Positions 1 through 64,000 of a DNA stretch of 64,000 bases are shown here, in pieces; position 1 is the first letter of the stretch; the number at the start of each line of letters is the position of its first letter. The notes beneath the pieces were generated by a model. That model had not been told where the DNA came from and did not search any database. It was given only the letters and a program-made list of their open reading frames with translations. A program made the translations under genes and the position numbers. The stretch is from Stegostoma tigrinum (lineage: Eukaryota), in the NCBI RefSeq assembly GCF_030684315.1, contig NC_081362.1:64708586-64772585 (forward strand), in the 5' to 3' direction.

Positions 1-705
1 CAGTCAACATCTCAGGCTATGGACTGTGCTGAATCTTGAGACAGAAAGGCACTACTTGTGAGATTCTCCTAGTACGCCTGGTTAATCCGCACTGCATGCT
101 GCCCTCGAAAAAGCTATAAGAGAGTTAAAAGCTGTCACACACTTCCTTCTGGAATGTACCTTTGCAAAGTAAATCTGGAAAAACATGCAGTGGCTTTTGT
201 TGAGGTTTGTCCCAAGCAGCTCCATGACATGGGACTCTGTGTCCTGCACGCTGTTCGCTGGGATGCATACTGAGACAAATATCCACTGTGCATAGACGAC
301 CATCAACTCAATAGGGATGCTCTTTGGTCTGCCTGAAACTTTTTGGTCTTCCAGAACAAGGGGTTGACCTCGATCAAGTATTGCAGACTGGCACAGTCCA
401 AGGTCTAGGAGTACAGGTTGAGGGATGCACTAATTTTGGGCAGCTGCCGCTAAGGCGCGGTGGGGAAAAACCCCTGTCTGAGATCTTCCTGCCAAAGTAC
501 AATGGGGCTGTCTGCTCAGTTATTGGACCATCCCAATGCCTCAAATGTATGTAAATATAATCCAGTTCAAGTAAAAGTTGCCTTTGGATTGTTTAGATTG
601 AGTCAAATTCCAATATTTGATGTTTCTTTGATATGATGCAGTATAGAACCAAGCTGAATTTGTGATGAATAAAAGTATGTTTTGAAATAATAAAAAAAGA
701 AAAAT
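1..705 (+). mobile_element. 3' end of a degenerate Tx1/L1-clade LINE (ORF2 C-terminal Cys/His region, 3' UTR, A-rich tail)
   Basis: Manual translation from ~131 gives AVTHFLLECTFAK*IWKNMQW...TINS/DALWSA*NFLVFQ, the zinc-finger-bearing ORF2 tail typical of Tx1-like elements, with stops and a frameshift. AATAAA at 668-673 is followed by an A-rich run to ~705. Confidence 0.75.
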
Positions 706-2914
706 TCCTCTTTCTGAATTTGAAAAGTAACTAAGACCAGGGCCTGAACTTTAGGGGGTGGCCTAACTATTTTCCTCTTCCCAGATGAAAGTCAGTCCTG
801 AGCCAACTGACTTTAAATGAGGCCATCCTGATGCAAGAAGAAGCGTTGAGGACTTCAGGAGGTGAATGTCAGATTACTGTCCTTTAGTGGGAGAGAGTTC
901 CATTCCCATGAGTTGTCACTTAAGGGTCTTGATAGGCCCAATGTCAGGTGCCACTTTTGTTGTGTTATGTCTTGCAGCACATATGTGATGTATCTTGTCA
1001 TCACCATTTCATGGCACATGGCCTGGTGGTGTAACAGTCCCAGTGTTCATTTTACAGAATCCTCTTGTAGCATAATATGCCGAGGGAAGTGATCCATAGT
1101 ACATTTAAATTGCTTAGCTTGAACTCGGACACAGGCTCCTGTTACTGTGGTGTGCATATGTAGATATTAAGTATTGTTGTAAAAGATGATGGAATTTTTC
1201 AGTACTAGGTGATCTGTGTCTCATTTTTGTATCATGAAATCTAACATAAATATTGCATTACAATAGTTGCAGATCATGAGTTATCACATTATGGGGGCAG
1301 TGTAGCATCAGTAACTATTCATGACAGCCTCCTCACGAAAGATTATACAGCTCTGGATTGTAAATCATTTAGATGACCAATTGCAATGTATGTGTGAGGG
1401 TAGAACTCCAACTTAAATAGCTAAGATGCAGATTTACCTTCTTTCTACTTCAAGTTCATGACCGATTAGTCTAGAAACATTTTATCTCTGTCAAAAAAAT
1501 GTTTCAATCTGCTTCCCACCATAAAAGTTCACGTTCAGTGGCTTAGAATTTTTATCGATTTAAAAAGAAAAATTGGCAGTCAAAAGGCTTTCTACAGGCT
1601 TAGAAGTAACATTAGTAGTCAAAAGATATTATTGACTAAAAGACCACCATTCCTATTAAACAAAATGACATTTTAAGTACAAAGAAGCGATTTTCAAATC
1701 TGAAGATTTTGTACACTAATCAGATGGCTCCACCATTTTGTTTCCTTCAATTGGGTGCCAAACCTGATGTGAAATCATTAGTTCAATTCCCTGAAGTGGC
1801 TGAAACCAGCTTTAATGGGTCTTTATCTCTGAAAGAAATAGATCCACGCTGAGCAAGAATTCTTAAAGGGGCCACAACCATGAAAAACAAAGTAAAATAG
1901 AAGCAAAATAAGGACAACTATAACAGCAAAACAGCAAACTAAGAAAAAGAAATGAACAAACGGGTCGTGAGCTCTACTTCTGCTCTAAGACGAAAAGCCA
2001 CAGACTTTCAACGAGAAATGAAAGCAAACATTTAATTAAGGATTTGACATTTTCTCTGAGATACAGTATTGTAGTAACATATATGGCTTTATTTTAATAG
2101 ATCATACCATAAATGATCCAGCGAGGAGGTCTCTGCAAGTATTATTTGTTCTCAGTAAGGAAGGGCTTTGCAGAATAAATGCATTCCAGTCCTTCTAATA
2201 AGGTGATAAAAAAAGATCCAGAGGAAATTTGAGAGTACATGATGACCAGCTGAAGGAATGAACCAGATTAACAGACTTTAGCTCATGTCAATTGATGAGT
2301 CTGTTGCCAGCTGCAGCAGTAAAGAGTATGTGTTTGGTTTGCTGACAATCTCGCAGAGTGGCTAATTGAATGGGTAATTGCCTGTATCATCAACAGATTT
2401 AAAAGTCCTGAGTATTGCAGTCTAATAACAGGACAAATCAGTGTCCAGAGTGCGATAACGTTTAGAATATGTCCACATTTCTTATTCTCTTACTTTTTCT
2501 TGCACAGCTCTTTTTCTCCCTTTTCATTCTTTACACTTGGGCATGCCTTTGTCTCAATAGACTCAACTTACAAGCTCAGGCTATCAACAGGAACTGCAAT
2601 GCTATGTGTGCACACTGATGAATTAGTGCTAGACTGTAGCAAAGTATATTTCTAATCTATATATGTTTAGTTTAGGACTCAATGTGTTGCTTACCTTTGG
2701 CTTTTATTTTGCATCTCTTTTGACTCCATGTGCCTAATGTACCAGGTTTTGCTGTGAAGAGAGATGGAATAGATTTATTGTTAGACACAGATGAAAAATG
2801 TTGTCGACTGTAAAAAGACAATTTTTTTCATATAGTTGACACCCATTCGTTGAAATGAGTTTTAAGAATATATTCTCAGGAAGTAAATATAACTTCCTCT
2901 GGTAAGATTTGTTG

Positions 2915-3270
2915 CTTATCCTTAGTTGCCCCAAGAATTTGATAGTAGATTTCTTCTTAGTGTCTGTTTGTACAGCTGACTGACTTACTAATCCAGGCCA
3001 GGGAGTATTAAGAATTCACTGCATAACCTTTGCTAGAATGTAGACCGGATCGGTGATGGTTGGCAATTTCACTTTGTTGAGAGACAATTATCCAATTTCT
3101 TTTAGAATGATCTGATAATTTTAAAGATTGCCAGTTTTTCTCTGGAAGTGGTCCACAAATTAACAGAATTACTAAATGTGGCCTCATAACTTGCTAGCAA
3201 AAGATTTAAACCCACGACTTTTAAGATACTAATCCAGGATTATAACAAGCATATCACAATACCCCCACTC
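2915..3270 (-). mobile_element. Highly degenerate tRNA-derived SINE, same family as 29735-30078
   Basis: Patchy colinear similarity to 29735-30078, judged by eye (ttaaga..tca, gatttaaaccc, aatccag..taata). Confidence 0.4.
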
Positions 3271-6200
3271 TATACACTTTATTAGCAGCTACTTTAGGTT
3301 TGATGTGAGGGTGGCTTTAGGCCTGAGCTCTAATTATTCAATATCCTTGTCTTTTCTTTGCCAAAGATTGAGGATGAGCTGAGCTTCAGCAGTAGATGAC
3401 TGCCAGTAGCTGTTCAGAAAGGTGGATAATTTATTTGCTGAATCCCAAGCCTTGGCAGCGAGGCTGGCAACTGTTACAGAGACTGAATAGAAAAGATGTG
3501 TTTTACAGATGGTAGCACATCTTTCTGGGTCTAACTGTTTTTTAGGTTTGTCTGCCGCTAATTCTGGAAGAAATCTCAAAACCTTACAGATCCCTTGGGA
3601 TCCCACATGTACTTACGGGAATGAGCAGAACTGAATTTGTAAGGCTATGCTTTAGAGGACTGATTTCATGGTTGGATGGTCTCCAGGAAGATCAGCATTC
3701 AGAGTTGTGAAACTGTGTGTTTGCCTATTCTTTCCCATCCATGTAACAGATGGAAAATCAGGAGCTGGAGAAGGAAATTTCACAATCAATACTCACTGTA
3801 TGCATTGTTCATTGGGAGGTACCCGATCAGGGAATTTGCTCTTAAAATGATAGAATAAATTGAATACGTTTATACTGATTTATTTAATTATATTTATATT
3901 TATCGTTTATGTTTGTAATTTAATTATTTATTTACAATATTTATAATTACTTTTATAAATACAAATCTTACATTTATAACCTATATCTGTCATGTTAGCA
4001 ACTCTTTTAAAAGGTTTTGCAATGGTGGGAAAATCGCCCACAACCATCTCAAACACTTTGAAACTGAATGGTTTACACCTCATACATGAAGGATTTTTAT
4101 CACAGAAACAGCTCTGTTAATAATTCAAGTCAGAGTAATAATTGAAGTCTGCTTCTAGTTTGTACGAGCATGTTTTTCATAAACTCAACAGTGCTGTTTG
4201 TCCCCATGCCACATTTTTGAGGAGAGGCTTGTATGTTTCTCCATCTGAAGGCGGGGACCGGAGCAGCCTTAGTGACTCCCAACAGGGAAAAAACGGTTTT
4301 TGCTCCCAAACTCATTCTATGGAAATTTGAAGCCACAATAAATCTTTGAACAAGCTCAGTCCTGACAAGAGATGCCAAAACTGTGTGCTTTCAAAGGTTT
4401 CTGCATTTCTCAAGTGCTAATGTGGTTGTTCAGCAGTGGCTGCTTAATTCGTGGTTATTAAAGTCAGCAAAAATAATGACTTACTGGTTTTAATGATTTC
4501 TGTGGCTTGAATAAATAGTGATCTGTAATTGAGTTCTGTGGAGTTTTTTTTGGCCGTGTTTTCCAAATGTCACAATAGTGATTTAACCTATAGCAGGATC
4601 AGTCCTGTTTATTGGTGTTTGCATAGGTGTCTCCAATTTAGAAGAGGGTAAATCCAGTTATCATTTAGCAGAGAGCTGCTCAGAGAGATGCTAGCCGATA
4701 AAGATTTGATAGTGATCCTTGCTACCAATAAAAGCTCTTTAATGTACAACATCGACTACATTTTGATGTGACTACATCAAGGCAATGTAATTCTACATGT
4801 TGAATTTTTTCTGGAAGTGAATGACACTAGAAATTATTGAGCATAGTTAGTTCACATATTTGACTGTAGGACAAAGAGATTATGGTCTGTAGGTTCTTAA
4901 TAGCATGACCAGGCATGTTAGATTATCTTGGCACTGTAAACAAAGGAAAATTGGATGTAGTCTTCCTTTTTCAACTTCCCTTGAATATTTGATGAGACAT
5001 TGTTAGCTCTGGTTGAGCTTATTGATAGAGGTCTCATCACATGATTTTCTGCCTCAAACTGGTTAAGTTGTGTCAGACTTTCTGGGGAGTGACAATTATG
5101 TGCAGATTGCTAGTCTACTTTTAAAAAAAACATAACGAAAGAGTTCCAGTCCTTCAGAAATGCAGAGCCATTTTTTCCTTCTGACAGGCATCTCGTAGTG
5201 AAGGGCAGTTGGAGAAGACAAACTGTTCCCACATTTTCACATCTGTTGCTGTGTTCTCATCCAAAAAGTCCAATATCACAGACAGCAACTTTGACGGCCC
5301 CCACAAAGGGTCAGCACAAAATGCAAATGTGAAGGCGGGTGAATGCCAGGTGGGTGGAGAGTATGGAGCCTGGTGGATTCGGGTAATGTGGCATATGGTT
5401 GGGAATAAGCTGCCAGGTCAGTCAGGTATTAAGTGGGTAGGTGCTAATGTGTCATATGGATAGAGTGCCAGGTAAGTAAGGCATCTGGTAACAAAGGGGA
5501 CGCAGTTAAACGATGGAGTGAAGAGCATACTTCAAGGTGGATGGGAGATATTGGTTCTGGCAGGTGCAGGGCTGTCAGGTCTAGTGACATGTGAGGGTTG
5601 CTGGGTCCAAGGCAGTGGACAGGGCTTCGGACCTAGCAGCAGGTGTGGATCTGATGATGGGGTTAATGGTTTGGTGGATAGAGAACGGAGTTTGATATCA
5701 GGAGGAAGGTGGGGTATATGGGGTTGTTGTGACTTGCGGTTGGGGAGGTAGTGAGTGGCATGTCCCTGGGGTGGGCTGTATCATGTCTGGTGGCTGGGTG
5801 TGTTTGCATCTAAGGATTAGAGGGATGTGTTTGGTCAGAGTCTGGGTGAGGCATAGTTGGGAGTGGGAGTGGCATCTTGGATATCAGTCCAGTTTCATGG
5901 TTACTCAGATACTATTTGCTTAAATGCAGCAGAATGCTCCAAATTTAACAATTTAATCGGATACTGTCTTAGTTCCAAGCCAGGGAAATTGCCCAGTCAA
6001 ACCTTCAATTTCCTGTGTAATTCCGTCAGAGGTTGCTGTGTAGGGGATTCCATGCAGTCCCAATATCTGACTCCCATCCACACTGCAGATGCTATTGCCT
6101 GGCCATCAGAAAATCTGGGCCTAGGGAATGTCTGTCATACAATTGCAGATCTAAATGTAGGCTCCAATACCATCCTTACACATTAACATTTGTCCCCAAT

Positions 6201-6754
6201 TGTGTTTTCTTAGTTCGTTTTCTCCCTTTCTGAGGATGATGAGTTCTTAATCTGGTTGACTAGCTGCTCATCTTCTGTGAAGTTTGATTTCGCACCTAAA
6301 GATAGGAATGTGTGCCAAAGCCCAACATTATAATCCATTTAGTCCTTATTTCTTGCACAATAAAATTGTCCTCTCTTTTTAGTAAAACATGTTATTCCAT
6401 TTGATTTCTCCAACATAGAACTAAAGCTTCCATGAATGAAAGTTTTAATTTATGGAATTGCAGTCAAAAGGCTAATTCTTACTTTTCGATCATTAAATTG
6501 TGAACTTCTGATCACTTCAAAATTGATTAGAATGATAACTAACATGAGAATGCGAAAGGGAAACTAATGGCTTTCCCTTCCTTCACTGAATTACACAAGC
6601 AGCTACATTTGCAAGCCCTTTGTGCCACCCATCGGCCCATATACTCAAGAAGCTGTACAAACACTATTTTTTTGATTGTGGACTTAAATGGGAAAATGAC
6701 TGCTTTAAAAAAAAGATGGCTAATTGATAATTGCACTTTTGAAAACAAGTATCC

Positions 6755-7534
6755 TGTCACTCATTGTAAACGTTTACACAGCTGCTTGTAGTTGAGGTAT
6801 AGTTTGCAGATGAGCCGGAGCCAAATGTACACATATGTACACATGGAGATTCAGCTGGCAACATGTAGCTGATTGGTCTGTGAATTAGAAACTGTGAACT
6901 AGGTAGTGAGAAGCCTCCGGGTCGCCTATCAGATCCCTTTGTTCTCTAAAGTAAAAGCTATGCTAAGCCTGAAGAAGACCACTTTATCTTTTCTTCAACA
7001 GTTGATGTATGTAGGGACTTTTAAGTAATAAGTACCTTTTGTAATTGTAAACCAGCCACTTGTGTTTCTTGCAAGCCAATGAATGAATCCAGAGAAGGAA
7101 GGCTGAGAAACAATGTTCTGATCAGCACAAGAAACATCTTTAGTGAAGTTAAGTTTCAGAAAAAATTATGTGAACAGAGATCACTGAAGTACTTGGCTTA
7201 TTTACCTCTGACCGTAACAGTAAAGATTTTGTGCGTGTGTGTGTGTGGCTGTATGTAAGTCATGGTGAATTTATAAGGGGGTTAGAAGTTTAACAAGTAG
7301 TATTATATGCTGATGGTTCATAGTTGTTTACCTGTGCTTAGAGTCTAATTACTTGTAATAAATAGTAATGCTTGTTAAGTACAGAAAACTGGCCAATGCT
7401 TTCTGTCAACCTGGGTCCAAACAATCAGTTAAAATGGGGAATTTTGTGTACTTCTTGAAAATCTTTGGTTTTTGTAGTGACTCTGGGAATACCAGGGTTT
7501 GATGTCCGGTGCATGACCCCAGTAAGGCATGACA
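6755..7534 (+). mobile_element. Probable solo LTR
   Basis: Termini TGTCA...TGACA form an inverted pair; internal AATAAA near 7357; no TSD seen. Confidence 0.4.
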
Positions 7535-10500
7535 GTTGTTTATCTGAATATTACAGGCTGCACTTCCAGTACATTTTGTCCATTCACACCGATGGGTGGA
7601 ATGTTTCTGGCAATGTACCTGTGAAAGTAAGTTATCCCTGCATGCGAGATTCCATGAATGGCATGAAAATATGGCTCACAGATCCAGAAAAGCCCAAATT
7701 TCCACTGTGGAAAAATCCTTCTTAGATGGCTTCCATAAGCTATGTGGTATGATCAGAAACCTAACAAATCTTTTGGAAAAGTTTTTGTTTAGTTTCCAAG
7801 CCTCTTATTGGATGCAGTTTATGCACAACTGGGGAAAAAACATACAGCTGTTGCAATTTAGGCATTAAATATAGTACCTTCTCCCACATCCTTCGTTCGT
7901 CATTGCTCATTGGCTCCATTCCCAGTTTGTGATCTACAACCTCATTGAACCCCTTTGTTTATCTGGTTAACTTTTTGTATTATCATAAAAGCAGCAATGA
8001 AAATGTCAAACTTTACAGAGCAGTTTGAAATAGTGAGCACATATCAGATTGTAGATCCGAGGTTTCATGAATTTGGTTAACAGTGTGTTCAACCCTGGAT
8101 TCCACTTGGTTACTGGCCAATGTTTCAAATCTGATTTTGAACACGTGGAATAGGTTTCCAAAAAAGTTTAAGAATACTCCTGTGATCCTATTGGACTCTC
8201 ACATATCATGGCTCCAAGCCTGAGATGAAATCACCCACATTTATGAATTATGTTCTCTATGTAATACTGCCAGTATGATAAAACAGTGATAACATACCTT
8301 CATAAATGCTGCAAAAGGGCAGTGATAGTTTGGCTCACCTTCAACTCCCCAATATACCCTCATATTAATAGGCAGTGAATTATATTTTATCATGTAGAAA
8401 ATGTATATTGAGCATTGTTGTCATACAAAAAGTAAAATAAACTCATTTTCCAGTGTCTCAGTAGATTTAGTTTATTCTGCTATGATACCAAACTATATAG
8501 ACCAGGAAGTTTCAGCACTTAATCCTTAGTCAATGCTGAGTTCAAAATAATTGGCCTGAATAGTGAAAGGAAGAAATCAGCCAGTGTTCCTGCTGTTGCC
8601 TGCTCACCTTATGCAAATATCTCAAATTTAATAGAAAAAGGAAACAACAAAGTTGATGACTAAAAGACTACGGTTGGGCATGGTGCCATCTTGAGAAAGA
8701 ACAGAATGTGTCTCTTCTTTAGCATCAGCAGTGCTGCAGGATAGCTGTCAATAGAAGCTCCTGTGAGTTGTGAGCTCTGCTGACTTAGTTAACCACCTGC
8801 TCCGCTCACTGGTTCAAGTTTTCCATTGGCCATTACAAGGATTCCAACACTGGTTGAATCCAACTGTTCCATAATCTGGATCAGTATGCCAGGCCTCATT
8901 CGGAATCAACTCAGAACACCTATGAGTTGCTGATATAATTAGTCTGCTGCTATTGTCTTCTCCATCAATGTTATCAACTCAGTTGTTGAGCTCCTTCCTG
9001 TTATTTCTTAGGTGATCTCTACGTACCACCCTTTCTCCTCTACCCTAAAGCTGTGCGTAATTTCATTAGAGCCATCTAACCCAGCCTCTGACCTACGCAT
9101 GGAGCCTGTGTCTATGCATGAGCATAAATGCTTCTCCTTCAGTAAAGCTGTCCTCCTTTTCCACTGCTCAGCCAAGGCATAAGTGGAATAAAGGAACAGA
9201 TTGTCTTGGGGTAAGCACAGAGAAGGCCTGTTGCAAGTGTTGCATTTGGTCATATGAACCACTGCAATTTTACAGCTTCTAGATATGTACTGCAATTTTA
9301 AGATATGGTTTTTTAGTTTGAACATATTTATGCACACAACAAATGAACTTTAAACTATATGACCACATCTGGAGAACAATTAGATACATACTTTCATCGG
9401 AAGCCAAATCCACTTACCCAGCTTCATGTAACCAATTTTGTTGTACGAATGGTTTTCAAGAAACAGAATTTTACTTCAGCTGTCGCTTTTATCAACAGTA
9501 CTGAGACAGCTGCCTTCATGCTGATAGTAATGTGACTAATTTCCACTCTGAACTGCTGTTCCTCGTAAATCAAGTTAGGGAAGCAAAACAGTTACAGGCT
9601 GATCGCGTTAATCTCAAGAGTTTACAGAGTAACAGAAGTGGAAAGCTGTTTGACGTAGAATACGGTACCATTTGATTTATTGTGACACAGCAGAGTTTGC
9701 AGTAACAGACTAAAACAATCCACAGCTCTGTATATGTTCACATTATGAGATGGGCACCATCACCAGAGAGACAAACTGATAATTGACAGACAGAGAAGAA
9801 AGATTTGCATTTTGACATAGAGACAACACTTTTGGAGCTAGATTCTAATGCTAGGCCCATATGAGGGCCTGAGCTCACCAAGTGTGCTGACCACTACAAC
9901 CTCCCTGGATGCTGTGTGTTCTATCAGAGGACCAGCTATATTGGCAGGCTGTCAGGCCTACTGAGGAAGGAGGTGTGGCCAAGACAGGTTTGCAGCATGA
10001 GGCTCTCTCAAGCTGTCTGCATCGAAGTGATATTATACTTAAAGAAATTTGAAGCTTGAAGAGTCATTGGGATGGAGGGAAAACACTTCACAGACACATT
10101 CATTGGCACAGCTGAAGCCTGTTGCCCCTGTGGCCTTGTCATTATGGCCAGATGCTATCAGTTGCAATTGCCCCTGATCTGCCATTGGAAGGCTACCTCA
10201 ACTGTGCTGACAGCCCTTCACAAAAAAAATCACGAAGCAGATTCCCACTAATTTTATCAGTACCCAACGCTCCAAACTCCACCATCCTCACCTCCAAACC
10301 TCAGTCCCTGGGACCAGGAACCTACAACCTCAGTGTCTGCAGCTTGCTTGTTGGCATCCTTCCAAGAGAAATTGTAGCATCAAACTGCTTAATTTACAAA
10401 TATGTGGGAAGACAGAAAATTTTTACCATTTACAGTGATATTAAAGCCTGCAGAAAATGAAGCCCCTTTCACAGACAGTAACTGTGTTTTCATTCATTTG

Positions 10501-11384
10501 CAGTACAAAATGTACAGTGAAGACAATGGTATTTTATATATTTCTTAAAAATATGCACACGATGACCAATTCGAATAAAAGGAATAAAATCTGGGAGATG
10601 ATAATCAGGTAGGTGAATAATATCGATGACATAGCCTCAGAACAAAGTTAAACTTCTGGCTGGATGATCCATCACGTGTACAAGCCAGTATTAGCACTTC
10701 GACAAGAAGGCAAACACAGAGAGCACCTTCATGAACATCTGAATACAGGGTTTTAAATTTAAAAAAGTTTCATGTCAATGTGGAGTTCCTGAAACTCAGT
10801 ACTCACTTGTGCCCATTGGGATAAAAAGAGCCTTTTTTGAAATGGCACTATTTTGTTGTTTTCTGTCTTCTTTTGAATTCATCATATTTAGGAAAAGATT
10901 TAGTTACCCATTCCCACTAACTCAGACTTAAGCTACCATCACTTGTTTCATTTCTTTAGTGGTGGCAATACAATGGATTCTGAGCTTTGGAGTTCCCTGT
11001 CTAAACTTTTGCCTCTTTTAAGACCCTCCTTAAAAACCAATTGGTTCTCCAGCCTAGTGATCATCCCTTCCAAAATCTTCTTTGATTTGCTACCCATTTT
11101 CATCTACCTGGACTTCTCTGAAGAAACATTTTGCTACATAAAAGCCGGTAAGATTGTAGTTGTCAATTCAGCATTGTCTTCTTCTGTAAAAATAGCAGAA
11201 TAGAATGGCAGATTAACTTTTGTGTATAAATATACACAACATTTCTCCCGAGTTGATATGTCAGTCAGAAAGTGTTTGGAATGGAATCCTTTTAAAAAGG
11301 TCAAGATAAATAACTCTTTGCAATAGAGTTAGGAGTTCCATGGCTAGCTGCAAACTAAGATAATCAAATAATTTGCATTGATCA

Positions 11385-11897
11385 TCAGAATCATTGAGTC
11401 ATAGAGATGTGCAGCATGGAAAAAGCCCTTTGGTCCAACTTGTCCATGTTGACCAGGTAACCTAAATTAATCCACTCCCATATGCCAGCATTTTGCCCAC
11501 CTCACTCTAAACTCTTTCAATTCATAAACCCATCCAGATGCCTTTCGAATTTTGTAATTGCACCAGTCTCTGCCACTTCTTCTAGCAACTCGTTCCATAT
11601 GCGCACCATACTCTGCAAGAAAACGTTGCCCCTAAGGTCCCTTTTAAATCTTTTACCTCAACCTGTGTCCATTAGTTTTGGACTCTGCTACTCTGTGGAA
11701 AAGATCTTGTCTATTTACCCTATCCATGCCCCTCATGATTTTCTAAACTTCCATAAGATCTCTGACACTCCTGGGGAAATAGCCCCAGTGTATGCAGCCT
11801 TTCCCTATAGCTCAAACCCTCCAACCCTGGCAATATCCTTGTAAATCTTTTTTGAATCCTTTCAAGCTTCACAACATTTTTCCTATAGTAGGAGTCC
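11385..11897 (-). mobile_element. CR1/HER1-like LINE, 3' fragment
   Basis: ORF 11720..12070(-) contains YRKNVVKLERIQKRFTRILPGLEGLSYRERLHTLGLF, the CR1 ORF2 C-terminal motif; repeat-like tail at ~11385-11410. Confidence 0.85.
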
Positions 11898-12526
11898 ATT
11901 AAAGGTATAATTTGTGTGTGTCGCAGGCTAGGAATGATGGGCTGGTATATTCTGTAGTGTTGCTTGATTTCCCCCAGGAAATGGTGCAAGCACTGGTTTC
12001 TACATCTTCGATGAAGGAGAGGACTTGTTATGCTCATTGCCTGTACATCACTTGAAGTCCTGCTATACATGGCTGTTTTTCAGCTGGACTGATGAATAAA
12101 ATGCCCCAATTGTTATGGGAAATTGCTTTAATTGAGATTGTTGCCAATCAGATCGTAATTGTAGCCTATAGGATCCATAAGATCTGCAGCAGAAGACAGG
12201 GAAATGCAAAGGGTATACCAGGTCCCACTCCCTCCCAGCATTTGCGTGCAGTCAATAGGGAAGGGCTATTTCTTTCCACAATTGCTTTCACTCTGCTGCC
12301 TAATTAGGAGTGATTATATCTATAGAAAACTATTGCTTGTAAGCCTTGGTTAGTCATTATTCTGCATACCTTTAGATTAATCAGAAAAGGAGGGAGCAAG
12401 AGCTTGTTACATATGTCACACTAACACATCTCCCAGGCATCTAAAAAAGTACGTTGTATGCAGTGAGTTAATTTGAATTGTTGTTATGTGTGTAAATCCA
12501 CCAGTTTTTATACAGATATATTCAGA

Positions 12527-12663
12527 AATAAAGCAAAGGCTTGTGGGATCCTAGAAATCTAAAACAAAACAGAATTTTCTGGAGAAACTCAATAGGTCTG
12601 GTAGCATCTGTGGACAGAAAGCAGAGTTAACGTTTTTAACCCAATGAACCTTCTTCAGAACTG
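12527..12663 (-). mobile_element. Solo PLE terminal repeat, family 2, with degenerate hammerhead motif
   Basis: Reverse complement reads AGTT-CTGAAGA-AGGTTCATTGGGTT-AAAAC-GTT-AACT followed by cagatgctaccagacct...; homologous to 23829-24050, 24800-24920, 49556-49653 and 51650-51898. Confidence 0.65.
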
Positions 12664-12795
12664 AGTCATATACAGACAGTCAGATTCCATAAACAACAAT
12701 GAAAGGACTCATTAATTAGCTGTTTTTCTCCCCCATGGCACTGGTTACAAGAAGATTTCTTATCAGAACAGCTGCAAAACCATTACTTTTCTTCA

Positions 12796-13004
12796 GAGAT
12801 AATGGGAACTGCACATGCTGGAGAATCTGAGATAACAGTGTGGTGCTGGATGAACACAGCAGGCAATGCAGCATCTTAGCAGCACAAAAGCTGACATTTC
12901 GGGCCGAGACCCAATGAAGGGTCGAGGCCCAAAATGTCAGCTTTTGTGTTTCTAAGATGCTGCTTGGCCTGCCGTGTTCATCCAGCTCCACGCTTTGTTA
13001 TCTC
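12796..13004. mobile_element. Inverted pair of PLE terminal repeats (family 1), non-coding
   Basis: Two arms matching the 3' end of the PLE at 31980-32101, in opposite orientation, centred ~12913; flanked by ACTTTTCTTCA (12785-12795) and ACCTTTCTTCA (13005-13015). Confidence 0.85.
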
Positions 13005-13234
13005 ACCTTTCTTCAAATACCGTTTCATCAAAATGATGATCATTGAAACACACACTTGGTAGGATATTGAAAATTCTGAAATGGGATTCAAACCCATATC
13101 TATCTTTCACCTCATGAGATAATCTGACAGGAGATTGTTCTGTGAGGTTATTTAGCAAATCATTTTGCATTTGTAAGATACTTTCCTCACTGGAGAGTCA
13201 TGTTGCTCGGGGCAGCAATGTGTTTCAATTGTTG

Positions 13235-13563
13235 GGGGTGGCTCAGTGGTTAACTCTGCAGTCTCACAACAGCGGGGACCGGGTTCAATTCCATCCTCAG
13301 GTGACTATCTGTCTGTGTAGAGTTTGCACATTTTTCTCATATCTACATGGGGTGTCCCTGAGTGCCCTAGTTTCCTCCCACTGCCCAAAGTTGTGCAGGG
13401 TAGGTGGATTGGCCATGCTAAATTGCCAACAGTGTCCAGGGATACATATTCTAGGTGCATTAGCCATGGGAAATGCAGGGTTACAGAGGAGCTCTTTGAA
13501 AGGTCAGTGTGGACTCAATGGCCAAATGATTTGACTCCACACTCTACGGTTTCCATGATTCTG
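13235..13563 (+). mobile_element. HE1-type V-SINE
   Basis: A-box-like GGTGGCTCAGTGGTTA, B-box-like GGGTTCAATTCC, central gtgtagagtttgcacatt...tttcctcccac...ggccatgctaaattgcc domain and a CR1-derived tail. Confidence 0.85.
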
Positions 13564-14417
13564 TTTGCTTTCATGTCATGTTTCTTCTTGGAAGAAATGT
13601 ACTGTTATGATTCTATGAAATCACAAAGGCGACAGGGAGCAAAATCTGGCATTGCAGTTTTCTTGCTGATCTTGGCAAAGTATGCTTGTCCCATTAATGC
13701 CAGCCGTGAGATTAACTTATGGCCAACATATGTTCAGTTCCCCAAATCATTGTAAACCGCGATATGGCTGTGTTTAATTGGATCCACTGATAATTTAATG
13801 GATTTTATTGCTCTTTTCCATGAACTCCAGAATCCAGTTTTTGATATTGTGAACCTTTTCAAGGTTGCAATGATGATGATGGTTTTTTAAAAATGGGGAC
13901 AATGCTGGAGGGCCTGAGGCTGGCTTGGATTGCTATTTTTCGCTTCTCAGAATTTGGGTTAAAAGGCAGCCTAGACTTCTCCACTATACAGTTGTCTCTA
14001 AAATTGTGGTAATTGTCAAAATTGTCCTTGGCTTCCATATTCACCAGTTAATTCTGATCCAACAGAACATGACAAATACCACATGATGGGCAAAAGCAGT
14101 ATCTTTGAGTATGGCGTGGGATCAGCACGTTCTGGCAAATATAACTTTTTTTTAATGTTAGAAGTACAGAGCAGAAGGCATCAGTATTTTTATGTTGTAC
14201 ATGATAGATTCTCTTATTGTGCATTTTACAACTTGGCATTTGGCCTGTACTTAAAAGTAAAGGTATTGTCAGGATCCTTAAAGGAGGAACTATATGTTCA
14301 AACTGCTTAATTGACAAATTTGTGGAATGGCAGGAAATTCTGCGATTCCTAGGCATTTTAAAATCTGTAGAAATTGAAGTCCATTTCACAGGCACTATTT
14401 CTGAGGAAGGGTGTCTT

Positions 14418-14915
14418 TTCTGAGGAAGGTTGCTCTTGTCCTTGATGAAATGCAACAAAGGTTTACCAGGCTGATTCTGTGGGTGGTGGGTCTGACATAT
14501 AAGGAGAGATTGACTAGGTGGGGATTGTTTTCACTCAGATGAATGAGGGGGGATCTCACTTGTAAAATTCTAATAGAACTGGGCAGGGTAGGTGCATGGA
14601 GGATGTTCCTGATGGCAGGTGTGTCCATAACCAGGCCTCACAATCTGAGGATTCAGGATAGGCCATTTTGGATGGAGATGAGGAGACATTTCTAAAGGGT
14701 GGCAAGCCTGTGGAATTCATTGCCACAGGAAGTAGTTGATGCCAAAACATTGAATGTATTCAAGAGGTGACTCGATAAAGCACTTGGGGCAAATGGGATC
14801 AAAGGTTATAGGGAGAAAACAGGATTAGGCTATTGAGTTGGACAACCAGGATCGTGAAGAAGGGTGGAGCAGGTATGAAGGGCCAAATGGCCTCCTCCTG
14901 CTCTAATCTTTTCAG
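14418..14915 (+). mobile_element. CR1-like LINE, 3' fragment
   Basis: Encodes MQQRFTRLILWVVGLTYKERLTRWGLFSL; ends gggccaaatggcctcctcctgctctaat, a CR1-type 3' terminus. Confidence 0.8.
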
Positions 14916-15290
14916 TTTTGTAGTATAAAATGTACAGTCAAGAAGTGGATATGACTGGTGGCAGTTAATATTTAAAACCGAAATAAAAATGCCACAGTGA
15001 TATTGACAGTGGGAAAATTGCTCAGTTGTGTGTGATAGCATTTCAGAGTATAATAGAAAAGGGTGAAAGAGTAAAGAGAACGCTGCCTCTAGAGAGACAT
15101 GGGCACCACATTGGATACAGTGCTCTATTTCCCCCTCCAAATCCCTAACTGCCCCTCATATTGTTTATGGCTTGGATGGTTTGTATTGTCGATAATGGGC
15201 TTTGTTTGTAAATAACTAATTGACTACAATAGGTGTTTTCCTGATGGTAGTTAATGTTCAAAAAGGAAAAATGACTAAGTAAAAAGTCAG

Positions 15291-15368
15291 CGATAACAAG
15301 GTGTAGAGCTGGATGAACACAACAGGCCAAGCAGCATTTTAGGAGCAGGAAAGCTGATGTTTTGGGTC
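15291..15368 (-). mobile_element. 78-bp solo PLE terminal-repeat fragment
   Basis: Matches the family-1 pLTR; perfect 11-bp TSD TAAAAAGTCAG at 15280-15290 and 15369-15379. Confidence 0.85.
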
Positions 15369-15544
15369 TAAAAAGTCAGGGTGATTTTGGTGCAGAAGTC
15401 GTTCAGTTGTATGTGATAGCACCTCGGGGCATTAAAAAAAAACCTGAGTCGGGCCAGACTCAGTGCCACAATGGGTCAGTTCATTCAGCTGTTAAATGGA
15501 AGTTTGATGTTTCGTCACCATCCAAGGATAAGGACGTGAGGATT

Positions 15545-15725
15545 CCTGTGGTGCAGTGGTTAGATTAGATTAGATTCCCCACAGTGTGGAAACAGGCCCT
15601 TCAGCCCAACAAGTCCACACCGCCCTTTGAAGCATCCCACCCAGACCCATTTTTACCTACTTCTGAACCAGGAGACCTGGGTTCATACCCACCTGTCCCA
15701 GAGGTGTGTAATAACATCTTTGAAC
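15545..15725 (+). mobile_element. Short tRNA-derived SINE interrupted by an antisense HE1/HER1 3' tail (15561-15650)
   Basis: GTGGTGCAGTGGT (A-box) is separated from cctgggttcatacc (B-box) by (TAGAT)3...acagtgtggaaacaggccct...ccagacccat; a related uninterrupted copy lies at ~40150-40240. Confidence 0.65.
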
Positions 15726-18700
15726 ACCTGCCCTCCAAGCTCCATTTTAAACTTAGCTCCCTCCCCCTCTGCCGACCTCTCCCTCAACTTTCATGCTTTG
15801 CAGTACTTGCATGTAAATTATTTAGTTGGATACACAGGTGATTTACTGAAGAAATGGTAATAAAAGGGAAAAAATTCACAGTGATTTGATGATAAGAAAA
15901 TTACATTCAGTTGTGCATGATAACAATTTTGGAAACAACAAAAGAAGATAAAATGGGCCCAAGGATGGATCTACAGAACTGTCTTTCCCAGGCTGGGACT
16001 AGCCTATGTGCACCCAGAGTAGTGGCTCTATTTTGGTGTTCAACAATGAATGATATCCCTTTCTAGTCAGGCTTCCCAAGTTATTACTGTAATATCCCCT
16101 CCAATCCACATGTAAGGAGCAAAATCTGGGAGACAATAATCAGACAGGTGAACATTATTGATGACATAGCCTCAGAACAAAGTTAAACTCCGGGGCTGCA
16201 TGATCCATCACTGGTACGAGCCTTAATAATTCAAACACAGACAGCACCTTCATGGGCAACTCAATACAGGATTTTTCAAAAAGATTTCTTCTTAGGATCA
16301 TGGCTGGTCTGAATACTCTATATTACAAAAAAGAAATTTTCTTCTTTTTGCAGCAATGTTAACTTCAGACCACCATATTCTAAGTTTTCCTTAGGATCAG
16401 CAACACTTGGTATTCTGCACAGGGCAGGGTTGTGTGAATAAGTCGCAAGTATAAAAGTATTTTTATAATATTGGATTGCATCCAATAGGAGATTTACGGT
16501 TACCTCACTCTTTAGTGAATGATCTGTCATTTGTAGAATTAAGCATATCACGAACATGATTGAAAGTGGAGAGCAATGCATGGAATGCACAATTTTACGG
16601 ATAATTTCAAAAGCATTTTAAATGTTCCAAATGTTTGCGTGAAGCCTTCAGAACTGACTGCTAAAGACAGCCCCAGTGCAATCCTTAAATGATTAAGGAT
16701 GAATGGTTTTGAAATAAACCATGCAGAAGCCTCTGGACCCCTCGGGGTGAATCCTGCCCACAGCCTTTCTTCTACTCACTGCTTGGAACCAATTTTCTTT
16801 TTTAACTCCAAGAAGCTTTTTGATATGAAGGATCAAAAGTTGGACATGTGATCCTGAAGCCTTACAGTTTGAATCTTACAGTAATCCCACAGGACAATTG
16901 AACCTGCTTGACCCCAGTAAGGGTTCCATATTGTCAAGGCTGAATTGCAAATGAGGCTAACCTGTGAAACATTATATAAAAAAAAGTTAGTTGAATGGTC
17001 CTGAAGGGGGGCTTATTGTCTTGCCTGCATGAGTAGAGAATCCATAACAATAGTAAAGGCATTTCACAGTAATTACTGCCAACTTTCTCACCATAATGTG
17101 TGAAACTAGACAGAATGCTTAATAAGAGTAATTAGGCTTTAGCAGATTCAAGATAATAAGTTTCAGTTAATAAAACCCTTTGGGAAGGTCATTTTTCCGT
17201 TAGCACCTTGGGACTTTCTATTAACAGTTACTAAAAAGACCAGCAGGAGAAAAGTTATCACACTGACTGAAAGACACATCAGTACAAGTTACTGCTAATA
17301 AAATCCCTCTAAAGTGAACAATTGACCTTCCGTGACCCTTGATTAAGTAACAAAATATTCTTCAGTGCAATCTAAAAAATATTTTATTTTCCAGCCAAAA
17401 TGCTTGATTAAGCTTGATGAAACTTCAAATGAAATATTTTACACTGAAATGAACTGAAATGTTTATGGTTGGGTGGATACATTAGTGGTATAGTATTGTA
17501 TTCCTTCTTTGGGCCATAGAGGTCTGTAGCACAGGAAAAGGCTCTTTAGCCCATTGAATCTTTGCCAGAGTCTTCTGGTACAGAAAGCCTGGGTTCAGGG
17601 CCCACTACTCCCAACATGTCTTAGCAGTTTAAAAATCTGTGACTGTGTAGCTATAAACAAAATGTTTGCTTTTTTATGTGATTATTATTTAAATAGAGAC
17701 CTTCTCCTATTGTTAATGTACACTTTTACAAATCAGTGCTTAAGCCATTCTCCCCATAGCCAACAGTATTAAATAAATTAAGAATAAACTTCTGACTATT
17801 TTGATTAGTTTGGTCACTTAGAAAATGAGAAAAAAATGGTGAAACAACCACATGACGGATGAAAACAGATTATTATGCAGTTATTCATTATAATCTGTAA
17901 TACAATATCTGAAAAGCTGACAAAAGTAGATTTAATAGCACCTTTCTAAACAGAATTAGATACATGCCTCGAGAAAAAAGAATTTGTGAAATAAACAAGG
18001 GAATGGGATCAATTGGACAGTTCTTTTGAACAGCCAGCAGATGGGCTGAACTGCCTGCTACTGTGTTGACATTTGTGAGTTAGCATAATAACCATTGTTG
18101 TAAAACTGATTCACTAATGCTCTTCAAAAAGGGTAGTTTGCCACCCACATCCTGCTGAGCCTACAAAAGTTCTAGACCCACATTATAGGCTGTTTTTAAG
18201 TGGAACAATACGGTCCCAACCTTGTTGTAGCTAAAGATTAGGGATGTGTGGGGAGGGGCTTTGAGAGGCCATGGAATGGGAAGAGGAACCTGAGCTGGAA
18301 GTGTACCTTAGGTGATCTATTAGGAAACTTACTAGGTGATCATTTGATGTGGATCTGGCCTGGCACAGTTCAAATTCCATTGGTGGAAGAATGTTCTTTA
18401 AATGCCCATATAAGGATCTCAAATACTCCATGGTTGAACTGCCTGACCCTATCAAAATTACAGTGAAGGTTGGGGTGGCTGGGCAAGCAACAGATAGGTA
18501 GCCTGCTGGATTTTACACAGTATCCCGACCTTCAAATGTGCTGGTGACTGTGTGAAATCCAACCTTATATTTCTAATTCATAATGTGTTCGGAAATTGAC
18601 TAGCAAGCTGCTCACTGATTAACAATTGTGAGCATTTCAAAGAGAATGTTCAGCAATACCTTATCAGGGCAATAACATATTGAGAATGAACCTCATCTTA

Positions 18701-19079
18701 ACATTGTCCCCACAGAGAAGAGTAACATCAGAATGTTTTTCTGAACTGTAGACATTTATGAATGGCTTTTAAATTAATTTAAAATAAATAAATTTGAAAT
18801 ACATGAAACATTATTGTCTTATGCTAAAATTAGGTATTTACTGTAAATAATTACTTAAAGTTATGGTGACACTGCTGAAAATCACAACTCTAAGCGTAGA
18901 AACTAATGCTAAATTTGTAGTTAAGTTTTATACGACCTTCCTTATGAGAATAAAACAAATATCAAAATATTACAGCCTATATATTGAAATATTTTGCATT
19001 TCTAAATTCTTAGATTGGTAAATGAATACATTTAAGAATAAAATAAATTGAAAAATATAACAGAATAATGCAACTTGCA

Positions 19080-19510
19080 GAGATTGTTCACTTGATCATT
19101 CCTCGGATAATGGAGTAATCTAAAGAGGAAATGTTGGACAGTTTGGACTGTATTAAGTGGAATTAGTTTTACTGAAACACATAGACCCTGAGGGGATTGA
19201 CAGGGTGCATGCTAAAAGGATGTTTATCACTGTAGGAGATATTAGAATAAGGGGAATTTTAAAAATAAAGGACTTCTTTCAAGTTGGATATGAGGAGAAT
19301 GTTGGAGAAGTTGGAGGTGAGGAGATCTCTCAGAGGTCACGAGGATATGGAATTCTCTCCTTCAGAGAGCAGAGGATACAGGCTCCTTGATTATTTTTAA
19401 AGGCTGAGTTAGGTAGATTCCTGACTGACAAGAGACACAGAGGATATAGCGGATGTATTAAAAAGTAGGGTTGAGACTGCAATCAGATCAGCCTTGATTT
19501 TGTAGAGATT
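19080..19510 (+). mobile_element. Degenerate CR1-like LINE, 3' fragment
   Basis: gggattgacagggtgcatgct...tggaattctctcc...tttttaaaggctgagttaggtagattc pattern shared with the other CR1 ends in the window. Confidence 0.65.
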
Positions 19511-20938
19511 CAAACGTACCACTGGGAATTAATGGAAATAAGAATGATGATAATATTCTTCGATCGGTGCTGAAACTGGGCCTTGCTCCTGGCTTTGACA
19601 ATCCTACGTGTATTAGCCTCTCATGTATTTTTACATAGAATATTTTCTGTTAGCATCCCTAGAAAATGTTTCGATTGATGCCCCATGTAAAGTCGCCCAC
19701 AACTCTCTAGAAATGTGATGAAATGTGCTGTCATTTACAACATTTGCCTCTCAAGATTATATCTGTGGGAACAACTTTATTTCCTAGTCATGGATTTAGC
19801 ACGTAGATGAAGACCAGTGGTATAGGTCCTCCAACTAATGCCCTTTGATTCAAGTTCTGTTAATACATTTGCCACTTGACAAAGATCCTGACTGTGTTGA
19901 GGTATGAATAGCTAACTGGATTCACCACTTCAGATCATGAAGCCTGCTTGGTTTTGTCATAACAACGCTGCTCTCTGCAGTCTTAATTGCCAAAGGATCT
20001 TTTTTCATTCTGACTGCTTGAATAAACATCTCCACATTCTCTCAAGACAAAAAATGCATCAGCGTCTGGGTGTTAAAGTGTCTTGACTGTATGTGACTTC
20101 TCTAGTGTGGCTCTGCATTGAATCACTATTATAGACTGTGTCCAAATATTTATTCAGTGTAAAGTAAAAAATGGCTGTAATTGATTCCTGCCTTAAGGAG
20201 TGGTGGATCAAAGTGTACTCAAACAAGTAGCCATTGTGGTATGTTGACTAATCATGACAATCCTTTCAGCAAACAGAGATATCAAAGAAAATTGCGCAAA
20301 CCAAAATTGAGACCACTATCATGTGAATTTCCAGAGTTTGTGGAAAGATTGTAGCAAGTATATTTTGAATAGGAGGATTTTAAAAAAAGTTATGGATGAA
20401 AGTTGCTGGAAGGGAAGTTTAAAGTAGTGTCAGGTACATGCTCCTTCAGCAAGAGAAATGATCATGAGGACTGATGTAGAGATAGTAGCCATAGCTGTAT
20501 TCAAGATAATGTGATGATGTATTAGCCATGACTGCTAACTTTTTAAAGTATGTTCAAATTGGGCAACATAGGCTTAGCTTTAGCCATCTCTGCCTGACAG
20601 ATTGATGTGTTGTTGTGTATATCAACAAGTTCAAATAAGTAACACAGTATTTAAACAAATATTTCAGTTCTACATAGTGAATGATGCATTTGAAATTAAC
20701 ATAAACGGATCATTCCTCCTGTTATCTCAGCACAGGCAGCAAGCCTCTGCCTGCCTTGACCCCAATCTCTGTAAATTTCTCTATAAGGCCCTGAGCTTTC
20801 TTTCTGATTTAACCTTTAAAATCTTTCCGTAAAACCTGGTAAGCCTTCCAATTCTCTGGTCCCCAACACCTCATTTTCACCATGGACATCCAGTCCCTAT
20901 AACTTCCAATTTCTGGTCCCCAACACCTCATTTTCACC

Positions 20939-22325
20939 ATGGCTGTCCAGTCCCTATACACCTGTACTCCTCATGCAGATGGCTTAAAGGCCCTCCGCTT
21001 CTTCCTGTCCCGCAGGCCCGACCAGTCCCTCTTCACTGGCACGCTCATCCACCTGGCTGAACTCGTCTGCACCCTCAACAAATTCTCTTTCAATTCCTCC
21101 CACTTCGTACTGACAAAAGGGGTGGCCATGGGTACCCGCATGGGCCCAAGCTATGCCTGCCTCTTTGTAGGCTACGTGGAACAGTCCTTCTTCCGCACCC
21201 ACTCTGGCCTCAAACCCCACCTCTTCCTCCGTTACATTGATGACTGTATCGGTGCTCGAATAATTCATCCACCTCACCAACACTTTCCACCCCAACCTCA
21301 AGTTCACCTGGACCAGCTCCAACACATCCCTCACCTTCCTGGGCCTCTCTGTCTCCATCTCAGGCAACCAACTAGAAACCGATATCCATTTCAAACCCAC
21401 CGACTCCCACAGTTACCTAGAATACACCTCCTCCCACCCACCTTCCTGCAGAAATTCCATCCCCTATTCCCAATTCCTTTGCCTCCATCACATCTGCTCC
21501 CAGGATGAGGCATTCCACTCCCATATATCCCAGATGGCCTTGTTCTTCAAGGACCGCAACATCCCCCCGACAGTGGTCGAGAACGTCCTTGGCTGTGTCT
21601 CCCTCATTTCCCGCAACACATCCCTCACACCCCGTCCCAGCAATAACCATCAAAAGAGAATCCTCCTCGTCCTCACATACCATCCCACCAACCTTCGGGT
21701 ACAACGCATCATCCTCCGACACTTCCGCCATCTACAATTCGACCCCACCACCCAAGACATTTTTCCATCCCCACCCTTGTCTGCCTTCTGGAGAAACCAC
21801 TCTCTCCGTGATTCCCTTGTCCCCTCCACACTCCCCTCCAACGCCACCACAGCTGGCACTTTCCCCTGCAACTGCAGGAAATGCTACACTTGTCCCCACA
21901 CCTCCTCCCTCACCCCCATCCCAGGTCCCAAGATGACTTTCCACATCAAGCAGATGTTCACCTGCACATCTGCCAATATGGTATACTGCATCCGCTGTAC
22001 CCGTTGTAGCCTTCTCTACATTGGGGAAACCAAGCAGAGGCTTGGGGACCCCTTTGCAGAGCACCTACACTCGGTTCGCAACAAACAACTGCACCTCCCA
22101 GTCGTGAACCATTTCAACTCCCCCTCCCATTCCTTAGACGACATGTCCATCCTGGGCCTCCTGCAGTGTCACAACGATGCCACCCATAGGTTGCAGGAAC
22201 AGCAACTCATATTCTGCTTGGGAACCCTGCAGCCCAATGGTATCAATGCAGATTTCACATGCTTCAAAATCTCCCCTCCCCCCACTGCATCCCAAAACCA
22301 GCCCAGCTTGTCCCCGCCTCCCTAA
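20939..22325 (+). pseudogene. PLE reverse transcriptase + GIY-YIG endonuclease, disrupted
   Basis: ORF 20939.. carries the RT to YIDDCIGA. A frameshift and a TAA at ~21256-21263 follow, then the frame is open 21264-22325 (FIHLTNTFHPNLKFTW...SIPYSQFL...YIGET...GTLQPNGIN). Confidence 0.9.
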
Positions 22326-22593
22326 CCTGTTCTTCCTCTCACCTATCGACTCCTCCCACCTCAAGCCGCACTCCCATTTCCTACCTACTAACCTCATCCC
22401 GCCCCCTTGTCCTGTCCGTCCTCCCTGGACTAACCTATCCCCTCCCTACCTCCCCACCTGTACTCACCTCTACAGGCTCCATCCCCGCTCCTTTAACTTG
22501 TCTGTCTCCTCTCCACCTATCTTCTCCTCTATCCATCTTTGATCTGCCTCCCCCTCTCTCCCTATTTATTCCAGAACCCTCTCCCCATCCCCC

Positions 22594-22627
22594 TCTCTGA
22601 TGAAGGGTCGAGGCCCGAAACGTCAGG
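22594..22627 (+). ncRNA. Minimal hammerhead ribozyme motif in the PLE terminal repeat
   Basis: TCT-CTGATGA-A-GGGTCGAGGCCC-GAAAC-GTC-AGG: core boxes CUGANGA and GAAA, GGG/CCC stem II, NUH triplet; predicted cut after 22624. Confidence 0.65.
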
Positions 22628-23599
22628 TTTTGTGCTCCTAAGATACTGCTTGGCCTGCTGTGTTCATCCAGCTCCACACTTCATTATCAAGCTTTCACTT
22701 CTTTTAGTTCTCCCACTGTGTCTCCAAATCTACACTTCTTCAGATTTTTTCTTAGTACATTTCCAAGAGACATTTTACAATGGTAAAGGTGCTAATAGAA
22801 CTGAAGGGGTTGTTGAATCTGATCTCAATCGTCTCTGGATTCAACAGCTGTCTCATTTTCTGCTCAATCTCATTTTTTTACTAATGACTTGAGCAGTTAA
22901 TTATATCATTAGTGTATATACCATAATATAGATCTACCTACATTTCTAAAGTGATTTAATATATAAGTTATTTCTAACTGACTGTAATAGATATAGGATA
23001 AATTGTACTTTAATTGACAATTTAGATATTTGGGCAGTAATTTTAAACTAACCTGCTAAGCTGTAGGATTCGAGCCGGCACCTGTTTTACTCATCTTTCA
23101 AATGCATCTTCCACTTAAGCCAAACCCAAATTCTACCAGTGGCAAAGGTTGCGTTATGATGAAAGTCTCGAAAAACTTGAAATCTTTAACTTTGAAAGAA
23201 GATACTGGAGAGGCCACCTTGTAAAAGTATACAGGTTAATACAGCGCACCACTTCAAGGTAAACCACAATACGACTACACAGAGGTACAGATGAAAGTTG
23301 CCGAAAGGAAGTTTCAAGTACATATTCCTTAAGCAAGAGAATTGATCATGGAGACTTTTGTAGAAAGTAACGATAGCAATATTCAAAAGTCAATGACTTG
23401 ACATATTAACCATGACTATTACCTTTAAAAGAATGTTCAAACTGGGCAACACAGCCTTTGCTTTCGCCATCTCTGTCTTTGACAGATTGAACGCCAGAAT
23501 GGAGAAAGGCTTCAGATGAATTATGGGGCTTTTAGTGTCCGTAAGAGACCTCAGTGCTGGAGGTAGCTTATTGGCATGAATAGAGAATTGGTTCATGAG

Positions 23600-24790
23600 C
23601 AGGATAAAGAGTTTTGTTTTAGGTTGGTGGACCATGATTGGTGGGGACTGAAGGATGGAAAGGAATGTATTGTAGCCAAATTGGCAGATGATGTAAAAAT
23701 AGGTGGAAGGGTAGTTTGTGAAATTAATCAAACAATTTGCAGAGAGATAGTGATTGGTTAAGTAAATGGCCAAAAATTTGTCAAATCAAATACAAAGTGG
23801 GAAAATGTGAGGGGAGAACAAAATAACAGTAACAAAAACAGAAGTTGCTGGAAACGCTCAACAGATCTGGTAGCATCTGTGAAGAGAAATTCAAAGTTAA
23901 CATTTTGGGTCTGGTGACCATTCCTCACTGGACCTGAAACATTAATTCTGATTTTCTCTTCACAAATGTCACCAGATCTGTTGAGCTTTTGCAGGAACTT
24001 CTGTTTTTGTTCCTGATTTGTAGTATTTGCAGTTCTTTTGGTGGTTATTTAGAACAAAATAACAATATTATTTACATGGAAAAAAGCTATAGAAAGCTGC
24101 AAAATAAAAGGACTTTGGGTGTGCTTGTACAAGAAACACAGAAAGCAAGCACTTTGTTCCAGCAGATAATCAGGACGGCTTAATGGAATGTTAGCCCTTA
24201 GTTCAGAAAGTTTGGAGAATAAGATTAGGAAAATTTTCTACAGATGTACAAAGAGCTGGTGATCTGGAGTATTGTGAACAGTTCAGGCCCCCTATTCAAG
24301 GAAAGGTAGCATTTCATTGGAGGACCTCAGAGAAGTTTCTCTAAGATGATCCCAGGTGTGGAGAGATTGTCTTATGAGCAAAGGTTAAACAAGTAGGACT
24401 CTATTCACTGCAGTTTAGAAGAATGAGAGGTGATGTGTTTGGGAAACATATCAGCCATAATTGAATGGTGGAGCAGACCCAATAGACTGAATGGTCTAAT
24501 TCTGTTCCTTTATCTTATACTCTTATGATCTCACTGAAACATCTATGACCCTTAAGGGCTTTAACAAGGGTAAATTCTTGGAGGATTTTTCCCCTCATGG
24601 GAGAGTCTAGGACCAGAGGCATAGTGTCAGAATAAAGGGCACCAAATTAAGAGTGACATGAGGGAGAATTTCTTCTCTCAGTGTTGAGAGTCTTTGAAAC
24701 TATTTGCCAGAGAGCTCTGGGTGCAGAGTCTGTGCGTATTTTTAGGGCTGAGATAGGTAGATTCTTGTCAACAAGGTAATCAAGATTTAC
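23600..24790 (+). mobile_element. Degenerate CR1-like LINE (RT through 3' end) hosting a nested pLTR insertion
   Basis: ORF 23576..23761 contains CIVAKLADDVKIGG (CR1 FADD motif); downstream ggactttgggtgtgcttgtaca, ctggagtattgtgaacag and a CR1 3' UTR. Confidence 0.8.
23829..24050. mobile_element. Inverted pair of PLE terminal repeats (family 2)
   Basis: Arms aacaaaaacagaagttgctg... and ...cttctgtttttgtt are reverse complements centred ~23925; perfect 14-bp TSD AGAACAAAATAACA at 23815-23828 and 24051-24064. Confidence 0.85.
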
Positions 24791-24799
24791 GGGGACTTT

Positions 24800-24920
24800 T
24801 TGTCATTGGACTCCAAATGTTCACTCTGCTTTCTTTCTACAGGTACTGCCAGGCCTGTTGAGTTTCTCACCAATTTCTGTTTATGTTTCAGATCTCCATC
24901 ATCTGCAACTTTTTGCTTCA
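24800..24920 (+). mobile_element. Solo PLE terminal repeat, family 2, degenerate
   Basis: gtcattggactccaaatgttcactctgc...gccaggcctgttgagtttctc...catctgcaactttttgc matches the other family-2 copies. Confidence 0.6.
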
Positions 24921-26138
24921 ATTTACTGTTTAAATTTACCTCATTAGACATTGGTAGTACTGCACAACATAATGTAAGGTATTCTCAAAGTGAAGACAGG
25001 ATTTTGTCTCCACAAGGACTGCATGGTGGTTACTTCAACTGATTTTGTCATGCAGGGATACATCAGAACAAGATATGGTCAAATATATTTTTCCTTCAAT
25101 TTGTTTCCTTCACCACCTGTTGCAGACCCTTCAATGTTCTTTAGGACTCAACTGGCTTGGTTTGTAGTGGTGCAGCTGAGGCACTCTTGGTGGTGGACTT
25201 TGAGATCCCCCCCCCCCCCAGGATACATTCTGTGCCCTTACTACACTCAGTGCTTCCACTAAATGGTGTACAATGACAAAGGAAGCTAATGCATAGCTAC
25301 AATGTTTCTGGGAAGGCAATCTGTCAATAATTGTATCACAAGAGCTGAAGATCATCATGGCACAGCACTGGAATCTTGTAAGCTACCACTAATTGAATAA
25401 GCCCAACAAGTCAACTCGTTTCCGTAGATGTATCAAGTCAGTCTTAGACCTTACTTTCAAGGGGAAATATGTTAATTAATTTCTCTCTGGAAAGGAGGCA
25501 AGAGGGTGACAGGACATAGAATGATTTTAGGTTGGCAGAGATACGTGAGTTTTAGATGATGCCAATACATGATCCACAACATTCTGCATATTAGCAACCT
25601 TTTATTGTCATCGGGTCTGGATGTCCTGCCATGTTAAAACAGGGGAGGCTTTATCAAACCTATCCCATGCAATAACCCACCCACTTTTTCAATGGATGTG
25701 AGTATTGCACAGCATTGTCATGCTAATAGATGGAGTTTTATTTCTCTGAAGTAACAATTCCCATTTCATTAAAGACCAGTCTGGGTATACTGCAAGGAGA
25801 TCATATGCAGCATTCCTGATAATCTTCTACAAAACAAAGTTGTACTTAGAGTTGACGTTTAATTGTCCTAACTATTAATCCTAGCATCCTTTTCCTTTTA
25901 CATATATAATGATTGTTATATTCCAAGTCTGTGATTTTGGTGATCACATTGAAATATATATGATCCTGGGGATAAAATAAGATAGATGCTTAAAAGATGT
26001 TTCATCTTGTGGATGGAACCAGAATTAGGGAACTCAGAGATTGAAATTATTATTTTCCTCATGGAGCACTTGAGTCTAGGGAACTCTTCTCCAGGGGTAG
26101 CGGAGATAGAATTGTGTAGAATTGAAATCATAACCATT

Positions 26139-26500
26139 AATCATAAAATCCCTTCAATGTGGAAGCAGGCCATTTGACCCATTGAGCCCACACCAACGAT
26201 CTAGTGAGCTTCCACAGAAATTATCCATTGAATCAGCATCTATCCCTATCCCTCTAATTCTGCATTTCCCATGGCTAAACCACCTAGCCTGCACATCCCT
26301 GGACACAATGGGCAATTTAAAATGGCCAATCCATCTAAACTGCACATCTTTGGACTACGGGAGGAAACCAGAAGATCAGAAAGAATCCCCTGCATTCACA
26401 GGGAGAATGTGTAAATTCTACGCAGACAGTTGCCGGAGGGTGGAATCGCACCCAATCTCTAGCATTGTGAGACAGCGGTGCTACTACTGAGCCATCATGA
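26139..26500 (-). mobile_element. HE1-type V-SINE
   Basis: Reverse complement has GGCTCAGTAGTAGCAC, the V-domain and a CR1-type tail; homologous to 13235-13563. Confidence 0.85.
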
Positions 26501-27218
26501 TGTCCATGACCTGATTCAATGACAGAGGAGCCAAATTGCCTACTCATACTCCTAATTCATAGTTTGTATGTTTGTGTCTTTAATATAGTGCAAAATGAAG
26601 TCAGTTGATCTTTCTTGACACCTGCCTGATAACAGGCCTGCGTGACATAGCTGTTAAAATTAAAGGAAAGGCCCATGTTGTTTCATTGGAAAGCAAAGTT
26701 AAGGTGATCAGTGTTAGGGGGAAATGTGGGTATGACCTGAGTTAACCCCACGCCCCCAACTCCAAAAATCTACATATAGGTCCACTTGGAATTAGAATGA
26801 GTTAGAGAGTTTGCATCTTCATTTATTCATTTTCAGGAAAGTAATGAGTTGAAAAGAAAGATTAGTTAAACTGCAGAAACACACTCAGACGCTGATTCAA
26901 TGGATAATTTCTGTGGAAAAGCAAAGGGGACATCAGACAAAATAATCTACTACAACAATAGCACAGGGAGACAATACCAGCAGCATCTTTTAGTCTCTAA
27001 AATCCCAGGAAGGTTTTGGAAACATCAGGCCAGAAGTAGTTAGGCTTTAAACTGCCCATTTACTTCTAAGATAGATCAGAAGTTGATGGCGAAAGTTGGT
27101 AGCTAATTAACATTTCTACCTGGATATAAGGCCCATTTGTCTCATGTTGCCATGGAAATGGGCATTGAGGTTGCTGGGGTTTATAAGATGTCGCTGAAAA
27201 TATACAGGCACAAACAGT

Positions 27219-27735
27219 TGTTATGATGTGGGAGACAGAGACAGCGGCTAGAGGTCAAACATTTCCGTGGTTCACCACATAGGAATACAATTGGGAGATC
27301 ACACTCAGATTGAAGAGATCAAATTTGCTTGGATTTGAAATGAGGCTGCATAATTCACAAAGCTTGCACCAGAGAGAAATATGCTTGTCAGAGCCAAGAC
27401 TTCATCAGGCAGTTCTGGGGTTCACAGTTATCAGGATGCAAAAGGAGGAGAATGGAATAAATCCTCAGGAGCTAAGAATCACTTTGGGCTGAATACAGGA
27501 GAACTGAATACTGACCAAGGATCAATATGAAGTTTTCACGTATAATGGGATTATCAATTGTAGTAAAAATAAAAATTCTGTAGGTTACAAAGTAGCCTAT
27601 AAGAATAATATTTAGCCAGTGGTTAATTTTGTCTGTTTGTTTAAAACAGGAAATCTTGTCCAGTTATTCGTTTAGCTATCAAGTGGAAATTCAAATGTTA
27701 TTGTAAAGCTATCAATTTTTATGGGGATCATAACA
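27219..27735 (+). mobile_element. Solo LTR
   Basis: Perfect 9-bp terminal inverted repeat TGTTATGAT...ATCATAACA (TG...CA); about 517 bp; AATAAA in the 3' half; no clear TSD. Confidence 0.6.
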
Positions 27736-28673
27736 GTTTTCACAACACCTTTATCTCACTTGTCATGGATTATCCACATGTCATGAACAATAAGCCAGAC
27801 AGGTTCTTTCTCCACTGAGCAACAAAATTATCCCCTCCTACATGTTTTCCCTCTCTTTGCTGTTTCCCTTCTAATATGTCTTCTCAAATGCATAAAATAG
27901 AGATTTAGCTCTCAATATTTCACAACAGCTTACAGCTGATAGTATAAAATAATTAAATAAACTAAGCCCACAAGTTAGATCCAACAATGCTTGGATAAGC
28001 AGCTCACCACGCATTCCAAAAGTGGAAGGTATTGGCAGTCAAATACCACGCCCTTCGTAATATAGCCAGATAGTGGCTAATGAGATTGATCTGCATAAAA
28101 CAGCTAATGTTTTTCTGAACAATGTGTAAATCTTCATGATACGTATATCTTGTTCTCAGCGCCCTTGAATGCAAATCTGCTGCATCTGTTTACGTTCAGT
28201 GGTTCAGAAGAAATATTAATTCTTAAATCGTGAAGCTCTTGCAAATAAACTACATGCAGCATAACCAGTTAAATGGCCTGATGTAATTTATGCTTTTATA
28301 AGCACAAATGTAAAATTCTCAAATGACACTTGAACAATCTTGGCTAACTGATGATGCAATTGCAAAGATTTCTTTGTTATAGCAAATTATACCAGGAGTG
28401 GAAATTACTGAATAGAATACTTCCATTAGTGATTGACACCATTAACTACCTTCATAAAAATTCAAGAAGTGTCAAGAAAATAACAGAAAGACAGATACAT
28501 ACTGCAACTGAAACCCCCCTAGCTGGTGGTCCCCTCAGAAACATGGCCGGACTTTGAGGTTGCGTGAAAATTTCACACACCTTAGTGCACATTGTTCAGA
28601 GAGAAAAGTGTCTCGAGTGAAAAATGGCCAAAAATGCGGCTGTAAAAGGAATAAAAGAAAGCAGTAAAGGGCA

Positions 28674-28900
28674 CTGAAATAACTGCACAGAAGCAGTCAC
28701 TAAGTCACTTTTTATTTTACATGTGCACAGTGCATAGGCTCTGACCCGCCAGCTCAGAGCCAGTGCCTAGACCGAGGAGACCTTCTTAATCTCCTGTTTA
28801 CATCTGTCAGCCAAGGCTACCTGATCAGCCCAGGTAAACAACACCAATCAAGAATCTTTTAGTCAATGAGACCCATCTAGCCCTAGCTCCACTCACTACA
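28674..28900 (-). mobile_element. Short solo-LTR-like repeat, homologous to 62779-63001
   Basis: Shared blocks tgaaataact.cacaga, tttattt.aca, atctgtcagcca.ggct.cctga; the minus strand starts TGTAG and contains AATAAA. Confidence 0.55.
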
Positions 28901-29734
28901 GGTATATTACAGGGAATTACCCCTAGTTTGCAAAACCAGAACAGGTAAAACCAGAACAGGTAATTTGGCATAACATGTATTTTTGTTTATGTTTCACAAT
29001 GAACTTTATCTCACTCATTAACTTCATCTTAGGCCATCAACATACTCCTGTCCTCCTCATGGTCCTATTTAGACTTTCCTTAAGTATATCCTTGCTTTTC
29101 ATCTGAACCAAAACAGCTAGGAGGAAATGTGGAGTTGTGACTGTCAGAGATTAGTTTGCTATCATAAATTCCAAAATGAATGCTTCCAAGCATATTCCAG
29201 TCAATCAGGATATGATTAGAAATCCAAACTCGTTTAAGACGCTTTTTCCCTCTTTTTACTTTCATGGTCCTTTCACCATTTGCAGAGTAAAAACTGACTA
29301 AATGATTGAGTATAACCAATTCCTAGATAATGCTATTTAACTCAAATGTGTGCCAGAGAGCTTTAAGTGAGCACACAAGAGAACAGTGAAAAAAGGAATA
29401 ATCTGCTGCATACATCATGACAATTTTGTTCCAAATTCCAAATTCATTGGAGGTGAAATACAATTGAAAACAAGACATTGGTGTAATGAATGAATAAAGG
29501 GAGCAAAATTCCACTATCATTAAGCTGCATGTCTTCTCATTTAAAAAAAGTTGCAGTCTTCAATTTTTTCTCAAAATTCATTTTCATGATGTTCCTGAAA
29601 GTGTCATTTTATTGCCTGTGCCCAGCTGAACTTAAGTGAAAGTGACATGCCTTCTTGAATCATTGTAATTTTTGTGATAAATTTGCTGTTTACACCTGTC
29701 CTTCCGTCAGTTTCTAAACAGCTCTTATGTTTCA

Positions 29735-30078
29735 TTTTATTCATTCACGGAATGAGGGCATCATTGGCTAAGTCAGCATTTATTGCCCATTTCAGAGTAC
29801 AGTTAAGAGTCAACAACGTTGCCATAGGTTTGGAGTCATATGTAGTCCAGACTAGGTAAGGATGACAGTTTCCTTCCCTAAAGGATGTTAGTGAGCCTGA
29901 TGGGTTTTTCCAACAATCAACAATGATTCAGGGTCATGATCAGACTCTTAATTCCAGTTTTAATTGAATTCAAATTCCACCAGGTGCCATGGCAGGATTT
30001 GAGCCCAGGTCCCAAGAACATTACCTCGGTCACTGGATCAATAGTCTAGTGATAATACCACTAGGCCATTGCCTCCCC
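29735..30078 (-). mobile_element. Full-length tRNA-derived SINE with a LINE-derived tail
   Basis: Reverse complement begins GGGAGGCAATGGCCTAGTGGTA (A-box) ... CCTGGGCTCAAATCC (B-box) and ends gggcaataaatgctg...gaatgaataaaa, a tail resembling the LINE end at 32160-32510. Confidence 0.8.
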
Positions 30079-30611
30079 AATTCCAAGGCTTTAACCAAGC
30101 GATTATAAAATGTGCTATACTATATACGTTCTGTTTTGTAGTGCACCCATTCGCTAGTCAATGCAACAGGCCCAGCATATTAGTTTCAGAGTCATTGACA
30201 CTCTCACAATATTAACTTTAACGTCTCCCTGTGGCTTCATTGTTAAAAATTTCCTACATGCCTCTCTTTTAGGTCTCAGTTTTCACTGGGCAACATTTGG
30301 GTTCTCTGGGTTCCATACCACTGGAATTCACTCCCTAAAACCTTGCTGCCTGGCATCGATGCATGTTGGAAGGATTACATATGCATTTTCCTTAGTCATC
30401 AAGACCTGGAGTCTAGAACCTGGAGCTTCTAGTTCAGGGACAATGACACTTCTTATAGCCGTAAAACATTCACTTACTTCATAGGCATGGTCAAAGAGAT
30501 GAGCCCTTCAACTCATTTTTGCCATCAATATAATTTCCAGCATTGTTCAACCGCAACTCAAAGCAGTGAATGCCTTTTAAGAAGTACATTCATTGCTTAA
30601 ACAAGCTTTGG

Positions 30612-30960
30612 GAGTCACAGAATCATATAATTCCTGCAGTGTGGAAGCTGGCCATTTGGTCCAACAAGTCCACACTGACTTTCCAAACAGCATCCCACCC
30701 AGCCTCCCCCTATCAAGTCCACAGCAACCCTTCGAAGAACATCCCACCCAGACCCAGCTTGTTACCTTTCCCTGTAACCCTGCAATTTCCATAGCTAATC
30801 CATCTAACCTATACATCTCTGGACACTATGGGATAATTTAGCATGGCCAATCCATCTAGTTTGCACAACTTTGGACTGTGGGAGGAAACTGGAGCACCTG
30901 GAGGAAACCGACGCAGCCACATGACAATGTGGCAACTCCACACTGACTGCTGTCCTTGGG
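30612..30960 (-). mobile_element. HE1-type V-SINE lacking its tRNA head
   Basis: aatttagcatggccaatcc...ggactgtgggaggaaactggagcacctggaggaaacc is the reverse complement of the V-domain. Confidence 0.85.
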
Positions 30961-31033
30961 TGAAATATTCTAATTTGCCTGTGAGTGCACCTTCAATTCT
31001 AACCCAAGAAGTTAAAAGTCATCCAGGACAAAC

Positions 31034-32101
31034 CAACCTCCGGATACAACGCATTATCCTCCGACACTTCCGCCATTTACAATCCGACCCCACCACCCAA
31101 GACATTTTTCCATCCCCTCCCCTGTCTGCTTTCCGGAGAGACCACTCTCTCCGTGACTCCCTTGTTCGCTCCACACTGCCCTCCAACCCCACCACACCCG
31201 GCACCTTCCCCTGCAACCGCAGGAAATGCTACACTTGTCCCCACACCTCCTCCCTCACCCCCATCCCAGGCCCCAAGATGACATTCCACATTAAGCAGAG
31301 GTTCACCTGCACATCTGCCAATGTGGTATACTGCATCCACTGTACCCGGTGCGGCTTCCTCTACATTGGGGAAACCAAGCGGAGGCTTGGGGACCGCTTT
31401 GCAGAACACCTCCACTCAGTCCGCAACAAACAACTGCACCTCCCAGTCGCAAACCATTTCCACTCCCCCTCCCATTCTCTAGATGACATGTCCATCATGG
31501 GCCTCCTGCAGTGCCACAATGATGCCACCCGAAGGTTGCAGGAACAGCAACTCATATTCCGCCTGGGAACCCTGCAGCCATATGGTATCAATGTGGACTT
31601 CACCAGTTTCAAAATCTCCCCTTCCCCTACTGCATCCCTAAACCAGCCCAGTTCATCCCCTCCCCCCACTGCACCACACAACCAGCCCAGCTCTTCCCCC
31701 CCACCCACTGCATCCCAAAACCAGTCCAACCTGTCTCTGCCTCCCTAACCGGTTCTTCCTCTCACCCATCCCTTCCTCCCACCCCAAGCAGCACCCCCAT
31801 CTACCTACTAACCTCATCCCACCTCCTTGACCTGTCCGTCTTCCCTGGACTGACCTATCCCCTCCCTACCTCCCCACCTACACTCTCTCCACCTATCTTC
31901 TTTTCTCTCCATCTTCGGTCCGCCTCCCCCTCTCTCCCTATTTATTCCAGTTCCCTCCCCCCATCCCCCTCTCTGATGAAGGGTCTAGGCCCGAAACGTC
32001 AGCTTTTGTGCTCCTGAGATGCTGCTTGGCCTGCTGTGTTCATCCAGCCTCACATTTTATTATCTTGGAATCTCCAGCATCTGCAGTTCCCATTATCTCT
32101 G
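31034..32101 (+). mobile_element. Young 5'-truncated Neptune-type PLE (copy B) with an uninterrupted GIY-YIG domain
   Basis: Open frame to the stop at 31748 (TFPCNRRKCYTC...VYCIHCTRCGFLYIGETKRRLGDRFAEH); complete pLTR plus tail; perfect 13-bp TSD ATCCAGGACAAAC at 31021-31033 and 32102-32114. Confidence 0.95.
31970..32003 (+). ncRNA. Minimal hammerhead ribozyme motif in the PLE terminal repeat
   Basis: TCT-CTGATGA(31973-31979)-A-GGGTCTAGGCCC-GAAAC-GTC-AGC; predicted cut after 32000. Confidence 0.65.
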
Positions 32102-32159
32102 ATCCAGGACAAACAGCTGTTTTTGGCAAACCATCTACCATTTTAACAATTCACTTTCT

Positions 32160-32510
32160 CTACGACAGCTTGAAGTACTACAAGGTGCCTTGCAGTAATT
32201 TTCCAACCTCCTCCAACAATATAGCTCATAACTTCTACCACTTCGAAGGACAAGGGGACCAGAATACCCATTCCTATAAATTACCCTTAAAATCACTTGC
32301 AACCCTGACTCGGAAGTACAGTGCCATTTCCCCATCATTAGTGGACTTCAAACACAGGCCTCCTTATATGTGGCACCATGCAATATATTCACAACACAAA
32401 GTGCAGTTGTTCAAGAACATAGCTAATCATCGTCTTGAGGGTAATGTAAGATAGCCAGTAAATGCTGGACTTTTGCAGCAATGTTCACATCCGGTGTATC
32501 GATTAAAAAA
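32160..32510 (+). mobile_element. Degenerate 3' end of an old CR1/L2-group LINE
   Basis: tacaaggtgccttgcag...ttctaccacttcgaaggacaaggg...gttcaagaacatagct...taaatgctgg; tail resembles that of the SINE at 29735-30078. Confidence 0.55.
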
Positions 32511-33789
32511 ATGTTCTGATACAATTGAGCATACAGTTAATCAATCATTTGGAATTTGGAAGTTAATACTGCTTGCGGTCCACATTTTCTTTGGTGAGCG
32601 GCTTTCTGTTTGCCGCATTCTCTCATTTTGAACCAGCTCAATTTCGAGGCCTAATCAACTCCAAGAAACCAGCATTAGGTCTTTACTCATTTATGTACAA
32701 GTGGGCTTATTGCATTCCAAGAGTACTGATCATTTTTGCCAATGCTTGCGATGTCACAAGGTCCATTTTTTCTTTGATCCTTTTTGCATTATTTTCCAGT
32801 TTAGCTCCATTGCTGATATTATTGCCCAGAGTTATGAGCTTACATTCTTCAGCCAATGTTATTAACATTGGCAGTGACCCACTTAACATAGTTTTCATAG
32901 GTGAGCCTGTGTTCTCTCTGAACCGAAACAGCTAATCTTAAGACATGCAGTGAATATTCCAGACTTCTTTGATAATATTGCAATGAGATAGGATTCCACT
33001 AAATTAAGTATTGTTGCACATAGTTGATAATGTCAACTATGCAAGTCCTTTTCATAGAGACTAATCAACTTATCAGATTTAGTAACAAATTTAATTCATC
33101 ACAGAAGCATGCAATAAAGCTGAGGTATTCAAAAACAGAATACAACATAAAAGATCTGAAAGCAGTGAAAGGTCTGGTAAAGTATAGCCTAAAAAGGGAG
33201 CAGGGTATCAAAAAGATTTGCTATGAAAATACCTGATTTATGTGTGGCAGGCCTCTTAAAACCTACCCAATGTATTTCAAGAATGAATACAAACTGCAAT
33301 ATTTTAATGATAGGAAACCTCAAAAAGATGTGCAACTTACCATGTTGATGTAGGTGGCAGAAGCAGCCCTCTCACCCCAACATTCCATAACAGCATTGCA
33401 AAATACATAATTATACAGTAAGGGCAGGTTAGGCAAAACACTGGCCATTCTTTCTTTTCTTTCTTGAGAACCAACACACTCTTCAGGCTAAGAAATATAA
33501 AGCTAACCCCTCATCACATTGCACTCTATTTAATGTGAAAATTCGTACAAGATCTTTCAGATGTGTCATCATCTCCCTTAACAGCAATTTGCATGAAGAT
33601 CCATAAAACTTTGCTTCACTTTAACAGCAAAACACAGAGACATGGCTGCCGGGTGACAATAGATTGGATCCTGAATATTGAAAGATACATATAATTTATG
33701 GAAGACATGAAGCTGGGAAAAAATTGTTAATTAATGATGGTATTAGCATCACAAAATGTGATAATCCAATTTCAAGAATCTAACCATCG

Positions 33790-35580
33790 CTAGTCCAAAT
33801 CAGTTTTTGGCCAATGGCAATCGCCCAGGATGCTGATCATGGGGAATTCATCAATGTTAATACCACTGAATATCAAGGGGTGATGGCTGGATGCTCTCTG
33901 ACTGCATGTGATAATTGGCTGGCATTAGCGTTACATGAACATATCTTTTCTCTTCTCAGCCCAAGCCTGAATGTTGTTCAGGTCTTGCTGCACATCAACT
34001 TGAGCTACTTCATAAATGGTTTTGAATATTGTACAATCATCAGCGAACATTCTATTCTTGATTTTATGGTGGAAGGAACTCACTGAGGAAGCAGAAGATG
34101 GTTGTGTCTAGAAAGCTTTCCTAAGGAATTCTTTCAGTGATATTCTGGAAAAAAAAATTGACATCCAATAAAGACATTCTTCTTCCTGTGTACTAGTTAT
34201 GGCTTCAGCCACCCAAGAGTTTTCCCCAATTCAGATTTCAACTTTGTTAAGACTCCTCTGTGTTGCACTCAGTTTAAAGTGACCTTGTTGTCAAGGACAG
34301 ACACTCTCACTTCATGCATGGAATTCAAATTTTTTGTCAATATTTGAACCATAGCTGTAATGAGTGGACCTGGTGGAACACAAACTAAGTATGAAATTAT
34401 TGCTGAACAAGTGCTACGTGATAACACTGTTGTTGACACTTTCCATCACTTTGTTGATGGATAAGAGAGGATCAGCTTCCTCTACATTGGGGAAGCCAAG
34501 TGGAGGCGTGGGGACTGCTTGCAGAACACTTCCGCTCGGTTCGCAATGAACAACTGCACCTCCCAGTCGTAAACCATTTCCACTCCCCCTCCCATTCTTT
34601 AGATGACATGTCCATCATGGGCCTCCTGCAGTGCCACAATGATGCCACCCGAAGGTTGCAGGTACAGCAACTCATATTCCGCTTGGGAACCCTGCAGCCC
34701 AATGGTATCAATGTGGACTTCACCAACTTCAAAATCTCCCCTTTCCCCACCACATCCCAAAACCAGCCCAGTTCGTCCCCTCCCCACACTGCACCACACA
34801 ACCAGCCCAGCTCTTCCCCTCCACCCACTACATCCCAAAGCCAGTCCAACCTATCTCTGCCTCCCTAACCTGTTCTTTCTCTCACCCATCCCTTCCTCCC
34901 ACCCCAAGCCGCACCTCCATCTCCTACCTACTAACCTCATCCCACCTCCTTGACCTGTGCGTCTTTCCTGGACTGACCTATCCCCTCCCTACCTCCCCAC
35001 CTATACTCTCCTCTCCACCTATCTTCTTTACTCTCCATCTTCGGTCCGCCTCCCCCTCTCTCCCTATTTATTCCAGAACCCTCACCCCATCCCCCTGTCT
35101 GATGAAGGGTCTAGCCGAAACGTCAGCTTTTGTGCTCCTGAGATGCTGCTGGGCCTGCTGTGTTCATCCAGCCTCACATTTTATTATTTTGGATTCTCCA
35201 GCATCTGCAGTTCCCATTATCACTCATTGAGCAGTAATTTGCCAAGTTGAATTTGTCAATTTTTTCAGTACAGGACATACCTGGTGATTTTCCATATTGT
35301 CAGGTAGGTGCCAGCGTTGTAACTGTACCTGAACAGCTTGCTTAAGTGTGTGTCTAGTTTTTGGACATAAGTCATCCGTACTATTATCAAAATGTCAGGG
35401 ACCTAACTTTTCATTATCAAGTGTCTTCAACCATTTGTTGTTATCACAAGCAAAGAATTGAATTGGCTGAATTCTGGAATGTGTGATGCTTTGGACAGCA
35501 GGGCAAGTTGAATTATTCATTTGACATTCTAGCTGAGGATGCTTTCAAATGCTTCAGAGTCATCTTTTGCATGATGAACT
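33790..35580 (-). mobile_element. Old CR1/L2-group LINE RT fragment interrupted by PLE copy C
   Basis: Reverse complement of cagcccaagcctgaatgttgttcaggtcttgctgc encodes QQDLNNIQAWA; atcatcagcgaacat encodes MFADD; the sequence resumes after 35223. Confidence 0.75.
34474..35223 (+). mobile_element. 5'-truncated PLE (copy C): end of GIY-YIG, 3' UTR, pLTR
   Basis: Colinear with 31355-32098; hammerhead motif at 35099-35124 with a 2-nt deletion in stem II; no TSD seen. Confidence 0.93.
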
Positions 35581-35734
35581 CCCCCAGATGCATCATGCAG
35601 TCACGTAGTAATGATACCTTTTGGGTTTGAGTTGACATGTATAGTATTTGGACTCAGAAGTGGGATTAGAAGAATTCATCAACATTCTTAAATTATCAAC
35701 ACTCCAGTTAACTTAAAGCTGCAAGATAAATGTA

Positions 35735-35902
35735 AAGTCACTATGGAGAGACAGATGACTAGTGGTTAGTTTAATGTGACAGGCTCCACATCTCAAGCAA
35801 GGGATATGGTTGAGAAGGCAAGACCTCAGCAAATGGAGGAATTCAACCTACACTGTTAGTGTCACTCTGCATTATAGTCCAGGCATCCAGCCAACTGAGT
35901 TT
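35735..35902 (-). mobile_element. Short tRNA-derived SINE
   Basis: Reverse complement starts aaactcagttggctggatg...gtaggttgaattcc (A/B boxes); 3' part shared with 49240-49345 (gatgac.agtggt..gttta). Confidence 0.6.
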
Positions 35903-36934
35903 ATCACCCAATATACAGAGAAAGCAGCAACTCCATAAACACATAGCACAATTTGGCAATAGGCATAAGTTAGCGACCAACATATTTTAAAAACACCACC
36001 ACAAAAAAGCCATCATCTTAGCCAAACATACATTGAGCTGGGCATGTTAGCTCCCAGCTAATGTGTTTCCATTGCCAAAGCAGCATAAATTTGGAAGATT
36101 TAGCTATATATTTACTACTATAGTTACTGCATCTCAGCTCTCAATTCCAGACTTAAAGTTAACAATTCATTACAATTGCATTCACTACATTTTTCTACTA
36201 GTGGTAGATTCTGAAATCGTGCAGTCTTAAGCTGGAGATTCTCCATTCATCTTCAACTAATTCATCCCTTCGGTAGTTCAAGTTTTTTTTAGGCTCTCAG
36301 TTAGTTGAGTTCCACTTTAGTGATGTGGTTAAAATTGTTCTGTGTATGCAGCTTCTTCTCCCAATGTTTAAGCCTCATTGTTCCTCCATTGAAGCCTTCT
36401 TCTTCTCAGCCTGCTTGCAACCTTCTTCTTCTCTCCCCCTTGCAGACTTTTTTTTTCGATCCATCATTGCAGCCTCCTTCCATGCATTCTCTCAATACTG
36501 GGAGCCTCCATCCTTACCTCCCTGTAATAAGCATCTTCATTCATCTACTACCTTTACAGCCTCCTACCGCCTCCTTCTTCCTCCTTCCTGCAACCTCACC
36601 TTTCGTTCACTTGCAGCCTTCTCCTTTTCCCCTCTCCTTGCAGCCTCCTCACTTGTGAGCCCAACAGCAGCAAATGCAGATGAGAAACAGCTTAACTGAA
36701 GAAACATGAAAGAGACAGGATCTGTGAATGGAGCAGAAGTTCTTCAAAGATTCTGCATCTTTCATGTATGGGTTGGTGGCCTTGTTTTGATTGGTTGCCA
36801 CTTAAGAGAGGGGCGGTACTGCTTGTCTCAGGGCCCTCCTGAAAATGTGGGCGCTGGTGATGAGCATCAAATACATCAGCCTTTCCTGGACCTTAGTCAC
36901 TACCTCGCCTTACATCATCCCCTTCTTTGGACAT

Positions 36935-37285
36935 TTTCTGTCCAGCAAAGAAAACTAATGGGTGACCAGATGGAGTATTTTAAAATGATTTAAGTTCATA
37001 TAAGGTAAACAATTCCATTGATAGAGGGGATCAAAAGTAGAAGATAGGCACCATTAAATCCAGTAGGGTCATCAGGCAAAACTGTTTTGCTCAGAGTGCC
37101 TAGAATATGGAACTCACTATGACAGGGAGTGGTTGAGGTGATTAGCATAGATAAATTTAACGGGGAGCTAGGTAACAGATAAGGGTGAAAGGAAAATAGC
37201 GATATGTTGATTGGCTTAAAGGTAAATGGGTGGCTCATGTGGAGCCCATATGTCACTCATTGAACTGGAGGACATGTTTCTGTGC
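36935..37285 (+). mobile_element. Degenerate CR1-like 3' fragment
   Basis: ttttctgtccagcaaagaaaactaatgggtgacc...tggaactcactatgacagggagtggttgaggtg...atttaacggggagctag. Confidence 0.6.
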
Positions 37286-37654
37286 TGTCACCCAGTTTCC
37301 CATTCCAGCATTTCAAGTCAAAGTCTACAGAAATTATGAGCATATTCGCAATGGCATATGTCAGGTCATTGTTTCTTCTTCTGTTTGCTTCACATATTAT
37401 ATCAAACTCAATCATTAAGGATGGGTAATAAATCTTGGCTTAGTCAGAGATACGCAGATCAGGTGAAAGAATAGAAAAAATTGAATGTATATAAATACTG
37501 ATGAAATAGTGCTCAAAGCAATATTTCAAAAGCAAATAACTGTTTATTAAAACATTTTGAACTTTAAGGGAATTTAAAGTATTGATGGCATTAAAAAATC
37601 CTAAAAGGAATATAATACTTTGTAGTTGATCTCTGTGGGCATTTTTGACATTTG

Positions 37655-37862
37655 TTTTTCTCAGAAGGCTGTGGAGGCAGGATCGTTAAATATTTTCAAG
37701 ACAATGGTAGGTTGATTCTTATTAGGCATAAGAACCAAAGGTATGGGGGGTTTGCGGGCAGATGGGAAGGTGGAGTTTGATACATCAACAGATTAATTAA
37801 ATGAGAGAGCAGGCTAGAGGGACCAACTGACCCACTTCTGGTCCTATTTTGTATGTTCATAT
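37655..37862 (+). mobile_element. CR1-like 3' tail
   Basis: cagaaggctgtggaggcagg...ggctagagggaccaactgacccacttctggtcctattttgtatg. Confidence 0.6.
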
Positions 37863-40772
37863 GGGTTAGTTGCTCTCTGTTTTACCAAAAAGTGGCTCAG
37901 AACAACTCGAGATGTTATAATTTTACTCCCAGAAGGTCAGCTAAACTTCATGAAACCAGACAAGTTTTATAATTGGAAAAAGCCTAAGAAGTGAGTTAAG
38001 CTACAAAAGTTGAAAATAAAAAGCCATCTTAAGTGAAACAGATAGCTTGAAAAGATCTGAAATGATTTCAGTCTCTGAGTTGTGTACCAACTAAGGAGGA
38101 TATACAAGCTGTAATTGAAATGTAAGAGGTGTTTTCTATAAGGGAGGATTCCAGAGGAAAGACTTATCTGATTTGATAACCTCCCTGGAGTTGCACTCAG
38201 CCTTCAAGATATAATGGTTCTTAAAACATTAATTAAATGCTTTGCTTCTTCTGAATACACTTGGTATGCAATAATTGGAGCTGCTGACATAACAATCGAA
38301 CAGATTAGAGCATGGTAAACAGATTTTTGATATGCTGATGAACACAGCACAATTGTAACTGTGGGTTCAGTGGTCCAGTTGAAAGCTGTCACTTCTCTCA
38401 CTGACGGAAGGTGTTTCATCACCTTTTTCCTTTCAGGATGGTATAATATTTCACTAACAATACCCCAGCTTGTCTGCCAGGTTTGCAATTTACCTTTTCC
38501 CACCTGTTTCCAGATCATGATGGAAGCTGTTGCATGTGGTTCTGGCTAAATTTTAATTTTTATGAAATAACACCTTAATTGTTTTTTCATATATTTTTGT
38601 GTCAAGTCACACTGAGTTAGAAATGTAAATGAGCCCAATAAAGGGTGACTAGGAAGTAAGGGTGGAAGGTAGGGGCCAAAGGGGTTGTGTAACAGGAAAT
38701 GTAATATACATGCCCACAATTTTCCAGGAGTGTGCATTTAAAATGATCAATTCAATGGTAAAAGAGACTGAAATTTTTCAAATTTCATTGGAGTCTGTCA
38801 TTGTAAAGGTCAGCAGCATGCAGCCTGAACTCTGAAAAATCTGCAAAACAGATCAGAGATCAAATGTTTTCTTTTAAAAAAATTCCCAGTTTCATGGGGA
38901 CACTGGAGACAGCAGCTATTCAGGTTTTGCAACATTATGATCATCTAAATGAGCTTAAGCCTTGAACTTATCTCTTGTTTTGCTTTGATGTGGTTCCCTG
39001 GCCATTTTTGAACTCAGAAAAATGTGGCATGTACATGTGTCTGTAATGCATTTACATACATATGAGTTCACATGCATGAATGTTGAATCTTTCGATCTAC
39101 ATTCAGACACACACATAGAAATGCATAGCTACTTAATGTGCGTTGCTTACGAAGATAAATTGATTAGTTTCTCTGATTGATTCAGTTGTGTCAATGAGGC
39201 AACAGTGCCAGCTCCATCAATGAATGAGTGATCTGTTACTGATGCCATTTCAACACAATCCAACAAGTGCAGTGCAAGGAGACATTCTGAGTCCACACAA
39301 CGTAGATGCTGTTTGAAATGTCTTCACGGGTAGAGATGGAGAAACATTTCTGAAGTAATTACTTATTCTAACACACCTGGCAAGTCCCTCATCATTCTCA
39401 TGAACTGAAGCGTGACCATTAACAGCTGGAATGCATGCCTTCCTGAGCTGTATTCGACACTTTATTGAGCAATGGCTTGGAACAAAAGAGTCTTTGGAAT
39501 GTAATGATCTGCTCAACTAATAAATTCAGATAATGGAAGCTTGTTGAAAATTTGCAACAATCCAAGAAGTCAAACAAGTACCTAAGCAAACCAATCATGG
39601 ATCCTGCACCCAGTGTACAAGATGCCTTCCTAACCATTTAACTAGAATTCAGCTGATTGTTGGAGTAGTGTATTCTGTAATGTTTATAGGAGGTATAAGT
39701 TTGGATAAGCCAAGCATATATGTCCAAGCTCAACATCTCACATCAACAAAACCAGTGTGAATAAACACAGGAAATTTAATGCTACATAATGTCATAATCG
39801 ATTCCAAGGACACAATAGGAGTACAGTCAGGCAAAAACTGAACCCACACCAAAGAGGGATGCTTAGGGACATGTGTCTAAAACCTGGGTTAAAGTGCCTT
39901 GGTTCTAAAGGCCATCCAAAAGGAGGTGAAGGTTAGAGAGCGGCCTTGATGACTGAAGGCACAGCTATCAAGTTGGAGTTCCATTAAAAGCCAGGGAGGA
40001 AGAAGACTGAGCTCTCCGGTACTTATAGGATGGAGGAAGGCACAGAGATAGGGAGTAACAAATCTGTACAGAGATTGAAGAACAAAGCTTGGACTTGAGT
40101 GTTGGTTTTGCCAGCAATGTCCTTATCCTGAGTGGAGATGAAATAATGTCACTAAATCTGTGCCATGGAGGCCCAGGTTCAAGTCAAAATGCTCCAGAAG
40201 TATGTAGAAACATCTCTGAAAAAGTAGGTTAGAAAATATTCAGTGGAACAATTCAATTCCTTTGTTAATTCCAAATATCACACACCAGAGATTTTCAGTA
40301 TAATTTGTAATTGTTTAATTGCAGAAGTTGCAATAAGCATGCGTGCCTGTGAAATGATCCAATAGTGAAGATATTGCAAACAGGGAGGCGGCCAACCTGC
40401 TAATGTTTAAACCTATCAGTGCGACAGCAAAAATCACTAGAGAACATGTTTTCAGAGCTTTAGCTAATCTGCTTAGTTTAATGCTTGAGCCTTGAGGGCT
40501 GGAAATAAACGCATAACTCCACTTGAAATCAGGGGTAATTGGTTAAGTAATGGGACAGTGAGGCCTGTAGTCCCCTTTTTCCTAATCAGTTGGCAGTTCC
40601 TTTCCTGCCTACCATGGGGAAAGTGATAGTAGAATCTAGGAAACAGTTATAAAAACATTAAACTGTCCCAAATAAGGAAATGCCTTTTATTTAAATTAAT
40701 CTCTCCCTCCATTTCTGCTAAAACACTCACTGTTGAAAGTCCCAGTATTAGCCAAGGTCTTCAACGCGATCA

Positions 40773-41095
40773 GAGAATCATAGAAACAGGCCATTTGACA
40801 CATCAAGTCCACATTGCCCTTCCGAAGAGCATCCCATTCAGACCCAGACACAAGCCGATCCTTGTAACCTTGCATTCCTCATTGCTAATCCACCCTCACA
40901 TCCCTGGACCCTATGGGCAATTTAGCATGGTCAATCCACCTAACCTCAAGATCTTGGAACTGTGGGAGAAACTCAGGGCACCTGGAGGAAACCCATGCAG
41001 ACATGGGGAGAATGTGCAATCTCCACACATGTAGTTACCTGAGGCTGGACTCAAACTCGGGTTCCTGGCGCTGTGAGGCAGCAGTGCTAATCACC
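40773..41095 (-). mobile_element. HE1-type V-SINE
   Basis: ctggcgctgtgaggcagcagtgctaa (tRNA head, reverse) and gggcaatttagcatgg (V-domain, reverse). Confidence 0.88.
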
Positions 41096-41499
41096 TCCAA
41101 GCTGGAATAGCCATCCTGCTTTCCACTTCTGCAGATCATGCATCATCCTTTCTGATATCAAATTTGCCTGGTAATCAATGTCCTTTCAAAGATACTGGCT
41201 TGGGGTTACAGGGTGGCCAGCACAGCAGTTGAAAGTTACACCTTGGAGGGTCACCACCAATATGACAAGAATCCAGACTGAGGTTTCTAATCTATAATAA
41301 ATGTCTGCAAATATTGTAAAAAGCATTTGATCTTTTGGACTTTGAGGCTGAAATGGAATCCAAAATGATGGACATATACCAGGATGCAGACAGAAGGGGA
41401 CATTGAATTTCAAGCTACTAGAAATTTGTTTTGCACAATTTTTCTCACAACATATAATATTTAATCAGCCTGCTGTTTGAGTGTCTGCTGTGATTTAAT

Positions 41500-41655
41500 T
41501 GGCAGCGATCACCTGACAGAGAGGGGAACTTGTGGGTTCAAGGCCATTTCCAAGGTTCAGCTAGAATAACCAAAGCTGTCACTACAGTGTAATGCTGATG
41601 GAACTGTTGGAAGGATTGATCGTTGGATGAGAGTTTTAACTAAGGCTCATCTCAT
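41500..41655 (+). mobile_element. Degenerate Deu-type SINE head
   Basis: gtgggttcaag (B-box), then gctgtcactacagtgtaatgctga...ggatgagagttttaactaaggc, resembling the Deu-SINE central domain. Confidence 0.45.
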
Positions 41656-41739
41656 TCACTCAATGTATTTATAAATGTCTGCAACCTCATTATATCAGCT
41701 TCAAAATTTACTTTGCTGCTTACCTTTGAATCTTTGTTT

Positions 41740-44105
41740 CCATCATGTAAACCATTGATGCAAATTGTGAAAAGCTGAGAGTTCAGCATTGTTCCCTACA
41801 GGACTCCAATTGTCACATCCTGCCAATCAGAAAAACTCATTTTAAACCCACTCTGTTTCTCTCAGCCACCCAATCTTCTACCTGTGCCAATATGTTCCCC
41901 TATACCAAGTGCTTCTAGTTTGTGCAATAGCCTGTTTTGAGGGACTTTGTCAAATGCTTTCTGGAAATTCAAGTACAGTACATCTCCAGGCTCCCCTTTA
42001 TTAGACTGTATATTACTCCTTTAAAGAACTTCAATAAATTAAGTAGAAATAATTTCCCATTCATAAAACCATGTTGAATCATCTGGTTGCCCTGAGGTTG
42101 TCTGAATGCCAAGCTATAAATTCCTTGCTAATAGATTCTAATAACTTCCCATGATGGACATCAAGCCACCTGGCTAATAGTTTGCTGTTGGCTGTTTCAC
42201 TTCCTTCTTGAATACAGGTGTTATATTTATTATAGATAACAACGTTTTGAGCTGGATGAACACAGCAGGCCAAGCAACATCTTAGGAGCAGGAAAACTGA
42301 TGTTTCAGGCCTAGACCCTTCATCAGAAATGGGGGAGGGGAAGGGGTGTTCTGAAATAAATAGGGAGAGAGGGGGAGGTGGATCGAAGATGGATAGAGGA
42401 GTTGCAGTGGGAGAGAGATCCCCTGAGGTTTGTCCAGAGGGAGGAGGGTAACTTCTTCAGGGTAGGCATCCTTAGAAGAGGCTTCGCAGTGGGGTTAAAA
42501 TTATTTCAGAGATAGTAGGAACTGCAGATGCTGGAGAATCTGAGATAACAAGGTGTAGAGCTGGATGAACACAGCAGGCCAAGCAGCATCTTAGGCCTCC
42601 TCCATTTCTGATGAATTGTCTTGGCCTGAAACGTCAGCTTTCCTGCTCCTAAGATGCTGCTTGGCCTGCTGTGTTCATCCAGCTCTACACCTGGTTATCT
42701 CGGATTCTCCAGCACCTGCAGTTCCTACTGTCTCTATTATATTTATTACTTTTGAATCTGATAGTACCTTTTTTCGAATCTGGCAAATATTGGGAAATGA
42801 ACAACAAAACATTTGCGACCTCGTTAGACAATTCTTTTGAGAGCTTAGTATGAAACTCATCAGGTCTCAATGACTTGTATACTTCAGTTCCATCATTTTG
42901 CTCAATATTGCTTCCCTAGTGATTAAAATTTCACTAAGTTCTGCTCTATTTTCCACCTCTTGGTCTATAGCACCTTTTTTTTAATATCCTCTGTAGTGAA
43001 GACAGAAATCTGCTATTTCCTTATTATCTACTATTAACTCTCCATTCTCACCCACTAGAGGAACAAGACTCACTTTGTTTACTCTTTTCCTTTTTAAACA
43101 CCTGTGACATGCTTGTTATCCATTTTTAGCTAGCTTCCTCTCAAACTCTGATCTTTTTTTCCCAATTAATCATGGAGTTATTCTCTGTTGTTCTTTATTT
43201 TCTATCTAATCATCTCACCTGTAACTCACCTTTGTGTCATCAAATGCTTTTTTGTCCCCACCTGAAGTCTGCCTTTTAAAACTTGTTTAGTCAACCACAA
43301 ATAGTGGGTGTCCTGCTAAGATTTTTCTTTGCCCTAAGAATATATTTGGGAATGATGAGATATCCCCTGAAAGGTTTTCTGCTGCTTCTCTATTCATCAA
43401 TCGCCAGCCTAATATCCCAGATCACTTCTTCTGGCTCAACTTTTATGCATTTACTGAAGTTTATAATACTAGCTTAAGACACACACTTGTCCTTTTCAAA
43501 GTAAATGTAAAATTCAATGGTTTTGTGGTTGCTGCTTCCTGGGGGCCTTTACTTTGAGATTATTAATTATTCCTACACAATACGCATATCAAGTCGAGTA
43601 CAAATTGTTCTCTGGTTGTGCTGATTGGACTACTCTAAGAAACTAAATCTCTTCCCCTTCAATCTCAAAAACATTGTATGAACACCTCATGCAGGCTATC
43701 ATTGCCAATCCAAGTTTTCCTGTGTATATGTAAATTAAAAACACCATGATTATTGCTGTCCTTTTATCACGTGTCCAATATTCTTCTATTATATTTCACC
43801 CCTCATTGTGGTAACTGTAGGCCACTCCCATTGATGACTTATTTCCCTTGCTATTCCTTATTCAAGCTGATTCTGCATCCTGTTCTCCTGAACAAAGATA
43901 ATTTCTAACCATTGCACCAATGCTATCCTTGAGTAACAGTTCAATCTCTTCACTTTTATCTAATTTCCTATGTTTCTTGAACATCATATATCCTTCAATA
44001 CTCAGTATTCAATTCATATCTTACAGCCCATCTCTTGTAATGGCTATTAGAATATATTTATTTACTTAAATATGCACAAACACTTGTTAACTTCATTACA
44101 AATGC
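41740..44105 (-). mobile_element. Long, old CR1-like LINE (RT and endonuclease region), interrupted at 42233-42736
   Basis: Reverse complement of gggactttgtcaaatgctttctggaaattcaagtacagtacatc encodes DVLYLNFQKAFDKVP (CR1 RT motif); degenerate colinear sequence continues toward ~44100. Confidence 0.75.
42233..42736. mobile_element. Internally deleted mini-PLE (minus strand, 42233-42595) plus an inverted pLTR (42596-42736)
   Basis: Minus strand runs pLTR end, then ORF start MPTLKKLPSSLWTNLRGSLSHCN, then jumps to 3' UTR and pLTR; perfect 12-bp TSD TTATATTTATTA at 42221-42232 and 42737-42748. Confidence 0.88.
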
Positions 44106-44106
44106 A

Positions 44107-44196
44107 ATGGGTTGGGTCTGGGCGGGATGCTGCAATGGGCGGAGTGGACTTGTTGGGCCGAAGAGCCTGTTTCCACACTGTAGGGAATCTAATCTA
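44107..44196 (+). mobile_element. HE1/HER1 3' tail fragment
   Basis: gggtctgggcgggatgct...gtggacttgttgggccgaagagcctgtttccacactgtagggaatctaatct. Confidence 0.75.
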
Positions 44197-44874
44197 TATA
44201 GAACCTTTAGTTTTGCCTTTTTGTTAGGTTGTAACACCTAGTGTTGATTGTTGGTGTACTATTAGATTATACCTCTGACCACTCTCTGATCTTCATTCTT
44301 CAAATTATTACTTAGGTCTCCCTTTTTGTCATTACGCCTTGGACTGTTACATCTGCCCAAGCTTAATCCCTCACCCCAACTGTGAACTTTCAACTCTCAC
44401 TATCATAACAGCACAGTCTCCACTTTCCCTGGTGACAGTCCACATGACTCAGAACATTCTTCTTCCATGCAGGTCTTTGTACCTTTTACTTATTTCAGTA
44501 ATTTTACATTCCCTCCGCCATTTGAGGTTCTGCTCTCCAATTTGAAGCCTAGTTACTCATACTGTCTAAGAAAGGCCTCTTTCCTAGTCCTATCTATGCC
44601 TTTGACATGTATATGGACCATGACAACTGGATTCCCACCTTCCACCATCAAGTTCCAGTCCAGCACTAAACAGTTGTTCTGAACTCTTGTGTTACAAAGG
44701 CAACATAGCCTCCTGGACTCACTCTCCTCACCTGAAAGCCATCCTGAACTAAGGTACTGTAGCCAGTTCACTCCTCTTCCATTTTTATCTTGAGGTCACC
44801 ACCATTCGCACGCACCTTGTACTCAGAGGTCTCGATAACCTAATCAGGGCAAACAGGTCATTAGTCATTTCTGT

Positions 44875-45030
44875 ATTGCTGTTTGAGAGCATGCTGTTTG
44901 TAACTTGGTTGCTGTCTTTCTTTTATGTTACAACAGCAACCATACTGCAAAAACACATCATCAGCTGTAAAGTACTTTGGCTGTCCAGTGGCCGTGAAAG
45001 GCATTACATTAATGCAAGCCTTTCTTTCTT
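44875..45030 (+). mobile_element. Deu-SINE/L2-type 3' tail
   Basis: attgctgtttg...gctgtaaagtactttgg...gtgaaaggcattacattaatgcaagcctttctttc; an antisense homologue lies at 46392-46557. Confidence 0.65.
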
Positions 45031-45100
45031 TTCTACTCCATCTACAATACCTTTTACCAAGCTGTTGAATCTGCATCACAGAAACATTGTCCCAATATTT

Positions 45101-45316
45101 GATAACAAAGTGTGAAGCTGGATGAACACAGCAGGCCAAGCAGCATCTCAGGAGCACAAAAGCTGATGTTTTGGGCCTAGACCCCACTCTCTGATGAAGG
45201 GTCTAGGCCGAAACGTCAGCTTTTGTGCTCCTGAGATGCTGCTTGGCCTGCTGTGTTCATCCAGCTCCAAACTTTGTTATCTTGGATTCTCCAGCATCTG
45301 CAGTTCCCATTATCAC
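45101..45316. mobile_element. Inverted pair of PLE terminal repeats (family 1) with a ~35-nt tail
   Basis: Arms 45101-45184 and 45199-45281 are near-perfect reverse complements; hammerhead motif at 45191-45217; perfect 13-bp TSD TGTCCCAATATTT at 45088-45100 and 45317-45329. Confidence 0.92.
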
Positions 45317-46391
45317 TGTCCCAATATTTAACGTTGTGCTTTCCTGAATAAACTATTTCCACATGGAAAACATCCAAATACCAAAGTGAGCCATTCCCCT
45401 TTAATGTGTGGCTTCCTCAAAATGTGGAGCATCATTGTTGACTCAATGTGTCTCTTTGGAAACCTATTCATAATACTAGCTACTTCAAAGAAGATTTGCT
45501 TGATTCTTGTGCAGTTAGTCTGTAACCATAGGCTTCAGGGGTCACATAGAAGAAAAACTACTTAAAATACATGTTTCGCACATCTTAAAGTGTTTATCCT
45601 CATTAGACTCAGCTAATGACTGCCTTGAGCAAGTTTTGAAGACAAATAACATGGACAACACAAAAATCATGATGGGATAGCTAACTGGGATGCTAACACG
45701 ATCAACTGAGACAGAATGTGTTGCTGTACATCCTCTTAAAGGTCTGCAAGATTAACACTTTTTCTTTTTGCACAATGACTATCCAAAAACTAGATTGCCA
45801 TTGAAGAGATAGTAGAGTGCCCCAAACACAAACAATAGTAGCAGAGATCCTGAAAGACTGCATGTAGAATCTCATCTGAGTTGGTAAGTCATTTCAGACT
45901 GTCTCTCATTGACAACTGAAGTGACTTTCGTCAAATAATGTGTAGTTATTCCTTAATGGTGCGTAGTCCTTCAATATCATCTGTAAAATTTGTCCCTAGG
46001 TAGTTGTAAAATGATTGAAACTGCATCATGGGTGTCTTAATCCAATTATCAATCATAATGATTGCAAAAAAAATCTTTGAAGCTCAAGGCCTTAACTCCT
46101 ATTCAAAACATTCTACAGGCAAATTACGTTTGACCTTAGGAACAAATTGGCCTCACTATATTGCCCTACTGTAGCCAGGGTCTTCATGCTGGTCTGTAGA
46201 TTTTATTGACCACACTGCTCAGCTGCAGCGGGTGGATTCTTTCATACTTGTGCCCAAAACTTTCTTGCTGGTTGACATGCACTCAAAACACTGCGATAAA
46301 TGTAATTGCACTAATATCAAATTTTAATAGCAGATCCTATGAATTCTTAATCCTTGGATTCTGAAAAAGCTTCTGCATTGACTATCCAAGT

Positions 46392-46557
46392 AAAGAAAGT
46401 ATGAACTTGCATTTATGGCGCATTTTCACAATTCCCGAATATTCCAAAGTGTTTTTTACCAATGTAGCCATTTTGAAGTGTTATCACTTGTCATAAAAAG
46501 AAACATGGGCATTAATTTGCACATTGCATGTTCCATAACCAACTATGAGATTAATGT
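46392..46557 (-). mobile_element. Deu-SINE/L2-type 3' tail
   Basis: aacttgcatttat.gcgca.tttcacaa...ccaaagtg...ttttgaagtgt, reverse-complement homologue of 44875-45030. Confidence 0.6.
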
Positions 46558-46659
46558 TTAGTGTTGCAATGGCTCACTTTTCTTGACCACTTGCATTGAA
46601 ATCAGCATTATGCATCTTGCACTTCAATTGCCAGGAAAACTCAGGCCCTGTTTCATTTA

Positions 46660-47000
46660 GAGATAATGGGAACTGCAGATGCTGGAGAATTCCAAGATAA
46701 TAAAATGTGAGGCTGGATGAACACAGCAGGCCAAGCAGCATCTCAGGAGCACAAAAGCTCCGGAGGGAGGAGGGTAACTTCTTCAGGTTAGGCATCCCTG
46801 GAAGAGGCTTCGCAGTGAGGTTAAAATAGTATCAGAGATAATGGGAACTGCAGATGCTGGAGAATTCCAAGATAATAAAATGTGAGGCTGGATGAACACA
46901 GCAGGCCAAGCAGCATCTCAGGAATAAAATGTGAGGCTGGATGTTGTGCTCCTGAGATGCTGCTTGGCCTGCTGTGTTCATCCAGCCTCACATTTTATTA
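46660..47000. mobile_element. Composite mini-PLE of four joined pLTR/ORF-start segments
   Basis: Minus 46660-46759 (pLTR 3' part), minus 46759-46923 (pLTR into ORF start MPNLKKLPSSLR), minus 46924-46943, plus 46944-47000; perfect 14-bp TSD CCCTGTTTCATTTA at 46646-46659 and 47001-47014. Confidence 0.92.
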
Positions 47001-49239
47001 CCCTGTTTCATTTAAATACTGAAACTATGTTCCACAGAAATTTTCCATGTAGGTTATTGTGTTTGACTTGTTTTTGAGAGTGAATTAAGAAACTCCTTAT
47101 TCTTACTTATATTGGCTGAATGCAGGTGGGCAATAAATAACATTTAAATTACTAATATCAAATTCCATAAATAATAAAGCATATTACAATGAAGTTACAG
47201 GGTTATTGTTCAGAAACATGAAGATAACATGTAAAGCAATAGAAGTACAAGAAAGTTGATTCCAAAGGAGCTGACAATATTTGCTTCAAGAATGCTGACA
47301 TTAGTAACTTTATGATTAAAAATATAACATAAAAACTGGTATCGGTTAATTTATTTCCCTGCTTGTGCCAGACACTATGTAGTCATTCAAACAAAACCTC
47401 TTTCATGTTGCAATGCAGCAACGAAGAGATCTTTCCTTAAAATAATTTAAAAGATGCATTTCTAAGGCATAGAGGTGCCAGTGACCTGTGTGCATCAGGC
47501 TGCTGACGATGAAAGGTGAGTAAACTCCAGGCACTGAACAATCTGGGTGGGCAGCAATGAAAATTCTTACAAGATAAGAAGAATAGCTTCATGCATTCAC
47601 CATTAGCAGATCATAGTGGAGTACTATTTCCACCCTCCATTAAAAGTAAAGAAAAAGGAAGCAGTCCCCAGGTTAAAGAGCAGGAAAGTGAATCGCCTGA
47701 AGTGACATAAACATGTGACATTTTAAAATATCAGTTTAGTGTCAAGGCCTACCTGAAAATATCCAGGCCAGAATGCCTGAGGTTAAAAGAAAAGATAATC
47801 AAATTCTACCAAGGGGAGGAAATTCCGGTAAATCATTCACTTAATGAGATCAGTGTGGAGTGGAAAAAATTGTTGGACATTGACAGAGTCAATATTAGTA
47901 CTTTGTTATCTTAACTTAAACTTTATTTTTGTGTCTGTGTTTAAGGCCAGACGCCAGTGAGCTTTGTACTGTATATTTTCATGACCAGCTACCAGTTTTC
48001 CCCAGTGAACTGATCCAAATAAACGTGCAGGTTTTCATCGCTTAAGAAACAAAATATCTTGAACACTGCCCTATAGCCATTAAAACAAAGGCCATTGCTC
48101 ATATGCAAGTATATCCAGCAGAACCAGGGTACAGCGTATCAAATGTCGGTGACATTTACTTTCTTTGACCATTCTCTAGTATTAAAATATTTAATCAATG
48201 ACTAGACTGTCATGTACTTCATCATTTGAGCAAGGCATCGTGTTCAAAAGGAATAATCCAATCCAGTTGGCATTGTTGGTGTTCATTTGTATAGTTGCAT
48301 TGGTTCTGCATGAATCAATGTTTTCATAAGCATTTCATTACATAGTAATGTCTTGTAGCTTAACTCCAGGGATGTAAAATAAAACTAAAGCAACGATTGG
48401 GAAACCTCCCTGAATATCGACTACTTCTTGGATCTGAACTCTGGATTATGAACAGGCTCTTTGATTCCGTATGTAAGTAAATCAAAAGCAATGTTGATGA
48501 CAAATTATGTAAAATTCTTGAGATTATATATTGGTTCCGTGTCAATGCAATACAGACAAGCATCCTGGGAAATTGAAATATTATATATTGTATGCACAAT
48601 GCTGTAATTCTGTGACATATTCTGACCTTATTATGTTTTCCTTGAGTACTTTAATGATTCAAAGTCCACATACAGGCTATTTCAAGGACAGATCCTGAAA
48701 GAACAAATTCTGGTTTAGAACAAGTGTACTTCAGTTATTTTTACTGGAATCGTGCTAATACGAATGGAAATAGAAGGATAGGGTTGTACATTTGACAATG
48801 CTTCCCTAGCCCCTTCTGCTTTGGAACAGACAGCATTAATGTGACAACAGATGTTTTCATTTGATAATGGCATGCAATCAAGATGTGAATTCAAGGCAAC
48901 AGGTTCTGGAGAAGTGGCAAAATGATGTGGCTATGTTCTTAAAACACAGAACTTCCTGAAGAAGATTGCAAAATTTTAATTGATTAAAAGGAGATTTGAA
49001 CATTTAAATTATCTCACAGACATTAGCCTGTATTTTATGTTTAGACTTCATCCACTTTTAGCTGGTTGATGTTGAGTTAGGTGGGGCATGATCATTTAAG
49101 TGCAGATTCATTCTAAATGGTGGGAATTGGATCTCATCTAAAACAAGTCATATCAAAACACACTTCATTCTCCATGTAAACACATCTAAATAATCATTTA
49201 TGCAATACATAAAACTCAAGTATATTTTAGCTGGTAAAT

Positions 49240-49345
49240 TAAAGTGGCCATAATCTTACTAGACCATGGGGCTGCTCTCTCATTAGAGAGAGATGACCAG
49301 TGGTGGTTTAACCTAACAGCCACTATATCTCAGGTGAGGGACAGT
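49240..49345 (-). mobile_element. 3' part of a short SINE (family of 35735-35902)
   Basis: aaagtggccataatcttactagaccatggggctgctctctcattagagagagatgaccagtggtggtttaacc. Confidence 0.55.
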
Positions 49346-49555
49346 ATGAAACACCTAGTGTAGAAGTGGAATTTAGTGTGAAGGTGACAATAAACAGAGA
49401 GGTTACAATAGTGGACAACATTTCCAAAAGCCAATGTGAAGGTTCAGTTGATATGTTTACCCATTAATAACTTTTGTCAAGGCTGCAGGAACTGGCATTT
49501 GAGCCCTTTGCATATTATAACATAACTATTCATTGCACAGTGCTATTAATAAACA

Positions 49556-49653
49556 AGTACAGAAATCGCTGGGAAAACTCAGCAACTCTGGCAGCATCTG
49601 TGGAGAAGAAAGCAGATTTGATATTTTGGGTCCAGTGACCCTTCTTCAGTGGG
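49556..49653 (-). mobile_element. Solo PLE terminal repeat, family 2
   Basis: Reverse complement CTGAAGA-A-GGGTCACTGGACCC-AAAAT-ATC (decayed hammerhead); possible 8-bp TSD AATAAACA at 49548-49555 and 49654-49661. Confidence 0.7.
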
Positions 49654-50061
49654 AATAAACATGGTAAGGAAAGAGCACATAAATTGAAAAATAGGAGCAG
49701 TATACTATAAAACCCATGTGGTAGATGGCCATAAAATATCACTCAAACAACCTGGGTCTGGCTCCACAGGTTTTTTATTTCTTCTGGATATGTTGGTTTG
49801 AGAAATGTCATTTAGAAATCCATTGGTGTCAATAATGATGTTGTGGCAAATATAATCAAAAGGTAACTATAACACAATGCCTGAAAGAACAAAACAGTCT
49901 GGAATTGGCTTGAAATATATTATAGCACAACCTATTATAAACACTTTTTGTTTGAAAAATCAGTCACTAGAAATCCTGGACCTGATGCTGCAATTCCTGG
50001 GAATTGACTAGACTTGTCACCCAGCAGGAGCACTGATTAAAAACGAACACAAAACCATCAT

Positions 50062-50243
50062 AAGATAACAAAGTGTGAAGCTGGATGAACACAGCAGGCT
50101 AAGCAGCATCTCAGGACCACAAAAGCTGACGTTTCGGGCTGAGACCCTTCATCAGAGAGGGCTGCTTGGCCTGCTGTGCTCATCCAGCTTCACACTTTGT
50201 TATCTTGGATTCTCCAGCATCTGCAGTTTCCATTATCTCTGAT
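50062..50243. mobile_element. Inverted pair of PLE terminal repeats (family 1)
   Basis: Minus arm 50062-50159 with hammerhead motif (50128-50155), plus arm 50161-50243; 14-bp TSD with 2 mismatches, CACAAAACCATCAT (50048-50061) and CACAGAATCATCAT (50244-50257). Confidence 0.88.
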
Positions 50244-51307
50244 CACAGAATCATCATGTTGCTTTTTCACTCATTTCCTGCTTCAGACCAAGCTAGAAAC
50301 TTGAGCAGACCAAATGTCCTGAAAGCAGGGCAAAACTGGCTTCTGTTCTATTGCCACCCAGTTCTACTGATTGTTTAGCAAGAGATTTCTCAATTCTAAT
50401 TCATTTAGCAACATTGTAGATTCTGATGCACATGTTAATTGTCTAAATTTTGCATCCTTCCTTGAAAAGCTTTGGTCCTGATCAATATTTTGTAATAATA
50501 TAAAATGCCTGGTATCGAGATATTGAATTCATGACAACAGCAGCATCAATATAATGGGATGTAGTGGTTGATCAGAATGCTATTTTCAGCTGTCCACCTT
50601 AATTCGGCCAGTTGTCAGACGAACATTCAGTCCAATTGAACCCATGCCCAACACTACTAATTTATAAGTATGGTCACAGATACTTCTGCTGCAGGATTAG
50701 GGATGCTGGCCACACGGTGAGGGTGAAAATTATTTTATTATTCCAAAGTTTGCATTAAAGCAAATGTGCATCTGGACATGGTAAATCATTCATCAGCCTC
50801 CCAGTTTATCCATTTGATTTGCCCTCAAATGTTTATCGGTAGAAAGACCTGTCAAGAAGCAGCTGCCTAAACATGACTCATGTACCATCAGAGCATTCTG
50901 AATTCTTTTCATAAATGTGCCAAAGTCAGCAGATTAATCTCAACTATTGAAAAAAGTTGCTCCCCTTTAGTGGTGAAGCATCGTTGCTGATAGAAGGAAT
51001 AATTTAACTCCGAACACTGGGGAGAAATTTTACTCGCAGGAGCGAATGGGTTTGGGAGTGGGAAGGGGTTAAAAAAAATTGAACTCAAGACAATGTTGGG
51101 AAGTGCACTCTGACCTTCCATCTTCCCCATTTATCTGTGGCACGTGAGACTGCATGCAAGCGACCCTTTTGGGAGAAATTGGATGTTCATTACAATATCC
51201 TAACAGCTTGTAAAACAACATTATTGTGAGTTTTAACTGTGATTGCAAGGTATTTGTAGGCTTCTTGGTACTTGTCAGTGAAAGGAAGGTGAGAACACAA
51301 CAATTTT

Positions 51308-51600
51308 TTAGATTAGATTCATTACAGTGTGGAAACAGGCCCTTCGGCCCAACAAGTCCACACTGCCCCTTGAAGAATCCCACCCAGACCCATCCCCCTA
51401 TAACCCACACACCCCTGAACACTACAGGCAATTTAGCATGGCCAATGCACCCAGCCTGCACATCTTTGGGCTGTGGGAGGAAACCCACACAGACACAGGG
51501 AGAATGTGCAAATGCTGCACAGACAGTTGTCGGAGGCTAGAATCGAACCCTGGTCCCTGGCACTGTGAGGCTGCAGTGCTAACCACTGAGCCACTGTGCA
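51308..51600 (-). mobile_element. HE1-type V-SINE, near full length
   Basis: Reverse complement begins GCACAGTGGCTCAGTGGTTAGCAC...GGGTTCGATTC; ends in an (AATCT)n tail. Confidence 0.9.
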
Positions 51601-51649
51601 GAGGAAAACAAAAGTCATAAGAAGCAGAACTCACAAGTGTTTTCTTTCC

Positions 51650-51898
51650 AAATAAAAGCAAAATACTGTGGATGCTGGAAATCTGAAACAAATATAGAAT
51701 ATGCTGGAGAAACTCAGCAGATCTGGCAGCACTTGTGGAAACAGAAGTGTTATTATTTTGAATACACTCTGGCTCTTTCTCAGAATCTTCAGAAGACCCT
51801 TCTGAAGAAGTGCTATCAGACTCGCAATGTTAACCTTGTTTCTGTCTCCTCAGATGCTGCCAGACTCATTGAATTTCTCTAGCATGTTCTGTGTTTGC
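51650..51898. mobile_element. Older inverted pair of PLE terminal repeats (family 2)
   Basis: atgctggagaaactcagcagatctggcagca versus gatgctgccagactcattgaatttctctagcat; decayed core TT-CTGAAGA...GCAAT-GTT-AA at ~51800-51835. Confidence 0.7.
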
Positions 51899-52019
51899 TT
51901 TCTTCCTTAATTATATGTAAATCTTTGAAGAATCCTCTTTAATCTGTTAGCTTGGACCTCAAATGTTGATGTCAGCAGTGTAGGAGCAGCAGCAACCTTA
52001 TCCTCACAGAAGAAGGGAT

Positions 52020-52760
52020 ACAGGGACTGTTTGTGAGAAAAGACACAGGGTGTACAAGCAAAGGGCCAACCTCCTTGACGTACTGGAACATGAGTATTTC
52101 AGGAGTCTCTGAATTTGGCATCAGTAGGTAGCTATTTGCAGCTGGCAGGAAGGTGAACTCTCTGAAAGTGGACCTAAATGCTATGTTTTGCTGGCTGCTG
52201 TTGAAGTAATCACTATCTTTAGCTGCTTTACCTCTGGCTCAGTCCACAGGTCTGCTAGACACATGTATCGGATCTTGCAGTTGGTTGCCTGTATCTGCAT
52301 GACACACATTACTGACGACATATTTAGCTGAGGAGAAAATTATGATCGCTTTGCTACCTTTGATGCCAGTCAGAGTGAATGGGAACTTGGATTTGCAGCT
52401 GACTACTAACCCTCAGATGTCGGGCATAATTGACTACACGTACATGGTGATTAAGTTTCCCTCGCGTAAAGGCTTCTATTCCAGCAAAGTACAACTGATA
52501 CGTAATCATGAAAGATCTTTCTGCAGGTAAGCATCTGGTTCCCTGGCAGATACGTTGACGCATTCATCCTATGGTGGTCCATTGTTCCTGATACCTTCCC
52601 AGCTCAAAACCAGCTTACTGGGTGGCTATTTGGAGCCAAGGGGTGCCCAGAGATCTAGGAGAAATCCTACCAGTGAGGCCCAGGAACAAGAAAAGTCTTA
52701 TTTCAATCATGTGTTATTGAGAAAGCCATCAGTGAGCACAAGACTTGGTTCAGGTGCCTA
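52020..52760 (+). pseudogene. Degenerate PIF/Harbinger DDE transposase
   Basis: Ordered motifs PQMSGIIDYTYMVIKFP..RKGFYSSKVQLIRNH, FPGRYVDAFIL, GWLFGAKGCP, RNPTSEAQE match Harbinger/HARBI1-type G.IDCTH..I..P, RKG.HS.N.Q, FPGS.HDA.IL, WLLGD.GYP; frameshifted. Confidence 0.8.
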
Positions 52761-53974
52761 GATAAATCTGAAATCACTCTTCAATGCACAAACACACACC
52801 CAATCAAAGTCTACAGTACTAAAATCTGCACAGCATTACACAGCAATGAGAAATTAATCTTCAGAAGCTCAAGGCAAAATACATAGTGGCTGTTTGGTGG
52901 AGGAGGTGAAAGAGGACGGAAACGATGCGGCAAATATGCGAGCAGTAATGTAAATTGCTGTCAAGAATGCCATCATAATTGTGAAATTCAGTTAGAGTAC
53001 CCAGCCGACAGACAGATATTAAGCCCAATTTCCCAACGCCTTCTTTTAATACAAAGCAGTCATACAATTAGCCAAGTAACACTTTCATATCAACTCAATT
53101 CTCAATGTTAAATCATCACAATTTAAAAAAGCCATTCACCTGGTTTCAGCCAAAATTGGCCACAGGAAAATATTGCAAGAATGCAACATTTATGAAACTT
53201 AAACAGGAAACAGAAACTGAACAATCCAACACAGAGTAACATACCCATTTACATACACATGTTCAATTTCTAAGCTACTCTTCCTTCTCTGGGCAGCTCT
53301 ACATGGTGAACTCCCATTAATATTAAACGTGGAATCAGAATTGTCAGATCGTTCTGGGTCAATGCCTTTTAGGTTTTAAAGATTTGAAGGCCTTGTAAAC
53401 GCTTTTTCCAGCAGTTCCTTTGAGATATTGGGTGGCAATTGTAATATTGACTGAAATGGAAATATTGCAAGCCAATTCCCTGCTTCCATATCCCTTTCAC
53501 CATCAACCCTCTCATGGTACATTCATTTTTCTCCGTTAGCAAGAAGCCAGAAAGCACTTATGGCAGAGCTTAGGGACAATGAATGGTTAGCAGTCCGATT
53601 TAAAATGGAATAGTTTGTGTGAAAACCATTTGTTAAAGCGAGCATAAATTTTTTGACTGCTGTGTTTGATGCTTCATCTAGGCAGTTGCTCGTTCAATAA
53701 TGTTATGAATGTAGGTCTTTACAAGACAACAAAACTTTTACAATCTCTCCCTTCTCTCTTGTGGTCTGGTTGTTATGGACAAAAAAGTCTAATGAAAATG
53801 AATCATACCTAGATAGAGAAAATAAGGTAGCTGCTTTTTGGAGACAGGCAGTGAGACATTGAGAGACACGAACAGAATAACTACTGATGCATGAAGAACC
53901 AGCAGCTAAAACGCAAAGAACAAAATGGAGAATCTTTGAGTTAATGACTGAACAGAACACTTGTAAAAATTGGG

Positions 53975-55349
53975 GATAATAAAGTGTGAAGCTGGATGAA
54001 CACAGCAGGCCAAGCAGCATCTCAGGAGCACAAAAGCTGACGTTTCGGGCCTAGACCCTTCATCAGAGAGGGGAATGGGGAGAGGGTTCTGAAATAAATA
54101 GGGAGAGAGGGGGAGGCGGACCGAAGATGGAGAGAAAAGAAGATAGGTGGAGAGGACAGTAGAGGTGGGGAGGTAGGGAGGGGACAGGTCAGTCCAGGGA
54201 AGACGGACAGGTCAAGGTGGTGGGATGAGGTTAGTAGGTAGGAAATGGAGGTGCGGCTTGGGGTGGGAGGAAGGGATGGTGAGAGGAAGAACAGGTTAGG
54301 GAGGCAGAGACAGGCTGGGCTGGTTTTGGGATGCAGTGGGTGGAGGGGACGAGCTGGGATGGTTTTGGGATGTGGTGGGGGAAGGGGAGATTTTGAAGCT
54401 TGTGAAGTCCACATTGATACCATTGGGCTGCAGGGTTCCCAAGCGGAATATGAGTTGCTGTTCCTGCAACCTTCGGGTGGCATCTCTGTGGCACTGCAGG
54501 AGGCCCATGATGGACACGTCATCTAAAGAATGGGAGGGGGAGTTGAAATGGTTTGCGACTGGGAGGTGCAGTTGTTTATTGCGAACCAAGCGGAGGTGTT
54601 CTGCAAAGCGGTCCCCAAGCTTCCGCTTGGTTTCCCCAATGTAGAGGAAGCCACACCGGGTACAGTGGATACAGTATACCACATTGGCAGATGTGCAGGT
54701 GAACCTCTGCTTAATATGGAAAGTTATCTTGGGGCCTGGGATGGGGGTGTGGGAGGAGGTGTGGGGGCAAGTGTAGCACTTCCTGCGGTTGCAGGGGAAG
54801 GTGCCGCTGCTGCTGCCACCCACCCCGCTCCTCCCACTGCCCACGGAACCCCGCCCATGGCTGACGCCGACGGAACCACACCCACAGCCGACAACCTCAT
54901 CGCTCCGCCCACAACCTCCACAGCCAGCAACCCCAGAGACAGGCACACTGAGCCCTACCGAATCTTCACCATCCCCCCAGACTTCCCACTGACTGAGGAC
55001 GAATGGTCAGTCCTAAGCAAGGGGCTCACCTTTGCCCCCCTCCACCCACACATCAACGAATACCAGTCACGTTTGGACATAGAGCAGTTTTTCCACCGCC
55101 TTCGCCTCCACGCTCACTTCTCTAACCGGGAGCCTAACCCTCCCTCCACTGACCCCTTCACCTGCTTCCACTATAAGTCCTCCTCCTGGACACCACCCCC
55201 AGGCCTCCTACCCTCCCTTGACCTCCTCATCTCCAACTGCTGTCAACCTTTGGGTGGCATCATTGTGGCACTGCAGGAGGCCCATGATGGACATGTTGTC
55301 TGAGGAATGGGAGGGGGGGGGTTGAAATGGTTTGCGACTGGGAGGTGCA
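53975..55349. mobile_element. Rearranged PLE (copy D): minus 3' portion, plus N-terminal portion, minus endonuclease fragment
   Basis: 53975-54805(-) is linker, GIY-YIG, UTR and pLTR; 54806-55244(+) encodes RIFTIPPDFPLTEDEWSVLSKGLTFAP...DIEQFFHRLRLHAHF (conserved PLE N-terminal motif); 55244-55349(-) repeats 54467-54570. Confidence 0.92.
54036..54069 (-). ncRNA. Minimal hammerhead ribozyme motif in the PLE terminal repeat
   Basis: Reverse complement TCT-CTGATGA-A-GGGTCTAGGCCC-GAAAC-GTC-AGC, identical to 31970-32003. Confidence 0.65.
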
Positions 55350-56118
55350 TGTCAGCCTCTGGGCATCTACAAAGTGTCCTTTTCTGCAGATATTAATTGT
55401 GACATTGACAGAGAACCATCTCTGGTTATTCAGCGTCTCTGTCATGCTCTGTGTTCTCATTACCCACAAGGAAAGAAATGACCTATGAAAGAGAAAAGTG
55501 GGATGGATTAACTGTATGGAATATTGTCATTTGTCAAGGGTGACTATGAAGTGCGACATGGTATTAAGATGATAATGGCTATTAGTTATGGAGTGGCATT
55601 GGGGGATGTGAGGAAATGCATTAAAGGAGGGACACATCTACAAGAAAGCTTAGTGTGAGGAGTGATGTGCAGGTGAAGGCTTGAGATGTGTTTGGGGTGA
55701 TGTTTGTATCAGGAGGGATCAGCGTATTTGCCTTTTCTGCCCTGATTGCGTGTTAAAACCACCTTCAGATTGAATCCACAAATTCTGTGCCACATTCCTC
55801 ACTTACTGATCAACCAGCCATTTCATCTTTTCATTTTCATTAGCATGCTTCCTAGTCTTGTCTGAACACAGCAATGAGGCATCACAAAGGTGAAATGCAG
55901 ACTAGAACATTGGGAATTCTTTCTGATATTTTCTTCTGTCATTAAAGCATCTGCTTAATCCCTAAACTCTCACCTTTACAGTGTCCTGTTAAGTGCTGGA
56001 GTCAAACTCGACTTGTGGAAGTTATTATCAGTCTCCACAGCCTCATTGCTGAGGGGAACCAGAAGGCAGATGCAAATTCAGTGCCAAATGTACAAAGCTA
56101 CCAATGTTTACACACTGC

Positions 56119-56256
56119 TAACAAAGTGTGGAGCTGGAGGAATGCAGCAGGCCAGGCAGCATCAGAGGAACAGGAAAGCTGATGTTTCAGGTTGGGACCC
56201 TTCTTCAGCTCCACACTTGTTATCTCTGACTCCAGCATCTGCAGTTCTTGCCATCT
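56119..56256. mobile_element. Diverged, asymmetric inverted pLTR insertion
   Basis: taacaaagtgtggagctg ... cagctccacacttgttat inverted arms; minus-strand CTGAAGA-A-GGGTCCCAACCT-GAAAC-ATC; degenerate TSD CAATGTTTACAC (56102-56113) and CAATATTTGCAC (56257-56268). Confidence 0.75.
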
Positions 56257-57640
56257 CAATATTTGCACTGTGTTTCCTTCTGATGCTACCAATCTCCACC
56301 TGAGGTGGGTCATATATTACGATCAGCTCCCGACCAACAACCCCCACCATCCCCACAGCCCCACCATCAGCCCCCAATATCTCCAAGCATGATGATCAGC
56401 TTCGAGGTCTCCTAACTAATATTATTACACATTTTGTGGTCCAATTATGTGATTATCATGAACATTGTAAAATTCACAGATTTTGATGTTACATTGAGGG
56501 ACTTGAGAATATGAATGCTTAACATCTGCTTCAACAAATACTTTATTAATTTATAAAAGGTTTTAGCCTCTTTAAAATAAGCTACTGTTAAAATATCAGA
56601 TAAATGAATTGCTTGTGAAGACATTTAAGTGTATGTACATTAGAATTCTGTGATTTAATTACAAAGCTAAAACGTCCTTCTAACTGGAGTAAATGTCACG
56701 ATCCAGCTGCAGGCCTGGGAGAAGCAAGTGCATTGTGCCCCATCACTGCCAAACTTGTTGGACGTAGGCCACATTCAGATTTCTGCCTCAGTATGTTGAA
56801 GCAAACAACTTGTAAAACTCCTGCAACAAGACTGCGGGTGAGAGAGCTGGCATGTTTCAGATTGTACAATTCTTCAGCTACGTTTTAAATGGGGGACATT
56901 GGGTGAGGGTGCAATTAGCAATAAAACTGAAGATGCAACAATCTGATGTGATGCATTATGAGGCTTTTGGAAGAAGTATCACTCCAGAGGGCAATTATCG
57001 CATTCAGTCAAGGTTTGCAGTCCCCATGGAAGAGTGGTCCAAATCACTAGGATGAATTAGTAATGTGCACAGCAACTCAAACATTGAGTGTTTAGAATAG
57101 CAAGGAGTTAGGATACCTTAGTCAGTCTCTGGTAATTATGAACTTAACTTTAGTCAGAACTTTAAGTTCCACCCATGCCTTTTGTTGGCAAATCAAGTGG
57201 CATGGTGAGGGTTCTTGTGCCTAACATTCACCAGCCCTTTGGCCAATTAAGGCAATTATGTGACCATTAACCAGCACTTCACGGACTCCTGGTGCCCACC
57301 GGCCCTAAGGCTGATGGAAGACAACCTCTGATTCTCCCTCATATTCTACACTGCGGTAGGCTAGGGGTGGGGTCTGTTAGTGGTGTTGGCAAGGGGCTGG
57401 CAGCAGCGGAGTTAAGGGGTCACCTGGGGCATCAGCATCATCGTTGTTGTTGCTGTGCCCGTAGTGGAAATCCTTGAGGCCCGGGACACCTTGCAGAGAC
57501 CTTGCAGCAGCCTTGGTGGAGTGCTTGAGACCCAATTTAAACAGAAGATGAACTCTACTTAAGTAATTTCTTTCTATTCATTTTGTAAGTCAAGGGGTGC
57601 TGGAGTGCTGTGACAAAAAACTTTTCACTGGACGTTCCTA

Positions 57641-57820
57641 AACATATAGAACATAGAGAACATAGAACATAGAACAATACAGCGCAGAACAGGCCCTTCG
57701 GCCCTCAATGTTGCACCGACCTGTGAACTAATCTGAGCCCATCCCCCCCTACACTATCCCATCATCATCCATATGCTTATCCAAGGACTGTTTAAATGCC
57801 CCTAATGTGGCTGAGTTAAT
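57641..57820 (-). mobile_element. Young CR1-like LINE 3' tail
   Basis: (AACATAG)n tail, then cagcgcagaacaggcccttcggccc...ttatccaagg..tgtttaaatg. Confidence 0.7.
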
Positions 57821-60800
57821 TATGTGACAATAAAATCATTCATTCATTCTTGTCTTGTCTAAGAGTGAAAGCAGGGGCATTTTATGAATGAATGCCTGAC
57901 CCTGGTGAAATACCCCACTCATCCTCTTACCCAGCAAGGATCATCATGCTCCTGGTGACACTACTCCAGTTGTCACTACTGAAATTGACAAGTTCTCAAT
58001 CATTTGATTAACCATTAAATTAGCTTGAAGTTTCCTAGCCAGACTAATGAGTTCGCCTTTATCTTTGAACTTGCGCTGTGATAGGTGAGGCAGTGCCACG
58101 AGCCCTGTATGAAACTCTTGCTGTTATTTTCAACTGAATTCAAAGCATGGAATGCATACTGTAGACTTTCACTTCCCGTGCACTATTGTCTCACACTACT
58201 GAGTGTCGAGAGCTGCTCCTCAGCCCTCTGCCGGTGATGCAGGAACCACCAGTATATGCAAATGGCTGGAGAAGGTCCTGTACCAAACAGGATCCTCCTT
58301 CAGCTTGTGAGTGATATCAGGCTTTGGGCAGCCAAGATCATCCCAGCCCAATCATCAACCTCTTTCCACACACAGAGGCAATAACTCTTGGGAGCATACA
58401 ACAGCTTGCTCAGCAGCACATCTAGACACACACAATGTTTATGGGTGTTTGCACTTGTTAAGCCCTAACAGAGCATTGATGATTACATTTATGCCACAGC
58501 TAGTGCTGTTGGCTATCCATGATTCCCTGTTGCTTTTCAGATATCATCTCCAAACTTGCTCCTTCAAAGAGCCAATAGTGTTGGGGTGAGGTAAGCTGTG
58601 TTTGCACAATTCCCCACCTTTTCTCAGTGCACACAGTGAAACTGAGTGCTGGATATTGACGTGTGAAATGGAAGTGACAACAGCGGGTTCACATCAAACC
58701 AAGTTTTTTTATTGAACTGATGTTGAAACAACATTAGTGTCATGGGAAATGGCTGCCTATGAGATATTCTTGCACTTTGTTCCAATGCCTCTTATTTCGT
58801 GTTGCCTCCTGGAGATACTCAGTCTGCGTGAACTGCTCAACCTGTTCTCCATGTCCTCCTTGTTTGATAAGGATGTGACCAATGCTATTGAAGGCATTGG
58901 AACCTCCTTGATGCAAGATTTTGCATAACACTGCTGACCAGTATGACAGGTACCAGCCCTTTAGAATCAGGCATTAATACCATGATGGGCTGCAGCCTAA
59001 CAGCTCCCACAAGTCAGCCCAGTTGATCCCTTGAAAGCTTCGGATGCATAAGTGCTCAGATCCATTAATGCTCAGACTCCACTAAATTCCATGGGTTTCA
59101 GCTTCTCCTACAGCAAGGCCTCATTAGTCAGAGGAAGTTTCTTACCGATCTCAGCACTGACGCAGGCGTTTGTACAATAGCAGATCATGGAGGTGAGTCG
59201 AGTGCACTATCTGCTGCGGAAAGGCCGTTATTTGCACAACAGGTTGTTGGCAGGTCCTTTCTGCAGACGTTTTGTTGTGCCCAGCCATAGGCTGGCATGA
59301 TGTGCCACTCCTGATATGAAGCCATTCATGTCTTGCCCTTCGTCCCTCTTGCTTCCCTTCTCACAGCAGCCGCAATGACTGAACACATTAGCCCAAGGCC
59401 AGTTAATTCCTCTTCCTCATAGCTCTTTCCTCGCAGTCAACATTGCTTTGGACCTTACCTCCTGAACATGTCCATCTCCACCTCCTTTTCAGATCATCCA
59501 ACCTCTGATGCAGGCTCCAACCTTAGAGACTCTAATTATGACTCCGTGCCTGTGTTCTCCCTGTCAGCCAACAAAATTTCCCCAATATCTCTTTTCCAGA
59601 GGTGGCACTGATGGCTCACCTTGTTGCCGCTATACTTAACCTGTCTGCAATCTGACAGTTAGTAATCCCCATGGTGGTCTTTATTAACTCCATAAAATGA
59701 CGTTCAACTGCATCTGAATTCATCTTTGTTGCATTCTAAATGAGCAGCAAATCCACGCTATATTTCGCACTCCTTAGAAAATATGGAACCAGTTTCAGGA
59801 CATTGTTGTTCCAGGCAAGCACATTATATCTTAATTGTTCAATGCACCTTATGTTCTGTCCTACTCTATCAGGTTTGGTAAAATTCCACCCAATATATGC
59901 AAATTGATCCTTTCATTTTGAAGACCAACAGCAAAAATGCACAGTTTCCATGTAAACATAATCTGGTGTTTATCCCCAAATTGGATTTCCTCACAGTTGG
60001 TTGACACTGAGAGGATAATATTGGTTAATCATCAGTCACTACTTCCAATTTGTTTATTAGAGCACTAGGATCTGGTCAGCCTCTAAGACGTACATTTTCC
60101 CCACATCACCTCACAAATGATCATCCCACCATGTTATTAGAGTGTGACAGGCTGATGAATTTCCATCGGATTCAGAATAGACCCAGCTCTGTCCAACTCA
60201 ATATTAGATTGCTGTCAGAGAGGACCAATAAAAATGGCGGTTTACAAATGGAAGGAAACTCCCAGGGAGGGGGGAGTGCGGGAAATTGGTGGAGCCATGG
60301 GCTCTGTCTATTCATGCTCACAGTCTGAATGTGGTGGCCCTGCTCCATTTCCATTTCCCCACCCTTACCCCAGACTGCTACAGAAAGGTCGTATCCGTGA
60401 AACTGGCAAGTAGCAAGGAAAGCCCAGCTACGGTCACTAATATGTTGGCAACCATGTAAAATTGTTGGTAAAGGGCCTTTTATGATCCACATTGGTGACC
60501 AGTCTCCATGGAACATGCAGCATTTTATACACTAGAAAAATTCAAGTCAACACTTTTAGTGAAATTTTTATTTCTGTTAACCACATCGTCTAAACCTCAC
60601 ACCCACTGATTACTCACTCCCTGTATTTATACAAACAATTCCAACCCAACTAATCACCTTATCCATCGTCTGTGCCCTTATTCCATCAGTTCTTAGACAT
60701 CCTATCGGATCTTATTCAATGTTTAATGGAATACAATCCTTTTTAAAAGATCAATATACAGTGTATAAAAATGATAATTAAAATCAACAAAGCAAAATAC

Positions 60801-61794
60801 AGAAAATGACAACAGATTAAGCATCCCTATTTTTATTTGCTCATTCACATTCCAAGTGTCCTCTTTCAAGAATGTAAAACTTTTTTCAAAGTTATGGTTT
60901 TACAAAGGAAGCAGTCAGAAACTAATGGGTGATAGAAGCAATCAGGTTTCTGATGATTTTTTCTGATGACTGCTCCTATCACCCATTTCAATTGGAGATT
61001 TTTCCACTTCAACCCCCAGTCTATTTTTTATTCCCACCCTTCGTTAAGGGTGCATTAACCTATGGTGACTTATTATCAATGTAGCACTCAATGGGTATTT
61101 CTGTTAGATCTTTGTGGAATTTCTTCCAACATTTTGGCAAGAAAACACTATATCTACCCATCGCAAAGAGCAAGAGTTTTTGCCCTAAAATGCTTTTTGC
61201 TGCCCTTCTGATCTTTATAGCTTCCTAAACTAAAAGGCAACATTTATCTCCCTTTCCACACAAAAAAAACTATAATCCCACCTACTCCTAAGAACTCATC
61301 ACAAAGATTTGTTTAAGAAACATCACCAAAAGCAAAATGTTTCATGTTCTTGTCATCTCCCAGGGTGGAAACTTCAAAATGCAATGATCCATTTTTATTT
61401 TAATTTAGTTATACAATAGGTCTTCACAATCTCTCTATTTCAGTTTTCAAAGCAGCAGCATCTTTTTCTGTGAGGCCTTATTTTAAATAATAGTACTTGG
61501 GCAAATACTAGCCAAATAAAATTGCTGAAGTAAAGAGTTACTTCATCCATTCTACCTGATTTCTGATCCAATGCAGTAAAAAGTCCAGGAAGCCTGACCT
61601 CCAATTGTGAGTTCTGCTTTAAACCCTTTTAAAGGAAATGTTTTAATTGTATTGCTCCCACGCCACAAAATAAAATATTTACATGCAACATAAAGATGCC
61701 TGTGAACTACCCCTCATCATGCCAGTAAAATATGACAGTGTGTGCATTTAATTTAGATGGCCTTTAATGAGAAATACACATCTATTTAACTTCC

Positions 61795-63470
61795 AGTGTT
61801 CCCTCTGCATTTAATGGGCTCAATCGGCTGAATGTTCATAACTGCACACATTTCTCTAAATTCATCATTAGCAAATTTCCACCCCCCGTTATCAGCAGAA
61901 AAGTTTGTCGATGGTCCATGTCTGGTCCCTATCCACTGTTCCATTTCCATATCCACTAGTATTTTCTTATTTTTGCAATGTATTAATTTGAATGGCAACA
62001 TCTGCTTGCCAAATCTATCAAATGTAAAACTAAAGTGCTTACTTTCTTTATTCTATATCTTTAAATCCATAGCCTCAATTTCATTGAAATCTCTTGGTAA
62101 AGGCAGACCAACTATTCATTGAAATGGTATGCATTGATATTTCTAACAAATCTCACATCTATCATGATTTTTTTTGATAATTTTAGCATACTCCCCATCC
62201 CTTATTTCTGCACCCTTTACTAACATTTTTAATCTTTTAAGGGGCTACATTGGCAAATTGCCTTGTAATTTCCACATTTGACATTTTGTCTTTTAATTTT
62301 CTACCCACCAATATAAATAACAGTTCTTTCATGTTTTTTACAGGAGGGGTTATGTTCCATTAAAGGAAAACAATGTCTGGCTGTGACAACTGCAAATTCA
62401 CAGATTTTCTAAACACAATAGCTTGTTATTTTCCCTTCCCATTTCATGCGTTTTTTTCATCAATGGCTTACTTAATAACAATGGTACTTCACCAGACTCT
62501 ACATCTGTGTTATAAAATGATTGATTTTGGCTATTTTACAATGAGTGACAACTCTTTCCAGATTTTAGTGTGTTATAATCCCCAGATCTGAAACTGGAAC
62601 TCTCAAATTCCTTAATGTTGTCCTAATCCTGATAACTCAAACAAATCTAGGTATCATTTTAGTTAATGATAAATGTTCGTCCACTGTCCAATGCTGTACA
62701 ATCAAAATTCTGTGACATCAGCACATTCATCACTTGATTGAAAACTTTTGTGCCCAATATTGTGCTCTTTCTTTAGTATGTGAAATAACTCCACAGAGGC
62801 CATATCCTGCCATCAAGTCGTCCTTTATTTACACATGGAGAGTCTTTGATACTGATCAAATTCTCTCAGAACCAGCTTTCAGAATGAGCAGAACCTCTGA
62901 CACTTTTATTTAAATCTGTCAGCCAGGGCTCCCTGACTAGGTTAACAGTCCTAGTCAGAGAACTCATATTCTATGATGTCCACCTGGCTGACCGTGTTAC
63001 AGTCTGTAGTGATTGTATCTGTATTTTCATCCTCTGAATTTTCCATCTCATGCCGGTTTCAATTATTTTACTGTACCAATTAGAACTATTCAGAGTATAT
63101 GGCACATTGAATCAAACCTGAAACATTGGTTGTCCATACCTTGATCATTTCTGGTGCTCATTATGTTATCGAAAATCCAAAATTCTCTTTTTTTCTCAAA
63201 ATTATCAACAATATTGGGGTCTACTTTTCTATTAGTTATAGTTCTCCTTTTATGTTGACACCTATGACCTGTTTCTAGACAGTCTGGCCAATTTGTTAGC
63301 ATCATGAGCTCCATTTTCTATTATATCACTTATTACTCCATTGTGCTACTAAAACATTAAAAGAGAATGCTGTTCTCGGTTCTTGTTTTTGTGCTTATGA
63401 TATCTGTTCTAGCAAAGTATGCTTATCTGCAAACTTAGCTCCCATAAAATTTAAAGTTTGTCTGTAAAAT
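61795..63470 (-). mobile_element. Degenerate LTR retrotransposon internal region with Ty1/copia domain order
   Basis: On the minus strand in order: knuckle-like NQCFRFDSMCH (~63100), protease DCTALDSGRT (62675-62703), VPLLLSKP, pre-integrase KLQRQFA-like..RLKMLVKGA (~62200-62270), integrase DNGG.KFANDEFREMC..MNI (ORF 61786..62001). Confidence 0.7.
62779..63001 (-). mobile_element. Short solo-LTR-like repeat nested in the copia-like relic
   Basis: Homologous to 28674-28900; TG...CA ends; interrupts the gag-protease junction. Confidence 0.55.
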
Positions 63471-63677
63471 AAAACAAAGAACTGCGGTTGCTTTATAATC
63501 CACTGTTGAGAAACTTCCCCAATGACAATATTGTGTCAGAGAGCCATTCTGGCCATGTTCTCCCCTCTTGTGCTCCCTGTTTCTGTACCTCCCAGAAGCC
63601 GGAGAAATTCAGCCCCAGATGTCATAGATGTCATTTTACTCTATAAAATCCATTCTTTATCTGCACTGCTGATTAAA

Positions 63678-63905
63678 GAACAACAACGAACAAAGAAAAT
63701 TACAGCACAGGAGCAGGCTCTTTGGCCCTCCAAGCCTGCACCGATCCAGATCCCCTATCTAAACCTGTCACTTATTTTCCAAGGGTCTGTATCCCTCTGC
63801 TCCCTGCCCATTCATGCATCTGTCTAGATACATCTTAAATGATGCTATTGTGCACGCCCCTACCACCTCCACTGGCAATGTGTTCCAGGCACCCACCACC
63901 CTCTA
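63678..63905 (-). mobile_element. CR1-like LINE 3' tail
   Basis: acagcacaggagcaggctctttggccc...catcttaaatga...ttccaggcacccaccaccctct. Confidence 0.7.
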
Positions 63906-64000
63906 TTTTAATCAATAATCAAAGTAACAGATTTCATTTTCTGGATCACAAATGAAACTGTACGCAATTCAAATTGTGAACTAATAAACAATGAAAGATG

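Follow-up and report, generated by a model that had tools for sequence, protein, structure and literature searches.

We analysed a 64,000-nt stretch of the Stegostoma tigrinum genome (contig NC_081362.1, positions 64,708,586 to 64,772,585 of the forward strand; hereafter the window), which contains eight palindromic insertions, each an extremely 5′-truncated, head-to-head pair of pLTR copies from a Penelope-like element (PLE) of apparently Neptune/Nematis type. Within each palindrome the two arms lie 5′-to-5′, with their 3′ ends outward. Eight non-inverted copies of the same two families, four of them carrying RT/GIY-YIG coding sequence, lie in the same window. The census comprises 26 pLTR arms at 16 loci, or 11.8% of the window with ORF parts counted; weak profile hits at 29871 and 63472, with scores near shuffle level, were excluded. 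A preliminary description had placed all eight insertions (138–504 bp) correctly and had derived them from PLE pLTRs, an origin upheld by the linked copies with RT and GIY-YIG sequence, but it overlooked the eight non-inverted copies, and two of its palindromes, 42233 and 46660, are not simple, each having an extra partial-tandem leg. Signed positions are counted from the hammerhead, +1 being the first base after its GUH (window 32001 in the reference copy, 31021..32114, where the core spans 31973–32000 and the cut follows 32000). The 16 loci are as follows.

12785..13015: family-1 palindrome 12796; TSDs 12785–12795 and 13005–13015 (11 bp, 1 mismatch); long arm 12796–12912 (− strand, +99 to −20), 1-nt filler, short arm 12914–13004 (+ strand, −26 to +66)
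23815..24064: family-2 palindrome 23829; perfect 14-bp TSD; short arm 23829–23927 (− strand, to −29), long arm 23925–24050 (+ strand, from −19), 3-nt microhomology at the centre
42221..42748: complex family-1 palindrome 42233; perfect 12-bp TSD; short-start leg 42233–42401 (− strand, +65 to about −100), second leg 42402–42595 (− strand, about +206 to +13, putative ORF N-terminus), long arm 42596–42736 (+ strand, −38 to +100)
45088..45329: family-1 palindrome 45101; perfect 13-bp TSD; short arm 45101–45184 (− strand, +64 to −20), long arm 45183–45316 (+ strand, −36 to +99), 2–3-nt microhomology at the centre
46646..47014: youngest family-1 palindrome, 46660, with identical arms; perfect 14-bp TSD; long leg 46660–46759 (− strand, +99 to +1, where the hammerhead cut lies), followed after a jump by second leg 46760–46923 (− strand, about +174 to +12), templated insert of about 20 nt 46924–46943, short arm 46944–47000 (+ strand, +6 to +62)
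50048..50257: family-1 palindrome 50062; TSD with a 14-bp core and 2 mismatches (scored by the TSD search as 17 bp, 3 mismatches); short arm 50062–50161 (− strand, +66 to −34), long arm 50161–50243 (+ strand, +21 to +103), 1-nt microhomology
51637..51902: family-2 palindrome 51650; probable TSD of 11–12 bp, 1 mismatch, overlapping the short element end; long arm 51650–51785 (− strand, to −32), filler of 14 nt, templated in part, short arm 51800 to about 51901 (+ strand, from −32)
56102..56268: divergent family-1-like palindrome 56119 (CUGAAGA core); weak TSD; short arm 56119–56208 (− strand, +62 to −28), long arm 56206–56256 (+ strand, about +44 to +98), 3-nt microhomology
12526..12660: − strand, family-2 solo pLTR, long end; 5′ end about −32; weak TSD only
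15280..15379: − strand, family-1 solo pLTR, short end; 5′ end −13/−15; perfect 11-bp TSD
20845..22688: + strand, family-1 5′-truncated copy, short end; broken RT-to-GIY-YIG coding sequence; no TSD found
24803..24924: + strand, family-2 solo pLTR, long end; 5′ end −19; no TSD found
31021..32114: + strand, family-1 copy with GIY-YIG region, long end; perfect 13-bp TSD; numbering reference
34475..35224: + strand, family-1 copy with C-terminal endonuclease region, long end; no TSD found
49548..49661: − strand, family-2 solo pLTR, short end; 5′ end about −30; 8-bp TSD candidate
53975..55349: − strand, family-1 copy, short end, to −802; continues with an N-terminal ORF piece in opposite orientation (54807–55243), then another endonuclease piece (55244–55349); no TSD found

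The linked longer copies show the canonical EN+ PLE order of an RT followed by a C-terminal GIY-YIG endonuclease with a CCHH motif, visible as C-x2-C between the YIG motifs and downstream histidines. Pfam matches to RVT_1 (E=0.009) and GIY-YIG (E about 1e-3) both fall below curated cut-offs, and tblastn identity to full-length RT+GIY-YIG relatives is 41–76%. Three copies have C-x4-C-x2-C upstream of the endonuclease, agreeing with the zinc-finger-like CX2-5CxxC motif in the RT–EN linker by which Craig 2021 (PMC8557442), in its available text, recognizes Neptune/Nematis; this motif argues for a Neptune/Nematis-type element, between which two we make no choice, and against the Penelope/Poseidon clade, in which the linker zinc finger is absent. 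The palindromes contain no coding sequence apart from the N-terminal pieces of 42233 and 46660. No full-length pLTR-ORF-pLTR element lies in the window, and a second homologue search, aimed at a full-length shark ORF and at the region +135..+206, which we treat as a putative ORF N-terminus, returned one hit from 153 candidates; that hit lacks the region. ARAGORN found 0 genes in the window, and a PDB sequence search with a full-length relative as query gave 0 hits.

The pLTR carries a predicted minimal type I hammerhead, another canonical EN+ PLE feature, with the core, extra base, stem II and GAAAC–GUH pattern matched in 10 of 11 copies examined, some bases having decayed. Rfam at its gathering threshold gave 0 matches in the 64 kb, so the assignment rests on motif anatomy. 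Helix I of family 1 comprises just 2–3 contiguous base pairs, and a single pLTR folds with no excess stability (z=+0.71).

The two 3′ ends of each palindrome are unequal. Family-1 short ends lie at +62..+66 and long ends at +98..+103, leaving a tail of about 35 nt. The preliminary description had both end points sharing a TTATC motif; the ends do lie a few bases from TTATC-like motifs (+64 and +97), but not exactly on them. The two family-2 palindromes likewise have one short and one long end, so that this pairing holds in 8/8 palindromes, against a 4:4 split of short and long ends among non-inverted copies (p=0.0039 if ends are independent, the 50:50 null resting on eight non-inverted copies and the sample being eight palindromes from one window). 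Against 2,994 random flank pairs, four palindromes have perfect TSDs (14, 12, 13 and 14 bp; p about 3e-4), three imperfect ones (12796, 50062 and 51650; p about 0.005) and one a weak TSD (56119, p=0.06), making the earlier count of seven recognizable TSDs a fair one. Inverted and 5′-truncated pLTR copies, TSDs and a 30–40-nt tail on one arm are published hallmarks of EN+ PLEs, as had been recognized for the inverted pLTRs and the tail, and the shark palindromes therefore belong to a known kind, as described in the available text of Arkhipova 2013 (PMC3846280), Craig 2021 and Schostak 2008 (PMC2377424). They differ from those insertions in that their arms are usually cut to 57–138 nt with no ORF between, in TSDs of 11–14 bp versus 8–10 bp in rotifer examples, and in an asymmetry seen in 8/8 rather than described as ‘optional’.

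The 5′ ends are also confined. First cDNA legs cross the hammerhead cut upstream in 20/24 cases and end at it in one (the 46759/46760 junction, +1), whereas 15/24 stop within −38..−13. Of the 20 short legs, 15 end inside a single 26-nt interval (p≤2.2e-4 under four memoryless drop-off nulls), although a position-versus-length test alone is not significant (length difference p=0.075). All four short non-inverted solo pLTRs stop in the same −13..−38 zone. The eight palindrome centres are all distinct and cluster in or near the hammerhead, as first described. A splice-site cause of the stop zone was not adopted because the closest AG in family 1 is at about −51 rather than −38.

We think it probable, with some reserve, that both ends of an 11–14-nt staggered break prime cDNA at two fixed start sites and that the two cDNAs are then joined by microhomology. 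The GIY-YIG endonuclease would nick both strands of AT-rich DNA 11–14 nt apart, a spacing taken from the TSD length, leaving two 3′ overhangs. Both would prime RT internally on the PLE RNA, one at +62..66 and the other at +98..103, with primer complementarity of 0–3 nt; the 8/8 asymmetry suggests that the two starts are coupled. Both reverse transcriptases would usually cross the uncleaved cut and stop at −13..−38, in the 5′ half of the ribozyme fold, at what may be a structural block or the RNA 5′ end. The two cDNA 3′ ends would be joined head-to-head by 0–3-nt microhomology or short templated filler, as found at the centre joints, and gaps filled by a presumed repair pathway. Where one end primes alone, a non-inverted solo pLTR or a longer 5′-truncated copy would result; the hairpin would be a by-product that decays neutrally. 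In 12796, 23829, 50062 and 56119 (4/8) the 5′ limit of the short arm lies beyond that of the tailed arm; neither arm contains the other, and two templated syntheses are needed.

A single priming event could instead be followed by fold-back self-priming, on cDNA or an antisense template, with synthesis ending at the short site and a later asymmetric deletion of the hairpin centre. Such a route accounts directly for the single tail and the concordance of arms, fits 45101, 46660 and 51650 (3/8) without any deletion, and corresponds to the reading of palindromes at PLE inverted junctions as self-priming, with a proposed antisense template, in Arkhipova 2013. Four of the eight palindromes, however, would require a secondary deletion taking only the inner end of the tailed arm, and a stem-II self-priming centre (antisense to −20, then sense from −8) occurs in 0/8. 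The four short solo pLTRs have no hairpin to delete and yet stop in the same zone, and 46660, with its identical arms, already has a non-palindromic centre and a templated insert. On this balance we consider self-priming rather unlikely. The centres of long palindromes are unstable, and a later central deletion of a fold-back palindrome would also yield arms of which neither contains the other.

The preliminary description favoured short, possibly ribozyme-processed RNAs as templates, and this proposal mostly fails on the 20/24 legs that cross the cut and the single leg that ends there. In its general form, hammerhead-released RNAs, linear or re-ligated into retrozyme-like circles, would be copied, and on a circle formed by re-ligation RT would likewise be able to cross the cut. 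In 46660 the first leg ends at +1 (with 1-nt ambiguity) and copying resumes at about +174, and a private 1-nt insertion, which neither 31034 nor 34475 has, occurs in both tandem legs. Two rounds of reading on a +1..+174 RNA would give this pattern; a shared source locus would also explain the private variant. The available text of Cervera 2014 (PMC4209133) proposes cleavage, circularization and more-than-unit copying, but also reports that minimal hammerheads cleave poorly in vitro, and helix I is as short here as noted above. In the accessible part of Frangieh 2024 (PMC11167929), catalytic mutants of a lizard element retain normal insertion, and none of the RNA-seq reads terminates at the cut. 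Cut or circular templates thus seem improbable as the general source, although in a minority of events, such as 46660, RT may have gone twice round a cleaved or circular 174-nt RNA, a retrozyme precursor. Metazoan non-LTR retrozymes (PMC7229834; bioRxiv 10.64898/2026.07.22.740005) are also small, non-coding and PLE-related, with type I hammerheads and large TSDs when present, but consist of direct tandem monomers with complete ribozymes, whereas the shark palindromes are inverted truncation products. That class needs at least two direct tandem units with complete hammerheads; the partial tandem legs of 42233 and 46660 give neither two complete cores.

Sister arms share subfamily, differing at 10/72 diagnostic sites where permutation gives a mean of 0.386 (p=1/720). 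The 45101 arms disagree at one diagnostic site, and the sister arm of 12796 ranks no higher than 4th–5th of 12 by raw distance. The palindromes match separate non-inverted copies: 31034/34475 for 46660, 53975 for 45101 and 50062, and 15291 for 42233. Arm concordance cannot separate one RNA template from two. The repeated independent formation proposed earlier, with no MITE-like master, is borne out by the subfamily test and by the lack of any two identical centres; differing centres alone would be insufficient because palindrome centres can be deleted later, and it is the subfamily test that carries the claim. Amplification of one or a few palindromic non-autonomous masters as units, for which the short, numerous, terminal-inverted-repeat-like insertions with TSDs might speak, is very improbable and already largely refuted within the window by eight different centres, lengths of 138–504 bp, termini that are not inverted copies of each other (a 35-nt tail on one), at least four family-1 subfamily types plus family 2 matching separate non-inverted copies, and no transposase among 24 window translations sent to Pfam. 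Assignment to the MITE class likewise calls for matching TIRs and uniform size and structure, and here ends, centres and lengths differ. The palindromes were almost certainly made by an autonomous Neptune/Nematis-type PLE, each as a one-off, dead-on-arrival product.

With arms of about 84 nt, the 45101 hairpin has a folding energy of −161.8 kcal/mol (z=−21). The dsRNA or cruciform potential noted earlier is a thermodynamic consequence of shape, with no selection on pairing seen. Selective retention of the hairpins for producing dsRNA, small RNAs or cruciforms is hardly credible despite these very stable folds and the findings of Porath 2017 that Penelope is the massively A-to-I-edited repeat in lizard and that self-folding palindromic repeats are strong ADAR targets in frog: arm-to-arm differences range from 0/57 to 12/86 columns, as under neutral ageing, no host exon was identified, and any editing would be a consequence, not a function. 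The host-gene search comprised a crude splice scan (13 candidates) and Pfam on 19 translations (1 sub-threshold hit), from which absence is not implied; sequence scans of the window found no evidence of hairpin function or of a host transcript.

A close parallel to priming from both ends is Anolis carolinensis Poseidon (PAc; Frangieh 2024). In the available text, RT starts internally at two sites, both downstream of the hammerhead, that delimit the tail; both strands are cleaved and extended, a dimer is predicted, and hammerhead cleavage is dispensable for insertion in vitro; the shark element resembles it in the two start sites bounding a tail, AT-rich targets and use of uncleaved RNA. PAc belongs to another clade, the shark element having a CX4CxxC linker, and inverted copies and coupling are not addressed in that text. 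Counting against the proposed coupling, the same source saw no strand difference in start site and reported no coupling, in that different clade. L1 twin priming (Ostertag and Kazazian 2001, via PMC2246262) is, as cited there, similar in that cDNA is primed from either side of the break, with an inversion as the outcome. The shark element is not an L1: its two starts occupy fixed positions separated by 35 nt, poly(A) is absent, and the wide overlap between the arms produces a palindrome. In Schistosoma, PLE remnants carry opposite-strand paired minimal hammerheads 100–700 bp apart (Cervera and De la Peña 2014, PMC4209133, available text), sharing with the shark element the extra base before stem II, a palindromic ACGT and a short helix I; that text notes thousands of dispersed minimal hammerheads in some vertebrates, does not mention sharks and does not analyse ends, TSDs or tail pairing.

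Crocodilian genomes contain palindromic ‘Chompy’ repeats, for which we found no literature tie to PLEs. Our literature search found no description of these shark elements or of fixed-site twin priming in PLEs; most subscription papers (for example, Arkhipova 2006) and Repbase/Dfam entries lay outside its scope, so an earlier description is possible. The structure is textbook for PLE specialists, and the finding as stated is therefore not surprising, while Craig 2021, in the part available, names the formation of tandem and inverted PLE structures as unresolved.

The value of the palindromes is as a test bed: about 200 bp of a minimal TSD-bounded copy preserves the two priming points together with the two stop points and the joint. 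With eight in 64 kb, a density known for this window only, counting them across the genome could discriminate between two-ended priming and fold-back and show whether use is ever made of the ribozyme cut. Such palindromes are easily mis-annotated as MITEs and, if transcribed, would be self-contained ADAR substrates. We tentatively propose that the tail asymmetry is obligate, not optional: an asymmetric, probably dimeric RT–endonuclease complex would cut 11–14 nt apart and give the short start to one DNA end and the long start to the other, in twin priming at two programmed sites, with the hammerhead fold serving as an RT stop or RNA boundary, not as a processing cut. If this is true, shark genomes would be a very large natural data set on how PLE inverted repeats form.

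A profile search of the window located 26 terminal-repeat arms (pLTRs) of Penelope-like elements (PLEs) at 16 loci, which sum to 7533 bp, or 11.8% of the window. They divide into 8 palindromes, each a head-to-head pLTR insertion named here by its start position, and 8 non-inverted copies that the preliminary description had not listed (12526, 15291, 20845, 24803, 31034, 34475, 49556 and 53975). Two more weak profile matches, with scores close to those of shuffled controls, were removed. The eight palindromic insertions are all present as originally described, all being among the 14 inverted pairs within 1 kb. Seven were said to have a recognisable target-site duplication (TSD), and against a null of 2994 random flank pairs four of the eight are perfect (12–14 bp, p about 3e-4), three are imperfect (p about 0.005) and only the remaining one is weak (p = 0.06). 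Perfect TSDs also flank two non-inverted copies, 15291 (11 bp) and 31034 (13 bp). One probable TSD, 51637–51648 / 51891–51902, is similar in sequence to the short end of the element itself, which may mean that several bases of the target paired with the RNA.

In its sense orientation the element has an ORF followed by a pyrimidine tract, a minimal hammerhead (core, extra base, stem II and GAAAC-GUH), the short end (+62 to +66), the tail and the long end (+98 to +103), numbered from the first base after the hammerhead cut. An Rfam search of the window gave zero matches, hammerhead included; helix I of family 1 has 2–3 contiguous pairs, and Cervera 2014 (PMC4209133) describes minimal hammerheads of low activity. 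The coding sequence is broken in the four longer family-1 copies, where Pfam matches to RT and GIY-YIG are weak and under curated cut-offs. A protein search returned 48 relatives from 2167 candidates, mostly RT-containing ORFs of 620–1000 aa, the closest named one being from Chiloscyllium punctatum (58–76% identity across aligned pieces). The endonuclease has C-x2-C plus histidines, and the linker motif is C-x4-C-x2-C; under the linker criteria by which Craig 2021 (PMC8557442) separates Neptune/Nematis from Penelope/Poseidon, this linker places the element with the former. Family 2 (palindromes 23829 and 51650) is an older relative with the same layout.

Several features of individual copies stand apart. 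In the longest PLE copy, about 57 nt are duplicated in tandem at the 5′ end (20845–20958). The long family-1 copy at 53975–55349, for which no TSD was found, has an internal inversion, running from an endonuclease end to −802, through an opposite-orientation N-terminal ORF piece, to a second endonuclease piece. A conserved AG behind a long pyrimidine tract, found at 31940–31950 and at the corresponding place in other long copies, lies about −51 from the cut and resembles a 3′ splice site; in D. virilis Penelope, an intron ends at the ribozyme (Cervera 2014, PMC4209133). At 42395–42470 (−) and 46760–46800 (−), an ATG past the tail opens a short frame with which the ORF may begin. Just before it, at the long end, there is an in-frame stop, and the tail may therefore be non-coding here, unlike in the lizard element.

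The arms of the palindromes meet 5′-to-5′, so that the insertion is bounded on each side by a 3′ end of the element. In all eight, one boundary is short and the other long (p = 0.0039 under independent ends); the non-inverted copies have 4 short and 4 long ends. The inner ends are as follows.

Inner ends of the arms in the eight palindromes
12796: short arm to −26; long arm to −20
23829: short arm to −29; long arm to −19
42233: short arm to about −100, from where it jumps to about +206 and continues to +13; long arm to −38
45101: short arm to −20; long arm to −36
46660: short arm to +6; long arm to +1, from where it jumps to about +174 and continues to +12
50062: short arm to −34; long arm to +21
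51650: short arm to −32; long arm to −32
56119: short arm to −28; long arm to +44

At the centres there is microhomology of 0–3 nt or a templated filler, which measures about 20 nt in 46660 and 14 nt in 51650; templated fillers are linked to polymerase-theta-type joining.

The palindromes are most economically read as products of two-ended priming at both start sites with microhomology-mediated joining. Both DNA ends of an 11–14-nt staggered break would prime cDNA, one at the short start site and the other at the long, and the two cDNAs would then be joined via microhomology, much as in L1 twin priming (as described in PMC2246262). For the lizard element, Frangieh 2024 (PMC11167929) reports RT starts at two internal sites that delimit the tail, extension of both strands, a predicted dimer and normal insertion with a dead ribozyme.

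The main rival is self-priming, proposed by Arkhipova 2013 (PMC3846280), followed by a later central deletion. In its favour, the tailed arm contains the other arm, as simple cDNA fold-back needs, in three of the eight palindromes; this containment is not simple in 42233, and in four (12796, 23829, 50062 and 56119) it fails, and simple fold-back with it. Further, the centre at stem II that self-priming predicts is absent from all eight palindromes. A later deletion also sits poorly with the non-inverted solos (pLTRs without ORF), which stop in the same zone as the palindrome legs, and with 46660, whose arms are identical and whose centre is already irregular.

That zone emerges from the 24 first legs, or stretches of cDNA synthesis, in the window: 20 run upstream past the hammerhead cut, 15 stop within −38 to −13 and 1 ends at the cut. 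Fifteen of the 20 short legs end inside one 26-nt window (p ≤ 2.2e-4 against four memoryless drop-off nulls). The centres thus cluster at the hammerhead, much as the preliminary description had it, although around its 5′ half rather than the cleavage site. Stop position does not differ between short-start and long-start legs (p = 0.50), and the difference in leg length is suggestive only (p = 0.075).

The proposal that the templates were short, ribozyme-processed RNAs mostly fails. Linear cleaved fragments are excluded as the usual template by the legs that cross the cut, but RT could cross it on a re-ligated circle as well, so RNA processing is compatible with those legs. Cervera 2014 (PMC4209133) proposes cleavage with circularisation and reports Schistosoma hammerhead pairs on opposite strands, 100–700 bp apart. 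The exception, 46660, is what a short RNA, cleaved or circular, might leave, as if a 174-nt RNA had been read round twice: its first leg ends at +1 (46759/46760, 1-nt ambiguity) before the template jump, and both tandem legs (46660–46923) have a private 1-nt insertion in common.

A single MITE-like master is excluded here, in keeping with the repeated independent formation first suggested. The sister arms of each of the six family-1 palindromes were compared at 16 shared-polymorphic, non-CpG columns; they differ in 10 of 72 comparisons, where permutation gives a mean fraction of 0.386 (p = 1/720). Separate palindromes also resemble separate non-inverted copies, with 46660 and 31034 identical across +21 to +62, 42233 nearest to 15291, and 45101 and 50062 nearest to 53975. 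Against this concordance, which is compatible with one or two RNAs per palindrome, stand one discordant site in 45101 and the arms of the old 12796 palindrome, neither of which has the other as its nearest neighbour.

The long hairpin anticipated at 45101 folds at −161.8 kcal/mol (z = −21), and the longest uninterrupted helices span 16–59 bp over the eight palindromes. Arm differences range from 0/57 to 12/86 columns, consistent with neutral ageing. Lizard Penelope copies and frog palindromic repeats are reported to undergo heavy A-to-I editing (Porath 2017), so editing of the shark palindromes, if transcribed, is plausible. A crude splice scan and Pfam identified no host exon in the window; the top exon-like candidate of the scan, 5188–5349 (+), has no Pfam match.

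Other repeats share the window. One has five copies (13238–13490, 26245–26494, 30637–30966, 40802–41094 and 51308–51594); two of the five match an A-box-like motif and one a B-box, which suggests a tRNA-derived SINE, possibly HE1. The 31034 PLE copy directly follows one member. Around another, a 32-nt inverted pair (26210–26241 / 26887–26918; 97% complementary, 645 nt apart) is possibly a DNA transposon remnant. Low-copy repeats from self-comparison (10348–10754, 14266–14397, 16101–16275, 20395–20605, 23290–23490, 15565–15650 and 44109–44196) are probably old LINE or SINE pieces.

In the literature searched, which took in few subscription papers or repeat databases, we found neither these shark copies nor fixed-site twin priming in PLEs described; PMC8969392, PMC12910113, PMC5753468, PMC7229834 and a retrozyme preprint (bioRxiv 10.64898/2026.07.22.740005) leave the picture unchanged. 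The palindromic insertions are real and well explained, and their structure itself is of a known kind; the strict short/long pairing, together with the stop zone, makes the mechanistic question directly testable.

What the first reader, a model, noticed from the sequence alone, without database searches (positions are those of the whole stretch)
46660..47000. Template-switch junction lies exactly at the predicted hammerhead cleavage site
Seen: on the minus strand the ORF-start segment ...CCCTCCTCCCTCCGG joins directly to AGCTTTTGTGCTCC (junction 46760/46759, at most 1 nt of microhomology). In intact pLTRs that AGC directly follows GAAACGTC, so it is the first base of the predicted 3' cleavage product. 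The other long segments also start just downstream of that site (46923 about 11 nt, 46944 about 5 nt), and no segment includes the ribozyme core. All lie within one perfect 14-bp TSD and repeated parts are essentially identical, so the event is recent. Inference: a genomic record of RT reaching the 5' end of a self-cleaved RNA and jumping to another template, i.e. indirect evidence of ribozyme activity in vivo. It is a single event and could be chance.
Basis: partly seen in the sequence, partly recalled or inferred. Interest (0 to 1): 0.78.

Follow-up and report, generated by a model that had tools for sequence, protein, structure and literature searches.

The report
Penelope insertions record ribozyme-cut RNA
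This small insertion of a known kind of jumping gene restarts at the exact base where the gene's built-in RNA scissors are predicted to cut, as do most comparable junctions across the genome, which likely means the scissors work in the living animal and that a short cut RNA is copied end to end more than once.

Summary
The locus is a 341-bp Penelope-like (PLE) insertion in a 14-bp target duplication. Numbering from the predicted hammerhead cut (+1), it reads +62→+6 inverted, a 21-nt filler, +12→+174, then +1→+100.

Genome-wide, same-strand junctions from the ORF start restart at +1 in 23 of 26 and 32 of 44 matches, none at +2. Their donors end mostly at +174/175 plus 0-4 A. The same donor end also joins to -32/-30, with an extra G in 32 of 40 junctions against 1 of 18 at +1 (hand tallies; P=8e-8). 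This fits a capped start and an uncapped cut end of one short RNA. Fold-backs centre on +1 at 682 loci against 47 and 21 at two control palindromes.

Against: ends joined straight to the flank show no +1 excess, +8 and +11 are further hot spots, and no RNA data were available.

Earlier AI notes on this genome already reported a cut footprint; seven literature searches did not find it in print.

The parts
47001..47014 (-). Target-site duplication, upstream copy (TAAATGAAACAGGG)
46944..47000 (+). Inverted arm, pLTR +6..+62; its outer end matches the first recurrent 3' end of the family (about +62..+68), the inferred second reverse-transcription start
46923..46943 (-). 21-nt filler copied from pLTR +41..+61, joining the two arms
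   Evidence: (100% to 46699-46719)
46760..46923 (-). Upstream direct segment, +12..+174 (inferred second pass of reverse transcription): pLTR, tail and the first 12 codons of the ORF
46760..46795 (-). ORF start, ATG at 46795 (MPNLKKLPSSLR); the same frame runs on to the DKG motif in locus L069
46759..46760 (-). Junction CCGG|AGC: donor end +174/175 joined to +1, the first base after the predicted hammerhead cut; 1 nt shared
46659..46759 (-). Downstream direct segment, +1..+100 (inferred first pass), ending at the second recurrent 3' end of the family (about +97..+103, the tail)
46646..46659 (-). Target-site duplication, downstream copy (first T shared with the element end)
31939..32100 (+). 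Reference intact pLTR elsewhere in the window: TATA-like TATTTATT at 31939 (-62), inferred capped start about 31969 (-32), minimal hammerhead core 31973-32000, predicted cut 32000/32001

Best explanation
The locus is a Penelope-like retrotransposon insertion that likely records the reverse transcriptase running off the 5' end of a hammerhead-cut RNA and jumping to the 3' end of the same or a sister short RNA. Coordinates are relative to the predicted cut, +1 = A of AGC. (1) Inferred: the pLTR makes a capped transcript starting at -32 or -30, 30 nt below a TATA-like box. (2) Inferred: a common form of this RNA ends at +174/175 with 0-4 A. (3) Inferred: a minority of these RNAs, roughly 18 in 58 by junction count, are cut by the minimal hammerhead, which leaves an uncapped end at +1. 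The core can only close stem III between two molecules, so the cut probably happens as a protein-held dimer. (4) Shown in vitro for the anole relative, inferred here: the enzyme cuts both target strands and starts copying inside the RNA, here at about +100 and +64. (5) Shown in DNA: the segment that begins at +100 stops at +1 and is joined, with 1 nt of overlap, to a segment ending at +174, which runs to +12. (6) Inferred: the two cDNAs were joined through a 21-nt templated filler, leaving a 14-bp target duplication.
For: Landing site: with the donor fixed at the ORF start and the restart free, 23 of 26 matches (21 of 24 loci) restart at +1 in a window from about -26 to +4. One more is ambiguous between -2 and +1, one is at -6, one at -23, none at +2 to +4 (P about 1e-28). 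With the window about -3 to +13, 32 of 44 (29 of 41 loci) restart at +1. The A and G of AGC are not supplied by the donor beyond 1 nt. Cap signature: the same +174/175 donor end is joined to -32/-30 with an extra G in 32 of 40 junctions, against 1 of 18 at +1 (hand tallies; Fisher P=8e-8). Independence: 17 such loci decomposed show different target duplications, different subfamily letters and different A counts. Same template reused: three loci have three passes, with the same A count at both junctions (L348, L349, L350). The last pass again ends at +1 in 5 of 17 loci. In 9 of 9 loci with an opposite arm, that arm starts at +1 to +9, against 61 of 290 unselected segments. Fold-backs at 26-nt palindromes: AGCT at +1, 682 loci; ACGT at -5, 47; GGCC at +28, 21. 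All 5' boundaries: 3158 at +1 against 283 (-3), 405 (+2), 481 (+3). A second hammerhead family with a different sequence after the cut shows 57 at +1 against 31 (+2) and 21 (-3). The motif keeps CUGAnGA, GAAAC and GUH across three families with different, still pairing stem I and II sequences.
Against: No RNA was seen, so cleavage is inferred from DNA. Ends joined directly to the flank are not enriched at +1: 5 of 100 sampled (about 158) against about 57, 162, 120 and 437 at -3, +2, +3, +8 (P=0.79). +8 has 1455 boundaries, more than the roughly 1070 at +1 once fold-backs and small indels are removed. A second landing site at +11 (8 of 44; 270 fold-backs) is not a hammerhead site. 62 of the first 100 +1 matches are AGCT fold-backs, which cannot tell +1 from +2 or +3. 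In 1.4 Mb of evenly spaced sequence only 3 of 273 segments start at +1. The monomer folds into an inactive hairpin, stem I has only 2 pairs and the fold is no better than shuffles. In the anole element hammerhead mutants do not affect insertion in vitro and no RNA-seq reads ended at the site (PMC11167929). The excess in the second family is only about 2.5-fold, and there a hairpin base also falls next to the cut. Six of the 17 decomposed loci were in hand from earlier searches, some by likeness to this locus.
Confidence: 0.82

Rival explanations
1. The junction was made in RNA: the cut +1..+175 piece was ligated into a circle, and the enzyme copied round it.
For: Units repeat head to tail with an identical junction within a locus (L348-L350). 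Circles were proposed for PLEs (PMC4209133) and shown for animal retrozymes (PMC7229834, passages). This rival still needs cleavage at +1.
Against: A circle has no end, yet the last pass stops at +1 in 5 of 17 loci and opposite arms stop at +1 in 5 of 9. The same donor end is joined to G-marked -32/-30 starts, and a capped end cannot be ligated (own knowledge). L006 joins +1 to a segment that starts at -29. A 5'-OH and an oligo(A) 3'-OH are not a known ligase pair without further processing (own knowledge).
Confidence: 0.07
2. No cleavage: the enzyme stalls at the base of the hairpin that hides the hammerhead, or breaks are joined through AG/AGCT microhomology, and the match to the cut site is coincidence.
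For: The monomer folds -28..-23 onto -4..+2. AGCT is a palindrome. Flank-joined ends show no peak, and +8 and +11 are also hot.
Against: A stall at the hairpin base predicts +3, where no same-strand switch lands (0 of 26; 0 of 20 sampled). These switches share 0-1 nt and often carry extra A. Equal 4-bp palindromes on both sides are 15 and 32 times rarer. A stall would not make all ends within one locus agree (L360 has all ends at +10/+11).
Confidence: 0.06
3. +1 is a real RNA 5' end but is made by a second promoter or by a protein nuclease, not by the ribozyme.
For: DNA cannot name the agent that made an end. The unexplained +11 end shows that other processing exists.
Against: A capped start should carry the extra G seen at -32/-30, but only 1 of 18 does. 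A polymerase III start would meet TTTT at +4..+7, a terminator (own knowledge). The position matches the hammerhead rule to the base in two families with different sequence after the cut.
Confidence: 0.04
4. The junction arose once or a few times and was spread by a non-autonomous master copy, or the locus is mis-assembled.
For: Inherited deletion junctions exist in this family (L041/L045; both arms of L052 and L059). No read confirmation.
Against: Donor ends vary (+67, +70, +161 to +195, +248, inside the ORF), A counts vary from 0 to 4, and subfamily letters and target duplications differ. The exact junction has only 3 copies and no array. The locus has a perfect target duplication.
Confidence: 0.01

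Closest known systems
Minimal hammerheads of metazoan Penelope-like elements (Cervera and De la Pena 2014, PMC4209133; read parts 1-2 of 4 of the text)
   Same: Core with no loop 3, palindromic ACGU, one unpaired base before stem II, G10.1-C11.1, position in the pLTR; a 2-bp helix I is described for D. virilis.
   Different: That paper states there is no in vivo evidence and proposes cut-and-circularise of long precursors. Here junction statistics point to a short linear cut RNA used as template.
Poseidon of Anolis carolinensis, PAc (Frangieh et al. 2024, PMC11167929; read parts 1-2 of 4; three text supplements searched without hits; Fig. S2 not seen)
   Same: Both target strands cut, two internal start sites that make the 30-40 nt tail, protein-assisted hammerhead, RNA needed up to ORF +172.
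   Different: There the unprocessed RNA is the main substrate and no RNA-seq reads end at the cut. In the parts read, end-to-end jumping, a defined oligo(A) 3' end and a cap-G contrast are not described. Here the ORF starts at +139, not inside the hammerhead.
R2 with its HDV-like ribozyme (PMC3774820, abstract only) and Perere-3 with twister variants (PMC8501958, abstract only)
   Same: Genomic junctions or target duplications used as a record of ribozyme cutting in vivo.
   Different: Those ribozymes define the 5' end of the full element. Here the cut end is a minor alternative to a capped start, and the junction is internal to a composite insertion.
Inverted and partial-tandem PLE insertions (PMC3846280 and PMC8557442, passages)
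   Same: Direct plus inverted pLTRs, tail, target duplication, palindromes at the inverted junction, TATA-like box in the pLTR.
   Different: Those passages explain palindromes by self-priming or leave them open; they do not tie junction positions to RNA ends.
Animal non-LTR retrozymes (PMC7229834 passages; bioRxiv 10.64898/2026.07.22.740005, parts 1-2 of 5)
   Same: Short head-to-tail repeats derived from pLTRs.
   Different: Each retrozyme unit keeps a whole hammerhead. The 175-nt units here lack the core and cannot cut again.

Membership tests
EN+ Penelope-like element (Penelope/Poseidon type) | RT followed by a C-terminal GIY-YIG endonuclease | tested here: inconclusive
   Window copies of the family give GIY-YIG at E 8.5e-4 and 9.9e-4 and RVT_1 at E 0.009, all below Pfam's cut-offs. 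The order RT then EN is seen.
EN+ Penelope-like element (Penelope/Poseidon type) | DKG motif in the N-terminal part of the RT | tested here: met
   The ORF read from L069 holds IKPADKGGAVVV and LPKIHK in the frame that starts MPNLKK; the motif is named in PMC8557442.
EN+ Penelope-like element (Penelope/Poseidon type) | Direct and inverted pLTRs, 30-40 nt tail, target duplication | tested here: met
   3' ends cluster at +62..+68 and +97..+103; duplications of 10-17 bp at most decomposed loci.
EN+ Penelope-like element (Penelope/Poseidon type) | Placement in the Poseidon clade by RT tree | not tested
   No tree was built; the clade name is by resemblance.
Minimal type I hammerhead (PLE min-HHR) | CUGAnGA and GAAA boxes, stem II, palindromic 15.2-16.2, NUH triplet | tested here: met
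   CUGAUGA-A-GGGUC/GGCCC-GAAACGUC in the window copy; stem II identical in 132 of 228 copies, most variants still pair; three families share the layout. Rfam gives no match at gathering score.
Minimal type I hammerhead (PLE min-HHR) | Helix I closing the core | tested here: inconclusive
   Only 2 pairs (U-A, then C-G or U-G) in this family; 3-4 pairs with different sequence in the two other families.
Minimal type I hammerhead (PLE min-HHR) | Self-cleavage after the NUH triplet | not testable with these tools
   Only the indirect genomic record.
Non-LTR retrozyme | A complete hammerhead in every tandem unit | tested here: not met
   Units start at +1 and lack the core.

The most novel reading that the evidence does not exclude
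This PLE family makes a defined small RNA of about 175 nt, with a ribozyme-cut 5' end and an oligo(A)-marked 3' end, which its telomerase-related reverse transcriptase copies reiteratively by moving from the 5' end back to the 3' end. Both templates in the dimeric integration complex are cut together because the two minimal hammerheads activate each other. The ribozyme would then be a switch inside the integration complex, and run-off-and-jump from an internal start would be the general source of PLE partial tandems.
Probability: 0.35. Interest if true: 0.82.

Novelty: new variant of a known kind. Interest (0 to 1): 0.68.

Why it matters
Whether the minimal hammerheads of animal PLEs cut in vivo is stated as open in the papers read (PMC4209133, PMC8557442, PMC11167929). 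The one biochemical study found the ribozyme dispensable in vitro and saw no cut ends in RNA-seq. This genome gives base-exact, countable predictions: a capped start at -32/-30, an uncapped end at +1, a 3' end at +174/175 with a few A, and a cut share near 30% among these short templates. Each can be tested by end mapping or with the existing in vitro system. It also offers a concrete route to the partial-tandem structure of PLE insertions.

Tried and rejected
Three-base microhomology (AGC) from the donor as the cause of this junction: rejected, the family continues ACC. Evenly spaced sampling of 140 stretches of 10 kb: too sparse to show the peak, 3 of 273 segments at +1; kept as the overall profile. 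Flank-joined ends as the test class: no excess, reported as evidence against. AGCT fold-backs as proof by themselves: rejected as ambiguous between +1, +2 and +3. Rfam scan: no match. Folding: the monomer and a two-molecule cofold both give inactive structures, not the active dimer. Sequencing runs: no RNA holder listed. Contigs of four runs did not span the locus. A third hammerhead family was not used for replication, because its cut lies in the middle of a 6-bp palindrome and its copies are old. Literature searches gave no paper that reports PLE junctions at the hammerhead cut. The library lacks most subscription papers, and figures and the supplements of PMC4209133 were not seen.

Full report
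Coordinates. +1 is the A of AGC after GAAACGTC, the predicted first base of the 3' cleavage product. The window is G000:C11:64708586-64772585 in a 3.2-Gb genome. The label 'shark-like' is recalled and appears in earlier AI notes; no call names the organism.

The locus. On the minus strand it reads: duplication (47014-47001), inverted arm +62 to +6 (47000-46944), filler +41..+61 (46943-46923), direct segment +12..+174 (46923-46760), direct segment +1..+100 (46759-46659), duplication (46659-46646). The donor consensus continues ACC, so the overlap at the junction is one A.

The element. The ORF starts MPNLKK and reaches a DKG motif in L069. Window copies give weak RT and GIY-YIG matches below Pfam's cut-offs. 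3' ends cluster at +62..+68 and +97..+103, like the two internal start sites of the anole element. One exact 29-mer of the young subfamily has 85,527 matches. The hammerhead fits the minimal type but has only two pairs in stem I, and the monomer folds into an inactive hairpin.

All boundaries. Exact patterns of 22 consensus bases preceded by three non-consensus bases gave 3158 matches at +1, 283 at -3, 405 at +2, 481 at +3 and 1455 at +8. I classed the first 100 matches at +1 (and the listings): 62 fold-backs at AGCT, 24 other inversions, 5 same-strand switches, 5 joined to the flank, 4 small indels. I classed the first 15, 15, 20 and 20 control matches: no same-strand switch in 70 (one short templated insert, L309; counting it gives P=9e-4 instead of 1.8e-4). 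Flank-joined ends were 3, 6, 5 and 6, which scales to no excess at +1 (P=0.79). So the peak is class-specific. In unselected sequence +1 is rare: 3 of 273 segments in 1.4 Mb and 5 of 290 in a set that adds anchored loci and flanks, where 72 start at -35..-22.

Fold-backs. Perfect 26-nt palindromes: 682 loci centred on AGCT at +1, 47 on ACGT at -5, 270 on GC at +10/11, 21 on GGCC at +28. Palindromy alone does not explain AGCT, but this class cannot separate +1 from +2 or +3.

The decisive test. I fixed the donor at the ORF start and left the restart free. One search (restart visible from about -3 to +13) gave 44 matches: 32 at +1 (five with C or TC before AGC that the donor consensus supplies), 8 at +11, and one each near +3/4, +4/5, +12 and +13. 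One search (visible from about -26 to +4) gave 26: 21 strictly at +1, 2 more with a donor C, 1 ambiguous between -2 and +1, 1 at -6, 1 at -23, none at +2 to +4. Merging tandem pairs leaves 29 of 41 and 21 of 24 loci (P below 1e-25 against a flat null). The two searches overlap in their loci and are not independent.

The donor end. In one search, 18 of the 24 restarts at or next to +1 have donors ending at +174/175, in a window that reaches about +201. After CCGG come 0 A (3), 1 A (9), 2 A (3), 4 A (2) or one G (1). This locus is of the 0-A kind. I read this as an RNA 3' end with a short A tail. No AATAAA lies upstream in the sequence. The anole protein needs RNA up to ORF +172, so a trimmed end at the edge of the bound protein is plausible. 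Untemplated T added by the enzyme is the alternative (own knowledge); identical A counts at both junctions of three loci favour templated A.

The cap contrast. The same donor anchor joined to the start of the hammerhead gave 62 matches. By hand, 40 have donors ending at +174..+177; 32 of these carry a G before -32 or -30, after 0-5 A. The other 22 have longer donors or are ambiguous and were left out. At +1 only 1 of 18 has a G (P=8e-8). An extra G opposite a cap is recalled from other retroelements, not from a call. A TATA-like TATTTATT lies at -62. So one short RNA appears with two 5' ends, capped and uncapped, at about 40 to 18.

Anatomy of the class. Of the loci with a +1 restart I decomposed 17: 11 newly fetched (the three tandem loci and eight others from the list) and 6 already in hand. 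They differ in target duplication, subfamily letters and start site. Three have three passes. The last pass ends at +1 in L003, L193, L357, L355 and L354 (the last two against the flank, with 2 shared or inserted bases). All 9 opposite arms start at +1 to +9, five exactly at +1; among the 11 new loci the five arms start at +9, +7, +1, +1, +1. L006 is the exception in which +1 is joined to a segment that starts at -29, so two different RNAs can be used. L360 has all its ends at +10/+11. These patterns fit physical RNA ends better than random stalls, and a linear template better than a circle.

Replication. A second family cut at GTC|TGA gives 57 matches at +1, 31 at +2 and 21 at -3. Dropping likely 1-nt indels and microhomology deletions by eye (9 at +1, 13 at +2) leaves 48 against 18 and 21 (P=3e-4 and 1.6e-3). 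Four loci are exact blunt +1/+1 fusions, as many as fold-backs at its ACGT. The effect is modest.

What stays open. Cleavage is inferred. The +8 and +11 ends are unexplained; trimming of the cut RNA is a guess. Positions +4 to +7 and beyond +13 were not counted genome-wide. Whether the two arms come from one RNA or two cannot be told here.

Novelty. The element type, the hammerhead and the two start sites are known. The genomic record of cutting was not found in seven searches of the library. Earlier AI notes on this genome already claim a capped start, a cut footprint and repeated copying of the cut piece. They are leads, not support; the counts above are my own. One note on another genome argued against cut ends at its own locus; I did not test it.

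Noticed in passing
G000; L359, L360: A second discrete restart at +11 (8 of 44 switches, 270 fold-back loci), in some loci also joined to the +175-A(n) end. It is not a hammerhead site. The upstream segment of this locus starts at +12.
   Followed up: partly
G000: +8, just after the run of four T, has 1455 boundaries and the highest flank-joined count of the five positions tested.
   Followed up: partly
window 31939-31969 (+); TATA-like box at -62 and the main 5' end cluster at -35..-22 with an extra G at -32/-30: an inferred capped start four bases before the hammerhead core.
   Followed up: yes
G000:C1:49657619-49658731: Four ORF-start matches 362 bases apart: a tandem array that may be retrozyme-like.
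   Followed up: no
L041/L045, L052, L058/L059: Internal-deletion junctions shared by two loci or by both arms of one insertion, so short non-autonomous derivatives are transcribed and copied.
   Followed up: partly
L132, L152, L084 (family B); L135 (family C): Two further families with minimal hammerheads and different stem I and II sequences; 5' ends cluster near -50 in family B and at -33..-31 in family C.
   Followed up: partly
window 12788-13003, 42235-42744, 45101-45318, 50062-50243: Four more small two-armed insertions of the same family in the window, older, most keeping part or all of the hammerhead.
   Followed up: partly
L107, L108, L267: Family B pLTR starts at -17 to -13 right after the same A-rich end (…TCAAATAAAAAA), which suggests another element inserted into the hammerhead stem.
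   Followed up: no
L323, L326, L314, L015: Small deletions inside the hammerhead that end at or near the cut, some with 2-nt overlap.
   Followed up: no
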